Assembly: GCF_004010195.1 (NCBI RefSeq)
Contig: NC_057749.1
Location: 8,185,451 to 8,249,450, forward strand
Direction of reading: 5' to 3'
Length of the DNA stretch: 64,000 bases
From: Chiloscyllium plagiosum
Taxonomy: Eukaryota
This document shows, piece after piece, positions 1-64,000 of the stretch. Within the stretch, counting starts at the first letter, position 1; every line of letters begins with the position of its first letter. The position numbers were made by a program, and so were the translations under genes. The notes below the pieces were generated by a model. The model was given only the letters and a program-made list of their open reading frames with translations. It was not told the origin of the DNA and ran no database searches.

Positions 1-265
1 TATAAAAGAGACCTAACGGGCAACCTTTTCATGCAGAGGGTGGTACGTATATGGAATGAGCTGCCAGAGGATGTGATAGAGGCTGGTACAATTGCAACAT
101 TTAAGAGGCATTTGGATGTGTATATGAATAGGAAGGGTTTGGAGGGATATGGGCCGGGTGCTGGCAGGCAGGACTGGATTGGTTGGGATATCTGGTCGGC
201 ATGGACGTGTTGGACCGAAGGGTCTGTTTCCATGCTGTACATCTCTATGACTCTATGACTCTATA
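1..265 (+). mobile_element. CR1-clade LINE 3' end (ORF2 C-terminus, 3' UTR, octamer tail)
   Basis: Translates QRVVRIWNELPEDVIEAGTIATFKRHLD, typical of the CR1 ORF2 end; finishes in a (ctctatga)n tail. Confidence 0.9.
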
Positions 266-295
266 AGGTCAGCCCACAGCCTCCAATACTTCAGG

Positions 296-508
296 GATCA
301 TAGAATCATAGAATTCCTGCAGCACAGAAAGAGGCCCTTAGGCCCATCAAGTCTGCAACAACCCTCCAAACAGCATCACACCCAGATCCAACCCTCTACG
401 CTATCCCTGTAACCCCGCATTTCACATGGTTAATCCACTGAGTCTGCATGTCCTTGGACACTATGGACAATTTAATGTGGCTTATCCACTGAACTTGCAC
501 ATCTTTGG
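296..508 (-). mobile_element. HE1/V-SINE-like SINE, 3' part
   Basis: Reverse complement matches the body and CR1-derived tail of the complete copy at 44698-45017. Confidence 0.8.
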
Positions 509-1749
509 TCAGAATGGGAAAATTAGAGAAGAAAGCAAAGCTCAGTTTGGAGATGGAGGAAGGGAAAATGAATTGCTTTTAAATAACAAAAAAAGCAGAA
601 AGGAATGCATGTGGTTTCAGTTTAAGATAACCATCAATGTATCGGTAGACAAGGCAAATCAGGTTAATCTGTTCACTCGACTATTGGAAAATACCGTTTT
701 CAGCACATTAACTCCAGCAGTTCCATGGGGTAATTGGAAGGTAAGAAAACCCACATTAAACACTGAGTTGAATAAATAATGTCAAAGCAGTCTTTTATTC
801 AATAGTCAGCACCTTGTGCAAGGAGTATTCACAACAAAGATAAATGGTACAATATCAGTTTTCTGCTTTAACATATTTAATAATTGCCACAGAGAGCTCA
901 GTGTTTACTGATGTGCTAAAGTCAGAAAAAAAAACAAAACCATCATTTATACCCAACTCAGATCCTTAAATACTGCACATGGATCACAGAGGACTTGACA
1001 CACAGTGGAAACTGGCTACTAATTTTAGCCACATTTTGTGTAAGAGTTTTTGCAGCATGATTTTTAAGAACTCTTCATCATTTGTACTGTCGCTCGATAC
1101 TTGACAAGCACTCTCTGTCTTTCAGTCCCAAATCAATGCAGGATATGGCAGCTTTTGCTGTGAAATGCCATGTAACACTGGATACGGCACCGCAAAAGGA
1201 CTCCAGGCACTTGGTGCTGGGGGAGAATGAAAGAGACAATACTTAATTTTTAATCTTGGCCATATTAAGGCCATTTTACAAAGCTAAACAAGGAAGGGCA
1301 TTGACTTTGTTGAATTGAGGAGCTGCTTTGGACAGAGTGCAGAAATCCTCACACAGACTTATACCAGTGTCTGAGCCTGCAGAGCAAATTACTATTGAAC
1401 TAGTATTGATTTCAGACCTCACTGAACTTAGATGGAAGGTGACAAGCTGGCTTAGGTTGAGAAAAAAATGTACAACAGGCTTGGACAGAGATGAAAAAAT
1501 TTCTCTGAGATATATGAACGCATTATGAGTTTATCACTACTGTGGAGATGAAAGACATTATCACCACAAGGATAAGTCTGCAATTAAAGAAATGGTATCC
1601 TTTTTTTGCCGACTTGTGGTATAATATGTCAAGTCTATTGCTAATAAAGTTACAATATATTACTGGGGATCATCACAATGTTTTCAGTGATTCTGCAGAA
1701 TGGTGTTTTAACATCGTTCCACTAATATTTGTGGGAAATTATTAAGATG

Positions 1750-2082
1750 ACGGATAACAGCACCGGAAAATGTTCTCAAAGATCCATCCCACCCTGGCAA
1801 TATTTTCCTACAACCTCTACCTTCAGGGAGAAGGTACAGAAGCCTGAACACACACACACCAGCCAGTTTCGAAACAGTTTCTACCCTACTGTTGTTAGAA
1901 TACTGAATGGACTCACAAACTCTAAACATTCACCCGTACGTGCATTTTTGTTTTTGCTGCGTTCACCTATTATTTACTTATCCATGTTACATAACTCTGT
2001 GATCTGCCTGTATTGCTCGCAAGACAAAGCTTTTCACTGTGCCTCGGTACATGTGACAATAAATTCAACTCAATTCAATTCA
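1750..2082 (+). mobile_element. Rex1/Babar-type LINE 3' end
   Basis: Frameshifted KDPSHPG..LQPLPSGRRYRSL..TSQFRNSFYPTVVRILN; 3' end cttttcactgt...gtgacaataaa followed by (ttcaa)n. Confidence 0.75.
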
Positions 2083-2367
2083 TTTTTTTTCCTCTTGCCC
2101 CCATATCATTTCCAGGCAGAGCTTTGAAGCATAGACTTGAATGCAGCTTAGCCTAACAGTTGGTTCATCTTGTTCGAAGCCCTTACAGCAACATCTAAAC
2201 AATCAGCTTCAACGGAATCCAAAAACCATCATTCCTACCCTATTCTTGTTGCCTCTGAGGTAGAGTTGTTCCTTGTGGCTCATTCCCAGAACCTCAGAGC
2301 TCACCTTCTTCCTGTACATTCCAGCTTCTTTTTTGTAACCCAAGCTTAGTATCACTGAAACAGCACT

Positions 2368-2925
2368 TGAATTAGTTTTGTTGTCACATGTACTCAAGTG
2401 AGGACAGTGAAAAGTTTACAAGTCGCCACATTGCCCGCCATCTTAGGTACAAAGGTACCTAGGTACAGATTCTTAAGAAGAAATTCTTCGGGGATAAAAG
2501 AATTAGAAAAATAAAGAAATAAGAAGTCCAGTAGTAAAGATCATAGGATCGGTAATAATAATGCAGGATAACAATCTTTCCAAACCAGTCCACGGCGGCA
2601 CCTAGCCTCGAGTAACCGAAAGAGAGACCACCACTGCCTCACCGCTGTCTGTGCTCGACCCAACAATGTGGGAGTCGCCACGCTATAGGCGTCATCTCTT
2701 TGCCACTGGGCCCACCTCACTGATGCCACTGAACCCACTCTTACCCCGCAGCCCGGAGTCCCTGGCACAGTTGCTGCTGCCACATCACCAATTACCAGAA
2801 GTCCCTGCTCCGGGCCTATAGTGAGTGTAAGCAGGAGTCCCTGCTCCGGGCCTATAGTGAGTGGAAGCAGGAGTCCCTGCTCCGGGCCTATAGTGAGTGG
2901 AAGCAGGAGTCCCTGGATCATCTTG
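2368..2925 (-). mobile_element. GC-rich putative non-autonomous element with a Rex/Babar-like 3' end
   Basis: Minus strand ends cttttcactgt...tacatgtgacaacaaa, like 2030-2063; CpG-rich body; no recognisable RT. Confidence 0.5.
2801..2915. repeat. 36-bp tandem repeat, about 3.2 copies
   Basis: gtccctgctccgggcctatagtgagtg(t/g)aagcagga at 2801, 2837 and 2873, plus a partial copy. Confidence 0.95.
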
Positions 2926-3220
2926 CAGATTCATCTCATCTTTTCCAACAAAGTGAGTGTCCTGACCGTGATACTTATCTATTACGGGTTTGGCTATTCT
3001 GTCCTGACTGCAACCATTTTTTACCGATGAGCTTCTGATCTGAATTAATTAATGTATGAATCATAAGTTTGACCACTGCAGTTTCAGCATTTTACACTTA
3101 ACGACTATAATCTTAATCATTATAGGCTTACTTATTAAAATCCTTTCCATTGGAGGCTTGACCACTATAACCTTGACCATTTAGGGTGTAGGTTTGCTTG
3201 CTGAGCTGTAGGTTTGATAT

Positions 3221-3260
3221 CCAGACGTTTCATTACCTGGCTAGGTAACATCATCAGTGG
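3221..3260 (-). ncRNA. Minimal hammerhead ribozyme motif (PLE-associated)
   Basis: Reverse complement reads cca CTGATGA t gttacc tagcca ggtaat GAAA cgtc tgg. Confidence 0.75.
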
Positions 3261-3914
3261 TGACTGCCAAGTGAAGCAAAGCTGTTGTCTCCTGCTTTCT
3301 ATTTATACGTTTGTCCTGGATGGGGTTCCTGGAGTTTGTGGTGATGTCACTTCCTGTTCGTTTTCTGAGGGGTTGATAGATGGTATCTAGATCTATGTGT
3401 TTGTTTATGGCTTTGTGGTTGGAGTGTCAGGCCTCTAGGAATTCTCTCGCATGTCTTTGCTTAGCCTGTCCCAGGATAGATGTGTTGTCCCAGTCGATGT
3501 GTTGGTTTTTTTCATCCGGGTGTAGGGCTACGAGGGAGAGAGGGTCGTGTCTTTTTATGGCTAGCTGGTGTTCGTGTATTCTGGTGGCTAACTTTCTGCC
3601 TGTTTGTCCCACGTAGTGTTTGTGGCAGTCCTTGCATGGAATTTTGTAGATGACGTTGGTTTTGTCCATGGGTTGTACTGGGTCTTTTAAGTTTGTTAGT
3701 TTTGTTTGAGAGTGTTGGTGGGTTTGTGTGCTACTAGGACTCCGAGGGCACTCCAACCACAACGCCATAAACAAATACATAGATCTAGATACCATCTATC
3801 AACCCCTCAGAAAGCAAACAGGAAATGACATCACCACAAACCCCAGGAACCACATCCAGGACAAACATATAAATAGAAAGCAGGAGACAACAGCTTCACT
3901 TCACTTGGAGATCA

Positions 3915-3954
3915 CCACTGATGATGTTACCTAGCCCGATAATGAAACGTCTGG
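3915..3954 (+). ncRNA. Minimal hammerhead ribozyme motif (PLE-associated)
   Basis: cca CTGATGA tgttacctagcccgataat GAAA cgtc tgg; helix II is weakened by substitution. Confidence 0.65.
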
Positions 3955-4155
3955 ATATCAAACCGACAGCTCAGCGAGCAAACCTCCACTCTAAACCTCA
4001 ACCTGAGCTGCAAACCTTCATAAACGTTGCAACAACCTTGACCATTTCAGGACTGACCAATATAATCTTGACCATTAGAGAATTAACTATTTAAATCTTA
4101 ACAATGTGAGGCACGACCTCTATAATGTCAACCATTACAAGTTTCACCAATAAAA

Positions 4156-4650
4156 TAGAACAAAGAACAAAAGAACAAAGAAAAGTTACAGCCCAGGAAC
4201 AGGCCCTTTGACCCACTAATCCTCAGCCAATCCAAATCCACTGTCTAAACCTGTGGCCCAATTCCTAAGCATCTGTATCCTGCTGCTCACCACCTACTCA
4301 TGCATCTGTCCAGATACACCTTAAATGAATCTACCATGCCTGCCTCTACTACCTCTGCTGGCAACGCGTTCCAGGCACCTACTACTCTCTGTGTAAAGTA
4401 CTTGCCACGTGTGTCCCCCTTAAACTTTTCACCTCTCATCTTGAAAGTGTGACCTCTCGTTATTGAATCCTTCACCCTGGGAAAAAGCTTATTCTATTTA
4501 CCCCGTCTATGTCCTTCATGATTTTGTAGACCTCAATCGGGCCCCCCCTCAATCTCCTTTTTTTTAATGAAAATAATCCTAACCTACTCAACTACTCTTC
4601 ACAGTTAGCACCTTCCATACCAGGCAACATCCTCATAAACCTTCTCTGCA
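4156..4650 (-). mobile_element. CR1 LINE 3' fragment
   Basis: ORF TRGHTFKMRGEKFKGDTRGKYFTQRVVGAWNALP; (ctttgttc)n-like tail. Confidence 0.9.
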
Positions 4651-5171
4651 CTTGACAATTAGTGATTTGGTCATTATAATGCTGACCATTAGAGAATTGA
4701 CTATTATAATTTTGACCACTATAGACTTAGCCATTGAGTTCTTCAACACATGACGCTTGATCATTATAACCTTGACCATTACAAGATTGTTTCTAAAAGA
4801 ATTGGCCATTAAATTCTTACCTATTATAACCTTAAAAATTACAAGTTTAGTTTATACAGTCTTGAACATCATATTCTTGACCATTATAATTTTGGCACAA
4901 CACCTAATTTAAGATAGCTCAGAATAGTTTAATTTAAGGCTGGACCAAAAGTTGTTTTAATAGTCATTGGATCATCTGCAATCTTGGGTGACATTACTAG
5001 CTCATCAGCTTACATTTAACTTTTAGCGCGTTTCGATGAGTAGGAACTTTCATCTTCTTTTGTTGGCTTTTAAGATGTTGAGAAAAGGATTAATGGTAGG
5101 ATAGACACCATTAGTTATAGGTCACTGCTCTCCTGTAAAAGGTTCATGCTCTCTTTCTTCCACTTTTACAG

Positions 5172-5298
5172 CAAATCACGGATGGCTGACTGTCCCAAAA
5201 AGGATGTCAAAGACGAGAGAAATGGAATGGTTAAGAGCATGAAGTCTCCATTTCAGATTGAGGAAACATTAAAAATTAAACCCTACATCCTGGATTAA
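5172..5298 (+). CDS. Candidate terminal exon, unidentified
   Basis: Acceptor ctctttcttccacttttacag; one frame reads KSRMADCPKKDVKDERNGMVKSMKSPFQIEETLKIKPYILD*; no homology recognised. Confidence 0.2.
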
Positions 5299-5814
5299 AT
5301 GTTGTATATATTCAGGGATTGTATTAGTTTTGAAGTAACTGTTCACCACTGTTTGGAATGATGAAGGTGACAAAATTTGGAACAAGTTTGCAAAACGCAG
5401 TACTAAATCTCACCACCTTGTTTGACAAACATCATCCACAAATCTCACTCTGTGCTTTTGATAATACAAGTAGGTTCTATTACCAAGTGGTTGTGACCTT
5501 GATCTGTATTTTCCAATCTCCCATTGACCTCATTTCTAGATGGGGAGGGATGGGTTAGACTTGTCTTGATGAGAATGGTATTAATTTAGGTGATCGCAGG
5601 TACATACAGGAAACCCATGGGAGGACCTGGATTGGCAGAGTTAGATTCTTTTAGTACCATAGAGATCCAGTAAATATAAATGGTGTGCCAAGATTAAGTT
5701 TAACAAGGTGGTGCAATGGGAAGTTTGGTAGCTCTTGCAGTGCAAGAAAGCCTAGGAAAAAGTCCCACCGGATCCTGAGGTGTGTCAACTGAACATGTTT
5801 ATTGAAAATTATAT

Positions 5815-5885
5815 TACAATGGTCAAGATCATAATGGCTATGCCTGTAATGGTCAAACTAATAATAAATGAGTCTGTAATGGTAT
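5815..5885. repeat. The same 15-bp array in inverted orientation
   Basis: caatggtcaagatca taatggctatgcctg taatggtcaaactaa is the reverse complement of ttgaccatta units. Confidence 0.6.
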
Positions 5886-5889
5886 GTCA

Positions 5890-6630
5890 TTCACTCATTC
5901 GATATGAGCATCACTGGCTGGGCAAGCATGTTTTGCCCATCCCTAGTTGCCCTTGAGAAGCTGGCAGTGAGCTGCCTTCTTGAATTGCTGCAGTCCACCT
6001 GCTGTGGGCTGACCTACAATGCCCTTAGGGAGGGCATTCCAGGATTGTGACCCAGTGACAGTGAAGGAACTGCATTATATTTCCAAGTCAGGATGTTCAG
6101 TGGCTTGGAGGAAGGGGTGGTGTTTCCATGTCCCTGTTACATTTGTCCTTCTAGTTGGAAGTGGTCATGGGTTTGCACGGTGCTGTCTAAGGAACTTTGG
6201 AGATTTTCTGCTGTGTGCCTTGTAGATGGTGCATGCTGCTGTTACTGAGTGTTGGTGGTGGCAGGAGTGGATGTTTGTGGTTGTGGTGCCAATCAAGCGA
6301 GCTGCTTTGTCCTGAATGGTGTTAAGCTTCTTGAGTGTTGGAGCTGCACTCATCCAGGAAACTGGGGAGTCTTCCAACACACTCCTGACTTGTGTCTTGT
6401 AGATGGTCAACAGGATTTGGGGAGTCAAGAGGTGAGTTACTCACTGGAGTATTCTTAGCTTCTGACCTGCTGTTGTAGCCACTGGATCTATAATGGCTGG
6501 TCCTAGTTTTCCTTCTGGTCAGTTTAACCCCCAGGATGTTAATACTGAGGATTCAGAAATGGAAGTCCATTGAATATGTCAGGGGATGGTGGTTATATTA
6601 TATTTTATTGGAAATGACAATATCCTGGGC
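5890..6630 (-). mobile_element. Second LINE family (CR1/L2 group, here LINE-B), 3' fragment
   Basis: ORF LLTIYKTQVRSVLEDSPVSWMSAAPTLKKLNTIQDKAARLIG; 3' end gggcaactagggatgggcaa. Confidence 0.8.
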
Positions 6631-6769
6631 AGTGTGAATATTTCTGGTCAAGTGTGTGTGGGTGATATTTTCCATAAGACATTAAAAGTCAGAACTGTAT
6701 GATTTAATCTAAAATTATCCACAATGTCTTTTAAAAGCTGATTATGATAGTTATTAACCAATCCAAGTT

Positions 6770-7090
6770 TCCAAGCAGCTCACCAAAGTTCCTTCTACAA
6801 CACACTGTAAACCTGTGACCTCTACCACCCATTAGGACATGGGCAGCAGAAACATAGGAACAGCATCACCACCAAGTCTCACACTATCCTGAGTTGGAAT
6901 TACATCATCATTCCTGCAGGATCACTGAGTCCAAAATCCTGGAAGCCCCTTCTGAACTGCTTTGTGAGTGAACCAACCTCAAATGGATGCAGGGGCAGAA
7001 ACAAGCAGGTCATCATCACTTTCTCTAAGGCAACTCCAGATGGGTAACAAACGTTGGCCAATGTAATGAACCCGAAATTAAATGAATGAG
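6770..7090 (+). mobile_element. LINE-B 3' fragment
   Basis: Similar to the reverse complement of 5890-6200 and to 63000-63400. Confidence 0.65.
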
Positions 7091-7114
7091 TAAAAAATTA
7101 ATGATTGTGCAAGT

Positions 7115-7420
7115 AATGTGGAGGTAGTGGTGCTGTCACTGGACTAGGGGTTCAGACCCCAGGTCCTAAACCTCTATGGACATGAGTTCAAATCTTATGA
7201 TGGCAAATGGTGACATTTGAATTCAACTAAAATATGGAATTAAAAACTAGTCTAATGATGACTGTTGATGCAGTGAAGTCGCATTTTGATCATTCGTATT
7301 ATCTTTAGGGAAGTAAGTGTGTTATCTGGGCTATATGTGACTTCAGGCAATGTGATTGACTCTTAATTTCCCTTTGAGGATGGTCAATCATTATTGGCCC
7401 AGCCAACAACTCCCCATATT
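7115..7420 (+). mobile_element. tRNA-derived SINE sharing its 3' end with LINE-B (SINE-B)
   Basis: Head gtagtggtgctgtcactggactag...gagttcaaatc; same body as 42760-43100. Confidence 0.65.
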
Positions 7421-8088
7421 TTATTGTAAATACCATTAATTAATTTGGAATTATCCTAAATCTACGGATGAAAATATTTGTGCAGTCACAATGTTTCTCT
7501 GTTGAAATGTCATTCTGCATTGTGTCAAATATCAGGATTTTGCCACATTGGTTAGGCTAAACTCTGTATATAATTCAGTGATTATTTTAGGCACAATCCT
7601 TACTTCTGAGTAGATCCAGCGAAAACAGTCAGTGCAGAGAAAAAAATAATTACTTTCTCTGAATAGGTGACCTAATGAGTCTAGCAAATAAATATCCCTG
7701 AAGGGTAAAGGAAATCAGTACTGAAACAGTCTTCAAAGATTCCTTGTCACTAATTATGGCTCATGACTAAGCATGAAACTGTCTAATTATTGTATGCTGT
7801 AATTCTCACATCTGTCTCAGCAGTTAGAGAGGCAAATTTCACCTGTTAGTTTGCTTTACAAATAATCAGTTGCAAAGCTTCACCCATTCCAGACAGAGTG
7901 TCCCAAAACCAGAGTTTGGTTCCTTCTGGCATAGAAAATAAGAACAGAAGTAGGCCATTCAGCCCTTCGGGTCTGCTCTGCCATTCAATAACTTGACCTC
8001 CTCTCAGGAAATAAGGCAAGGCAGCTGACTGAGGTGTCAGTGGCGGGTGGAGGGGGGGTATCATTGGGGCCTGTTACCATAATTCTAT

Positions 8089-8314
8089 CAACAAACATAT
8101 TGACTTGGATCTCATTTACCACTGAGAAAAAGAAAGAGAAACGACATCACCACAGGAAATAACATCGCCAGCCCAAGGAAGCCTAAACACAGAAATAAAA
8201 AGTGGGCCATACCATCAGTGCTTGACCGAAGGCTCACTGATGATGTTACCTAGTATGGTGATGAAAGGTCTGAAAAACGAACCTTCCAGCTCAACAAGCA
8301 AATTTACATCCAGA
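8089..8314 (+). mobile_element. Penelope-like 3' end inserted in CR1
   Basis: NSINKHIDLD motif shared with 3750-3800; TSD accataattctat at 8076-8088 and 8315-8327. Confidence 0.85.
8234..8273 (+). ncRNA. Minimal hammerhead ribozyme motif
   Basis: tca CTGATGA t gttacc tagtat ggtgat GAAA ggtc tga. Confidence 0.65.
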
Positions 8315-11272
8315 ACCATAATTCTATTAATTTTTAAATAGTGATTGAAAAGGACAGATCATATCTAAAAGGTTTAAGTTCTAAATTGGAGGAAGGCCAA
8401 TTTTGATGGCATTAGGCAAGAACTTTCTAAAGTTAGTTCGAGACGATGTTTGCAGGTGAAGGGATGGCTGGAAAATGGGAAGTCTTCAAAAATGAGATGA
8501 TGAGAGTGGAGTGACAGTATGTTCCTGGGAAGGTGAACAAAAGGCTGGCAGGTATAGGGAATGCTGGATAATGAGAAAAATTGAAGTTTTGGTCAAGAAA
8601 AAGAAGGAAGCATATGTCAGGTATGGGCAACAGAGATTGAGTGAATTCCTAGAAGAATATAAAGGCAGTAGGATTATACTAAAGAGGGATATCAGGAGAC
8701 AAAGGGGGACATGAAATAGTTTTGGCAAATAGGGTTAAGGAAAATCCAAAGGGACTCTGCGAATACATTAAGTACAAAAGGATAACTCAGGACAGAACAG
8801 AGCCACTTAAAGATCAGGAAGCTTGCCTACATGCAGAATGCAGGAGATGGGTGAAATACTAAGTGAGCATTTTGCATTAGTGTTCTGTGGAGAAGGATAT
8901 GGAAAAGACAGAACATGGGGAAATAGATAGTGAAGTCTTCAACAATGTCCATATTACACAGGAGGAGGTATTGGACATCTTAAAATGCATAAAGGTGGAT
9001 AAATCCCCTCAACATGACCGGGTGTACCCCAGAACTCTGTGGGAAGTGAGGGAAGAGATTACTGGCTCCTTGCTGAGATATTTGTATCATTGATACCTGT
9101 AGGTAAGATACTGGAAGGCTGGAAGTTGGCTAATGTGCCACTATTTAAGAAATATGGCAAGGAAAAGCCAGGGAACGGCAGACCAGTGAGCCTGACATCT
9201 GTAATGGGCAAGTTGTTGGAGGGAATCCTGATGGACAGGATTTACATGCATTTGGAAAAGCAAGGACAGTTTCAGGATAGTCAACATGGCTTTGTGTGTG
9301 GAAATACTCTCTCACTAACTTGACTTAGTTTTTTGAAGACGTAGTTAAGAGCATTGATGAGGGCAGCGTGGTGGATGTGATCTATGTGGCCTTCAGTAAG
9401 GCATTTGATAAGGCTCATTATGATAGACTGGTTAACAAGATTTGATCACACGTAATACAGGGCGAATTGCTTTTTGGTTACAGAACTGTCTCAAAGGTGG
9501 AAAAAAGGAGAGTGAGGTGGAGAGTTGCTTTTCAGACTAGAGGCCTATGACCAGTTGTGGGCCACAAGGATTGGTACTAGGTCCACTGCTTTTTGTCATT
9601 TATATAAAGATTTGGATGTGAAAATAGGAGGTATAGTTAGTAAGTTTGTAGATGACACAAAATTGGAGGTGTGGTGGACAGCGAACAAGGTTATTTCAGA
9701 GTACAATGGGATCTTAATCAAATGGGCCAATGGGCCGAAGAGTGGCAGATGGAATTTAATTTAGACAAATGTGAGGTGCTACATTTTGGAAAACAAATCA
9801 GAGCAGGACTTACATACTTAATGGTAAGATCCTGGAAAGAGTTCCTGAACAAAGAGACCTTGGAGTGCAGGTCCATAGTTCTTTGAAAGTAGAGTCTCAG
9901 GTAGATAGAATAATGAAGAAGTCATTTGATCTGCTTGCCCCTATTGGTCAATACATTGAGTACAGGAGCTACAATGTCATTTTGCAGCTGTACAGGACAT
10001 TGGTTTAACCATTTTTAGATTCTTGCATGAAATTCTGGTCTTCCTCCTATAGGGAGGATATTGTCAAACTTCAAAGGGTTCAGAAAAGATTTACAAAGAT
10101 GGAAAGTCTGAGCTATAGGGAGAGGCTGAAAAGGCTAGGGCTATTTTCTCTGGAGCGTCAGAGGGTGAGGAATGACCTTATACAGGTCTATAAAATCTTG
10201 AGGGGCATGGATAGGATAAAGGTCTTTTCCTGGGATGGGGGAGTTCAAAACTAGAAGCATAGGTTTAAGGTGAGAGAGAAAAGATACAAAAGGGACCTAA
10301 GGGGAATTATTTTCATGCAGAGAGTGGCGGGTGTATGGAATGAGCTGCCAGAAGAAGCAGTGGAGACTGGTACAACATTTAAAATACATTGGATGGGTAG
10401 ATGAATAGGAAGGGTTTAGAAGCATATGGGCCAAGTGCTGGCAAATAAGACTAGATTTATACAGGGTATTTGGTCACCATGGACGAGTTGGACCAAAGGG
10501 TCTGTTTCCATGCTATCCATCTCTATGACTCTAATTAACTTCTGAACCATAGAAATGTACTTGTCTCTTAAATGCCCTCTATGCTTGTACCAATTAAGGA
10601 TGGACAATAAATGTTGGTCTTGCTGGCATTCACTGAAAGAATTTTGAAAAATACAGTTGAAAATTATGCTTTGATGTAGCTGTGCAAGTTTATGCTATGC
10701 AGTCCTACCGATTTTGTGGTCTTAGCATTTGGCAAGATGTACAGTCTACCCTCTCAGAGTTGAAGGAATGATTCCTGAATGCTTTGTTCCAACCTACACT
10801 TCATCAGTTTTATCAGGCTTCAGTCATATCATAAGATGCTGAAAATGAGTCAGTCTGATCCATCATCTGTTGATGTATGAAAAGGGAGAGAGGATTCATA
10901 TAGGTCTAAATCAACCACTTGAATCAGCCCTAAACATTCTTTTGCTATCAAAGATCTTATGAAAATTGCAGTTCTGACACATAAGACTCACTTCCCGATG
11001 TTCTGAACCTTGACTACATTTTTCAATTTGCATTGTACAGTTTCAAGTCAACATTTGTTGCATAACTTTACAATGCTAACTTAAATTGCAGGCAGTACAA
11101 ACAAACTTAGCTTGTTTTGAACACTACTTGGGTTTTGAGTGAACTACCATCTGATGGGGTCAAATCTTCAAATTTAGATTCTGTTGTCTCCCAACTTTCT
11201 GTCGGGTATCAGTGTGCTATGGATCTCTCTAGGCATCTGAGTGGAAGTAGCAGCATTCACTAAGGTTAAGAT

Positions 11273-11525
11273 CTTAAGATATAGGAGCAGAATTAGGCCA
11301 TTAGGCCATCGAGTCTGCTCCACCATTCGATCATGGTTGATATGTTTCTCAACCCTATTCTATCATCCACAGATTCACCACCCTCCGGCTGAAGAAATTC
11401 TTCCTCTTTTTAGTCCTAAAGGGCTGTCCTTTCACTCTGAGGCTCTGCCCTTGGGTCCTCGCCTCTCCTACTAGTGGAAATATCTTCTCCATGTTCTATT
11501 TATCCAGACTTCTCAGTATTCTGTA
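11273..11525 (-). mobile_element. CR1 LINE 3' fragment, internally deleted
   Basis: CR1 3' UTR plus ORF2 end on the minus strand. Confidence 0.75.
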
Positions 11526-11798
11526 ATTACGGTCTAGAGGTATAAATAGTAACGATAGCACTCCAACTTATTTTTGATCACGTGGTTGACCAGGAATCTC
11601 TCCTCCTCTTGCTGACTGTTTCTGCGTGTGTTGAAAGGATTGACAGGCTGATGCCTAATCTGTTTGGCCGCAATATGCATATATTTTCCGAGGCCATCCA
11701 TTCCTGGGGTAGCATTGCAATTTCAGGTCTCCCCCACATTAAAGCTGACTAGTATCCATGGACAATTTACTGGGATTATAAAAGTAGGGAAGGAGGAG

Positions 11799-12062
11799 GG
11801 GTCTTGTGGTTTAATGATAGTGTCCTTACCTCCGTTCAAGTCTTATCTGCATCAGGGCTGTGCCGTAACTCGTGTGAACATTGTTTGATCACAAATAATG
11901 ATTGCTACTTCCACTCTTTTAAGAATGTGCTACTGTACCCATGATATTTAAAAGGGCTCTTGTGGTCCAGTGGTCATGACCCTAACTCTGAGCCAGGTTC
12001 AAAGCCCACCTGGTCTAGAGGCGTGTCATAACGTCTCTGGAGAGGGCGATTCTTTAAGAAAA
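11799..12062 (+). mobile_element. Two short tRNA-derived SINE copies (about 11799-11890 and 11954-12062)
   Basis: Both start ggg(t/c)tcttgtgg with A-box-like and gttcaa B-box-like motifs and resemble each other; a related copy lies near 5705-5810. Confidence 0.5.
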
Positions 12063-12971
12063 ATGAGTCAGTCAGTTACTCAGGGAGAACCATCACAGGC
12101 ACAACCAGAGCAACGGGTTCCAGCATGTGCAGTCTTTCCATTTGCCTTAAGATAGAGGAACAGGAGTGGGCGATTCAGCCCATCAAGTATGCTCTCCCAT
12201 TCACTGAGATCATGACTGATCAGATTTGTTTCGAGAGCAAAGGAAGAATTTTTTTTTTGTAATTTGCCTGATAGCCCAGAGAAGTCAGCTCCTTTGAATG
12301 CCTTGGGTAAGATGTTTAAGTCTCTACTGTCTTCCCTGGGAGTTCTGACAAAGAGATGTTGCCTTGGTTTGTTCCTGTCACATCGACGGAAGCCATCACT
12401 GCACCATCGGCTGGTTATAGTGTTTCTGACTGCGCCATTAGCATTACCAGAAGAATGCTTGCTTTCATTGGTCAGAGCATTGAGTATAGGAGTTGGGATG
12501 TCTTGTTGGAATTGTACAAGACTTTGGTGAGGCCACATTTGGAGTATTATGTGCAGTTTTGGTCACCAAAAGAAAGGATATTACTAAACTAGAAAGAGGG
12601 CAGAAAAGATTTACTAGGATGCTATCTGGTCTGGAGGTTTGAGTTATAAGGAGAGGCTGGATAGACTGGGACTTCTTTCCCAGGAGCAACAGAGACTGAG
12701 GGGCCACTTCAGCTAAGACTATAAAATCATGATAGGCATAAATAAGGCATTTAGCCAACAGCTTTTCCCCAGGGTAGGTGAGTCTAAAGCTAGACAGCAT
12801 AGGTTTAAGGTGAAAAGGGAGAGATCCAGAAGAGTCCAAAGGAGCAATTCTTTCACACAGAGGGTGGCGAGTGTCTGGAATCGGCTGCCAGAGGTAGTGG
12901 TGGATATGAGTGCAATTTTGTCATTTAAGAAACATCTAGACAGGTACATGGATGGGATAGGCATGGAGGGA

Positions 12972-13174
12972 AAAGCACAACAGGTCAGGCAACATCCGAG
13001 GAGCAGGAAAATCGATGTTTCAGGCAAAAGCCCTTCATCAGCACTTCCTGATGAAGGGCTTTTGCCCGAAATGTTGATTTTCCTGCTCCACGGATGCTGC
13101 CTGACCTGCAGTGCTTTTCCAGCACCACTCTAATCTTGACTGTAATCTCCAGCATCTTCAGTCCTCACTTTCTC
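12972..13174 (+). mobile_element. Palindromic non-coding PLE derivative with two inverted hammerheads (family A)
   Basis: Arms about 12969-13041 and 13048-13120 plus a one-sided tail; TSD catggaggga at 12962-12971 and 13175-13184; matches the 3' end of the PLE at 30147-30275. Confidence 0.88.
13045..13078 (+). ncRNA. Minimal hammerhead motif (inverted partner at 13011-13041, minus strand)
   Basis: ttc CTGATGA a gggc tttt gccc GAAA tgtt ga. Confidence 0.7.
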
Positions 13175-13887
13175 CATGGAGGGATATGAACCAAACGCAG
13201 GCAAGTGGGACTAGATTCATTGTGAAAACTGGATGGCATGGAGAAGTTGGGCTGAAGGGCCTATTTTCATGCTGTAAACTTCCATGACCTCTATTATGTA
13301 GGGAGAGAGAAAGAGAGTGAGAGAGAGATAAGTACCTAAGGTGATAGACAACCACAATTTAATCATTGCACACCAGAAGGGGGTCTATAAATATAGAAAG
13401 AACACAATTCTGTGAGGAATTATTCCTTGGAATTGTCATTTGAGTTTGTTGAAGAACCCTAGCCATCTGTGGTTAGGGTTTGCTAAGAAACCTGCATGGC
13501 AGATGGACAATTAGCCTGCTGTGCGCTGGTCCTTGTTCCAAAATTCCCATGGCCCTACATTTCCTTCCCTTTTTAGGCTTTCCATTGAAAGATCGAATGA
13601 CCACCAAACCCCCACCCCGATGCCACTTTTGCCATTCTGTATGGGAAGATTTACCTCGTTCCTTTCAACTGATGTTCTAAGTGGTAAATTAGAATTGATA
13701 GGTTGTTATTACTGTCTCCTGAGCTGGAAGAAACAGACTCTCCTTATTCAGTTGAATCAGATTCTCTGAAATGTTCTGGGAAAGGTAAATGTTTTCCTTG
13801 TACACAAGTAACACCTTGTGTCTAATCTGCACTTTCTTGTACAACTCACAATATGACAGTTAAAGAAGTTTTTTGGGGAGTTATAAT

Positions 13888-14315
13888 GATAGAGTCACAG
13901 AGTGATATAGTACGGAAACAGACCCTTCGCTCCAACTCGTCCATGCCAACCAAGTTTCCCAAACTAAGCGAATCCCATTTGCCCATGTTTGGCTATTATC
14001 CCTTTAAACCTTCCTATTCAAGCCCCTGACCAAATATCTTTTAAATATAGTAACTATACCTGCATCCACCATTTCCTCTGGTAGTTTATTTTACATATAA
14101 ACCACCCTCTGTATGACAAATTTGCTCCTCAGGGCCCTTTTAACTCTCTCCTCTCCTCTTAAATTAATGCCCTCTAGTTTTGAACTCCACATCCTACGGA
14201 AAAGACCTTTGCTATTCCTTTTATCTATACTCCATATGATTTTATAAATCTCTCTAAGGTCACTTCCAATGCTCCAGTGAAAAACAGTCCCAGCCTATCT
14301 AGCCTCTTCTTATAA
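13888..14315 (-). mobile_element. CR1 LINE 3' fragment
   Basis: Reverse complement resembles 1-265 and 10130-10533. Confidence 0.85.
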
Positions 14316-15214
14316 TTCATTGAGCCTACGTTTTGTTTTAGAATCAATAAGATTTTCATGTTAGAGGGCTTCTACTTCAGTCTACATGCTCATCAAAGAT
14401 TGAAATTCCATGTTTTCAAAGTATTTCAATCTTTTATATCTGGATTCTTTTGCTTTTCAAAGTTATAGTGGTTGAATTTTGCTGTTGGTGTCTGACAAGG
14501 CTTAGAAACCTTGATCCAATTTTCTATTAATTGATAAGAATTATAATGGGTGCTGCAGTTTGCAATTATCACAATGAGTTTTAGAACCAGAGCATGGAGC
14601 TTCTCTCTGCTGAAAGAGATAGTCTATAATGAAAATCTATGATGGGTTTATTCTTGATCTCTTAAAATAATGGCCCTGTTCAAAAGAAAACCTTTCGAAG
14701 TTTATAACACGCATGGGTAGCAATGATAATATGCACCAAATTATATCCATTACTGCTAACAGATTCTAAAAACAGGACAAAAGAATATAAAAGGAAATTA
14801 GTGAAAGTAATTTCAGAACAGATATCTGGAGGATTTTATTTACTCAATGAGTGAATGTATATATTTGCAATAGTGGAAATATTTGGAATTGTTTCTTTAA
14901 ACCTTTCTGTCTCTCCATGGTCCTCTCTTTTAAAATGCTTCTTTTTTGGTCAACTGCACCAAAAGCTCCTGGCTCAGTTTCAAATTTGTGTTGATAATTG
15001 CTCGTGGCACCTTGTAATATGTTAAAGGTGTTGTATTAAGAAAGCTGTTGTTAATGGAAAAGTGGTGGTAAAGATTTCAATGGGTCTCGGATGTTTCTGA
15101 TATGTTCTTGCAAAGAGCTGTGTGAAAATGTATCCAAATAATTCAAAGAGAGGGGACAATGTGGAACAGCCAATTCTAGAAGCTATAGATACAGAAAATG
15201 TTCAAGAGTTTTAT

Positions 15215-15398
15215 GAGGAAAGAAGAGGAAAAAGAAGAGAAGACAGACTAGAGAGAAGAAAGGAGCAAGAGAAGAAAAAAGAAGAGAAGAGAGGAGAAAG
15301 GGAGAAGAGTTGAGAGGGAGAAGACAGAGAAGGAGAGAAAGAGAAAAAAGAGAAAGGAGACAGAGACCAGGAAAAGAAAAATAAGGAAGGAGGGAGGT
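15215..15398. repeat. Purine-rich (GA) low-complexity tract
   Basis: Almost entirely A and G. Confidence 0.9.
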
Positions 15399-15404
15399 AA
15401 AGGT

Positions 15405-15748
15405 TAATTTTCTACAACACGTTTGACAACCTTTGGACATCCCAAGATACATTATGACCAATAGAGTACATTTGAAGTGTAGTCACTGTTTAGCAAAGGA
15501 AACTTAACAGCCAATTTGTGCACAGCAAGCTCCCAAAAATAATTGTGCAATTTAGATGTTAATTGAGTGATAAAGGGCAGCCAGGACACTGAGGAGAACT
15601 CTCCTGTTCTCCTTTGAACAGCACTATCAAAACTAACATCTCCCTGAGATCAGTTCATGATCTCATCTGAAATAAAAACCACCTCTGACCAAAGTGCCAG
15701 TCTCAATTATGTGCTCAAATCTCCGGAATGCAGTTTAAGATCACAATC
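15405..15748 (-). mobile_element. Deu-domain SINE (SacSINE1/AmnSINE1-like), old
   Basis: Reverse complement contains gggagcttgctgtgcacaaattggctg...acagtgactacacttcaaa. Confidence 0.7.
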
Positions 15749-16692
15749 TAGGACACAAGAATGGATTGCTTTTTTATTCATTCATGGGATGGTATCTCTG
15801 GCTAGGCCAGCATTTATTGCCCATCCCTAATTGCCAGAAGGCAGTTAGGAATCGGCAATATTGCTATTGTAACTTGTAGGATTGGTATCCAATGGCTCAC
15901 GGTGAGAGTGTGGAACATTAAGAGTTATGTTTAACAAAATTCACATCAAGCTTTGTTAGGTGAAAGCTCAAACTTTAGCAACTTGATTTGAGCAATAAGA
16001 TGATTACACCAATGCCCTACATGTATCAAATAAACCTTCAGTTCCTAAAGAAAGCAACATCATCGAGCTGACTAGCACTGGGATAATATGCATTGTAGAA
16101 TAATTGTTCACTTTCATCTTTGCTGGCTATACCATTAATTTGCAGGGAACCATGTTGATGCAGGTAACTATGGACATGAATGGGCTTAAAAGCATTAAAC
16201 ATAGTCCAAGAAAGAAAGAGTCACCAACCACTGATTTTTAGTGGTTGTTATTGGACAACTGGTTCAACTCAAAGCCTTTCAACCTTATTATTAATCAGTT
16301 TTCACATGTAGTAAGGTAGAATGGGAAAAAAAACAATCTTCGATTTGAATTCTATCCAACAGCCTGAAACGTCTATAAGTTTTAATTAAGAAGGACAGGT
16401 CTATAAGGAACAGTGGACAGATTTCAAGTGTAAACAGCATATTGGGGATCAATAGGCACAAGCCAATTCATTTACTACCACTTGAAAGGAACGGGTGATG
16501 CTTGTCAATAGTTCTTGAAAATTTTGGAACCAATTAACATTAACTGACAGCTGTCTAATTGACAGACTGAGTAAAAGCAAATGTGTGAAATGATAAAAGA
16601 ACAAAGCTGCAAATAAGAGACTTGACAACTGCTGGGCAACTGTAATGATGCTGTTCCTTAAAGTCGCTTTCAGCTTGTGGCATTCAGCCAAA

Positions 16693-16853
16693 TCAATGAC
16701 TGAACTTGTTGGGCGAAGGCAAAAGACTCAGGGTTCCTTCTAATTGAAGGCAAGATGATGTGCGGATCTCGGTCTCTCGTTCTGAATGCTGAATGTCCTC
16801 GCTGCTGCTCGTACCTTCCGACTCTCGATCAGAGCTGCCTTCGCAAATCTTGC
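16693..16853 (-). CDS. Candidate terminal exon, unidentified
   Basis: Acceptor ggtttttctctcccag; CpG-rich; phase-1 frame KICEGSSDRESEG...PSPNKFSH*; the phase-0 frame is also open for 37 codons. Confidence 0.3.
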
Positions 16854-17271
16854 CTGGGAGAGAAAAACCCTCGAGGTTTAAATTAACTTCATTGCAACAG
16901 ACATGTCAAGATGATTGCCAGTTGGCTCTGGCACGCAACTACAACCATGCTGTGAAGAGCAGCTTGATAATATGGAAGTGAAGGAGTTAGAATTATGTTA
17001 CACGGAAACAAATAGAACATACAGAACAAAAATAAGCCATTCGGCCCAACAGATTCATGGTTGCATTTAAACTCCACGAACGCATCCTCCCACCTTGCTG
17101 TACCTAACTTACAAAAATGGACTTTGTCTTAATTTTTGGAATTTTGTTTTAACAATGCCTCCTGTTATTAATATAGGCATCATGATATGGCAATGTAAAC
17201 ACTTTCACTGCATTTTTTTAATCAGAAAAACAAATGACAAATTACTATTCTATTCTATTCTACCCTTTAGT

Positions 17272-17577
17272 GTGGCATGGTGGCTCAGTAGTTAGTGCTG
17301 TTATCTCAGACCACCAGGGAAACTGGGTTCGATTCTACCTTCATTTGACAATGCAGAATTCTCCCTGTGTCTGTGTGGGTTTCCTCCAGGTTCCAGTTTC
17401 TTCCCACTGTCCAAAGATGCTAAATTACCCATTGGGAGCAGCTTGGGATATGCTGACTTGGTGGATTAGCTATGGGATATGTGGGATTGTTGGGTGGGTC
17501 TGGCTGGGATGTTTTTTGGAAAGTCAGTGTGGATTTGATGGGCTGAATGGCCTGCTTTCACAGGGATTCTATGATTC
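17272..17577 (+). mobile_element. HE1-like SINE
   Basis: tggcatggtggctcagtagttag head, V-domain-like body, attctatga tail. Confidence 0.8.
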
Positions 17578-17839
17578 TTTCTATTGTTTTACCCTCATAA
17601 ATTCAACCAACTTGCCGCTAAAGCAATTTCTGCTATTTGTTTCAAGTTTGTTTACTGCAAAAATATCTTTATCCATAAATCTACCTTTATGTACATACAC
17701 AAGGTGGCTGTTCAGTCCAATATGTCTGCAATGGCTCTGCAAATGCATTTGTGTTTTGAAAGGAGCTAATTTCTTGAGTTAAGAAAAGAGTGAATTGATT
17801 AGTCAAACAATTCCAAGAAGAAACAATCACACAACTTAC

Positions 17840-17869
17840 ATGCACGCAGATTAGAAATAAGAAGTGAGC
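17840..17869 (-). CDS. Candidate 30-nt micro-exon
   Basis: Acceptor tatcttttcccttattttag and donor gtaagt; symmetric. Confidence 0.25.
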
Positions 17870-18008
17870 CTAAAATAAGGGAAAAGATATACAGATCGGT
17901 CTCTGAGTCATTTGTGAAGAACAAATAGCAGAATATCGCAACTATTGTATCAGATGTTGCTGATAGCATTGATGCTGGCAGTTGAGTGGTTGACTTTGGA
18001 ATCCTTAC

Positions 18009-18069
18009 TTTCACTGGTTGATTGTAATTCGATGGTTTGGCTCCTTTTAATAACGGCTGACATGCAGCA
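18009..18069 (-). CDS. Candidate 61-nt exon
   Basis: Acceptor (ct)n-cag and donor gtaagg; phase-0 frame CCMSAVIKRSQTIELQSTSE. Confidence 0.25.
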
Positions 18070-19472
18070 CTGAGAGAGAGAGAGAGAGTGAGAGACTATC
18101 TTTTTCTATTCTACCTGCAGAGCAGGGGTGTTTAATGGCTGTTCACAAGCTGTAACCTTCACACCATGTTAGCCCCTTTACTGGAATGATTGGCCTCCAG
18201 AGAAGAACCCATAGTTGCTTTCAGTTTTCAACCCCTGGTTTGTATATCTCTGGAAGAGTAAAACATAAACATGTCTGCAGGAGATGGTTTCCAAATGAAA
18301 AGGGGTCGGTAGGCAGCCCTTAGTTATCTCCAGCTTTTCAGCCTTTCTGTTTAAAGTTTCTTTGACTCTGTGCAGGCCTCCGGGCTCTGCTGAACAGATA
18401 ATGAATTTACCTCCACAGTTATCTTTTAGCTCGAGAAGAAAAAAGAAACTCCTGAGGGAATTAAAAATTCAATATGTCCATAAATACTTTGGCATTCTGA
18501 TCCATCGTCAAGACAACTGCCCCACTAACCACTGGCTGAATATCATTGGAAGAGGGATAATATGAGTTATTGGGCATTGATTGCCCCCTTCAGTGCCTGA
18601 ATTTGGGACAGGGTTATAGGCCGCCCATCAGCTTTTCTATCTTGAGTTTGTTCACTGAAAAGGTAAGAAGGTAGCCTCCTGGCACCAACCCCCAACCCCA
18701 CCCCCTCTACCAACCAATCAGCTGCTCGCTCACTTCCAAACCTGCCTCAGAGAGGACATTAACTTATGTGTGTCAACACTGTGAAAGAGCTACCACTAAT
18801 CCCATCCACTGCATCGTTCCCCTTGCCCCACAAACATTTACACTGTAGGCATATATTCTTTTTACCTTTTTAAACAAAACCATTGACGTGAAATAAAAGG
18901 GAACAATCTTCCGGATGGTTCCGCTCCTCACCTGGGATGTTCTGTCGTCAATTCTGATAGTTTTGTTTTGGATTACTACATCGATTTTAATTAGTTTTAA
19001 TTTGAATAAGTGAAAGATGCGTTTGGTGCAGAACAAGTGGGACAAGAATCTCACGCCAATGTTTGGCAGACACTCTTACAAAGCCATTTCAATTAGTGCT
19101 GTGAAGCAGCTGTATTTTAGATCTTTGATTCAAATCAATCTAAGCCCATTGAACTTAAATCTCTCAAAATCCCTCCATACTGTCTGACTAAATAAAGAAC
19201 ACGAAAGTTAAAATTGTATTGCTCTTCGAAATAACTTTCTCAGTTAGTACTCATGTCAGGCTGTTTGAAATCCATAATGCCAAAGTGTGTATTTAAGACA
19301 TTTATAATTAGTTGGCGTGATTAAAAAGGACTTCAATCATTACTGAATTTGCACAGATGATGTTGTAAAGTGCAACATCTGGAAAATTTGAATTGGAAAT
19401 CCTAATGTAAATGATGTCCTTCAGAACTGAGTCGCATGTATTTAATGAATATTATAAATTTGCAGGTGTAAT

Positions 19473-19668
19473 CCAAACATGTGCAGGTTAGGTGAATTGG
19501 TCATGCTGAATTGACCACAGCACTCAGGGATGTGTAGGTTAGGTGCATTAGTCAGGGGTAAACGTAGAGTAAAAGGGAATGGATTTGGTGGGATACTCTC
19601 CGGAGGGTCGAAGTGGATTTGTTGGGCCGAAGGGCCTGTTTCCACACTGTAGGGATTCTAATTCTAGA
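19473..19668 (+). mobile_element. HE1-like SINE, 3' half
   Basis: Matches 44850-45010. Confidence 0.85.
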
Positions 19669-19894
19669 TCTGTCGCTTAGCTTGCATTGACGTGTTTGAG
19701 AGTGACTGGAAGATTCACTTGCAGTCAATGGAGAACATTCACTCCATCTCTGACATGATATGATATGTTATTAGGAGACCTTACTTTATAAATGGCCAAC
19801 GTTGTGAGCCCAGTTTTGTTCTGCCCCTCATGATCTCCTGTAAATGTTTATTTTGTACCTTCAGCAGAGTATTTGTACTCGATGAGATGACACG

Positions 19895-20485
19895 TATGGT
19901 CTTGTTTACATTGGTGAGACCAAGTGCAGACTTGGTGACAACTTTGCAAAACACCTCCGTTCTGGCCATTAAGAATGACCTTGATCTCCCAGTTGCTTGC
20001 CACTTCAATAAACCACTTTGCTCTCATGCTAACCTTTGTCTCCAGGGCCTGCTACACCATTCCAATGAAGGGCAATGCAAGTTTGAAGGACAATATTTCA
20101 TTTTTCACTTTGGTACTTCACAGGCTCAAGATTTCAGTATTGAATTCTGTAACTTCAAATATTGTATGTATCTGACGTCTCACCCACAATCCTTTCTTGT
20201 GTTTCTTTCTGACCTTGCATGCTTTCAGTACAGAGTTCAAAATCCCACCCTTCTGCACTTTAATGTACACTCATTTTACATCTTTTTCTCTTTGTCCACC
20301 ATTAGCATCCCCTTCGTCTTTTGCACAGAGCCTTTGCCTGTGTCTAAAGTTCTTGCAAAAATGTTTTCCAACTCCTTCCCCTGCTGAAGAAGTCATAATG
20401 GATTTGAAATGTTAACTCTGTTTTGCTTTCCACAGATGCTGCCAGACCTGCTGAGTTTCTCCAGCATTCTCTGTTTGTTTGTTTG
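19895..20485 (+). mobile_element. Decayed Penelope-like element 3' end (GIY-YIG plus 3' UTR; parent of family C)
   Basis: GLVYIGETKCRLGDNFAKHL / DLPVACHFN...FIFHFGT; degenerate hammerhead CTGAAGA...GAAAtgttaac at 20381-20416. Confidence 0.8.
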
Positions 20486-20634
20486 AGATGACACTTATGT
20501 TAGCTCCCCATAAAGTATGAAAGAGTCATGGACAAAATTGATCTGAAGGTTTTAATAGATCTTTACTATAACTTTGTATCTAGATATATTCCAATCACAG
20601 CCACGTACATGTCTGCGTTAAAGTGAAGTAATTT

Positions 20635-20983
20635 TTTTATTCATATGAGGTATGGATGTCACCAGCTAAGATAACATTTACTTGCCAATCCCTAATTGCC
20701 CAGAGAGCAGTTAAGAGTCAACCGCATTGCTGTGGGTCTGGAGTCACATGTAGGCCAAATCAGGTAAGGCCATTTCCTTCCCTAAAGAAATTTAGCATGG
20801 CCAATCCATCTAACTTGCACATTTTTGGACTGTGGGAAGAAATCAGAGCACCCAGAAGAAACCCACATAAACACAGGGAGAATTTGCAAACTCCACACAG
20901 ACAGTCACTCAAGGGTGGAATCGAACTTGGGTTCCTGATGCTGTGAGGCAGCAGTGCTAATCACTGAGGCACTGTGCCACCAC
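20635..20983 (-). mobile_element. SINE-B 3' part adjoining an HE1-like 5' part
   Basis: 20635-20787 matches the SINE-B tail; 20788-20983 matches the HE1 head and body. Confidence 0.7.
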
Positions 20984-21099
20984 TTGTATGAAATATGTGT
21001 CATGCTACAAAAGGACTCAATAAAATGGATGCTGAGACCTTTACACTATCAGCTCCCACGCCAGCAGCATGTGGTGAGGCCATGATGAGCACTGTTTTT

Positions 21100-21517
21100 T
21101 ATTATTGAATCATGGAATGTGGGTGTCGTTGGCTGGGCATTTATTACTCATCCCTAGTTGCTGTTGAGAAGGTGGTGTTGAACTGCCCTCTTGAACCGCT
21201 GCAGTCCATTTAGTGTAGGTTAGCCCACAGGGAGGAAGGTCCAAGGTTTTGACCCAGCAACGCTAAGGATGTATTTCCACGTTAAGAGGGTGAATAGCTT
21301 AGAGGGGAATGTGCAGGTGGTAATGGCCCCACATATCTGCTCCACTTGCCCTTCTAAATGGAAGTAGTCATGTATTTGACAGACACTGTCCAAGGATTTT
21401 TGGTGAATTTCTTCAGTGCATCTGATAGATAATACAAACTGCTGCTACGGAGTTCAGTGATAGAGAGAGTTGATTTTTGTGGATGTGCTACCAATCAAAT
21501 CCTGGATGGCGTCAGTC
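21100..21517 (-). mobile_element. LINE-B 3' fragment
   Basis: Collinear with 5890-6320. Confidence 0.8.
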
Positions 21518-22216
21518 ACTCAATTCATAAGTGTGCCAGATACCTGTTTGACTGAGTCCCATAGTGGCCTGACCCTGCAACCACAATGTGACAAAATGAA
21601 TGGTAAATGTTGACAGAAAATGATGAATAAATCGTGCAAACAAAAAGTAAGGCCTATGAGTGTATCCCATGCAATAGAGAGCCTTCAGTTATGGTGATTC
21701 AATTGGAGTGCCACAAAGAGGCTCAGAAAAGACAATAGTTTCTTTGAACAGATTCTTATCTGTACTGCAACTTTCAACTAGGAATTTGATTGAAGCTATG
21801 ATTCAAATGCCTTCACCTTTGCTGGTATTTGTCAAAACCTAAAGTGCTTGTTTTCAACTAGGTATAAAAATTAGTAACACTGCAACCATATATTACAATC
21901 TCAAAGGTTCACATACTGTAAACCCTACAGCTATTTTTACAATTATATTTCTATTTTTCAGTTGGTGGGTCATCTCTTATTACCTGAAGAAGCATACTTG
22001 GAAGTTGTTAAAGGTTTCTGTGAATCTAATTACCTGAAACTAAAGCATCTTTTTTTAGAAACCACAACATTTGCGAGGAATTGACTTCTATAGAAACACA
22101 GCACAGTGATTTAAATGTGGAAATATTCAAGATCGTGTTGTTTGCAAATGATGCCCTTGTGATAAAAATGATTCATCACTTTCCGGTCCCCAATAAAAAC
22201 AGGTTTGACAAACAAA

Positions 22217-22422
22217 TAAAGGCAAAATGCTGCTGATGCTGTAAATCTGAGACAAACATAGAGAATGTTGGAGAAATGCAGCAGGTCTGGCAGCATTGAC
22301 GGAGTAAAAAAAATCAGAGTTAAAAATCTGATAGAACTCTCTTTCAATAGTAAACTAATCATACCAGACACGAAATGTAAACTCTGTTTTTCTGTCTCCA
22401 CAAATGCTGCCAGACCTGCTGG
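22217..22422 (-). mobile_element. Palindromic PLE derivative (family C), old
   Basis: cagcaggtctggcagcatt ... aatgctgccagacctgctg inverted arms. Confidence 0.7.
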
Positions 22423-22486
22423 GCAATATTGATAAATATTGTCTTGTTAAAGGAATACCTGTTTTGCTATCCTGTGCCATATTCCA

Positions 22487-22905
22487 TGGATAGGTTGTGA
22501 CTTTTTTCACTGGAGCATAGGAGGTTGAGGGGTGACATTACAGAGGTTTATGAAATCATGAGGGGTGTAGCTAAGGTGATTGGCAGGTGCCTCTTCCCTT
22601 GGATGGGGGATTTAAAAACTGGGGGCATATTTTTAAGCTGAGAGGAGAAAGATTTTAAAAAGACATGAGGGGAATTTTTTTTTTACACAGAGAGTGGTTT
22701 GTGTGTGGAACAAACTTCCTGAGGAAGTGATGGATGCAAGTACAGTTGCAACATTTAAATACATTTGGATAAGTTAATAAATAGGAAATGTTTGGAGGAA
22801 TATGGGCCAAACACAGGCTGGTGGGACTAGTTCAATTTGGGATTATGGTTGGCATGGACTGGTTGGAATGCAGGGTCTGTTTCCGTGCTGTATGATTTTG
22901 TGACT
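22487..22905 (+). mobile_element. CR1 LINE 3' fragment
   Basis: Collinear with 10130-10533. Confidence 0.88.
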
Positions 22906-23230
22906 TTACACTTCATGGCGAACCCTTCTCAGGATCCAATCAGAAATCTATCTCTACCTTAAACAAACTCAAAGACTGAGCCTCCTTAGCTCTCTGAGGT
23001 GAAGAATTTCAAAGGCGCAAAACCCTCCGAGTAAAAAGAATTCTCCTCATCTCGCACTAAGTGGCTTCTCTCTTAGTTTTTAATTTTACCCCTTGCTTCC
23101 CCAAACAGAGGAAATATCTCACCCACATTTACTTTTAATTATTTTGTAAGTTACAATGAGATTTCCTTTCATTCCTCAAAACTGTAGAGAATACAGATTC
23201 AGTTTCCCCAAGCTGTCTTCATAGAATAGC

Positions 23231-24289
23231 TATTTATTGTGAATTGTATTTTTTACAAAAAAGTATCATGCAAGTCATAGAATTATAGAGATTTACAGCA
23301 CCAAAACAGACCCTTCTATCCAACTCGTCCATGCCAACCAGATATCTCAACCTAATCTAGTCCCACCATATCCCTCCAAACCCTTCCTATTCATATACCC
23401 ATCCAAGTGCCTTTTAAATGTTGCAATTGTACCAGCCTCCACCACCTCTTCTAGCAGCTCATTCCATACACGTACTACCCACTGGGTGAAAAAGTTGCCT
23501 CTTGGGTCTCTTTTATATCTTTTCCCTCTCACCCTAAACCTATGCCCTCAAGTTCTGGACTCCCCCACCTCAGGGTAAAGACTTTGCCTATTTATCCTAT
23601 CCATGCCCCACATGATTTTATCAACCTCTTTGAGGTCATCCCTCAACCTTCGACGCTCCAGGGAAAACAGCCCCAGCGTATTCAACCTCTCCCTATAGCT
23701 CAAACCCTCCAACCCTGGCAACATCCATGCAAATCTTTTCTGAACCCTTTCAAGTTGTGCTTAAATCACCATGCCATGGGTACCTATGTTAATGACAGAA
23801 GGCATAGATAAGAAGAAATATAACACCAATCTTAGTTCTATTCACCACTCCTGAGTTGAGGAAAAGACAGTACCGATGCAAGGTCGCCAAGCCATCCAGT
23901 GGAATCTCGAGCTTCGAGAAACCAACCCTCATCACCAAAGCCTCTGCCAACCTGTCCAGTGGAATTCTGGGCCACGCCTCCGAAGATACCAAAGCATAAC
24001 CACCAGCAAATGCGGCCTCCACTTCGTGGATATCGGTGTAGTACCAGATACCGGGCCCCTGTGCCCGCCCTTCTGCCAGCCGCCTCCCCACCATCATCCA
24101 TCAGGGTCCTGCTCCAGGTTCACCAGCTGCTGCCACATTCCGGACCCTGACGAATCCACCTTCCTATAATACTCCACCAAAAAAAAATAGCAAAGAAGAA
24201 AAGGAAAAGAAGAGAAAAACAAAAGAAAATTTAAAATGTGGACAGAGTAGACGAGTCCATATGCTGTCTACTCCGCCACTGCCATCTTG
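23231..24289 (-). mobile_element. GC-rich putative non-autonomous element, interrupted by CR1
   Basis: Minus strand starts caagatggcagtggcggagtag, then a T-rich tract, a CpG-rich body and an acaataaa end near 23232. Confidence 0.45.
23276..23750 (-). mobile_element. CR1 LINE 3' fragment
   Basis: ORF RGKRYKRDPRGNFFTQWVVRVWNELLEEVVEAGTIATFKRHLDGY; flanked by caagt on both sides. Confidence 0.9.
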
Positions 24290-24329
24290 TAGCATCAGAC
24301 TGTTGTACTATCCTGGAACAATTCTGATG

Positions 24330-24430
24330 AGCTTCTGTGAAGAGGGGGGTCGCTGGATCCAAACCATCAACTTTGCTTTCTCTCCACAGATGCTGCCCAA
24401 TCTGCTGAGTTTCTCCAGGAATTTCTGTTT
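24330..24430 (+). mobile_element. PLE family C 3' end remnant
   Basis: ctctccacagatgctgcccaatctgctgagtttctccagg; decayed hammerhead upstream. Confidence 0.65.
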
Positions 24431-25249
24431 ATGTAAATGGTGAGCCTTTGTTCCATTCCCTCAATGGCAAAAATATTTTTCCAAAGTTAAGGAGGCTAAA
24501 ACTGTAAACAGTATTTCAGGTGCAGTCTCGTCAAACTCTGATGCAATTGAAACAATTGAAACATAGCCCCCACTTCCCACACCACACCTCTCCAATCCCC
24601 ATATCCACCATCTTTAGAACGAAAACTAAGACAAATTGTCACTTGAATTGGAATTTGTTGAACACCGAGCAACATCTTGTCTTTTGATGGATGGATTTCC
24701 ACTTTTGAAAATATGGAGAATCCAGTCTTTAACGTTCAACACAAGCTTTGGGAAAAATAAACTTTGTCATTTGTTATTCACTCCTGAGAGGTTGGTGCTG
24801 CTGGCTAGACCAGCATTTATTGTCCATGCCTAATTGCCCTTGAAGAAGGTAGTGTTGAGCTGTCTTCTCGAACTGCTGCAGGTTGACCCACAATGTCATT
24901 CGGGAAGGAATTCCAGGATTTTAATCCAATGACAATGAAGCAATGATAACAATATATTTCTAAGTCAGGATGGTGAGCAGTGGTTTTGCAGTTTGTTGCT
25001 CATATCTGTATAAACCTGACTTGATTCCTAGTTGACTTGTTTCTAAGAATAGCTTAGTCAATAACATACCCTCTTTATGAGACGAGTCTAGATCTTCCTG
25101 AACGCAAGATGAATAAAAGTAACAAGAAATTTCACTGCTTCAGGTCCAGAAAAAGGCACAAGCAATCAAGCAAGGCTAGGATACTTAACGACCATCCAAG
25201 AAATGAAACCTTGGACGCTGCCATCTATCTGACATTCCTGAGTCCATCA

Positions 25250-25800
25250 GGAACATAGAAACACAGGAGAAGGAGGAGGCCATTCAGCTCCTTAATCCTT
25301 CTCCACCATTCTAGACCATGGCTGATCATCTCCCAAAATGTCATGCTCCTGCATTATCACTGTGTCACTTGATGTCATTCGTGACTAGAAATCTATCAAT
25401 CACTGGGGAAGAGAACTCCAATGATTCAGCACCTACCAAGCAAAGAGGATTCTCCCCATCCCTATCCTAAATGGCCTGCCACTGATTCTGAGGCTGTGTC
25501 CCCTGTTGCTCAACTCCTTAACCAGGGAAGTCATCCTTTCTGCACCCGATCTGTCCATCCCTTTCAGAGTTTGCACCTTTCAATGAGATCACTTCTCATC
25601 CTTCTAAACTTCAAAAACAAAACAGATCCGGTCTCCTCAAACTCTCATTTTTGGACCATCCTACCACCCCAGGAATCAATCTCATGAACGACTGCTACAT
25701 TCCTGTTGTGACATGTATATTTTTCCTGAGTCAAGGGGACCAGAACTGCACACAATACTCCATGTGTCATCTCACGGGTGTCCTCTACAATTGAAGCAAG
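25250..25800 (-). mobile_element. CR1 LINE 3' fragment
   Basis: Collinear with 32910-33450. Confidence 0.8.
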
Positions 25801-25804
25801 GCTG

Positions 25805-26445
25805 CTATTATTGGCAGGCAATTGCCCTTAGTATTATCGCTAAAATATTAATCCAGAGACCTAGGTGTGTTCAGGGTTCAAATTCCACCATGGCAGATCA
25901 TAAAATCCCTATCATGCAGAAAGAGTCCATTTGGCCCAATGATTCTGGGCCAACCCTCCGAAGAATATCTCACCCAGACTTAGACCCTATGCTATCACTG
26001 TGACCTCACAATTACCATGACTAACCCACCCAGCCTGCACATCCCTGAACAATATGGGGCAATTTAGTATGGCCAATCCACCTAACATACACATCGTTGG
26101 ACTGTGGGAGGAAACTGGAGCACATGCAGACATGGGGAGAATGTGCAAACTCCACACAGACAGTCACTCTAGAGTGGAATCGAATCCAGGTGCTGTGAAC
26201 CAGCAGAGCTGACCAATGAGCCACCATGCTGCCTACACTGGTGGAAATAAGAGTTTAATGAAAAGCATGAAACCAATGTCAATTGTTGAGAAAACTCCAT
26301 CTGGTTCACTAATTCCCTTTGGGAAGGAAACTGCTGTCCTTACATGATCTGGTCTACATGTGACTCTGGTCACATAGCAATGTGATTCACTCTTAACTGC
26401 CATCTGGGCAATAAATGCCGGGCTCACACTCGGTCAGTGAATAAA
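25805..26445 (+). mobile_element. SINE-B interrupted by a minus-strand HE1-like SINE (about 25898-26232)
   Basis: Head ...gggttcaaattccaccatggcaga; the body resumes at tggtggaaataagag...gggcaataaatgc. Confidence 0.75.
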
Positions 26446-26627
26446 ACAAGCATTTTGTTCGTGTATTCAACTCCTCTTACAATAAAGGTTAATATATCAT
26501 TGGCTTTCTGAATTGCTTATAAGTAAAGGTGTCAATTTGCTCATCTTAAATGCATTGATATCTCAACCAAATTAGTGTAAAGAAAGTAAAGGGACACATT
26601 TGTCAGGTAATATTATTGACCGCAAGA

Positions 26628-26825
26628 GGGGAGTAGCTTAGATGACAAGTGCAAGGTGCAGAATAATACCACCAGCTTGGGTTCGATTCCCCTATCAGCT
26701 GTGGTTGATGAAGGAAGACATACCTCATTTCCTTACCCCATTCTTGTGCAGTGGTTACCTTTCAGCCATATGTCATCAATTGCTTCTCTCTAATGGAGAA
26801 AAGTTGCCTTTGGTCCTTTGTGGAC
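26628..26825 (+). mobile_element. Old tRNA-derived SINE of another family
   Basis: tagcttagatg A-box-like and gggttcgattcccc B-box-like head. Confidence 0.45.
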
Positions 26826-27538
26826 CAAGATTCATTACATTATATTAAATATGGTACTTGCGCACAGGATGTGAAGGGAGCATGGACAGCACAGGAGTCT
26901 GAAAGGGTTGAATGGCCTTTACCTGCTCCTAATAACAGGATCATGGTTATAATGACTGCAATACAGTGAACCTGTGTAAGTTATATTATTGACATGATGC
27001 ACTTGGAAGTGAATTTGAGATGTTATTGTACAATCTGGGCACCTCATTCAACAAAATTGACTTTATTAAAGCTTGCTGGACCACCAGTGGTTCATGAATA
27101 CTCATAGGCTAATAGACTCATCAGGAAACCTGCCCAGAGAAAGTCTATCAATTGACTATTTTAATTGAGCTAATCCTATTGATTCAACATGACCAGATTG
27201 GTCATGAGTAGTTTTTAGATACTTATGGATTTTTTCTTTTAAGATCAAGAAAAGTCCATTCATTTCTGATCTGAGAGTCATAGAATACCAATAGAATAAT
27301 TGCTTTGGTTCTTGACAAAGACCTCAGCAGGAAAGTAACATTTACTGTCCAAACTGTATTTTTTTTTTACTCATTGGTTGTGGGCATCACTGGCTGAGCC
27401 AGGGTTTATTGCCCATGCCCAAGTGGCCTATTCAGTGATTTACTAGAGCCATTTCGAAGGGCTAGCTACATAGCTACGGGTGCAGAATCATATCAGGTCA
27501 GGCTGGATAAGGGTGTACTGAAATACAGTGAAAAGTAT

Positions 27539-27723
27539 CAAATAAAAACTGAGAGAACTTGTGGATGCTGTAAATCAGAAGCAAAAACAGAAATTGCTGG
27601 AAAAGCTCAGCAGGTCTGGCAGCTTCTGTGGAGGGGACACTGGACCTGAAATATTAACTCTGATTTCTCTCCACAGAAGCTGCCAGACCTGCTGAGCTTT
27701 TCCAGCAATTGCTGTTTTTGTGT
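27539..27723 (-). mobile_element. Palindromic PLE derivative (family C) inserted in a Rex/Babar 3' UTR
   Basis: Arms aattgctggaaaagctcagcaggtctggcagcttctgtggag and its reverse complement; TSD cagtgaaaa(g/a)tat at 27526-27538 and 27724-27736. Confidence 0.85.
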
Positions 27724-28837
27724 CAGTGAAAAATATTGTTTTGCTTCCTATCCAGACAAATCATACCTTACATTAGTGAGGTTGGGTATTAGAACAGAAT
27801 GCGGAATATAGTGTTACTGCGACAGAAGAAGGTGCAGAGAAAGATCAGCTCTAACATATGAGAGGTCCATCCATGAGTCTGATAGCCATGGGGGAAAAAA
27901 ATTGTTCTTGAATCTCTTGGTCACATAGGACTCAAATACCTGAGGAGGATTGTGTTCCCAGAGTTTGGAGGAAGACATCTGTCCTGCCAAGTACAACGGC
28001 ATGTTGATAGTTGGTTTTGTGAGCATGTGTGCCCTGTTTTCAGCACCCATGAACATACAGCAGGATGGGGCACTGGTAAGTATTCACAACAGGCTAATGA
28101 ATGGAAAAAGGCTCTCAATCATGAAGCTTAGGGAGGCTCACCCACCTGAAAGGTTCTGAGAAATTAATAGTGAAATTTTAACCCGATGTTGGGGTCATTT
28201 ATATTTTTCCTTTCTGCCCAACCATATTCCCCCACCCTTTGTAATCTCCGAGCGAGTCTTGAAAATTCCGCCCTCTGCTATTGTGAGGTGTTTACATCTT
28301 AATCTCCATAACTCTAGATAATGTACTTGCTTGCAATCCAGGGATTAGACCCACAACTGTTGCCAGATGGTGCCTTTTCACTATAGTCTAGAAATGTGGT
28401 TAAAAATACATCAAACACCCACCTGAGCTCAGAAATCAGATGTTAAGAAAATCTGCTATTTAGACTAGACACTGAGGTAATCAAGTATTGAAATAACTTT
28501 GTATTTTCTTACTTTGAAGATTAGATATTACACTTCCTGTCCAAAATAGGTAACTGAAGTCTATACATTATTAATGGTTGGTTACTATTCTAATGAATTC
28601 CTGTTTCTATTGTGTCACACGAAATTATACCAACTCTGTTTTTCTTTATACTTCCATGGGATGTGGGCATCATTGGCAATAATCAGAATTGGTTTCCTAT
28701 CCCTAATGGCCCTTGAACTGAGTGGCTGGCTAAGGAAATTCCAGGGGACAGTTAAAAATTGACCACGTTGCTATGGGACCTGCAGATACATGTCGGTCAG
28801 ACCAGGTAAGCACAGCAGATCTCCTTCTCTAGAGAAT

Positions 28838-29187
28838 AGTTCATAAAATCCCTGCAATGTGGAAGCAGACCATTCAGCCCATCGAGTCCACACCAACCCT
28901 CCAAAGAACATGTTACCTCCCCCTCCCCTCTCCCTATAACTCTGCCTTTCCCATGGCTAATCCACCTAGCCTACACACCTCTGGACACTGCAGATAATTT
29001 CCAATGGCCAATTCACCCAACCTGCACATCTTTGGGCTGTAGGAGGAAACCGGAGTACCCAGAGAAAACCCACACAAACAGGGGGAGAATGCGCAAATGT
29101 CACACAGACAGTCGCCTGAGGGTGGGCTCAAACCTGGGCCCCTAGCGGTGTGAGGCAGCAGTGCGAACCACTGAGCCACCATGTTGC
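28838..29187 (-). mobile_element. HE1-like SINE, full length
   Basis: Reverse complement has head, body and tail. Confidence 0.88.
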
Positions 29188-29627
29188 CATGGTCATAATT
29201 ACTGAGACTACTATAATGTTCCAGATTTTAAAAGTTAATCTGATTTAAGTTTCACCAGCTGCCATGTGGAGGTCAAATCAATGAGGTGTGATAGCTGAAA
29301 CTCTACTACAAATGCATTTTCCAGACAAGTTTTTGTTAGAAATTTAAAAATCTTGATTGAATTTCAATGATAAAATTCTTATGCCAGAATTACAGTTGCC
29401 AAGTTAGAACAAGATCCAGAAGCAACTTCTTACTGGGAAAAGCAAGAAGCACTAAGTTCCAAACTGGACTGAAATTTCTCCTTTAACCTTTAACATTATG
29501 TTGAGGTTATACAGGACATTGATGAGACACCTTCTGGAATACTGTGTCCAGTTCTGGTCTCCCTGTTATAGAAAGGGTATTATTAAACTGGAGAGGGTTC
29601 AGAAGAGTTATACCAGGATGTTACCGG

Positions 29628-30140
29628 TGTTATGGACTTGGCCAGACCACTCAAAACATTCTTATGCAGGCAGCCCAGACCATATCTTTTCAATTTGTTT
29701 CGGTAAGTGTACAGTGCAAATTACCCGGTGTGAGTTAGCAAGGTTGGCTACCAGGTTTTAAAACAGACAAAAGTTTGTTCACAAAATTACACAATGAAAC
29801 ACAAAGAACAGAAGAAAGAACCCCTGCTTATCCAAACTAGACTGAATTATGCTGTTCTGTATATGCACAATAGTCCCAATAAGCAAACTCCCGTTAAAAC
29901 CCAGTATAGATGGAACACATGCTTACAGGTTGAAATTGAAGGGCAGAGAGAGAGACACACAATAACAGACAGACAGAGAGACACAGAGACAGACAGAGAG
30001 ACAGACAGAGAGAGTTTCCACACAGCTCAATGTTGAACTCCTTATCAGTTCAGACTGAACTAAACTGCTCAGCTAGAGGGCTGATCACTCCCCTTTCATT
30101 ATACAGGTCACTTTGAAAACATGACCACTTTGGCCTGAGT
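29628..30140 (-). mobile_element. Truncated LTR related to the solo LTR at 44278; follows a CR1 fragment (29497-29627)
   Basis: Starts tgttatggac..ggccaga....ctcaaaaca like 44278 and is collinear with it; cut off by the PLE. Confidence 0.65.
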
Positions 30141-30146
30141 CAACTA

Positions 30147-32620
30147 GGAGAAAGTGAGGACTGCAGATATTGGAGATCAGAGTCAAGAGTGTGTTGCTGG
30201 GAAAGCACAGCAGGTTAGGCAGCGTCCGAGAAGCAGGGGAATCGATGCTTCAGGCATAAGCCCTTCATCAGGAATGAGGCTTGTGGGCCATGGCTGAGAG
30301 ATAAATAAGAGGGGGTGTGGGGGGAGGCTGGGGAGGAAAGTAGCTGAGAAAGCGATAGGTGGATGAAGGCGAGGAAGAAGGTGATAGATCAGGGGGGAGT
30401 GATGGTCAGGTCCAGAGGGTGCCAGTTGGAGTCTTGGGCCTGGAATAATGTGGGGAGAGGGGAAATGAGGAAGCTGTTGAAATCCACATTTATCTCATGT
30501 AGTTGCAGAGTCCCAAAGCAGAATATCAGGTGTTCTTCCTCCAGGCGTCTGGTTGTGACGGTTTGCCAGTGGAGGAGGCCCAGGACCTGCATGTCCTTGA
30601 TGGAGTGGGAAGGGGAGTTGAAGTGTTCAGCCATGGGGTGGTGGGGTTGGTGTGTGCGGGTGTCCCAGAGACGTTCTCTGAAATGATCAGCAAGAAGGCG
30701 TCCTGTCTCCCCGATGTAGAGGAGACAACATCGGGTGCAATGGATGCAGTAGATGACGTTGGTAGAGGTACAGGTAAATTTCTGACAGATGTGGAAGGAT
30801 CACTTGGGGGATTGGATGGAGATGAGGGGGGAGGTGTGGGTGCAGGGTTTGCACTTCCTGTGATGGCAGGGAAAGGTGTCAGGAGTGGGGTATGGTCTGG
30901 TGGGGGGCATGGACCTGAGAAGGGAGTCGCAGAGGAAATGGTTTCTCTGGAACGCTGATAGGGGTACGGACAGAAATATATCTTTGGTGGTGGGGTCCAT
31001 TTGGAGGTGGCAGAAGTGATGGAGGATGATGCAATGTATGCGGAGGTTGGTGGAATAGAAGGTGAGGACCAGGGGTGTTCTATCCTTGTTGCATTGGGAG
31101 GGGTGGGTTTCAAGGGTGGTGATGCAGGAAGTGGAGGAGATGCGCTGGAGGGCATTGTCAACCATGTGGGAAGGGAAGTTGTGATCATGGAAGAAGGAGG
31201 CCATCTGGGACTTACTGAGGTGGAATTGGTCATCCTGGAAACAGATGCAGTGGAGGTGGAGGAATTGGGAAAAAGGGATGGCATTTTTACAAGAGGTAGG
31301 GTGGGAGGAGGTGTAGTCTAGGGCTGTGGGCTGTGGGTTTGTAGTAGATGTCTGTGGCTAGCCAGTCGCCGGAGTCGGTGATGGAGAGGTCCAGGAAGGA
31401 GAGGGAGTAGTCCGAGATGGTCCAGGTGAAACTGAGGTCAGGGTGAAAGGTGTTTGCGATGTTGATGAACTGTTCAAGCTTCTCGTGGGAGCACAAGGTG
31501 GCGTCAATACAGTCATTGATGTAGTGGAGGAACAGGTGGGGGGTGGTGCCGGTGTAACTGCGGAAGATGGACTGTTCCACATACCCGACAAAGAGGCAAG
31601 CATAGCTGGGTCCCATGTGGGTGCCCATGGCTACTCCTTTGGTTTGGAGGAAGTGGGAGGATTGGAAAGAGAATACGTTCAGGGTGAGGACCAGTTCAAC
31701 CAGGCGGATGAGGGTGTCAGTGGAAGGGTATTGGTTGGGACCGCGTGAGAGGAAGAGATGGAGGGCTTGAGACCTTCATCATGGCAGATCAATGTGTGTA
31801 GGGACTGGATGTCAATGGTGAAGATGAGGCATTAGGGACCGGGGAACGAAAGTCTTGAAGGAGGTGAAGGGCACGGGTGGAGTCACGAACGTAGGTGGGG
31901 AGTTCCTGGACTAAGGGGGACAGGACGGTGTCAAGATAGGAAGAAATGCATTCAGTGGGACAGATGCAGGCTGAGAGAATGGATCGACCGAGGCAGTCAG
32001 GTTTGTGAATCTTCAGTAGTAGGTAGAATCGGACAGTACAGGGTTCACAGACAATGAAGTTGGAGGCTGCGGGTGGGCAATCCCCAGAGGTGATGAGGTT
32101 GTGGATGGTCTGGAAGATGATAGTTTCCTGATGGGAGGCGAGGTCGTGATCAAGGGGGCAATAGAAGGAGGTCATTGCGCCACACTACTACTGCAACCCC
32201 CTTGTCTACGGGTTTGATGGCGAGGTTGGGGTTGGAGTGGAGGGAGTGGAGGCCTGCACACTGTGAGGACGAGAGGTTGAGGGGGGTGGACAGGTTGAGG
32301 CAGCCGATGTCACAGTGGCAGTTAGAAATGAAGAGGTCAAGGGCGGGTAACAGGCCAGCACTGGGTGTCTAGGTAGATAGGGTGTGTTGGAGGCGGGAGA
32401 AGGGGTCCTTGGTGGGTGGACGGGTGTCCTGGTTGAAAACGTGGGCCCTGAGGTGGAGGCAGTGGAAGAAACATTCAAGCTCGCAGCGTGTGTCAAACCC
32501 ATTAATCTGGGAGCATAGAAGGGTAAAGGTGAGGCCTTTGCTGAGGACTAAAAATTTGTCCTCAGTGAGGGGGAGGTCTGGGGAATGGTGATCACTCGGC
32601 AGCAATGGGAGCTATGACCT
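30147..32620 (-). pseudogene. Penelope-like retroelement relic: RT, Cys-rich linker, GIY-YIG endonuclease, 3' UTR with hammerhead
   Basis: RFYLLLKIHKPD..GRSILS, MGTHMGPSYACLFVGYVE, FLHYINDCI, LSFLDLSI, PCHHRKCKPC, LLYIGETGR, AEHFNSPSHSIKDM..RRLEEEHLIFCFGTLQ; many frameshifts; hammerhead-like motif at 30241-30274. Confidence 0.92.
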
Positions 32621-32909
32621 GGAGTGGGACTGAAGCTGGAGGTGGTGGTGGAGACAGTCACTTGAATGAACGTGATTATAGGGTCAAGAGTGACATCACC
32701 AACAGAAGTGACGCTCATAAAGGGGGCGGAAGTGGGGCTTATAGCTGTGTCCACATGGGCGGAAGTGACGTCACGAGCAATGCGGCCGATGTTCTGGTTA
32801 GGTTCTCAGCGGGTAAAATCACTGGTGGCAGAAGTGACGTCGGTGATATCGGCTTCCGTTCCTTGGTGAATGGTGCCCTTTGGGGCAGAAATGGCTGCCG
32901 CGGCAGCAC

Positions 32910-33937
32910 CACCATTCATTATGATCATGACTGATCATCCTCAATCAGTATCCTGTTCCTGCCTTATCCCCATAACCCTTGATTCCACTATCCTTAAGAG
33001 CTCTATCCAACTCTTTCTTGAAAGTATCAAGAGACTTAGCCTCCACAGCCTTCTGGGGCAGAGAATTCCACACACCCACCACTCTCTGGTGACGAAGTTT
33101 CTCCTCATCTCTGTCCTAAATGGCCTACCCCTTATTTTTAAACTGTGTCCTCTGGTTCGGCACTCACCCATCAGCGGAAACATGCTTCCTGCCTCCAGAG
33201 TGTCCAATCCTTTCATAATCTTATACGTCTCAATCAGATCCCCTCTCATCCTTCTAAACTCAAGGGTATACAAGCCCAGTCGCTCCAATCTTTCAATGTA
33301 AGATAGTCTCGCCATTCCGGGAATTGACTTCGTGAACCTGCGCTACACTCCCTCAATAGCCAGAATGTCTTTCCTCAAATTTGGAGACCAAAACTGCACA
33401 TAATATTCCAGGTGTGGTCTCACCAGGGCCCTGTACAGCTGCAGAAGAACCTCTTTGCTTCTATACTCAATTCCTCTTGTTTTGAAGGCCAGCACGCTAT
33501 TAGCTTTCTTCACTGCCTGCTGTACCTGCATGCTTGCTTTCATTGACTGATGTACAAGAACACCTAGATCTCGTTGTGCTGTCCCTTTACCTAACTTGAC
33601 TCCATTTAGGTAGTAATCTGCCTTCCTGTTCTTGCCACCAAATTGGATAACCATACATTTATCCACATTAAACTGCATCTGCCATGCATCTGTCCACTCA
33701 CCTAACCTGTCCAGGTCACCCTGTAATCTCCTAACATCCTCCTCACATTTCACCCTGCCACCCAGCTTTGTATCATCAGCAAATTTGCTAATATTACTTT
33801 TAATACCATCATCTATATCATTAATGTATATTGTAAAAAGCTGCGGTCCCAGCACTGATCCCTGCGGTACCCCACTGGTCACCGCCTGCCATTCCGAAAG
33901 GGAGCCATTTATCAATACTCTTTGTTTCCTGTCAGCC
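32910..33937 (-). mobile_element. Young CR1 LINE, RT domain to 3' UTR
   Basis: VTSGVPQGSVLGPQLFTIYINDID..SKFADDTKLGG..WQMQFNVDKC; the frame is nearly intact apart from a stop at 33343 and a late frameshift. Confidence 0.95.
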
Positions 33938-34259
33938 AAGAAAGAGCTGGCTAATGGCATCTGGGCATTTCCAGAGGCCAGGAGAAGGTTCTAGAAGGTT
34001 CAAGGAAATCCGTGTATTGAGGGAAGTACATGTAAGTTTGCTTAACTTGTCTTCTTGTATGTCCAATGTGTTGGAGACAAAATGTTTGTTGAGCGTATGA
34101 ATCCTTGTGAGAATGTAGATACGCAGAGGTCCACTGCAGGTCTGGGAAAGTGTGGTTCTGAGCTGGGGCAGGACTGACTGCAGTTAGAGTAGGTGGCGGC
34201 GCATGGCTGATAACATGGAGCAGTGGCCTGAATTCTCATCTGTTTATATATAAACAAAA

Positions 34260-34603
34260 GGTCTCAAGTCCCACTGTAGGGTCAAGGTAGTGTTATGGTG
34301 CCATATTTCAGGTGAACTGAGACCTACCTGCACTCTCCAATATGTGTTAGTGATCATGTGACATCTTCTCGATAACAAAAGCAGTGATGTTATGTCTGGT
34401 GTACTAGCCAATCCCTCAATAAGCAACACAAGGGCAGATTATATGATCATGATGACATTGTTATGTGTGGGAGCTTGCTGTGCACAAATTTAGCCGCTGT
34501 GGTCTTTACACATGCTATGACCACATTTCAAAAGTGCTAAATTGGCCACCGAGTATGGACATCTTGTGGTCACAAGAGGTGCAATAAAGATGCAGATCTT
34601 TCC
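34260..34603 (+). mobile_element. Deu-domain SINE, old
   Basis: gattatatgatcat...gtgggagcttgctgtgcacaaattt...catttcaaaagt; homologous to 15405-15748. Confidence 0.7.
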
Positions 34604-35087
34604 ATTAGAAGTGCTTTTACATTGCAGCGGTGCTTGAAGGTCCTAACAAATAGAAAAGTTGCTTTTGCACTGGTCAACACAGTGAGTCGGAACAGACTTG
34701 GCCTCTCCTCAATCCAAGGTGGGCCAAGACTGTTGGGATGAACACCTGTCCCTGGTGGCTACAGCTCTCCTACCTGAAATGAAATTAGGGAGTCTCTATC
34801 CAATTCCTATTCAGCTTGTGTCCATAGCACCGAATCATCCACAATTTAATAATAATTTGACTTAGCTGTCGGTCTCTTTCAGAGAGGCCATGAGCTGATG
34901 TGCAAAATAGAAATGCCACAGAGGTTTATTAGTGGAAATGTTTTGAAAACTAAAGTCAACAGAATGTTGAGCTAGAGAAGAACTAAAGGGAATAGTACTT
35001 TGTTTCTGTCATTCGCTCCACATGACCTTGTACCTGGATATGACAACGTTTTATCAAATAATTTACAAACTTATGATATGTACATAC

Positions 35088-35240
35088 CTTCAGATTAATA
35101 TCAAAAAAGTCAATGGACTTTTCACAAATCTACCTACCCAATTCAGTGTGTTGATGTCTGGAGAATGAAAGGCTTATCTCAGATTACTTAGAACCATCCG
35201 CAGACAGATGGACAGAGGCAGCTTTCAGTCCGTGTAAAAC
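35088..35240 (-). other. Candidate non-coding exon
   Basis: Acceptor tgtgtttttttctcatttag and donor AAG/gtatgt; stops in all three frames. Confidence 0.25.
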
Positions 35241-35881
35241 CTAAATGAGAAAAAAACACAACATTACAGACTTAATGAAGCCTTTCAAATCTCAACCTTT
35301 TGCTCATCTCCGATATAATGTGAACAGCATTACATACATCATTAAATTCATTTAAAAAAAATGTTCTACTTCCAAATGTTTCATGCTTGCTTCTGTGCAG
35401 ACTGAATGATGCAGGCCCTGGATAGGGTCATGCTACAGTGCCATACCATTGAAGCATGATGTTTTTATGTATATATTAACTCCTGTAACATGTATCCAAT
35501 GTGACAATATTATTATGTATTCATTCTAAATGTTAATTAACCGCTGGGTTCCACAAATATTAATCAGAATTTAACCTATAAACACTTCCCAACAAATAAA
35601 GACCTGTTAAGCTATGTTGTTTCATTGTAACTGTTGGAACAACATGGGCTCTAGATGATCCACTTGATGACAGTGAGCAAGGCTCTAATGTCTACACTTT
35701 GATGGGCTAGCTTTGTTCTTTTGCTCACATTTTTTCTCCACTCATGTATACAGTGCTTCTATACCTAAGTAGCTATTTCACATGCTCTCCACCACTGTAG
35801 CTTACCAGTTGAATCAGGCCATTTGGTCCAACTGATCCATGATAGTGCTTATACTCATTCTCCAGGCAAATGGTCTTTTTG

Positions 35882-36188
35882 GAATCATTGAAGCCCTACA
35901 GTGTGGAAACAGGCCTTTGGGCCCATCAAGTCCATACCAAGCCTCCAAAGAGCATCCCACATGACAGACTCCCACCCGATCCCTGCAACCCTGCATTGCC
36001 CACGGCTAATCGATATAGCCTGAATATCTTTGGACTGTGGGATGAAACCGGAGACCCAGAGGAAACCCACACAGACACAGAAAGAACATGCAAACACCAC
36101 ACAGACAGTTGCCTGGGGCTGGAATTGTACCCAGGTCTCTGGCGCTGCAAAGCTACATTGCTAACCACAGAGCCATCATGCTAGCCCA
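35882..36188 (-). mobile_element. HE1-like SINE
   Basis: Complete on the minus strand. Confidence 0.88.
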
Positions 36189-36324
36189 CAGGTAGCAGGC
36201 AGCAGGAGAAGATAACACAGCCTGTCAAAACTGCTGCATTATTCAATTCAAAACAAAGGCAGAAATTGCTAGAGAAACTCAGCAGGTTTGGCAGCAACTA
36301 TGGAGCGAAAGCAAAGTTAATGCG

Positions 36325-37505
36325 CAGCTGTTTAGAGGGCTAGTGAGGCCACACATGGAGTATCTGGTCGGCATGGACAGGTTGGACCGAAGGGTCTGTT
36401 TCCATGCTGTACATCTCTATTACTCTATGACTCTACTGTGTACAGTTTTGGTCTCCTTACTTGAGAAAGGACATACTGGTGTTGGAGGGGTGTAGAGGAG
36501 GTTCACAAGGTTGATTCCGGAGTTGAGAAGGTTGACTTATGAGGAAAGATTGAGTAATCTGTAGGAGGTAGAGAGATAGAAGCTTATAGAATAATAAGGG
36601 GGATCCATAGGGTTAATGTTAGGTGCCTTTTGGGGGTTGGGGGGGTTTCAAGACTAGGGGGTGCATTTTTAAGGTGAGAGGGGAGAGATTTTAAAAAGGC
36701 ATGAGGGGCAAGTATTTTACAGAGGGTAGTTCGTGTGTGGAATGAGCTTTGTGAGGAAGTGATGGATGTAGGTGCAGTTATAGTGTTTAAAATTTGGATA
36801 AGTACATGAGTAGGAAATGTTTGGAGGGATTTGAGCCAGGAGCAGGGATTTCATTCAGGATTATGTTCGGCATGGACTGGTTGGACCAAAGGGTCTGTTT
36901 TATAACTCTATGCTTCTATACTTATCGGAATTTAGATGAATGAGGGGAGATTCTTACAGAAACAAATAAATTAGATAGGAAAATAGGTAAGATAGAAGCA
37001 GGGAGGTTATTTCCAATGGCGGGTGAAACTAGAACTGGGGGACATAGCCTCATAATAAAGGAGAGCGGATTTCTGACTGAGTTGAGGAGGAATGTCTTCA
37101 CCCAGAGGGTTGTGAATCTGTGGAATTCCCTGCCCAGTGAAGCAATCGAGGCTACCTCATTGACTGTTTTTAAAACAAAGATAGATAGATTTTTGAACAG
37201 GAAGGAATGAAGGGTAATGGTGAGCAGGCAGGTAAGTGGAGTCCAGAGCATGGTGCTGGAAAAGCACAGCACGTCTGGCAGCAACCGAGGAACAGGAGAA
37301 AACATCAATTCTCCTGCTCCTTGGATGCTGCCTGACCTGCTGTGGTTTTCCAGCACCACTCTCCCAACTCTCATCTCCAGCATCTGCAGTCCTCGCTTTC
37401 GCCAGGTGGGTAAGTGGAGCTGAGTACACAAAATGATCCGCCATGATCTTATTGAATAGCAGGCTCAATGGGCCAGATGCCTACTCTTGCTCCTTGTTCT
37501 TATGT
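36325..37505 (+). mobile_element. Nested cluster of CR1 fragments
   Basis: LVRPHMEY..CVQFWSP, TGGHSL..RRNVFTQRVVNLWNSLP; separate 3' ends near 36433, 36918 and 37505. Confidence 0.85.
37242..37402 (+). mobile_element. Palindromic PLE derivative (family A), hammerhead centre missing
   Basis: tggtgctggaaaagcacagca / tgctgtggttttccagcacca arms; imperfect TSD cagg(ca/tg)ggtaagtggag at 37225-37241 and 37403-37419. Confidence 0.85.
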
Positions 37506-37957
37506 TTCAAATCCAGTGACTCTTCTCCCACAAAGGAGGTCAGGTATCGAAGGGTTCTATTGCAGCTTTCATTTGCCATATGACTAATATGTTTCAATAT
37601 GTTACTGATACATCTATGCAGCATAAGCAAAGTTTTTGTGTTTTGGTTATACTTTTGGATTGATAAATTTACTTGAGTCTGGTGCCTGACAGCATTTTAT
37701 TTTAGGAAGATGCTATTGTGGGAATTGTAGCTCTTGCAGCTCATAGCCTCCAGTCTGATCGATTCAGTCTTATTAACCATATTCCACATTTGGCCTTTTC
37801 AACCTTCCACGATGACGGATGTAGCGCATGCAAATGTCAAAATGCTGGAATGAATCTTAACTGTCTGAGGGCTGAGAGAGCTCATTTTCAACCTTGAGGA
37901 GACAATTAGTTCAGAAATGTACAATTCCTTTAACGGATTGGCAACTTAAGATTGTTG

Positions 37958-38620
37958 AACATAGGAGAGAGGACCAGGAGAAAGCCATTTGATCCCTCAA
38001 GCCTGTTTCACCATTTGAGAGGATCATCGCTGATCATCAAGCTCAATTCCCTAATCCCATCCTCCCCCTCGTATCCCTTAATCCCCTTAGCCACAAAAGC
38101 TATATCCATCTCCTTCTTAAAAACATAAAATGTTTTGGCCTCAACCTCATTCTATGGTAGAGAATTCCACAGGCTCACCAATCTCTGGGCGAAGATATTT
38201 CTCTTCCATCTCAGTCCTAAAATGTTTACACTTTATCCTTGTACAATGACCCCCCTGGCTTTGCTCTGTCGGGTTGTGATATTGCTGGTGTAAGGGTAGA
38301 CAGGAAAGAACTTTTCCCTTTGGTTTTCCTCTTAGAATTAAGGTGAGGGGCAGAAGGTTTAGGAGGAGATGTGAGGAAACCATTTTTCACCCTGAGGGTA
38401 GTAGGACTCTGGAACTTACTGCCTTTAAAAGTGTGGGAGGCAGAAATGCTCATAATATTTAAGGAGTATGTAACTATGCACTTGAAATGCCAAGGCCTAC
38501 AAGGCTATGGGTCAACTGCTAGAAAATGAGATTAAAGTAGTTAGATGACAGTTCTTGATCAGCACATACTCGATGGAACAAAGGGTCTTTTTCTGTTCTA
38601 TGCACCTCTTCGATTCTAAT
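37958..38620. mobile_element. Two CR1 3' fragments (37958-38250 minus, 38325-38620 plus)
   Basis: CR1 ORF2 end and 3' UTR motifs in opposite orientations. Confidence 0.75.
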
Positions 38621-38947
38621 TCTTTTTGTTTTGGTCATGCACAGGAATTGTACCAGCAATGGATTCCTGTAAGGAAAATAAACATGTATATTGTATGAAG
38701 GAAAAAGAGATTCTCCAGTGACTAACATAAGTAAATCACATGACAAGATTTAAAGCTTTTAATGTAACAAACAAATTAAAATCAACATTGAATAAACATT
38801 TCTTAGCAAGCAGCTGATATTCTAAACTATGGATCAAATATGCCTTATTAGTCTCTTAATATGATCAATAACTCACATTACACTAATACACTGTCAGCAG
38901 AATCGCGGCCTTTACAGGAATCACCCAAAGTTATTGTTAGCTTCCAA

Positions 38948-39115
38948 TGTGTAGAGGTGCCAGTGTATGACAGAAGTGGACAAAGTCAGAAGACATACAA
39001 AGGCAGGTTATAGTGCAACAGGTTTATTTGAAATCACAAGCTTTCAGAGCGCTGCTCCTTGATCGGGTGACGTGACTTGGTGAACCTGTTGCGCTATAAC
39101 CTTGTGACTTCTGAC
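38948..39115 (-). mobile_element. Palindromic PLE-type element (family B)
   Basis: Homologous to 48423-48627; TSD agcttccaa at 38939-38947 and 39116-39124; decayed hammerhead at 39035-39069. Confidence 0.8.
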
Positions 39116-39399
39116 AGCTTCCAACAAGCTCTCTTCTTTCTCCCTATGCTACTGAGTTGTAACTTATAATGTCCATTGAAGATCATTTCCCTCTGTCTTC
39201 TGAGAATGCCCTGAACAGACTTCGAGCAGTAAAGTCCCATATTAAGATCAGATTGTGCTCAAAATTTCAGCAGGTTGCCTCTTTGTCAAAAGGGCAAACT
39301 CCCAAGCATTTTTCCTTGTCGCTAATCGAGAACAATCTGTAAACATGGCCACTTGGGTTTTGCATTAGATCTTTCTCTCAGTTTTCCATAAGTTTCTTG

Positions 39400-39487
39400 T
39401 CTATGTCTCTCTGTGTGCCTCTCTCTCTCCCTCTCTCTCTCTCCCTCTCTCTCTTTCTCTCTCTCTCTCCCCCCTCTCTCTCTCTGT
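39400..39487. repeat. (CT)n-rich microsatellite
   Basis: Directly visible. Confidence 0.9.
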
Positions 39488-40754
39488 CCAGAGGCTTCGA
39501 TTCACATTACCTTGGAATTGGAACATCTATCCTTGGCAAAGACAGATATTCTGCCCCAATGCAATATATTGGCTCTTTCGGTATTGGCATTATAAAGAGG
39601 ATACCAGTAAAGGAGACATCTTAAACATGAAACCAACATGCACTTTGAGACATAATTGAGGAAAAGTCACCACTTCCCCTATCAGTTCCTTAATTCTTAT
39701 GGTTCCTCCAATCAACTCTAGTTCAAAGTCAGCGTAAAAGTGGGGCATTTTTCTGATTTGCAATGGAACAGTCAGCTCCTCATAACCTCCTGTTGAGGAA
39801 ACAGCAGTCTATTATGCCTAATGACTATCACTTTGAGATCAGAAACAAGGCTGTTACTCCCACCAACTGATCATTATAGAACAGCGCTCATTTTAAGCAC
39901 AAAATGCTATGCTCAATTTTACGGCTGTCATCTCACCATCGCCAATGTGCGTGCACACATTGTACAGTGCATGTTGGTTTTTCTGATGAGCTGTAATTAG
40001 TACATTTGCGCTCGCACGGTATCATTTTACAGGCTTCCTTGCAAATGAATTGGCCTGGGCACGCTTCCACAACATCAGCAATTCATGACTGCTATTACAA
40101 GGCATGTAACCTCCAATCCGCCTTGGGTTCCATGCTTGAGAGTGGGAGGATATGCATTGTACATGGTCACAGGCGATCAAGACAACTTTGAAAGGTGGCA
40201 GTTAGCAAGATGGCAATATGGGGAAAATAGATGGTTTGTTACTGTAACCTGTTTCATTGTCAGAAAACTTGCTCGTGCCAATCATAACTCTCCCACAGCT
40301 TGTGTGCAGTTAGATACAACAGAGCCTCTTGTATGCTCCATTTCTTTCGTGACGAGTGCCTGAGAATAGTAACTGAAGCTTAAAATTGTGATTGTGGTAG
40401 ATACTTAAATGCATTTTGAATCACTCAACCTGAATCAATCCACTTTAAAGTTCCAGACATTTCATTGAAATATCTGTTAAGATATTGCAATGCAGGTATG
40501 CTTCATATTGCAAAGAACAAATTTCTTACTGTGTCAAGTTAGAATCATTTAATCGCAGGAAGTGGAACATTTCATAAAACTATAATTTAAGTGAGAGTAG
40601 ACCACTTGGCCATTGTGACTGCTCTATGCTGTTGACTTTTAAAATGGTGAAAGCCAAACATTATAGCGGGATGACAATATCTGATTAAAAAAAGTAATTT
40701 TTTAGTAACATCATTCTTTCCACTTTGAACAAGGTTAAGTTTATTTACCTCATT

Positions 40755-41051
40755 AGACTAGATCCCCTACAGTATGGAAACAGGCTATTTAACCAAACAA
40801 GTCCACACTGACCCTCCAAAGAGTAACCGACCCAGACCCATTCCCCTACATTTACCCCTGACTAATGCTATGGCAATTTAGTATGGCCTATTCACCTGAC
40901 CTGTGCATCTTTGGATTGTGGGAGGAAACCCACACAAACACGGGGAGAATGTACAATCTCCACACAGACAGTCATCCGAGGCAGGAATTGAACCCAGGTT
41001 CCCTGGTGCTGTGAAACAGCTGTGCTAACCACTGAGCCACCGTGCTGCCCA
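40755..41051 (-). mobile_element. HE1-like SINE
   Basis: Complete on the minus strand. Confidence 0.88.
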
Positions 41052-41099
41052 TTGGGTCATGCTTGACCACTACCTTTTATATTTTGTTGATTTTTTAAA

Positions 41100-41436
41100 A
41101 ATTATTTGCGAGATGAAGGCATCACTGACTAGTTCAGCATTTATTACCCAGAGGGCAATTAAGATTCAACCACATTGCTATGGGTCTGGAGTCACATGTA
41201 GGCCAGACCAGGTAAGGACAGAAGTTTCCTTCCTTAAATGATGTTAGTGATCCAGATGGGTTGTTCCAACACTTGGAAACAGTTTCACAGTCTTCATTAG
41301 ACTCCTATTTCCAGATTTTTATTGAAATCAAATTCCACCATCTATCGTGACAGGATTTAAACCCAGATCCCTAGAACATCACCTGTGTCTCTAGATGAAC
41401 AGCTCAGAGATAATACCATGAGGCAATTACCTCCCC
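41100..41436 (-). mobile_element. SINE-B
   Basis: Reverse complement is collinear with 42760-43100. Confidence 0.78.
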
Positions 41437-41569
41437 TTAAGTACTACAAATAAATCTTTTGGGTTTTTAAAAAAACAAAACATCGGGCTAAAAATTCTTA
41501 ACAGAAATTGGCTGAGTATTGCTTTTACCAAGTTTCATAAAGTGTGATCCCTTCATGATGCCTAATAGT

Positions 41570-41852
41570 GGCGGCATGGTGGCACAGTGGTTAGCACTGC
41601 TGCCTCGCAGTGCTAGGGACCCGGGTTCAATTTCAGCCTTGGGCGACTGTCTGCATTGAGTTGGCACATTCTCCCTGTGTCTGTGTGGGTTTCTTCTGGA
41701 TGCTCTGGTTTCCTCCCACAATCCAAAGATGTGCAGGTGAATTGGCTATGCTAAATTTGTAGGGGAATGGGTCTGGGTGGGTTACTCTTCAGAGGGTCGG
41801 TGTGGACCTGTTTGGCCGAAGGGCCTGTTTCCGCATTGTAGGGAATCTAATC
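41570..41852 (+). mobile_element. HE1-like SINE
   Basis: ggcggcatggtggcacagtggttagcactgctgcctcgcag head; CR1-type tail. Confidence 0.9.
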
Positions 41853-42124
41853 ATGTTTTCTCATCCTATATTCCTGAACTCACCTCCTTCACAAGGCATC
41901 ACATCCTGACCGTGTCCCTCTCATTGTATTCACCCATTTGCCACAGGCAGACATGCTGGCAGCACCTCCCAGGATCTCTGGCACCAGAGCCATCTTTAAT
42001 ACCCTTCTATGCATCTGGTCAAGCCAAGGCAGCTGCCCTGTGCATCTTGTTATAATTGCCCCAGATAAGTCGGATAGAAGGATATAAAGCCCTACTTTGC
42101 CAACAAGGTGTTAGTTGTCTGACT

Positions 42125-42440
42125 GGGGTGATGCAGTGGCTCAGTGGCTAGCACTGCTGTTTCACAGGGCCAGGGACCTGAGTTTGATTCCACCCTCAGG
42201 TGACTGCGTGGAGTTTCTACATTCTCCCCATGTCCGTACATTTTCCGCTCTGGTTTCCTCCTACAGTCCAAAAATGTGCAGGTTAGGGGGAATTGGCCAT
42301 CCTAAATTGTCTGTAGTGTCCAGGGATGTGCAGGTTAGGGTGGATTAGCCACAGGAAATGGGGTGGGTCTGTGTAGGATGCTTTTTCGGAGGGTCATATG
42401 GGCTGAATGGCTCGCTTCCCACACTGTAGGGATTCAGTGA
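42125..42440 (+). mobile_element. HE1-like SINE
   Basis: Head, body and tail present. Confidence 0.85.
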
Positions 42441-42759
42441 CTGAAGGGAGGGTCGGATACATTTGTTGCCCATGGAGCATACCCTGAGATGTTGGTGATG
42501 GATGGAAGTTCAGAGAAGCTGAGCAGAGAGCTGGAGTCACCAGGTCATTGCTCAGGTTTCCATGCTGGGAACAATTGTCGTGTCTTAACTGCTGATTGGG
42601 AGAATGGGAGCCTGTGTGTCAATAATGGGAAGTGGCGAAATAATAAGGATGCATGTAAATAGGCCTCTTATCGTTCACTCGTGAAAATCTCACGTTACTG
42701 TTCAACAGAAAAATTGAGCTTCTTCCCTCACAACAGCTCCTCGCTGCCTACAGTGGAAA

Positions 42760-43100
42760 GGCAATGGCTTAGAAGTGTTATCGCTAGACTATTAATCCTG
42801 ATATTCAGCCAATGTTCCAGCTTCAAATCCCACCAGAGCACATGGTAGGATTTGAATTCAGAAAGAATCTGGAATTAAGACTCTAATGATAATCATGCAA
42901 CCTTTGCCAGTTGTTAGAAAAACCCATCTGATTCTTTAATGACATTCAGTGAAGGAAATCTGTCAACCTTACCTCGTCTGGCCTACATATGATTCCAGAC
43001 CCACAGCAGTGTGGTTAACTCTTAACTGTCCTCTTGGCAATTAGAGATGGGCAATAAATGCTGGTCACGCCAGAGGTACCCATATCCTGTGAGTGAATTT
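42760..43100 (+). mobile_element. SINE-B, full length
   Basis: tRNA-like head, aaaaacccatctg body, ggcaattagagatgggcaataaatgctgg tail shared with LINE-B. Confidence 0.8.
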
Positions 43101-44277
43101 TTAAGAATTGACACAATTCTCATAACTTTAGCATCAATGCTCACATCGTACAAGAGCGGGGAAAACTCTACACGCTGAGTTTATTCTGATAAGTGCTGGA
43201 AATTAGAAATAAGAACAAGAAATGCTGAAAATTCTCAGCAGAGGTTCACTTCTGAAGAGGAGTCACATTGGACTCAAGAATGTTAACTCTGTTTCCATCT
43301 CCACAGACCCTGCCAGATATTTCTCCAGTGGTTGCTGTTCTCGTAACCAGGTCTATTGATCTTTCTGGTTGGGTCTGAACTTCTTTAAACATTCTCTCAA
43401 GCTCCAGCCTCAATGAATGAATCATGATCACCCCCATTTCTGCTATTTCAGGATCAATCTTCACATCGGGGTCCCCTTTCTGACCTTTCCTCTACTCCAC
43501 AGGCAAAACAAAAATCTCATCAGTTTAACATTGTTTAAGTAGGCCATAGGGAAACACTCTGGCACCAAGACAATTACGCTCCTAACAGGTTGCTTTGATT
43601 GATAAAATTCAGGGTTGCAAATAAACCAGAACATCACGCAACTGAAGTTTTTAAGAGAATGGTTGTTAATTCTTTGCACTCCATGTACTATTGCAGGCCT
43701 TATTTTTAACAAGAAATAAAACGTAGCTTTCCGTAAAACATATTAAAACCCAGGATTAAAGAAGCAATGAAAATGGATCTATAACACTCACATTTTAATG
43801 ATCTTCATATGACAATTTGGACTGGGCTTAGATTCCCAGGAAATAAAGAGCTTTCCATTTGGGTTATTCACTGTCAGCATTATTGCCAATCAATGCTAGT
43901 GCGACTAATTGGATCCCAATAAAGAACTTCAGCCTAATTTTATCATTGCAAATAGTCAGCTGTTGGAAGCATATTATTTTTATCTTAGAAACATTTCTTT
44001 GTAACTGTATTTCTGTGGCTTTTGTAGTCGTCAAGGGATTTTAGCATTTAGATGGAGAATGCTTTTCATATTCTGCATCCATTTTAGACTCGTGGCAGAA
44101 GAATGCCATTCAGCCCCTCAAGCCTACTTAGCCATTCTAAATCATGATACCATATTCCTGTTATTTTCCCCATATCCCTTGATGTCTTTAGTAGCCAAAA
44201 ATCTAGTGATCTCTCTCTTCCTGGGGTAAAGATTTCCAAGCATTCATAACCCTGTGAGTGAAAAGCTTCCTCCTTAT

Positions 44278-45239
44278 TGTTATGGACCAGGCCAGATCCC
44301 CTCAAAACACTTCAGGAAAGTAACCCAGACCCTAACTTAGCTAGTTGTTTTAAGAGGATGAAATGTGGATACTCCAGGAGAGATGCCACTGGTAAAACCA
44401 CTTAGTTTTAAACAAAACAGAATTTATTTACAAGATTACCGAATGAAACGCAAACAAAAGAGAACAGTATACCGAATAACTTAACCTTTCTGCAAGCCAG
44501 CAGATCGTCCCAACTTAATGATGCTGTTCCAAATAATTGCAACAATCCCTATAAACACCCCTTGGCACAAAAGGTAAAATCAAACCCAAGGTCTTACAGA
44601 AGAGATGTCAGAGAGAGAGGACCTGCTTCTTTGGGTCCAGCTGCTCCACCGCTACCTGACTGTTTTCAGTGAATAGCCAGACTAAACTCAAGACTTAAGG
44701 GCACGGCACGGTGGCACAGTGGTTAGCACTGCTGCCTCACAGCGCCAGAGATCCGGGTTCAGTTCCCGCCTCCGGCGACTGACTGTGTGGAGTTTGCATG
44801 TTCTCCCCGTGCCGGCGTGGGTTTCCTCCAGGTGCTCCGGTTTCCTCCCACAGCCCAAAGATGTGCAGGTCAGGTGAATTGGCCATGCTAAATTGTCCGT
44901 AGTGTTAGGTAAGGGGTAAATGTAGGGGTATGGGTGGGTTGCGCTTCGGCGGGTCGGTGTGGACTTGTTGGGCCGAAGGGCCTGTTTCCACACTGTAATC
45001 TAATCTAATCTAATCTAAAAACTAGAGAAAAGCTGAGCTGGGAGAACCAGCCACTCCCCTTTCGTTGTCCAAGTGTTCTTTTAAAAAAACTTGGAAGTCT
45101 GTTGCCTGAGGCAGCATCTGTTAGCTATAATCAAACTGGCCCTTCAACTTAGACTTTTCCGAGTCTGTGTTCTTTACCATCTCTCTGAGAAAAAAAGCCA
45201 AAGACAGCATAACCTTGTTAAAGGAACATCATCATCACA
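44278..45239 (-). mobile_element. Solo LTR (TG...CA, 4-bp TSD) containing an HE1-like SINE
   Basis: Starts TGT and ends ACA; TSD ttat at 44274-44277 and 45240-45243; minus-strand AATAAA near 44425. Confidence 0.8.
44698..45017 (+). mobile_element. Young HE1-like SINE
   Basis: Many CpGs retained; A and B boxes; (taatc)n tail. Confidence 0.92.
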
Positions 45240-45824
45240 TTATCTCAGTGCTAAACAGCCTGCCCTTATTCTGAGACTGTGTTCCCTTATTCAAGACATC
45301 CCAACCAGGGAGAACCACCTATCCATTGGCCTTTTGTTGTACCCTCTAAATACTTTGAACATTGCTAAGAGACCACCTCTCATTTTTCTAAACTGTGGAA
45401 TATACAGGCCCAATCACCTCTATCCCTCATATAGGACGGTGCCATCATGCCAGAAATCAGTCTGGAGAGTCTTTGCTACATTCTCATTGTGGCAAGTTTA
45501 TCCTTCCTTAGGCAAGAGATGCAAAACTATGTGCTACACTCTAAGTGTCATCTCATTTAGGCCTCATTAGGGTCCTGTACAAATAAAGCAAGACTCCAGT
45601 ACTCAAATCCCTTTGCAATAAAGGCTAACACACAATTTGCCTTCATACCCACTTGCTGCAACTGCATCTTACCTTCCAATGATTAATGGACAAGGACATA
45701 TAGATCCCTCATACTTGTTTTCATTGTATTCCATCTGCTTTCTTGCCCACTGAGTCGGCCTGTCCAAATCTCTTTCATGCCTCTTTGCATCCTCCTCACT
45801 TCCAACCTCTTTTAACTTTATTTT

Positions 45825-46355
45825 TGGCATTCACCTGTGGGATGTAGGCATCGCCGATTGGGCCAGCATTTTATTGCCCGTCCTTAGTTGCTCCTTGAGA
45901 AGGTGGTGGCGAGCTGCCTTCTTGATTCAGCGCAGTCCATGTGCTGGAGGTTGACGCATAATGCCATTAGGGAAGGAGCTCCACGATTTTGACCCAGCGA
46001 CACTGAAGGTGGTGTTTGGCTTAAGGAGGAAATTGCAGGGGATGGTGTTCCCATGTATCTGCTGCCCTTGTTCTTCAAGATGGAAGTGGTCATTAGTTTG
46101 GAAGATGCTGTGCAAAGAACCTTGGTGAATGTCTGCAGTGCATCTCGAAGATGATACACACTGCTGCTACTAAGTGTTGATGGTGGAGGAGTGGATGCTT
46201 GTGGGTGTGGTGCCAATCAAGTGGGCTGCTTTGTCCTGGATGGTGTCAAGCTTCTCGAGTGTTGTTGTTGGAGCTGCACTCATCCAGACAAGTGGGGTGT
46301 ATTCCATCACACTCCTGATTTGAGTTTTGCAAATGGCTTTGGGGAGTCAAGAGGA
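45825..46355 (-). mobile_element. LINE-B 3' fragment
   Basis: Collinear with 5890-6430. Confidence 0.85.
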
Positions 46356-46957
46356 TTAATCATCTCCTAGTTCATTAGGAGATGCTGTCACAGCATTTCC
46401 CCGAACAATATGCCTCAGTAGGGCACTGGGCAAATGTATCAAAATAGGGGAGAATTTCCCAGAGCCATCATCAACAGCATTATCAAATTCTCAGCAAGCT
46501 GGGCTGAATGATGACAATCTCCTCTCACACCTGTAGACAGTAAGAACTGGATTCTTTGATCTAGCGTGGATGTAAAACTTAATCCCAGAGTGAATGTTCA
46601 GTGTCTAAATTATAGTGCCACCCAGTTCTCCTAAGACATTGGCTAACATTGATTTTATGCATGGTGTAATGGAGCAAGACCATACAAACGTGCACTTTGA
46701 ATAACATGACAAACACAGCATTAGTATTGATGTTTTGTTTTGTCTAACAGACACCTTTTTAATGCTATTCCTTGTGCTCCCTGATGACTCATTTAGTAGA
46801 TGAAGTGAACAGTGCAGAGCTGATGAGTGCAAACTACAAAGGTCCTAGGTTTAATCTCTCATCTATGCTGAACCAACAGCTCAACTATTAACAAAAAGGA
46901 TAGAGAGACAGCGATGGCTCTATTGAGTAGTGAAGGGGGAGGTTCATGCAGGCTACA

Positions 46958-47281
46958 TGGGGTGGCATAGTGACTCAGTGCTTAGCACTGCTGCCTCACA
47001 GCACCAGGGCCCTGCATTCAATTTCAGCACTGGGCAACTGTCTGGGTGGTGTTATCACACTCGCCCTGTATCTATGTCTGTTTCCTCTAGGTGTTTTGGA
47101 TTCCTCTTACAGTCTAGAGATGTGTAGGTTAGATGGATTGGCCATGGTAAGTTGTCCCATAGAATCCAAGGATGTGTCGGTTATGTAGACTATGGGAAAG
47201 GTAGATAGGGTGCTCTCTGAATGGTCGGTGTGAACATGATGTGCTGAATTATTTGCTTCCACACTGTAGGGATTCTATGAT
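46958..47281 (+). mobile_element. HE1-like SINE
   Basis: Diverged head, body and tail. Confidence 0.8.
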
Positions 47282-48044
47282 TACAAGCAACCAGATTCTG
47301 CTGGAAAATAGTGTTATATCCTCTCTGCACTCAACTAACATGTTGACCCACATATGAAGGTTGGGCAGTTGAGTGAGGAAGAGGTGACAGGGATTGAAAA
47401 GGAGATGAACCTTTCTGCTTCCATTGCTGCGAGGTGAAATTATAGATATGCAAAGTAAAGTGTACTGGGTTTCCACACAGGTACCTGTTTTGCACGCAAA
47501 CCAATCAGATCATCATGGGGTAGTGCAAAACAAAAGATAAGGTTCTGCTTTCCAAGGAATGCATTGAGAGGGTGCCAAATGCAGGCACGGATTTATGTAT
47601 TTGCCAACTCTGAATACTACGGCATTAGGCCAGGACTCCAAACCAGAGGATCATCAATGCAAACTACCATCCCACATCAATGGGAGTTGAACCATCCCAT
47701 CAATCAATAGTTGACCCATATCAACACCTACAGTTTTCAGTCACTGTCATACAGAGCTTTCAAAATATCCAAACATTGGTAAATAAAATCTGAGTTTTCA
47801 ATTTCTTCTGGAGTACGTATCCTGAGATATTTGGTTGGAGAAGGGAGGTATCAGCAGACCAGCTCTGATTTTTCTTGTTACAGCTTGAAAGTCTTTCCCT
47901 CCAGCGTCCCTCACTGAGACACGACAAAGCAGCACTATGTTTGATAAGGTTTCCTCTGCTTTAGGAAATTGAACAGCAAAGGAGCAGCATAAAAACAGAA
48001 AGCTTCTTAACAAAATAATTGATAAATAAATCAGCTCGTCCTGT

Positions 48045-48268
48045 GGAATTCTCATGAGTGCTCCGCCACAGAAAGCAATTGAGGCCAAAACTTTGAACAT
48101 TTTCAAAATGGGTTGTTGGATAGAGTTGTAAGGATGGAAGGATCTAAGGGTATAATGAGAAAGCAGAAACAGGGGACTGAATTAGATGACCAGCCATGAT
48201 CATGTTGAATGGGGTAGCAGCCCCAAAGGGCTGAATGGCCTACTCCTGCCCATATATTCCATGATTCT
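48045..48268 (+). mobile_element. CR1 3' end
   Basis: ctgtggaattc ... gggctgaatggcctactcctg. Confidence 0.75.
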
Positions 48269-48422
48269 GTCCTTAACCTCATAGCTGGACTCTATTGATC
48301 TGTCCTTGTCTGTTCAGAGTGCCATTTCTCTTGCAGCTTTCTCAACCGTGGAATAATGTCCATCTGCTCCTTCATCTCCATGAGCAATCTGCAAAATGTC
48401 ACCAGGCTAGTTTGAATTGACA

Positions 48423-48627
48423 CAGTCAGAAGTCACATGACACCAGGTTATAGTCCAACAGGTTTACTTGGAATGACAAGCTTTTAGAGCGCTGCTCTTT
48501 CCTTCACCTGACGAAGGAATCGCGTTCTGGAAGCTTATGATTTCAAATAAACTTGTTGGACTATAACCTGGTGTCATGTGACTTCTGACTTTGTCCACCC
48601 CAGTCCAACACAGGCACCTCCATATCA
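48423..48627 (+). mobile_element. Palindromic PLE-type element (family B) with a hammerhead-like centre
   Basis: Perfect 37-bp inverted arms (agtcagaagtcacatgacaccaggttatagtccaaca), 37-nt one-sided tail, TSD ttgaattgaca at 48412-48422 and 48628-48638. Confidence 0.88.
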
Positions 48628-49619
48628 TTGAATTGACATGACATCAGAGCCAAGTCCAGTCCTGCCTCACCCTATATCTACACAAGTTGATGGAGACCAA
48701 TCAGGACCGAGTACCCAAAGTGACCTTTCTTTCTCTCGTCAATTTTGTCCTGAGGTGCTGAGATCAAAATGCTGTCCTGCTTGTTAGCTAATAATGCAGC
48801 ACAGCCTGAGGAAGAAACCGAAGATTCTACAGACAGCATGGGTTACATTTACAAACTAACTTCAAAAGAGATGTGGAATGAAATACTTTGCAATAGCCAG
48901 TGGCAATCCAAGCTAAAAGGGAATTAAATTTGTTGCAGAAATGCTTATGAGAAAAAGAATATAATTCTAAGCTTGTCTTATCCAATTGCTGAAGCTGTAT
49001 TCTACAAGCTTTTAAGTCTTATGCAGAATGTTTGATTGGAATATTTGATCAGCAGACTCCAGGATTACGCTGCAGATGTTGCCCACTATTAATAAATATT
49101 TCCCTTCAATTATTCGAAAGCCTCTTAGTTAATGGTTATACCTGCAATTTTAAGATACAATCTTAAGGTGTATATTATGTCAACATTTATGGCGATGAAC
49201 TGAGACTCAAGTTGAAATAACATTTAGATTTGGAAATCTTTCACTGAAACACTGATTCACAGACTATGTTACGGCCCGGTCTGACACTCCTTCCTCTGTC
49301 GTTGAATTGATTAACAAGTCATTGCTGGAATTGGTTTCTAAAGGGCAGTGAGGGAAAAAGACTTTGTTTTTTTTTCTGACAATGAGAAAGAAGATTTGGG
49401 AAACCATGACAATAGCTTCAGGCAGCTGAATGCAAAATTAGTAGCAAAAACAATATCCAAACATTTAAGACATTTTAGAATTTTGATGGGTCTTACACTG
49501 ACATAGTTACAGTCACTTGGTAGCACAGAACTTGAATATTGCTGAACAGAGAGATATTTTCATTATTCTGTGAAAACACAGCTGAACATGTTTATTGAAA
49601 ATTGCATCATAATGCAATG

Positions 49620-49933
49620 GAGCAACACGGTGAATCAATGGTTAGCACTGCTGCCTCAAGGCGCCAGGGACCAAGGTTTGATTCCAGTCTCGGGCGACAG
49701 TTTGTGTGGAGTTTGCACATTCTCCCTGTGTCTGCGTGGGTTTCCTCCGGGTGCTCTGGTTTCCTCCCACAGTCCAAAGATGTGCAGGTTAGATGAATTG
49801 GTCATGCTAAATTGCCCGTAGAGTTAGGTGCATTCGCTAGAGGGAATGGGTCTGGGTGGGTTACTCTTCGGCGGGTCATTGTGGACTAGTTGGGCCAAAG
49901 GGCCTGTTTCCACACTGTAGGAAATCTAATCTA
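49620..49933 (+). mobile_element. HE1-like SINE
   Basis: Complete copy. Confidence 0.9.
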
Positions 49934-49949
49934 TAAACTTCTATAACAT

Positions 49950-50235
49950 TGTCTCTCAATCTCCTAAGCTCCAGTGAAAAAAGTGCCAAACTATCTAGCC
50001 TCTCTTTATAACTCAAACATTCCATATCCTTCAATGTCCTGATAAATCTCTTCTGAACTCTCTCCAGCTTAATAATATCCTTCCCATTACTGGGTGACCA
50101 GAACTAGAGACATTACTCCAGAAGAAGCCTAACCAGTGACCTGTACAACCTCAAACTGACTTCCCAATTCTGATATTCATAGTCTGAGTAATGAAGGCAA
50201 GCATGCCAAACACCTTTTTAAAGACCCTGTCTAAA
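49950..50235 (-). mobile_element. CR1 internal fragment
   Basis: Reverse complement is collinear with 12455-12710. Confidence 0.75.
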
Positions 50236-50259
50236 TGATGTGACCCATTTATGCCACTC

Positions 50260-51378
50260 AATTACCAAACAATGGCAATACTGAACAAGAAAGAATCTAA
50301 CCATTGCCATTCCTGAATTCCCCACAATCACCGTCATGGTGGTTACCTTTGTCCTGGACTAGTCACACAAATACAATGGCTACTACAGCAGGTCACAAGT
50401 TGCATTGAGTATAGAATCTTGGAATCCCTGCAGTGCAGAAAGAGGCCATTTGGCCCATCGAATCCCATTGACACCCGGCCCCCTACCCTCTCCCCATTAT
50501 CCCGCATTTCCCATGGCTAACCCACCCAGCCTGTACATCCTTGGTCATTATGGAACAATTTGCCATGGCCAATCCACCTAAGCTGCACATCTTTGGACTA
50601 TGGAAGGAAACTAGAGCAGCCGCAGGAAACCCACACAGTCACAGGGAGAATGTGCAAGCCTCAAACAGGCAGTTGCCTAAGGGTGGTATTGAACCCAGGG
50701 CTCTGGCGGTGTGAGGCAGCAGTGCTAACCACTGAGCCACTGTGCCGCCCCAGTAACTTACCTCCTGACTCCCTGAAGCCTGTTCATCATCTACAAAGTA
50801 CAATCAGGAGTACTGTCCACCTGCCTGGATGAGTGCAGCTCCAACAACATGCAACAGTTACATACCCTCCCAGCTGCATCTTTGCATTAACATGCAACAG
50901 GGATCCATGCACAGCAGTCAGCATTGGTACATCGATCACAACATTGAATTCCACTTCCAGAGGTCACACCGTGTGTGTAGATCTCATAGTCAGAATGAAA
51001 ATTTAAGGGAACACAACTAAAGAACCTCAATACCTTCTAAGACAGAGCAAGCCACTTGCTTGCTACCAGAATTATCATGATAAATATTCAATCCCTCCAC
51101 CACCATCACTCAGTCACGGAGATGTTTCCAATCCACGGGATACACTACACTGACTCACCAAGGTCCTTTCATAAGTACCTTCCAAACACATGCCAAACCA
51201 GAAAGACTAGGATACCACTTGCAAGTTCCCCTCCAAGCCACATACAAACTTCACATGGAAACATATTGGCTGACCCTTCACTGTCACTCACTCAAAATGC
51301 AGGAACTTCCTTTCTAACAGCTCTATGCATGGTGTCCTTGTACCACTTGGATGGCAGAGATTTAAGAAGTCACCTCAT
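50260..51378 (+). mobile_element. Fragmented LINE-B, interrupted by an HE1-like SINE (50412-50751, minus)
   Basis: atctacaaagtacaatcaggagt, WMSAAPTT and NIQSLHHHHSV motifs. Confidence 0.65.
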
Positions 51379-51392
51379 GCCTCCTTTATTGT

Positions 51393-51700
51393 TATTTGCT
51401 CATGGGACATGGACATTGCTGGCTGGGCCAGATCTTAGTTGCCCATCCCCTCATTGCCCTTGCAAAGATAGGTGTGAGCTGTCACCTTGAACCGCTGCAG
51501 TCTCCATGCTGTGAGTTAACCCACAATGCCCTTAGGGATTCCAGGATTTTGACCCAGTGACAGCGAAGGAACAGCGATATATTTCCAGGTCAGGATGGTG
51601 GGTGTCGTGGAGGGGATCTCTCAGGTGGTGGTGTTCCCAAGTATCTGCTGCTCTTGTCCTTCTGGATGGAAGTGGTCATGGGTTTGGAAGGTGCTGTCGA
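51393..51700 (-). mobile_element. LINE-B 3' end
   Basis: Collinear with 5890-6190. Confidence 0.82.
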
Positions 51701-52324
51701 AAAATCTACTCACGGACAATTAAGGATGAACAATAAATGTTTTGAAAGAAGAAAGAAAAATTGTGAAGGTCATACAGGCAGTGATAGACACGAGGTTTCT
51801 GACTCCACAGTGCTGGCTGCTTACATAGCTTGTGAAGTCAATAGATCCTTGTGACAATAGTCCTTTAAAAGCTCCCTTTGGTTTAATTGAACATGACATT
51901 TTCTATTAACTTTGTTCAGTGCTGCTATATCATTCGTTGGGCTCTACATATAGACAGCCTGAGAATTGACATTAAGAGTGTTGGGAAACAGCATTGTAAA
52001 TGGTTTGCCTGGCTTTGTACTGTCTGGTGGTACTCTGCTCAAAGTCTTTTGTCAAGGTTTCTCAGGATTCTAATAATGCACACCTCATTCCCCTCTTCAC
52101 ACTGTGACAAGTAGCCTTGAAACTTTCGTTCTTAGGTGTTCATGATGCCAACCGAAATAATGCTTACATTGTTCGCCAACTTTGAGAAATTCACCAACTT
52201 GGAATGGGCAGACGTTATAAAGATGAGAAGAAACCTCTGCACACAATCAGCATCCTTCCAAATACAAAATGATTATCAATGTTTTAGTCCTGGGATTTAG
52301 AGGAACTAAATGCCAGTGTTCAGG

Positions 52325-52962
52325 ACAAGATCAGTTGGTTCAATGGAGTGAGGAATGGCAGATGGAGTTTAATTTTGATCAATGTGAGCTATTACATTTT
52401 GGTAAAACAAACAAGGGCAGGACTTATACAATTAAAAGTAGGGTTCTGAGTAATGTAGGAAAGAGAGACCTAGGAGTTCAGGTAAATAATTCTTTGCAGA
52501 CAGAATCATTAAGAAGGCATTTAGCACACTTGCTTTCATTGCTCAGAGTGTAGGAGTTGGGATGTTATGTTGAGGTTGTGTAAAACATTGGTGAGTCTTC
52601 TTCTTGAGTAGTATGTCCAGTTCTGGTTGCTCCGTTATAGAAAGCATATCATTAAGCGGGAGAGGGTTCAGAAACGTTTTATCAGGATGTTACTGGGAAT
52701 GGAGGGTTTGAGTTATAGGGAGAGGCTGGATAGGCTGGGACTTTTCTTATTGGTGTGTGGGAAGTTGAGGGGTGGCTTAACTGAGATTTATCAAATCATG
52801 AGGAATATAGATAAGGTGTCTTTTCCCTCGGGTGGAGGATCTCAAGACGAGGGGGCATGTGATCAAGGTGAGAGGGGAAAGCGGTATAAAAGACAGCTAT
52901 CTGTAAGAATAATAGGGTGGTTATAGTAGGGGATTTTAACTTTCCAAACATAGACTGGGACT
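52325..52962 (+). mobile_element. CR1 RT fragment followed by a short CR1 endonuclease fragment
   Basis: WSEEWQMEFNFDQCELLHFG; then ICKNNRVVIVGDFNFPNIDWD at about 52897-52962. Confidence 0.85.
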
Positions 52963-53513
52963 GTTGTTGTGGTTCTGTTCGCCGAGTTGGAAGGTTTTGT
53001 TGCAAACGTTTCGTCCCCTGGCTAGGCGACATCATCAGTGCTTGGGAGCCTCCTGCGAAGCGCTTCTTTGATGTTTCCTCCGGTGTTTATAGTGGTCTGT
53101 CCCTGCCGCTTCCGGTTGAAGACAGGAAGGCAGCTAACAATCCGCATACATGAACATCAACTAGCCACGAAACGACACGACCAGCTATCCTTAGTAGCCA
53201 CACACGCAGACAACAAGCAACACGAATTCGACTGGGACAACACTACTATCATAGAGCAAGCCAGACAGAGAACAGCCAGGAAATTCCTAGAGGCATGGCA
53301 TCCACCCACAAACTCCCTCAACAAACACATCGACCTGGACCCAATATACCAACCACTACAGCGGACAGCTGAAACTGACAACCGGAAGCGGCAGGGACAG
53401 ACCACTATAAACACCGGAGGAAACATCAAAGAAGCGCTTCGCAGGAGGCTCCCAAGCACTGATGATGTCGCCTAGCCAGGGGACGAAAAGTTTGCAACAA
53501 AAACTTCCAGCTC
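52963..53513. mobile_element. Young Penelope-like element end with an inverted terminus
   Basis: TGRQLTIRIHEHQLATKRHD..FDWDNTTII..FLEAWH..LNKHIDLDPIY; arms about 52984-53118 and 53379-53513 are nearly perfect inverted repeats. Confidence 0.9.
53002..53041 (-). ncRNA. Minimal hammerhead ribozyme motif (partner at 53456-53495, plus strand)
   Basis: Reverse complement reads gca CTGATGA t gtcgcc tagcca ggggac GAAA cgtt tgc. Confidence 0.75.
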
Positions 53514-53625
53514 NNNNNNNNNNNNNNNNNNNNNNNNNNNNNNNNNNNNNNNNNNNNNNNNNNNNNNNNNNNNNNNNNNNNNNNNNNNNNNNNNNNNNNN
53601 NNNNNNNNNNNNNNNNNNNNNNNNN
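53514..53625. other. Assembly gap (112 N)
   Basis: Run of N. Confidence 1.
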
Positions 53626-53740
53626 GGTGTTCTCTGTACCATCACGTCTAGGAATGGGAGTTGGCTATCCTTTTCTTCTTCTCTCGTGAATCGGATTCCT
53701 GTGAGTGTGGCGTTGATGATCCGGTGTGTTTTTTCTATTT
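53626..53740 (-). mobile_element. Penelope RT fragment
   Basis: Reverse complement translates IEKTHRIINATLTGIRFTREEEKDSQLPFLDVMVQRT. Confidence 0.8.
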
Positions 53741-54258
53741 AGGGTGAGAGGGGAAAGATATAAAAGAGACCTCAGAGCAACGTTTTCACACAGAGAGTGG
53801 TATGTGTATGGAATGAGCTGCCAGAGGAAGTGGTGGAGGCTGGTACAATTGCAACATTTAAGAGGCATTTGGATGGGTATATGAATAGGAAGAGTTTGGA
53901 GGGATATGGGCCAGGCACTGGCAGGTGGGACTAGATTGGGTTGGGATATCTGGTCGGCATGGACGGGTTGGACCAAAAGTCCTGTTTCCATGCTAGACAT
54001 CTCTATGACATGAAGGGCACTTTTTTTTACAGAGAGAGTGGCTTGTGTGTGGAAAGAACTGCTGGAGGAAATGATGGATGTGAGTACATTTATAACGTTT
54101 TAAAAACATTTGGATAAGTACATGAATAAGAAATGCTTGGAAAGATATGGGCCAAGTGCACGCAGATGGGACTAATTTAGTCTGGGATTATGATTGGCAC
54201 ATATGAGTTGGACTGAGGGGTCTGTTTCAGTGCTGTATCACTCTATGACTCTATGACA
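53741..54258 (+). mobile_element. Two tandem CR1 3' ends
   Basis: Closely match 1-265; tails near 54008 and 54256. Confidence 0.88.
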
Positions 54259-54502
54259 TTAATAACAGCAAATTAGGCAGAGATGAATAGAAAGGAGATT
54301 TCCTTTTTGTTCACTTTTTTTATAACGGTTTTCTTTCTAATAGCACTGTAGATGGTGGAAAGAAAAGGTTGCTTGATTGAAGATTGAGAATCATTCCTTG
54401 GGATCACAAGGAATCTGTTTGTTGCTGAATTGGCCATGAGAACTTGGGGGCAGTTGGGCAGAGGGTGACACAATGAGGATGGGCATGGCAGGCAAGTAGT
54501 TT

Positions 54503-54788
54503 AGATGTGGAAACAGGCCCTTCAGCCCAACAAGTCCACATCAACCCTCCGAAGAGTAACCTGCCCGGACGCATTACCCTAAATTTACCCCCGATTAATG
54601 CACCTAACATTATGGGCAATTTAGCATGACTAATTCACCTAACTTGCACATCTTTGGATTGTGGGAAGGAACCCACACAGATACGGGGAGAATGTGCAAA
54701 CTCCACACAGGCAGTCTCCTGAGGTAGGAATTGAACCCGGGACCCTGGCGCTGTGAGGCAGCCGTGCTAACCACTGAGCCACCGTGTC
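54503..54788 (-). mobile_element. HE1-like SINE
   Basis: Complete on the minus strand. Confidence 0.88.
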
Positions 54789-55634
54789 GAAGTTAGAAAC
54801 ATGACTGTGCAGAGTAGTTAACCATAAGGTGGCCCCTCTGGGTATACTGAGCTGCCAAGTCTGAATTGTACGGAAATTATGCTGAATGCCACATTGTCTC
54901 ATGGGACCTTTAGACATTCTGGTTAAACACCCTTTCATCAAATCGAACTTTATGAGGCAACAACCTATAGTCAGTTACTCAAAAACCCATCCATAAATTC
55001 TTGGCAAGATCAATGTGGAAAGTCTCATTCAAAGCCAACCCCTCACCCACTTCTGACTACTGTCTGGTTAGTTACATTTGGCTTTTCATGGAATTTTTGA
55101 ACTCAGTGTGTTGGCTAAACCCTCTTAGTTCTGAAAACGGAGTGTGGGGATGTTTCTCTGTGAAGCTGCTGAACTGGCAATACCCAGGGGCTTGCCTGAG
55201 CTGTTACTTCACCTCCTGCTCAGTCCATCATCAGAACTTATGCATGAGGAGATTATGGAAGCTGAAGACCATCAAATCTGAAGACTTTTCCCAGCTGCCA
55301 TATTCACCAATGTGACCGTAGAATAGCATAGCACAGCAAGTGGCCATTCAGCCCATGAAGTCTGCCCTGGCTTTTTCAAAGACCAACCCTTGACTTTATC
55401 TCACTCTACTCCTCTCTCATGTAGCACCCCCAAATTTCTCACCTTCAAATATCTGTCCAACTCCCTTTTTGAAAACCAATTACAAATTAGCATCCATCAT
55501 TTTGGAAAGTATGGTCCAAATCATAACACCTTCTCTCTGCTTCTTCTCCCAATGACTTTTGCTCTTTGTTAAAGACCCTGCTATCAATGGGAATGGTCTT
55601 TGATGACTTGCTCCATCATAGCAACTCATGACTT

Positions 55635-55930
55635 TCATAGAATCATAGAATTTAACAGTACAAAGGAGGCTATTTGACCCATTATGTCTGTACCAGCTCC
55701 TGAAAGAGCTACCCACTGTCTAGCCCTATCTCCATAGCTCTCTAAATTCATCACTTTCAATTATACATCCAATTCTCTTTTGAAACTTCCTATGGAATCC
55801 GCCTCCACCACTCTGCCAGGCAAAAATTCCAAATCCCGACAATTCTCTGAGTAAGAAAGTTTCTCTTCATCTCGCTTCTGGCTCGTTTGCTGACAATCTT
55901 AAAATTGTAACCCCTAGTTGCTGGATGATG
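55635..55930 (-). mobile_element. CR1 3' end
   Basis: TRGYNFKIVSKRARSEMKRNFLTQRIVGIWN. Confidence 0.82.
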
Positions 55931-56339
55931 AATTATGTAAACTCTGTCACTTACCTTCTCTGCTTGAACGCGAGAAAACCAGATGCTTAAGTCTCTCCAC
56001 ATACTACTGTCCCTCATTCTGTTAAATTGTCAGTGATTTTCTTTACCGCTGGTGTGGACAGAAGTCAAAAATAGGACAACACTTTGGGATCCAACGTGAT
56101 CATGTGAAAGGTGGGAGGTTGTGATTCATTTGGTAAGGTCAGTGTCAATGCCGAAAGGAAGATTTCATATCAGGACCAGTTCTAAAATAAGTAGAATAAG
56201 CTCAGTTATGAAGATAGAGAGTGCCTGGGATGAGAAGGAGCACTCAGCAGATTTGGTAATAACTATGAAGAAAGAGAGGCAGTATTGGCATTGTGAGTCA
56301 CACATGAAGAGTCCTCTACTTACCATCCACATGATCAAC

Positions 56340-56620
56340 TTTCCTATCCTCCAGATGTACTATCTTCCATTTCTTTATCTTCCTAACTATCCTTCTCTCT
56401 CTCTGGGCTCCTTCTCCATCTATTCACAGACTCCTTCACTCCCATTCCCCCCTTTTCCGAACTACTATCAGTTCTGTAGAAGGTTCATAGAACTAGAAGT
56501 TCTGCAGAACTCAAAATGTTAACTCTGTTTCTTTTCCGCTGGATGCTGCCAGACTTGCTGAGTTTCTCCAACCATTACTGTTTTAGTTTCAGATTTCCAG
56601 CATCCACAGTTCTTTGTTTA
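56340..56620 (+). mobile_element. PLE family C 3' UTR remnant
   Basis: Pyrimidine-rich tract, then aaatgttaactctg...gatgctgccagacttgctgag as in 20400-20480. Confidence 0.65.
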
Positions 56621-56639
56621 AATTACCACAGAGAAGTTG

Positions 56640-57130
56640 TGTTGGACTTGAAATAACTCCTCAGAGGCCGATATCCTGTCACCAAGTCACCCTTTATTTA
56701 CACATGGAGAGTCCTTGACACTGATCCACCTCCCTCAGAGTCAGCTCTCAGAATGAACAGAACCTCTGACTCACCTATTTATATCTGTCAGCCAGGGCTC
56801 CCTGATTGGACCAGGTTAACAGCCCGAATCTGGGAACTCATATGGAATCATCGTAGCATCCCTACAGTGTGGAAGTAAACCACTCGGCCCATCAACTCCA
56901 CACCAACCCTCTTAAGAGCATCCCACTAGGACCCACCCCATCCCTGTAGCCCCGCATTTCCCATGGCTGACCCACCCAGCCTGCACATCCCTGGACTCTG
57001 TGGGCAATTTCCCACGGTCAGTCCACCTAACCTACTCATTCTTAGATTCTGGGAGGAAACTGGAGCACCCGAAGGAAACCCACACATATTCAATGATGGC
57101 CATCCAGCCAACCTCATTACAATTACTACA
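56640..57130 (-). mobile_element. Possible short LTR interrupted by an HE1-like SINE (56845-57086, minus)
   Basis: TGT...ACA ends; minus-strand CCAAT, TATA-like and AATAAA motifs in the expected order; no TSD seen. Confidence 0.4.
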
Positions 57131-58464
57131 GCACTGAGGGCATTGACTCTGTTTCTCTCTTAGAGGATGCTGCTTGATTTCCAGAGGCTTTCCAGCACCT
57201 TCCGGTTTTATTTCAGATTTCCAGCAATTATGACATTCTGGTTTTTGTAGAATAAACCCAGTATTTGTTTTCCCACACAGGTCTTTGGCATTCGCCAGCT
57301 CAAATGACAAGCTGCTGAAGCAAACTCAATGGACAAACAAACCAACTCCTGCTTCTAATGATCTAATAATCCTCTATAATTCCTCTGCACGCTTTCCCAG
57401 ACCAATCTTCCTGGAGTACCATCTCTTTAATGATACCTCTTCAAAATCCATTTGAACTAATTCTATATTTCAATAGGGCTTGTGCAAGGTGAGAGAAAGA
57501 AAAATAAAACTAACTTCCTCTTAAAAATCATTCAGGGTTTCATTTTTAGAGCTGTGCTTGGTTTCATAGTGCATTAATGATTTACTGGGGAAAATTCAGC
57601 CAAGTAAAAGTATTCATGTATGTGATAACATTGTCTGGCTAACACTCTTGATTAAATTTCCCCTGATGTAGCAAGGGAGATCAATCTATAGCTGGCTAGA
57701 TAGAAATAATTTGAGTGTGGCTTCTAATAAAAATAAAATTAAGTCCTGCTTTTCGAACTTCACCACAGTAACCAAGATAGGGACAGTCAGTAACTTAGCC
57801 TCTCAAATGTTGAGGAATATCATATGTAGAGCACTGTCTGATTGCCTCTGTAGATTTCAAATAACATGTTTCAAATCTGATGAAAAACATTGCCAGCAGG
57901 GTATTTTTACTAAAAAGGATCGGAACTCGTCTTCAGGTTAAAACAGCAAAATTGATTTTCAATGCTTTTTCACATTGATATTACTACTCTGCTGTTTGGT
58001 CAAAAAACTAATATTGCAATGTTCGATCAAACACTGGTCCTGTATAATCATGTTGTTAGGCTTGTGTGTTGGTCTTTTGAACATCAGAGTATGGTATTAA
58101 ACTTAACTTATTACTATTCTGCTTTCTAGTGCGATGTCAACTGACTGCATAAAATGATTTAAGGACTAACAGACTGTATGAAATCGCATGGTGTCAGCTT
58201 CTTCAGAAATGAGCCACGGAGTAAAGGAGAGAGGTTGTATTTCTTCCCCAGTCCACATTTCACTTTTCAGAAAGTGCTCTTATAAAATGCCTTTTTTATT
58301 CATTCATGGGATATAGGACAGCATTAATTGCCTGTCCTATATTGCCATTGAGAAGGTGGTGGTGAGCCGCCTTCTTGAACAACTGCAGTCCTATGCTTAT
58401 TGATAATGGCAACACTGCACAGTAACTGAGCATGGGCAGAAGCACAGCTTAGCCGTCTACCTCT

Positions 58465-58726
58465 CACACCTCATTTCACCAACATCAACAGATCCTATGG
58501 TCACAACAATCTACAAGACGCACTGAAACAGCTCACGAACATCTACAGATGCTACAGTTACAATAACCTACAAGATGCACTGAATCAACTCATCATCTCA
58601 CCAAAATCTACAGATGTTATATTCACAACAATCTACAAGAATGTCTGAATAAATTCAACATCTCACTGAAATTCACAGATGCTGCATCAACAGTAATCTA
58701 TAAGATGCAGTGAATCAATTCATCAT
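58465..58726. repeat. About 65-bp tandem repeat, 4 diverged copies, at the 5' edge of a LINE-B fragment (to about 59000)
   Basis: ctacaagatgcactga variants at 58511, 58568, 58633 and 58698. Confidence 0.8.
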
Positions 58727-59009
58727 GGCTCCTTTGAAAGCACTTTCCAAGCCCGCAAGTTCTGCAACCTAGGAGGACAAAGGCAGCACCACCACCAACT
58801 TGAAGTATAAGCTAGGCACCATTTTGACTTGGAGCTATATTACCTTTCCTTCACTATTGCAACTCAAAATTCTGCAAGTTCCTTCCTAACTTCACTGTGG
58901 GTGTCCCAACATCCCAGTGCTGCAGTGGTTCAAGAAGGCAGCTCATCACCATCTTCACCCGGACAATTAGGGATGTACAATAAAGGCTGATCCAGTCTAT
59001 GATTTGACT

Positions 59010-59425
59010 GGATTTGATTGATTTATTATACTGAAGTACAGTGAAAAGCTTTGTTTGCAAGCAGTATGGGCAAATCATAGTAAGCAAGGATGTACAGATC
59101 AGAAAGACTTAGACAGAGGCATACAAGTTACATTGTACAGGACATGGACTAAGCGAGAGTGACATTAGCAAGATCAGCATTATTTGAGGCTAGAGGATCC
59201 ATTAATCAGTTTACTAACAGCCAGGAAGAAGCTTTTCCTGAAGCTGCTGGTGCATATGTTCAGGCTTTTATATCTTCTGCCTGATGAAAGAGGTTGTAGG
59301 AGATCATTACCAGGGTGCAATGGGTCCTTAATGATGTTGGCAGTCTTTTTACAGCAGCAAGCCATGTAAGTTGAGTCCATGGATGGAAGGTTGGCTTTTG
59401 TGATGGTCTAGGCTCTGTCCACATC
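59010..59425 (-). mobile_element. Rex1/Babar-type LINE 3' end
   Basis: KKTANIIKDPLHPGNDLLQPLSSGRRYKSL..SFRKSFFLAV. Confidence 0.8.
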
Positions 59426-60111
59426 CCAGGAATGAAGAGAAGAGAAAAGCAATTCATGGGTTATGACGGTAAATTTAGATAACAACAGTTGGGAGACAGC
59501 TAAGTGGAGCAAAATCATATACTTGATGGGCTGAACGGCCTGTTTACGTACCCTATGTTCAGTCTTATGCATCCTGAAATAATGTACAGTATAAAACTGT
59601 TGACTTCCTCTGAAATTTGTAACTCAACCCCAATGAGAAATATGAATCTGTGGCAAAGCATGACAAATAAACACCTTTTCAAAACGCGCAAGAATATTAT
59701 AAAGGTAAATAAATCAATACAGACATTCTAAATATGATTAAATCCTGACTGGATATTAACTTTAAAATGAGTAGTGTTTATCAGATGAGAAATGCTGCCT
59801 CAAAGTTTGATGTGATGATTATATGGGGATTGCTGTGGCGTTTATTAAACATTTGAATTATAAAGCAAATGATTTTCAGATATATAAACTGATTTGGAAA
59901 ATAAAGTTGCAGCAGTTGTTCATGAATCAGCATGTTAAATGTAAGCTAACAACTGGGAAGGCAGTGTTTGTCTGAGCTACTCTGGATAAGATGTTCTCCA
60001 GCTCATTCCCTGTGCCTGGTCCCACGTCTGCTCACAGACCTGTCTGCAGCTGCATTAGACTTGATGTCTCTGAGTCAAGAGGGGGAAACCAGTTTAGGGT
60101 TTTTCTTCCAG

Positions 60112-60201
60112 AGTGCACCCCTATGACCGCTGCAAACACTACATCTTCGATCATCGCTACTTTTCGATTTTTTTGTTTGCTTTCATTGTTGATTTGGAAC
60201 T
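60112..60201 (+). CDS. Candidate 90-nt symmetric coding exon, unidentified
   Basis: Acceptor ggtttttcttccag and donor gtaagt; phase-2 frame VHPYDRCKHYIFDHRYFSIFLFAFIVDLE has C-rich third positions and stops just outside both splice sites. Confidence 0.4.
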
Positions 60202-60667
60202 GTAAGTTGAAGTTAAGAATTGAACATTGAACTTTGAACGGCAGCTTGGTTTTAAGAGGAGAGAACAAAAGACTGATGATAACTATTGTGAACTGGCTTG
60301 GTAAGATAATGCAGGTTAATCTAAGGATACTGCAGTCATTTTAACACCAAGATGTCACTATGCTCAGGGACTGGCAGCGAGTTGGATGTGAAATTGGTCA
60401 ATTGGTGCTAGCCAACAAACCACAGAGAATGCTGACAACTGACACAGATTGGGGTTGTGGGTAGGAGACAAGACGCAGTTTCATTTTAGAAATAGTTTAT
60501 CTGTACTCCGCAAAAGTTGCATTCTCAATTTTTTCAAAAAAATTATCTTTGCTTAACTTATAAACTTGATGTCTAAGGTTTGCCATTTGTAAAGTCTGAT
60601 TAGGAACAATTTAGCAATTTTGAGGGTCATTGAATGTTCTACCTTCACTGCATTGTCATTTTCCACA

Positions 60668-61173
60668 GAAAGCATTCTATCCAGATGCAGTAATGACCTG
60701 GTACTGCAACTGCACTGCCCAGGGCCGTCAGAAACTACAGAAAGTTGTGTGCACAGTCCAGGCCATCACTGAAGCCAACCTCCCATCCATGGAGTCCATT
60801 TACACTTCTCATTGCCACAGAAAGGCTGCCAACATCATCAATGACCCCTCACACCCCAGTAATGCTCTCTTCCAACCTCTTCCATTGGGCAAAAGATACA
60901 GAAGCTTGAACACACGGAGCAACAGGTTCAAGAACAGCTTCTTCCCCACTGTTATTAGACTGCTGAATGGACCTCTCCAATTTCAAGTAACGTTGACCTT
61001 GTGAAGGTTGATCTTGCTTTGTGCACCTCCTGTGCAGCCATAATCATGTATGGCTCACTCTCTCTAAGCCCCCCATGATTTGTAAGTCCTTGTTTACAAT
61101 GATCTGCTGGTAGTGCTCGCAAAACGAAGCTTTTCACTGTACTAAGGTACACATGACTACAATAAATCAAATC
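60668..61173 (+). mobile_element. Rex1/Babar-type LINE 3' end
   Basis: MTWYCNCTAQGRQKLQKVV..RKAANIINDPSHP..LPLGKRYRSL..RFKNSFFPTVIRLLN; (aaatc)n tail. Confidence 0.85.
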
Positions 61174-61306
61174 AAGATTCCAGTGATAGCGAGGCTGATT
61201 GCGTTTGGCTTGCTTAACCCTGTGTCATCACACTATCCATACCTCCAGGACTACAACATGCAAATTAAAGCATGTATTTCCAGAACTATCTGGACATTAG
61301 GTAGAG

Positions 61307-61518
61307 GTGAAAACAAGGATTGCAGATGCCAGAAACCAAATCCTAGATGAGAGTGGTGCTGGAAAAGCACAACAGTTCAGGCAGCATCCGAGGAGCAGGG
61401 AAATTGATGTTTCGGGCAAAAGCCCTTCATCAGGAATTCATCAGAACCGTCGATTTTCCTGCTCCTCGGATGCTGCCTGAACTGTTGTGCTTTTCCAGCA
61501 CCACTCTAATCCAGAACC
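61307..61518 (-). mobile_element. Palindromic PLE derivative (family A)
   Basis: Near-perfect arms of about 60 bp; hammerhead at 61403-61436 (minus); TSD acattaggtagag at 61294-61306 and 61519-61531. Confidence 0.9.
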
Positions 61519-62754
61519 ACATTAGGTAGAGACCCAGCCATCTGAAAAGTCTGGATCAAATTGGTGCCATCAATATTGGGCATGATCCCCATTTTGACTG
61601 GAGTATATTTGGGATCTGCTTCCTTTTCTGACTTTGGTAGAGGTCACAATGCTGTGGGTCAGACTGGCATTGCGCCAAAGAAGAAGAACTTTGTATGTGT
61701 GACATGCTTGTATACTTGTCTCGACTTCTACAAAAGAAAAACAGTTTAACAACATTATTTTATTGATTTTCCTCTGAAGTTGATATCCTGCACATATAAT
61801 TTAATGGATAATACTGAGCATTAACCTGAGCAGTGTAAAGTTCCAATGGATCTCAGCCACTTGGTCCAATGTTTCATGCTGAATGATACCCTTCTTAATA
61901 AAACACTCTGAAATAATTCATTCCCGTTCAGTTACAGAAATTAATTATAGAATTGTAAATCTAATCTGCCAAATGAGCAGTTTCAAATTGCAGCCTGTGG
62001 CAATACTAAAGCCAAGTACAGTTCAGGAAACAGTCTCAGCGACACACGTTCATTGCAACTGTGTGCAGTCCAGTCACATTACATGGTCAATTTTATGAGC
62101 ACCATTCACCAATGTCTTTAGTCTAAGATTCTAGTCATAATTATGGTATTAACTGATGTTGTGAAATCTTATCAAAGATAACAAGGGTGTGATTAAAATA
62201 TAGGCCAGCAAAGCTTGGAAAATCTCTGCCAATATGAAAGCATTACTCAGCATCTACAGAACAGAGATAGCCATTCAATCCAAATGGTCCAACCTGGTGT
62301 TTAAGTCCCCCTTGTCCCATGAAGTTCCTCACTTTCTTTCTTCCTCTCACCCTATCAACATGTCTTCCTATCCATTTCTCTGTAAATTTTTTTTATCCAG
62401 CTATCTGCCCTTAAGTATGTCTACGCTATCCAATACCCTTTGTTTCAGTGTTCCACAGAAGATCGGTGGGGGGGGGGTTGGATATGTTGCCTTGGAACAC
62501 CAATAAAAGTGTACTCAGTGATGAATTAAGATGCAGTCACTTTACTTGGATAAGAATAAGGGAAGAGGAAAGAGCTCAAAAGACATCAAGGAAGAGATTG
62601 GCCAGGATCTGATTGAATGGAGGAGCAGGTTTGAAGGGCCGACTGGCCTCCTTCTGCCCCTAGTTTGAAGTCCTTCATAGGATGGTGTCACAATTTAAAT
62701 CTTGCAAAAGTGAGGGAGTTAAATCTAACAACTCTGGAAAAGTTAACAGTGCAA

Positions 62755-63405
62755 AGGCTGGAATACTGCATAAATAACTTACCTCCCAATTCCCCAAAAC
62801 TAGTCCACCATCACAAGTCAGGTGTATGATGCTATATCACCCACTTGCTCCATATCATCCTGAACAATGCAGCCTGCTTTGTTCTGAGGAAGGGTCACTG
62901 GACCCGAAACATTAACTCTGATTTCTCTTCACAGATGCTGCCAGACCTGCTGAGTTTTTCCAGCAACTTCTGTTCATGAAAGTAGCTTGCTTGATTGGCA
63001 CCACATTCACAAGCATCCATTCCCTCCATCACCAATGCTCAGTAGCAGCTGTGTGCCCTACTACAAGATGCACTGCAGAAATTCACCAAAGATCCTTCAA
63101 TAGCACCTTCCAAACCCACGACCACTTCCATCTCAAAGGACAAGGGAAGCAGATACATGGAAAGGCCATCACCTGGAAGTTCCACTCCCAGCCATTCACC
63201 ATCTTGAACTGGAAATATATTACCACTCCTTCATTGTCATTGGTTCAAAATCCTAGAGTTCCCTCTCTAGAAACACTGTAGGTCTACCTACAGTACATGG
63301 ACTGCAGCAATTCAAGAAGGCAGCTCATCACCATCTTCTCAAGGACAATTAGGGATGGGCAATAAATGCTGGCCCAGGTGGAGCCACCCACTCCACTCTG
63401 TGAGT
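62755..63405 (+). mobile_element. LINE-B 3' fragment interrupted by a PLE family C end (62881-62975)
   Basis: ACLIGTTFTSIHSLHHQCSVAAVC; tail ggacaattagggatgggcaataaatgctggcc. Confidence 0.82.
62881..62916 (+). ncRNA. Minimal hammerhead ribozyme motif (family C)
   Basis: gtt CTGAGGA a gggtc actg gaccc GAAA catt aac. Confidence 0.7.
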
Positions 63406-63589
63406 GATTTTTTTAAAGAAGTATGTAATCTTTGGCACAGTTTAGAAATTATAAAGGATATCGAGAAGGGACCAAGTGTGGTAACCATGGAAGTAATGTA
63501 TGCATTCAACCAAGAGAGTGACAGTGACTTCATCTTAGGTCAAGGAAATCATGGGCCAAGGTTTGGATTGACGATTGACTGAATTGGAT

Positions 63590-63860
63590 TGAAACGTATC
63601 CTGAGTGATTTTGACAGAGTGCTTAAGGGAAGGATAATTCCTCTTACGGGAGGTCCTAGGCCTTGGAGCCACTGTTTAAAAATGAGGCAGGACATTTGGG
63701 CCCCAGAGAGAGAGTGAGTGCCTGAAAGTACCTTGGATGAGGTTGGCTCGGGATGCCTCAGCTCAACCACCTCCAAGTGCAGGCAATTAAACCGAGTCTT
63801 ATCAATATTTAAGAAGGGCAACTGGGATTTGCAGAAATTAATTCCAACACAATGGGAACT
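63590..63860 (+). mobile_element. Old CR1 3' fragment
   Basis: ttgaaacgtat...tttgacagagtg...gccactgtttaaaaatgagg resembles the CR1 ORF2 end. Confidence 0.5.
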
Positions 63861-63970
63861 GTTAATTGGTGATAGGCTTCCAGGATTGGCCAGGGTGCCA
63901 GACAGGACTATGGATGTTCTGTGCCTGAACGTGAATGAAGTCAAAGAACATCCTGTGAAGGAATTACATA

Positions 63971-63990
63971 CATACACACACACACACACA
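63971..63990. repeat. (CA)n microsatellite
   Basis: Directly visible. Confidence 0.9.
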
Positions 63991-64000
63991 TACCACCACC

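What the first reader, a model, noticed from the sequence alone, without database searches (positions are those of the whole stretch)
3221..62916. About a dozen minimal hammerhead ribozyme motifs from several Penelope-like families, with co-varying stems
Seen: one architecture recurs, namely short helix I, CUGANGA, one extra base, helix II, GAAA, a self-complementary tetramer and a UH site. Copies lie at 3221-3260(-), 3915-3954(+), 8234-8273(+), 13011-13041(-), 13045-13078(+), 30241-30274(-), 53002-53041(-), 53456-53495(+), 61403-61436(-) and 62881-62916(+), with decayed ones at 20381, 39035 and 48505. Helix I changes in a compensatory way: cca/tgg, tca/tga, gca/tgc, gtt/aac, cac/gtg. Helix II differs between families yet still pairs: gttacc/ggtaat, gggc/gccc, gggtc/gaccc. 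Helix III is only the palindrome ACGU or AGCU. Established: Penelope-like elements carry minimal hammerheads lacking a stable helix III that cleave as dimers. Inference: this genome holds a diverse and very abundant set of them; novelty would lie in the families, not the concept.
Basis: partly seen in the sequence, partly recalled or inferred. Interest (0 to 1): 0.75.

Follow-up and report, generated by a model that had tools for sequence, protein, structure and literature searches.

The report
Penelope retroelement hammerhead ribozyme relics
The recurring motifs are real minimal hammerhead ribozymes sitting in the tail ends of Penelope-like jumping genes that litter this shark-type genome, a kind of element already described, and most copies here are worn or truncated.

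Summary
They are far beyond chance. A strict descriptor gives 3 window hits and 0 in 100 shuffles. Four literal family patterns give about 199,000 genome matches and 0 for reversed controls.

They are loop-less type-I hammerheads with a palindromic helix III (ACGU or AGCU), as described for Penelope-like elements (PLEs) by Cervera and de la Pena 2014. RT-like and GIY-YIG-like reading frames lie just upstream on the same strand for families A, B and C. Family D has no such frame within 1.5 kb.

Stems covary: 77.7% of cells are paired against 57.4% when shuffled, 0 of 500 shuffles as high. Only 2 of 10 window copies pass a strict intactness test, mostly because the CpG in ACGU has decayed.

Copies are 5'-truncated tail ends, and 26 of 56 lie in head-to-head pairs with 3' ends outward. 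No window copy is in direct tandem, so none can form a dimer in cis. RNA reads show sense transcripts of family A but no ends at the cut site.

This is a known kind with new family members. The scan found the same thing in at least eight other windows of this genome.

The parts
3169..3182 (.). Target-site duplication AACCTTGACCATTT, left copy, inside a 15-nt-period minisatellite
   Evidence: identical 14-mer at 3169-3182 and 4034-4047..
3183..3748 (-). Family A PLE copy, 5'-truncated, short 3' end. The GIY-YIG-like frame lies in 3430-3795(-).
   Evidence: inverted arms 3180-3426 / 3749-3995, 92%; Pfam GIY-YIG E=0.0023, below the curated cut-off.
3221..3260 (-). Family A minimal hammerhead, intact by the strict test. 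Helix I is 3 bp, helix II 7 bp with G10.1-U11.1, helix III ACGU, C17.
   Evidence: (36.1 bits).
3749..4033 (+). Family A copy, head-to-head partner. It has a long 3' end, about 38 nt beyond the partner's end (3996-4033).
3915..3954 (+). Family A hammerhead. The core is intact but helix II is weakened to 4 contiguous pairs.
4034..4047 (.). Target-site duplication, right copy
8234..8273 (+). Family A variant (helix I tca/tga). Helix III has decayed to AGGU.
   Evidence: (27 bits).
12969..13043 (-). Family B tail end with hammerhead 13011-13041, left arm of a head-to-head pair. Helix III reads ACAU and the helix I 5' strand is lost at the junction.
13044..13174 (+). Family B tail end with hammerhead 13045-13078, right arm with a long 3' end. 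Helix III reads AUGU.
19764..20467 (+). Family C copy. The frame 19764-20384 resembles by eye the C-terminal part of the family B GIY-YIG frame. A decayed hammerhead and tail follow at 20382-20467.
   Evidence: (repeat family D13).
22228..22424 (.). Head-to-head pair of tail fragments without the hammerhead core (22228-22304 minus, 22372-22424 plus)
24360..24421 (+). Family C tail fragment
27558..27708 (.). Family C head-to-head pair, decayed (27558-27635 minus, 27626-27708 plus)
   Evidence: Sub-threshold mir-216-like Rfam hit.
30148..30276 (-). Family B hammerhead (30241-30274; GAAA mutated to GAAG, helix III ACAU) plus a long tail
30392..30799 (-). GIY-YIG-like frame of the family B PLE, directly upstream of the hammerhead
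   Evidence: Atlas score 0.93-0.94; 21 of 30 hits are in GIY-YIG clusters. No Pfam hit at E<=1.
31290..31775 (-). Reverse-transcriptase-like frame of the same family B PLE
   Evidence: RVT_1 E=0.15, weak; Atlas 0.95-0.97, RVT_1 / HTH_animal clusters; 38 relatives; some carry PF00078 + PF26215 + PF01541.
37226..37400 (.). Head-to-head pair of family B tails truncated within or after the hammerhead
   Evidence: (mir-like hits caused by the hairpin).
38955..39070 (-). Family D copy, decayed (core CCGAUCA)
   Evidence: (I25).
48420..48619 (.). Family D head-to-head pair, decayed (GGAA in place of GAAA in the plus arm)
   Evidence: (E=0.95).
52984..53513 (.). Family A'' head-to-head pair with 135-nt arms, 98% complementary. 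Hammerheads lie at 53002-53041(-) (ACGU, U17, helix II with one G-G mismatch) and 53456-53495(+) (AAGU). The right side is cut by the run of N at 53514-53625.
   Evidence: (I16).
56538..56613 (+). Family C tail fragment with a hammerhead remnant just upstream (about 56495)
61308..61506 (.). Family B head-to-head pair. The minus arm 61308-61438 carries hammerhead 61403-61436 (ACAU). The plus arm 61443-61506 is truncated inside the hammerhead.
62882..62967 (+). Family C hammerhead (62881-62916, helix III ACAU) plus tail

Best explanation
What they are. These are minimal type-I hammerhead ribozymes (min-HHRs) carried in the short non-coding stretch after the RT/GIY-YIG reading frame of endonuclease-positive Penelope-like retrotransposons. 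The genome is 3.56 Gb and shark-like.

Inferred role in the active element (from published PLE work):
- The element is transcribed from tandem copies.
- Two hammerheads pair through the four-letter palindrome to make a shared helix III. They cut after H17, probably with help from the element's own protein.
- The reverse transcriptase starts inside the RNA at one of two sites about 55 or about 90 nt (family B1), or about 40 or about 80 nt (family A), downstream of the hammerhead. It then copies towards the 5' end.

What the window holds (shown). It holds the products of that copying: 5'-truncated tail ends, 40-130 nt of tail plus all or part of the hammerhead, rarely reaching the reading frame. 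About half are head-to-head pairs with both 3' ends pointing outward, flanked by a target duplication.

How the pairs arise (inferred). This is what priming of reverse transcription from both strands of a staggered cut would leave.

Activity here. These copies are dead on arrival. Most have since lost the CpG of the ACGU palindrome. None lies in a direct tandem, so ribozyme action at these loci is unlikely.
For: Motif.
- CUGANGA is invariant in 25 of 25 seed copies.
- The extra base after A9, the G10.1 pair, GAAA, the palindromic 15.2-16.2 without a loop, and U-H are all present in intact copies.

Covariation (37 distinct rows).
- 77.7% of cells are paired, against 57.4 +/- 1.9 in shuffles (0 of 500 as high) and 22-49% when partners are slid.
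- 7 of 8 pairs change on both sides. Helix II is 90.5% paired.

PLE context.
- Family A: GIY-YIG-like frame 3430-3795(-) just before hammerhead 3260-3221 (E=0.0023).
- Family B: RT-like frame 31290-31775(-), then GIY-YIG-like frame 30392-30799(-), then the hammerhead at 30274-30241(-).
- Relatives in elasmobranch proteomes carry RVT_1 + HTH_animal, and GIY-YIG in P0022 and P0030.

Insertion anatomy.
- 14-nt target duplications flank the window's A pair and L034.
- In both pairs, one arm has the short 3' end and the other an end 37-41 nt longer. This matches the optional 30-40 bp 'tail' and the two RT start sites of PAc (PMC11167929, main text).

Orientation of close pairs.
- 13 (-,+) against 2 (+,-) among 56 tails.
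- 13 against 0 among 100 listed B1 copies.
- 7 against 0 among 100 listed A copies.
- PAc cuts and extends both DNA strands in vitro.

Expression. 196 raw single-cell RNA reads at >=92% identity lie on the A pair, with opposite strand bias on the two arms. That is the pattern expected of sense transcripts of family A.
Against: Self-cleavage was not shown.
- No pile-up of RNA ends at the predicted cut site. Depth over the hammerhead is about 20 reads, and a poly-A single-cell library suits this test poorly.
- No excess of copy 5' ends at the cut site: 3 of 56 lie within 3 nt, and about 3.4 would be expected if the 19 internally truncated copies were spread evenly.

Weak protein evidence.
- Pfam support is below the curated cut-offs: GIY-YIG 18.6 bits against 22.6, and RVT_1 E=0.15.
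- PDB sequence searches gave nothing useful.
- No full-length tandem PLE was recovered. The one candidate, L029, proved to be separate insertions.

Other limits.
- Family D has no PLE-like frame within 1.5 kb upstream in 5 of 5 copies tested.
- The consensus of the commonest families (B, B2) has only 2 contiguous helix I pairs, and family A has G-U at 10.1-11.1.
- 5' ends are not spread as simple random truncation predicts. They pile up at the 5' edge of the hammerhead.
- The covariation alignment was fitted to the model and its rows are kin.
Confidence: 0.88

Rival explanations
1. Most copies are not truncated PLEs. They are members of short non-autonomous retroposons, about 95-135 nt long: a hammerhead at the head and an RT-recognition tail behind it. 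These would be solo-pLTR or retrozyme-monomer-like units copied in trans by the PLE enzyme. The discrete 5' end would be the 5' end of a short RNA, for example a transcription start just before helix I.
For: - Of 37 B/C copies with a whole hammerhead, about 10 have unrelated DNA right at its 5' edge. Another 13 meet an inverted partner there.
- In 8 of 13 B1 pairs the two cores are only 4-18 nt apart.
- In family D, 8 of 9 copies other than the query start within about 10 nt of the hammerhead's 5' edge, and there is no PLE frame nearby.
- One locus (L030) holds a direct tandem of a 224-nt unit with a hammerhead, like a non-LTR retrozyme.
- A 2026 preprint derives animal retrozymes from PLE pLTRs.
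Against: - At least 8 B-type copies continue upstream in register with each other, and some run into the GIY-YIG frame.
- 19 of 56 tails are truncated at scattered points inside or after the hammerhead.
- The sample is small: 285 kb plus two lists of 100.
- The tandem in L030 is 100% identical and abuts a run of N, so it may be an assembly effect.
- The two readings are not exclusive.
Confidence: 0.35
2. The motif is kept not for self-cleavage but as a structured RNA signal that the PLE protein binds near its internal start site for reverse transcription. Cleavage would be incidental or rare.
For: - Published PLE hammerheads cleave poorly in vitro, and the authors note that other functions cannot be ruled out (PMC4209133).
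- The anole element's hammerhead cuts only with protein present, and its mutants insert normally (PMC11167929).
- Here the hammerhead and tail travel together as the invariant 3' module, even when unrelated sequence lies upstream. L033, L035 and L036 share a 5' flank but not a 3' flank.
- No RNA or copy ends pile up at the cut site.
Against: - All catalytic core letters, which are not needed for mere pairing, are conserved across families with unrelated flanks.
- The helix III palindrome makes sense only for a dimeric ribozyme.
- The tests for cleavage here had low power.
Confidence: 0.2
3. The matches are chance look-alikes of a short degenerate motif.
For: Two of 17 relaxed-descriptor hits in random DNA were evident false positives.
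Against: - 0 hits in 100 shuffles.
- 0 matches of the reversed patterns against about 199,000 forward matches.
- Model E-values go down to 5e-12.
- The motifs sit at a fixed place in repeat families.
Confidence: 0.01

Closest known systems
Minimal hammerheads (min-HHR) in the pLTRs of metazoan Penelope-like elements (Cervera and de la Pena 2014, PMC4209133; Lunse, Weinberg and Breaker 2017, recalled and seen only as a citation in PMC6765202)
   Same: - No helix III loop and a palindromic 15.2-16.2.
- An extra base between A9 and 10.1, and a short helix I.
- Consensus families full of compensatory changes.
- Most motifs occur singly in truncated copies.
- 'Dual' motifs lie 100-700 bp apart on opposite strands.
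   Different: - The families are new sequences from a cartilaginous fish. The library search for hammerhead ribozyme + Penelope + shark found only a review that uses 'shark' for the motif's shape.
- Density is far higher: about 130 model hits per Mb and about 199,000 literal matches. The 2014 paper called about 4,000 (coelacanth) and about 9,000 (Xenopus) remarkable.
- Helix II is 4-5 bp in families B, C and D, where Schistosoma has 7-8.
- Family A has G-U at 10.1-11.1.
Poseidon element PAc of the green anole (Frangieh et al. 2024, PMC11167929)
   Same: - Two alternative 3' ends 30-40 nt apart (the 'tail').
- Both DNA strands are used, which fits head-to-head pairs.
- One target duplication here ends in ATTT, and PAc prefers ATT.
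- No RNA-seq ends at the hammerhead cut site.
   Different: - In PAc the reading frame starts inside the hammerhead. Here only the position of the hammerhead after the preceding frame's end was seen.
- No biochemistry exists for the shark elements.
Non-LTR retrozymes of animals (Cervera and de la Pena 2020, PMC7229834; Li, Clavereau and Pollet 2026 preprint)
   Same: - Short non-coding units with a type-I hammerhead that needs a dimer.
- Derived from PLE pLTRs.
- One 224-nt direct tandem was seen (L030).
   Different: - Retrozymes are defined by tandem arrays and circular RNAs. The copies in the window are single or inverted, not tandem.
- No circular RNA was looked for.
Rfam Hammerhead_1 (RF00163), the canonical type-I hammerhead
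   Same: The catalytic core letters and the type-I topology.
   Different: No match even at E<=10. Helix III, its loop and the loop-loop contacts are absent.

Membership tests
Minimal hammerhead of PLEs (min-HHR) | Core boxes CUGANGA and GAAA | tested here: met
   CUGANGA is invariant in 25 of 25 seeds. Among model hits, the core or GAAA is mutated in 1 of 10 window copies and 5 of 26 random copies.
Minimal hammerhead of PLEs (min-HHR) | One unpaired base between A9 and 10.1 | tested here: met
   It is U in family A and A in families B, B1, B2, C and D.
Minimal hammerhead of PLEs (min-HHR) | G10.1-C11.1 closing helix II | tested here: met
   Columns 16-33 read GC in 21 rows, GU in 15 and other in 1, out of 37 distinct rows. 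The GU rows are family A and CpG-decayed B copies.
Minimal hammerhead of PLEs (min-HHR) | No helix III loop; 15.1-16.1 plus a palindromic 15.2-16.2 (ACGU/AGCU), so that two copies can share a helix III | tested here: met
   This holds in every intact copy. It is broken in 7 of 10 window copies.
Minimal hammerhead of PLEs (min-HHR) | Helices I and II kept by compensatory change | tested here: met
   7 of 8 pairs change on both sides, and the covariation score is 0.566 against 0.238 shuffled (0 of 500 as high). Caveats: the rows are kin, the alignment was fitted to the model, and family D rows are one column off.
Minimal hammerhead of PLEs (min-HHR) | Self-cleavage after H17, as a dimer | not testable with these tools
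   Indirect looks found nothing: no RNA ends at the site (low depth) and no excess of copy 5' ends there (n=56).
Endonuclease-positive Penelope-like element | One frame with a reverse transcriptase followed by a C-terminal GIY-YIG endonuclease | tested here: inconclusive
   - Order on one strand in family B: RT-like frame 31290-31775, GIY-YIG-like frame 30392-30799, hammerhead 30274.
- Atlas scores are 0.93-0.97.
- Relatives carry PF00078 + PF26215 + PF01541.
- The frames here are broken, Pfam scores are below cut-off, and no RT tree was made.
Endonuclease-positive Penelope-like element | Hammerhead in the repeat (pLTR) that flanks the frame in direct tandem | tested here: not met
   This applies to the copies examined, not to the family. 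No direct pLTR-ORF-pLTR unit lies in the window, and candidate L029 was two separate insertions. The copies seen are 3' fragments.
Endonuclease-positive Penelope-like element | Optional 30-40 bp 3' 'tail', inverted 5'-truncated partner, target-site duplication | tested here: met
   - Window A pair: 14-nt duplication, with 3' ends about 38-41 nt apart.
- L034: 14-nt duplication, with 3' ends about 37 nt apart.
- Head-to-head pairs outnumber tail-to-tail pairs 13 to 2.
Non-LTR retrozyme | Head-to-tail arrays of short hammerhead-bearing units | tested here: not met
   There are none in the window. One 224-nt tandem lies elsewhere (L030), beside a run of N.
Rfam Hammerhead_1/3/II/HH9/HH10 | Score at or above the family's gathering threshold | tested here: not met
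   No hammerhead hit at gathering level or at E<=10.

The most novel reading that the evidence does not exclude
The unit copied most often in this genome may not be a randomly truncated PLE. It may be a discrete module that starts at the 5' edge of the hammerhead and ends at one of two fixed RT start sites.

Any RNA that ends in this module seems to get copied, including whole head-to-head hairpins:
- L033, L035 and L036 share the same >=95-nt 5' flank but have different 3' flanks.
- L032 has the same centre as L033 in other surroundings.

A hairpin of two modules offers a competent 3' end whichever strand is transcribed. It would therefore be a strand-symmetric non-autonomous retroposon with the ribozyme at its apex. 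That could explain a hammerhead load of roughly 0.3-0.7 million copies (about 130 per Mb). This is far denser than the 126,247 reported for the 28 Gb axolotl genome (PMC7229834).
Probability: 0.25. Interest if true: 0.5.

Novelty: new member of a known kind. Interest (0 to 1): 0.27.

Why it matters
The catch adds cartilaginous-fish families to a ribozyme class whose role in vivo is still unproven.

It also shows how heavily one vertebrate genome can be seeded with catalytic-RNA motifs. Literal patterns give on the order of 200,000 matches. Extrapolating the covariance-model hits from 200 kb of random sample gives perhaps 0.3-0.7 million.

The thousands of young, near-identical copies have exact 5' and 3' ends and target duplications. 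They are a natural record of how the PLE enzyme starts and stops, and could be mined genome-wide to test the two-strand priming and internal-initiation model, which so far rests on one lizard element in vitro.

For annotation, the head-to-head pairs mimic microRNA precursors in Rfam searches and abut assembly gaps.

Tried and rejected
Rfam. Gathering and E<=10 scans gave no hammerhead family. The only hits were sub-threshold microRNA-like ones on the hairpins at 13011-13080, 27594-27708, 37255-37354 and 61363-61493.

Fossil record of cleavage. I asked whether copy 5' ends pile up at the cut site.
- A BLAST with one decayed copy seemed to show a pile-up at the hammerhead's 5' edge. Part of this was an artefact of subfamily divergence, because several copies do continue upstream.
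- With a profile, 3 of 56 tails start within 3 nt of the cut site, which is no excess.

Wider sampling of tails.
- A DNA search by reference found nothing, because very common words are skipped.

Full-length element. L029, two same-strand A motifs 3.75 kb apart, turned out to be separate insertions around unrelated DNA.

Proteins. PDB sequence searches with the RT-like and GIY-YIG-like frames gave nothing meaningful.

Family D. tblastn with A/B frames and four database relatives found nothing within 1.5 kb upstream of 5 copies.

Sequencing runs.
- No RNA holder was listed for the stretch.
- Run X22 laid no reads.
- The contigs of X1 and X2 are short pieces of uncertain molecule type and were not used.

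Literature. Lunse et al. 2017 is not held.

Full report
Reading the 13 listed sites on the stated strands shows the described layout at each: a 3-4 bp helix I, CUGANGA, one extra base, helix II, GAAA, four letters, then H.

The copies fall into families.
- **Family A** (3221-, 3915+) has helix I cca/tgg and a 7-bp helix II. Its variants are 8234+ (tca/tga) and 53002-/53456+ (gca/tgc, helix II gucgcc/ggggac).
- **Family B** (13011-, 13045+, 30241-, 61403-) has helix II gggc/gccc.
- **Family C** (62881+, with decayed copies at 20382, 24342, 27629 and 56495) has gggtc/gaccc.
- **Family D** (decayed at 39035- and 48505+) has cac/gtg, ggagc/gcucc and the palindrome AGCU. I saw D intact only in other parts of the genome.

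**The motifs are not chance.**
- A strict descriptor finds 3 window hits and none in 100 Markov shuffles.
- Literal family patterns match the 3.56 Gb genome 5,998 (A, <=3 mismatches), 165,864 (B, <=3), 8,464 (C, <=3) and 19,075 (B1, <=2) times. The reversed pattern matches 0 times in every case.
- The B and C patterns were written with their CpG sites as CG, so they are not verbatim window sequence.
- A covariance model built from 25 copies finds 10 window hits and 26 hits in 200 kb of arbitrarily placed genome at E<=0.001.
- That is about 130 per Mb, or roughly 0.3-0.7 million copies if the sample is fair (Poisson range on 26).
- Rfam has no matching family at any threshold, as expected for a hammerhead without helix III.

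**The stems covary.** On 37 distinct rows, 77.7% of cells form standard pairs. Shuffles give 57.4 +/- 1.9 (0 of 500 reach the observed value), and sliding the partners gives 22-49%. Seven of the eight pairs change on both sides. Helix II is 90.5% paired and helix I 64.9%.

Three caveats apply: the rows are kin, the alignment was fitted to the model, and family D rows sit one column off. In effect the evidence is a handful of clean between-family swaps. Position 10.3-11.3 reads U-A, C-G, G-C or A-U. Position 10.4-11.4 reads A-U, C-G, U-A or G-C. The third helix I pair in family A reads C-G, U-A or G-C.

**The context is Penelope-like.**
- Directly upstream of hammerhead 3260-3221(-) lies a frame with the GIY...YVG signature (3430-3795(-); Pfam GIY-YIG E=0.0023, below the cut-off).
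- Family B at 30.1-31.8 kb(-) shows an RT-like frame, then a GIY-YIG-like frame, then the hammerhead and tail.
- The protein atlas places the two family B frames among GIY-YIG clusters (0.93-0.94) and RVT_1/HTH_animal clusters (0.95-0.97).
- The RT-like frame has 38 relatives. The best are unnamed elasmobranch proteins at 64-80% identity, and some carry PF00078, PF26215 and PF01541 together.
- Family C has a frame resembling the C-terminal part of the B endonuclease just before 20382.
- Family D has nothing PLE-like within 1.5 kb upstream in 5 of 5 copies. Its link to PLEs rests on architecture alone.
- The RVT_1 hit at 33346-33990(-) belongs to a different, LINE-type element.

**Anatomy of an insertion.** The A pair in the window is a single insertion bounded by a 14-nt duplication, AACCTTGACCATTT (3169-3182 and 4034-4047), inside a 15-nt-period minisatellite.
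- It consists of a minus-strand copy (3183-3748) and a plus-strand copy (3749-4033), head to head.
- Their 3' ends differ by about 38-41 nt.
- A young B1 pair elsewhere (L034) has the same plan: a 14-nt duplication, one short end and one end 37 nt longer.
- This matches the optional 30-40 bp 'tail', the two internal RT start sites and the cutting and extension of both DNA strands shown for the anole element PAc (PMC11167929, main text).

**Orientation is strongly biased.** Close pairs run (-,+) 13 times and (+,-) twice among 56 B/C tails in 285 kb. They run 13 to 0 among the first 100 exact B1 matches and 7 to 0 among the first 100 A matches. Three of the 13 B1 pairs share a flank and so are not independent. 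Cervera and de la Pena already noted 'dual' motifs 100-700 bp apart on opposite strands.

**State of the copies.**
- By a strict test (whole core, helix II >=4 bp, palindromic helix III, U16.1, H17 not G, helix I >=3 bp), 2 of 10 window hits and 8 of 26 random hits are intact.
- The commonest defect in the window is ACGU turned into ACAU or AUGU, the signature of CpG decay.
- Two family consensus forms fail the test by design: B/B2 has only two contiguous helix I pairs, and A'' has a G-G mismatch in helix II. Both lie within the variation published for PLE hammerheads.
- No two window copies lie in direct tandem, so a cis dimer cannot form from a local transcript. In a head-to-head pair the second motif is antisense, and the RNA would fold into a long hairpin instead.

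**Expression and cleavage.** One raw-read RNA run (single-cell, poly-A) gave 196 reads at >=92% identity on 3160-4040.
- Strand bias is opposite on the two arms, as expected of sense transcripts of family A.
- Most reads come from other, longer copies: 164 lie only partly on the stretch.
- Reads cross the hammerhead, and no position shows a pile-up of ends.
- Depth and library type make this a weak test. Frangieh et al. likewise saw no RNA-seq ends at the cut site.

**Where copies begin.** Among 56 B/C tails, 37 include the whole hammerhead and 19 start at scattered points within or after it. Seven of those 19 start at the 3' foot of helix II.
- Of the 37, about 14 run on upstream.
- About 10 meet unrelated DNA within a few bases of helix I.
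- 13 meet an inverted partner there.
- In 8 of 13 B1 pairs the two cores are 4-18 nt apart.
- In family D, 8 of 9 copies other than the query start at the hammerhead's 5' edge.

So 5' ends cluster at the edge of the ribozyme. Plain truncation does not predict this. A short RNA starting there, or a preferred stop or template switch, would. I could not tell these apart.

**Hairpins copied as units.** Four B1 pairs with 218-223 nt between cores fall into two junction types.
- L033, L035 and L036 share at least 95 nt of identical left flank but have unrelated right flanks after the fixed 3' end.
- L032 has the same centre as L033 in other surroundings.
- This suggests that some hairpins, with sequence upstream of them, are themselves retro-copied from the hammerhead-tail module.
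- One locus (L030) holds a 224-nt direct tandem with hammerheads, retrozyme-like. The tandem is 100% identical and lies beside a run of N, so it may be an assembly effect.

**What is known.**
- Minimal hammerheads in all PLEs, their consensus families with covariation, the extra base, the palindromic helix III, and dimer-dependent, weak or protein-assisted cleavage are in print (PMC4209133, whole text; PMC6765202 and PMC6155905, passages; PMC11167929, main text).
- PLE expansion in a shark genome is noted in whale-shark genome papers (passages).
- Retrozymes as PLE derivatives, with one chondrichthyan sampled, are in a 2026 preprint (abstract and results). Its supplements are closed and may list such families.
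- A library search for hammerhead ribozyme + Penelope + shark found only a review that uses 'shark' for the motif's shape.
- Lunse et al. 2017 could not be read. Its counts may bear on the abundance comparison.
- The scan has reported the same elements in at least eight other windows of this genome, with the same verdict.

**Verdict.** This is a correct catch of a known kind, with new family members. The abundance and the non-random 5' ends and hairpin units are the only parts that go beyond the literature I could read, and they rest on small samples.

Noticed in passing
window 3082-3177, 4037-4162, 4651-4900: A minisatellite with a 15-nt period (units like CTTGACCATTATAAC) surrounds the family A insertion, and the 14-nt target duplication is one of its units.
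   Followed up: partly
window 33346-33990 (-): A reverse-transcriptase frame of a different, LINE-type element (Pfam RVT_1 E=7e-13) lies next to the family B PLE. It is not part of it.
   Followed up: partly
window 13011-13080, 27594-27708, 37255-37354, 61363-61493: The head-to-head pairs give sub-threshold microRNA-precursor hits in Rfam (for example MIR1861 37.9 bits, mir-577 35.2 bits). This is a likely source of false miRNA calls.
   Followed up: no
window 53514-53625: A run of 112 N abuts the right arm of a 98%-identical inverted pair. L014, L030 and L031 also show runs of N next to such pairs.
   Followed up: no
L030 (G000:C1:16162650-16163650): Three same-strand B1 hammerhead units lie here. 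Two form a 224-nt direct tandem at 100% identity, which is retrozyme-like, but the tandem ends in a run of N.
   Followed up: partly
L033, L035, L036, L032 (G000:C1, four loci): Head-to-head B1 pairs recur with identical junctions. Three share at least 95 nt of left flank but differ on the right, as if retro-copied as one unit. The central loop is inverted between the two junction types.
   Followed up: partly
window 30279-30330 (-); L019 about 5630-5670; L014 about 8060-8095: About 20 nt upstream of the family B hammerhead lies a conserved pyrimidine run ending in CAG (ttatctctcag). It looks like a 3' splice site. In Drosophila virilis Penelope an intron ends at helix I.
   Followed up: no
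window 184-263, 10462-10541, 36356-36435, 53942-54021 and others: Several other interspersed repeat families (repeat finder D1, D3-D11) fill the window, with 4-8 copies each. They are unrelated to the hammerhead elements.
   Followed up: no
runs X1-X14: Contigs from runs labelled as four different organisms hold about 15% of the words of window 3000-4200. Family A may therefore be shared among related species.
   Followed up: no
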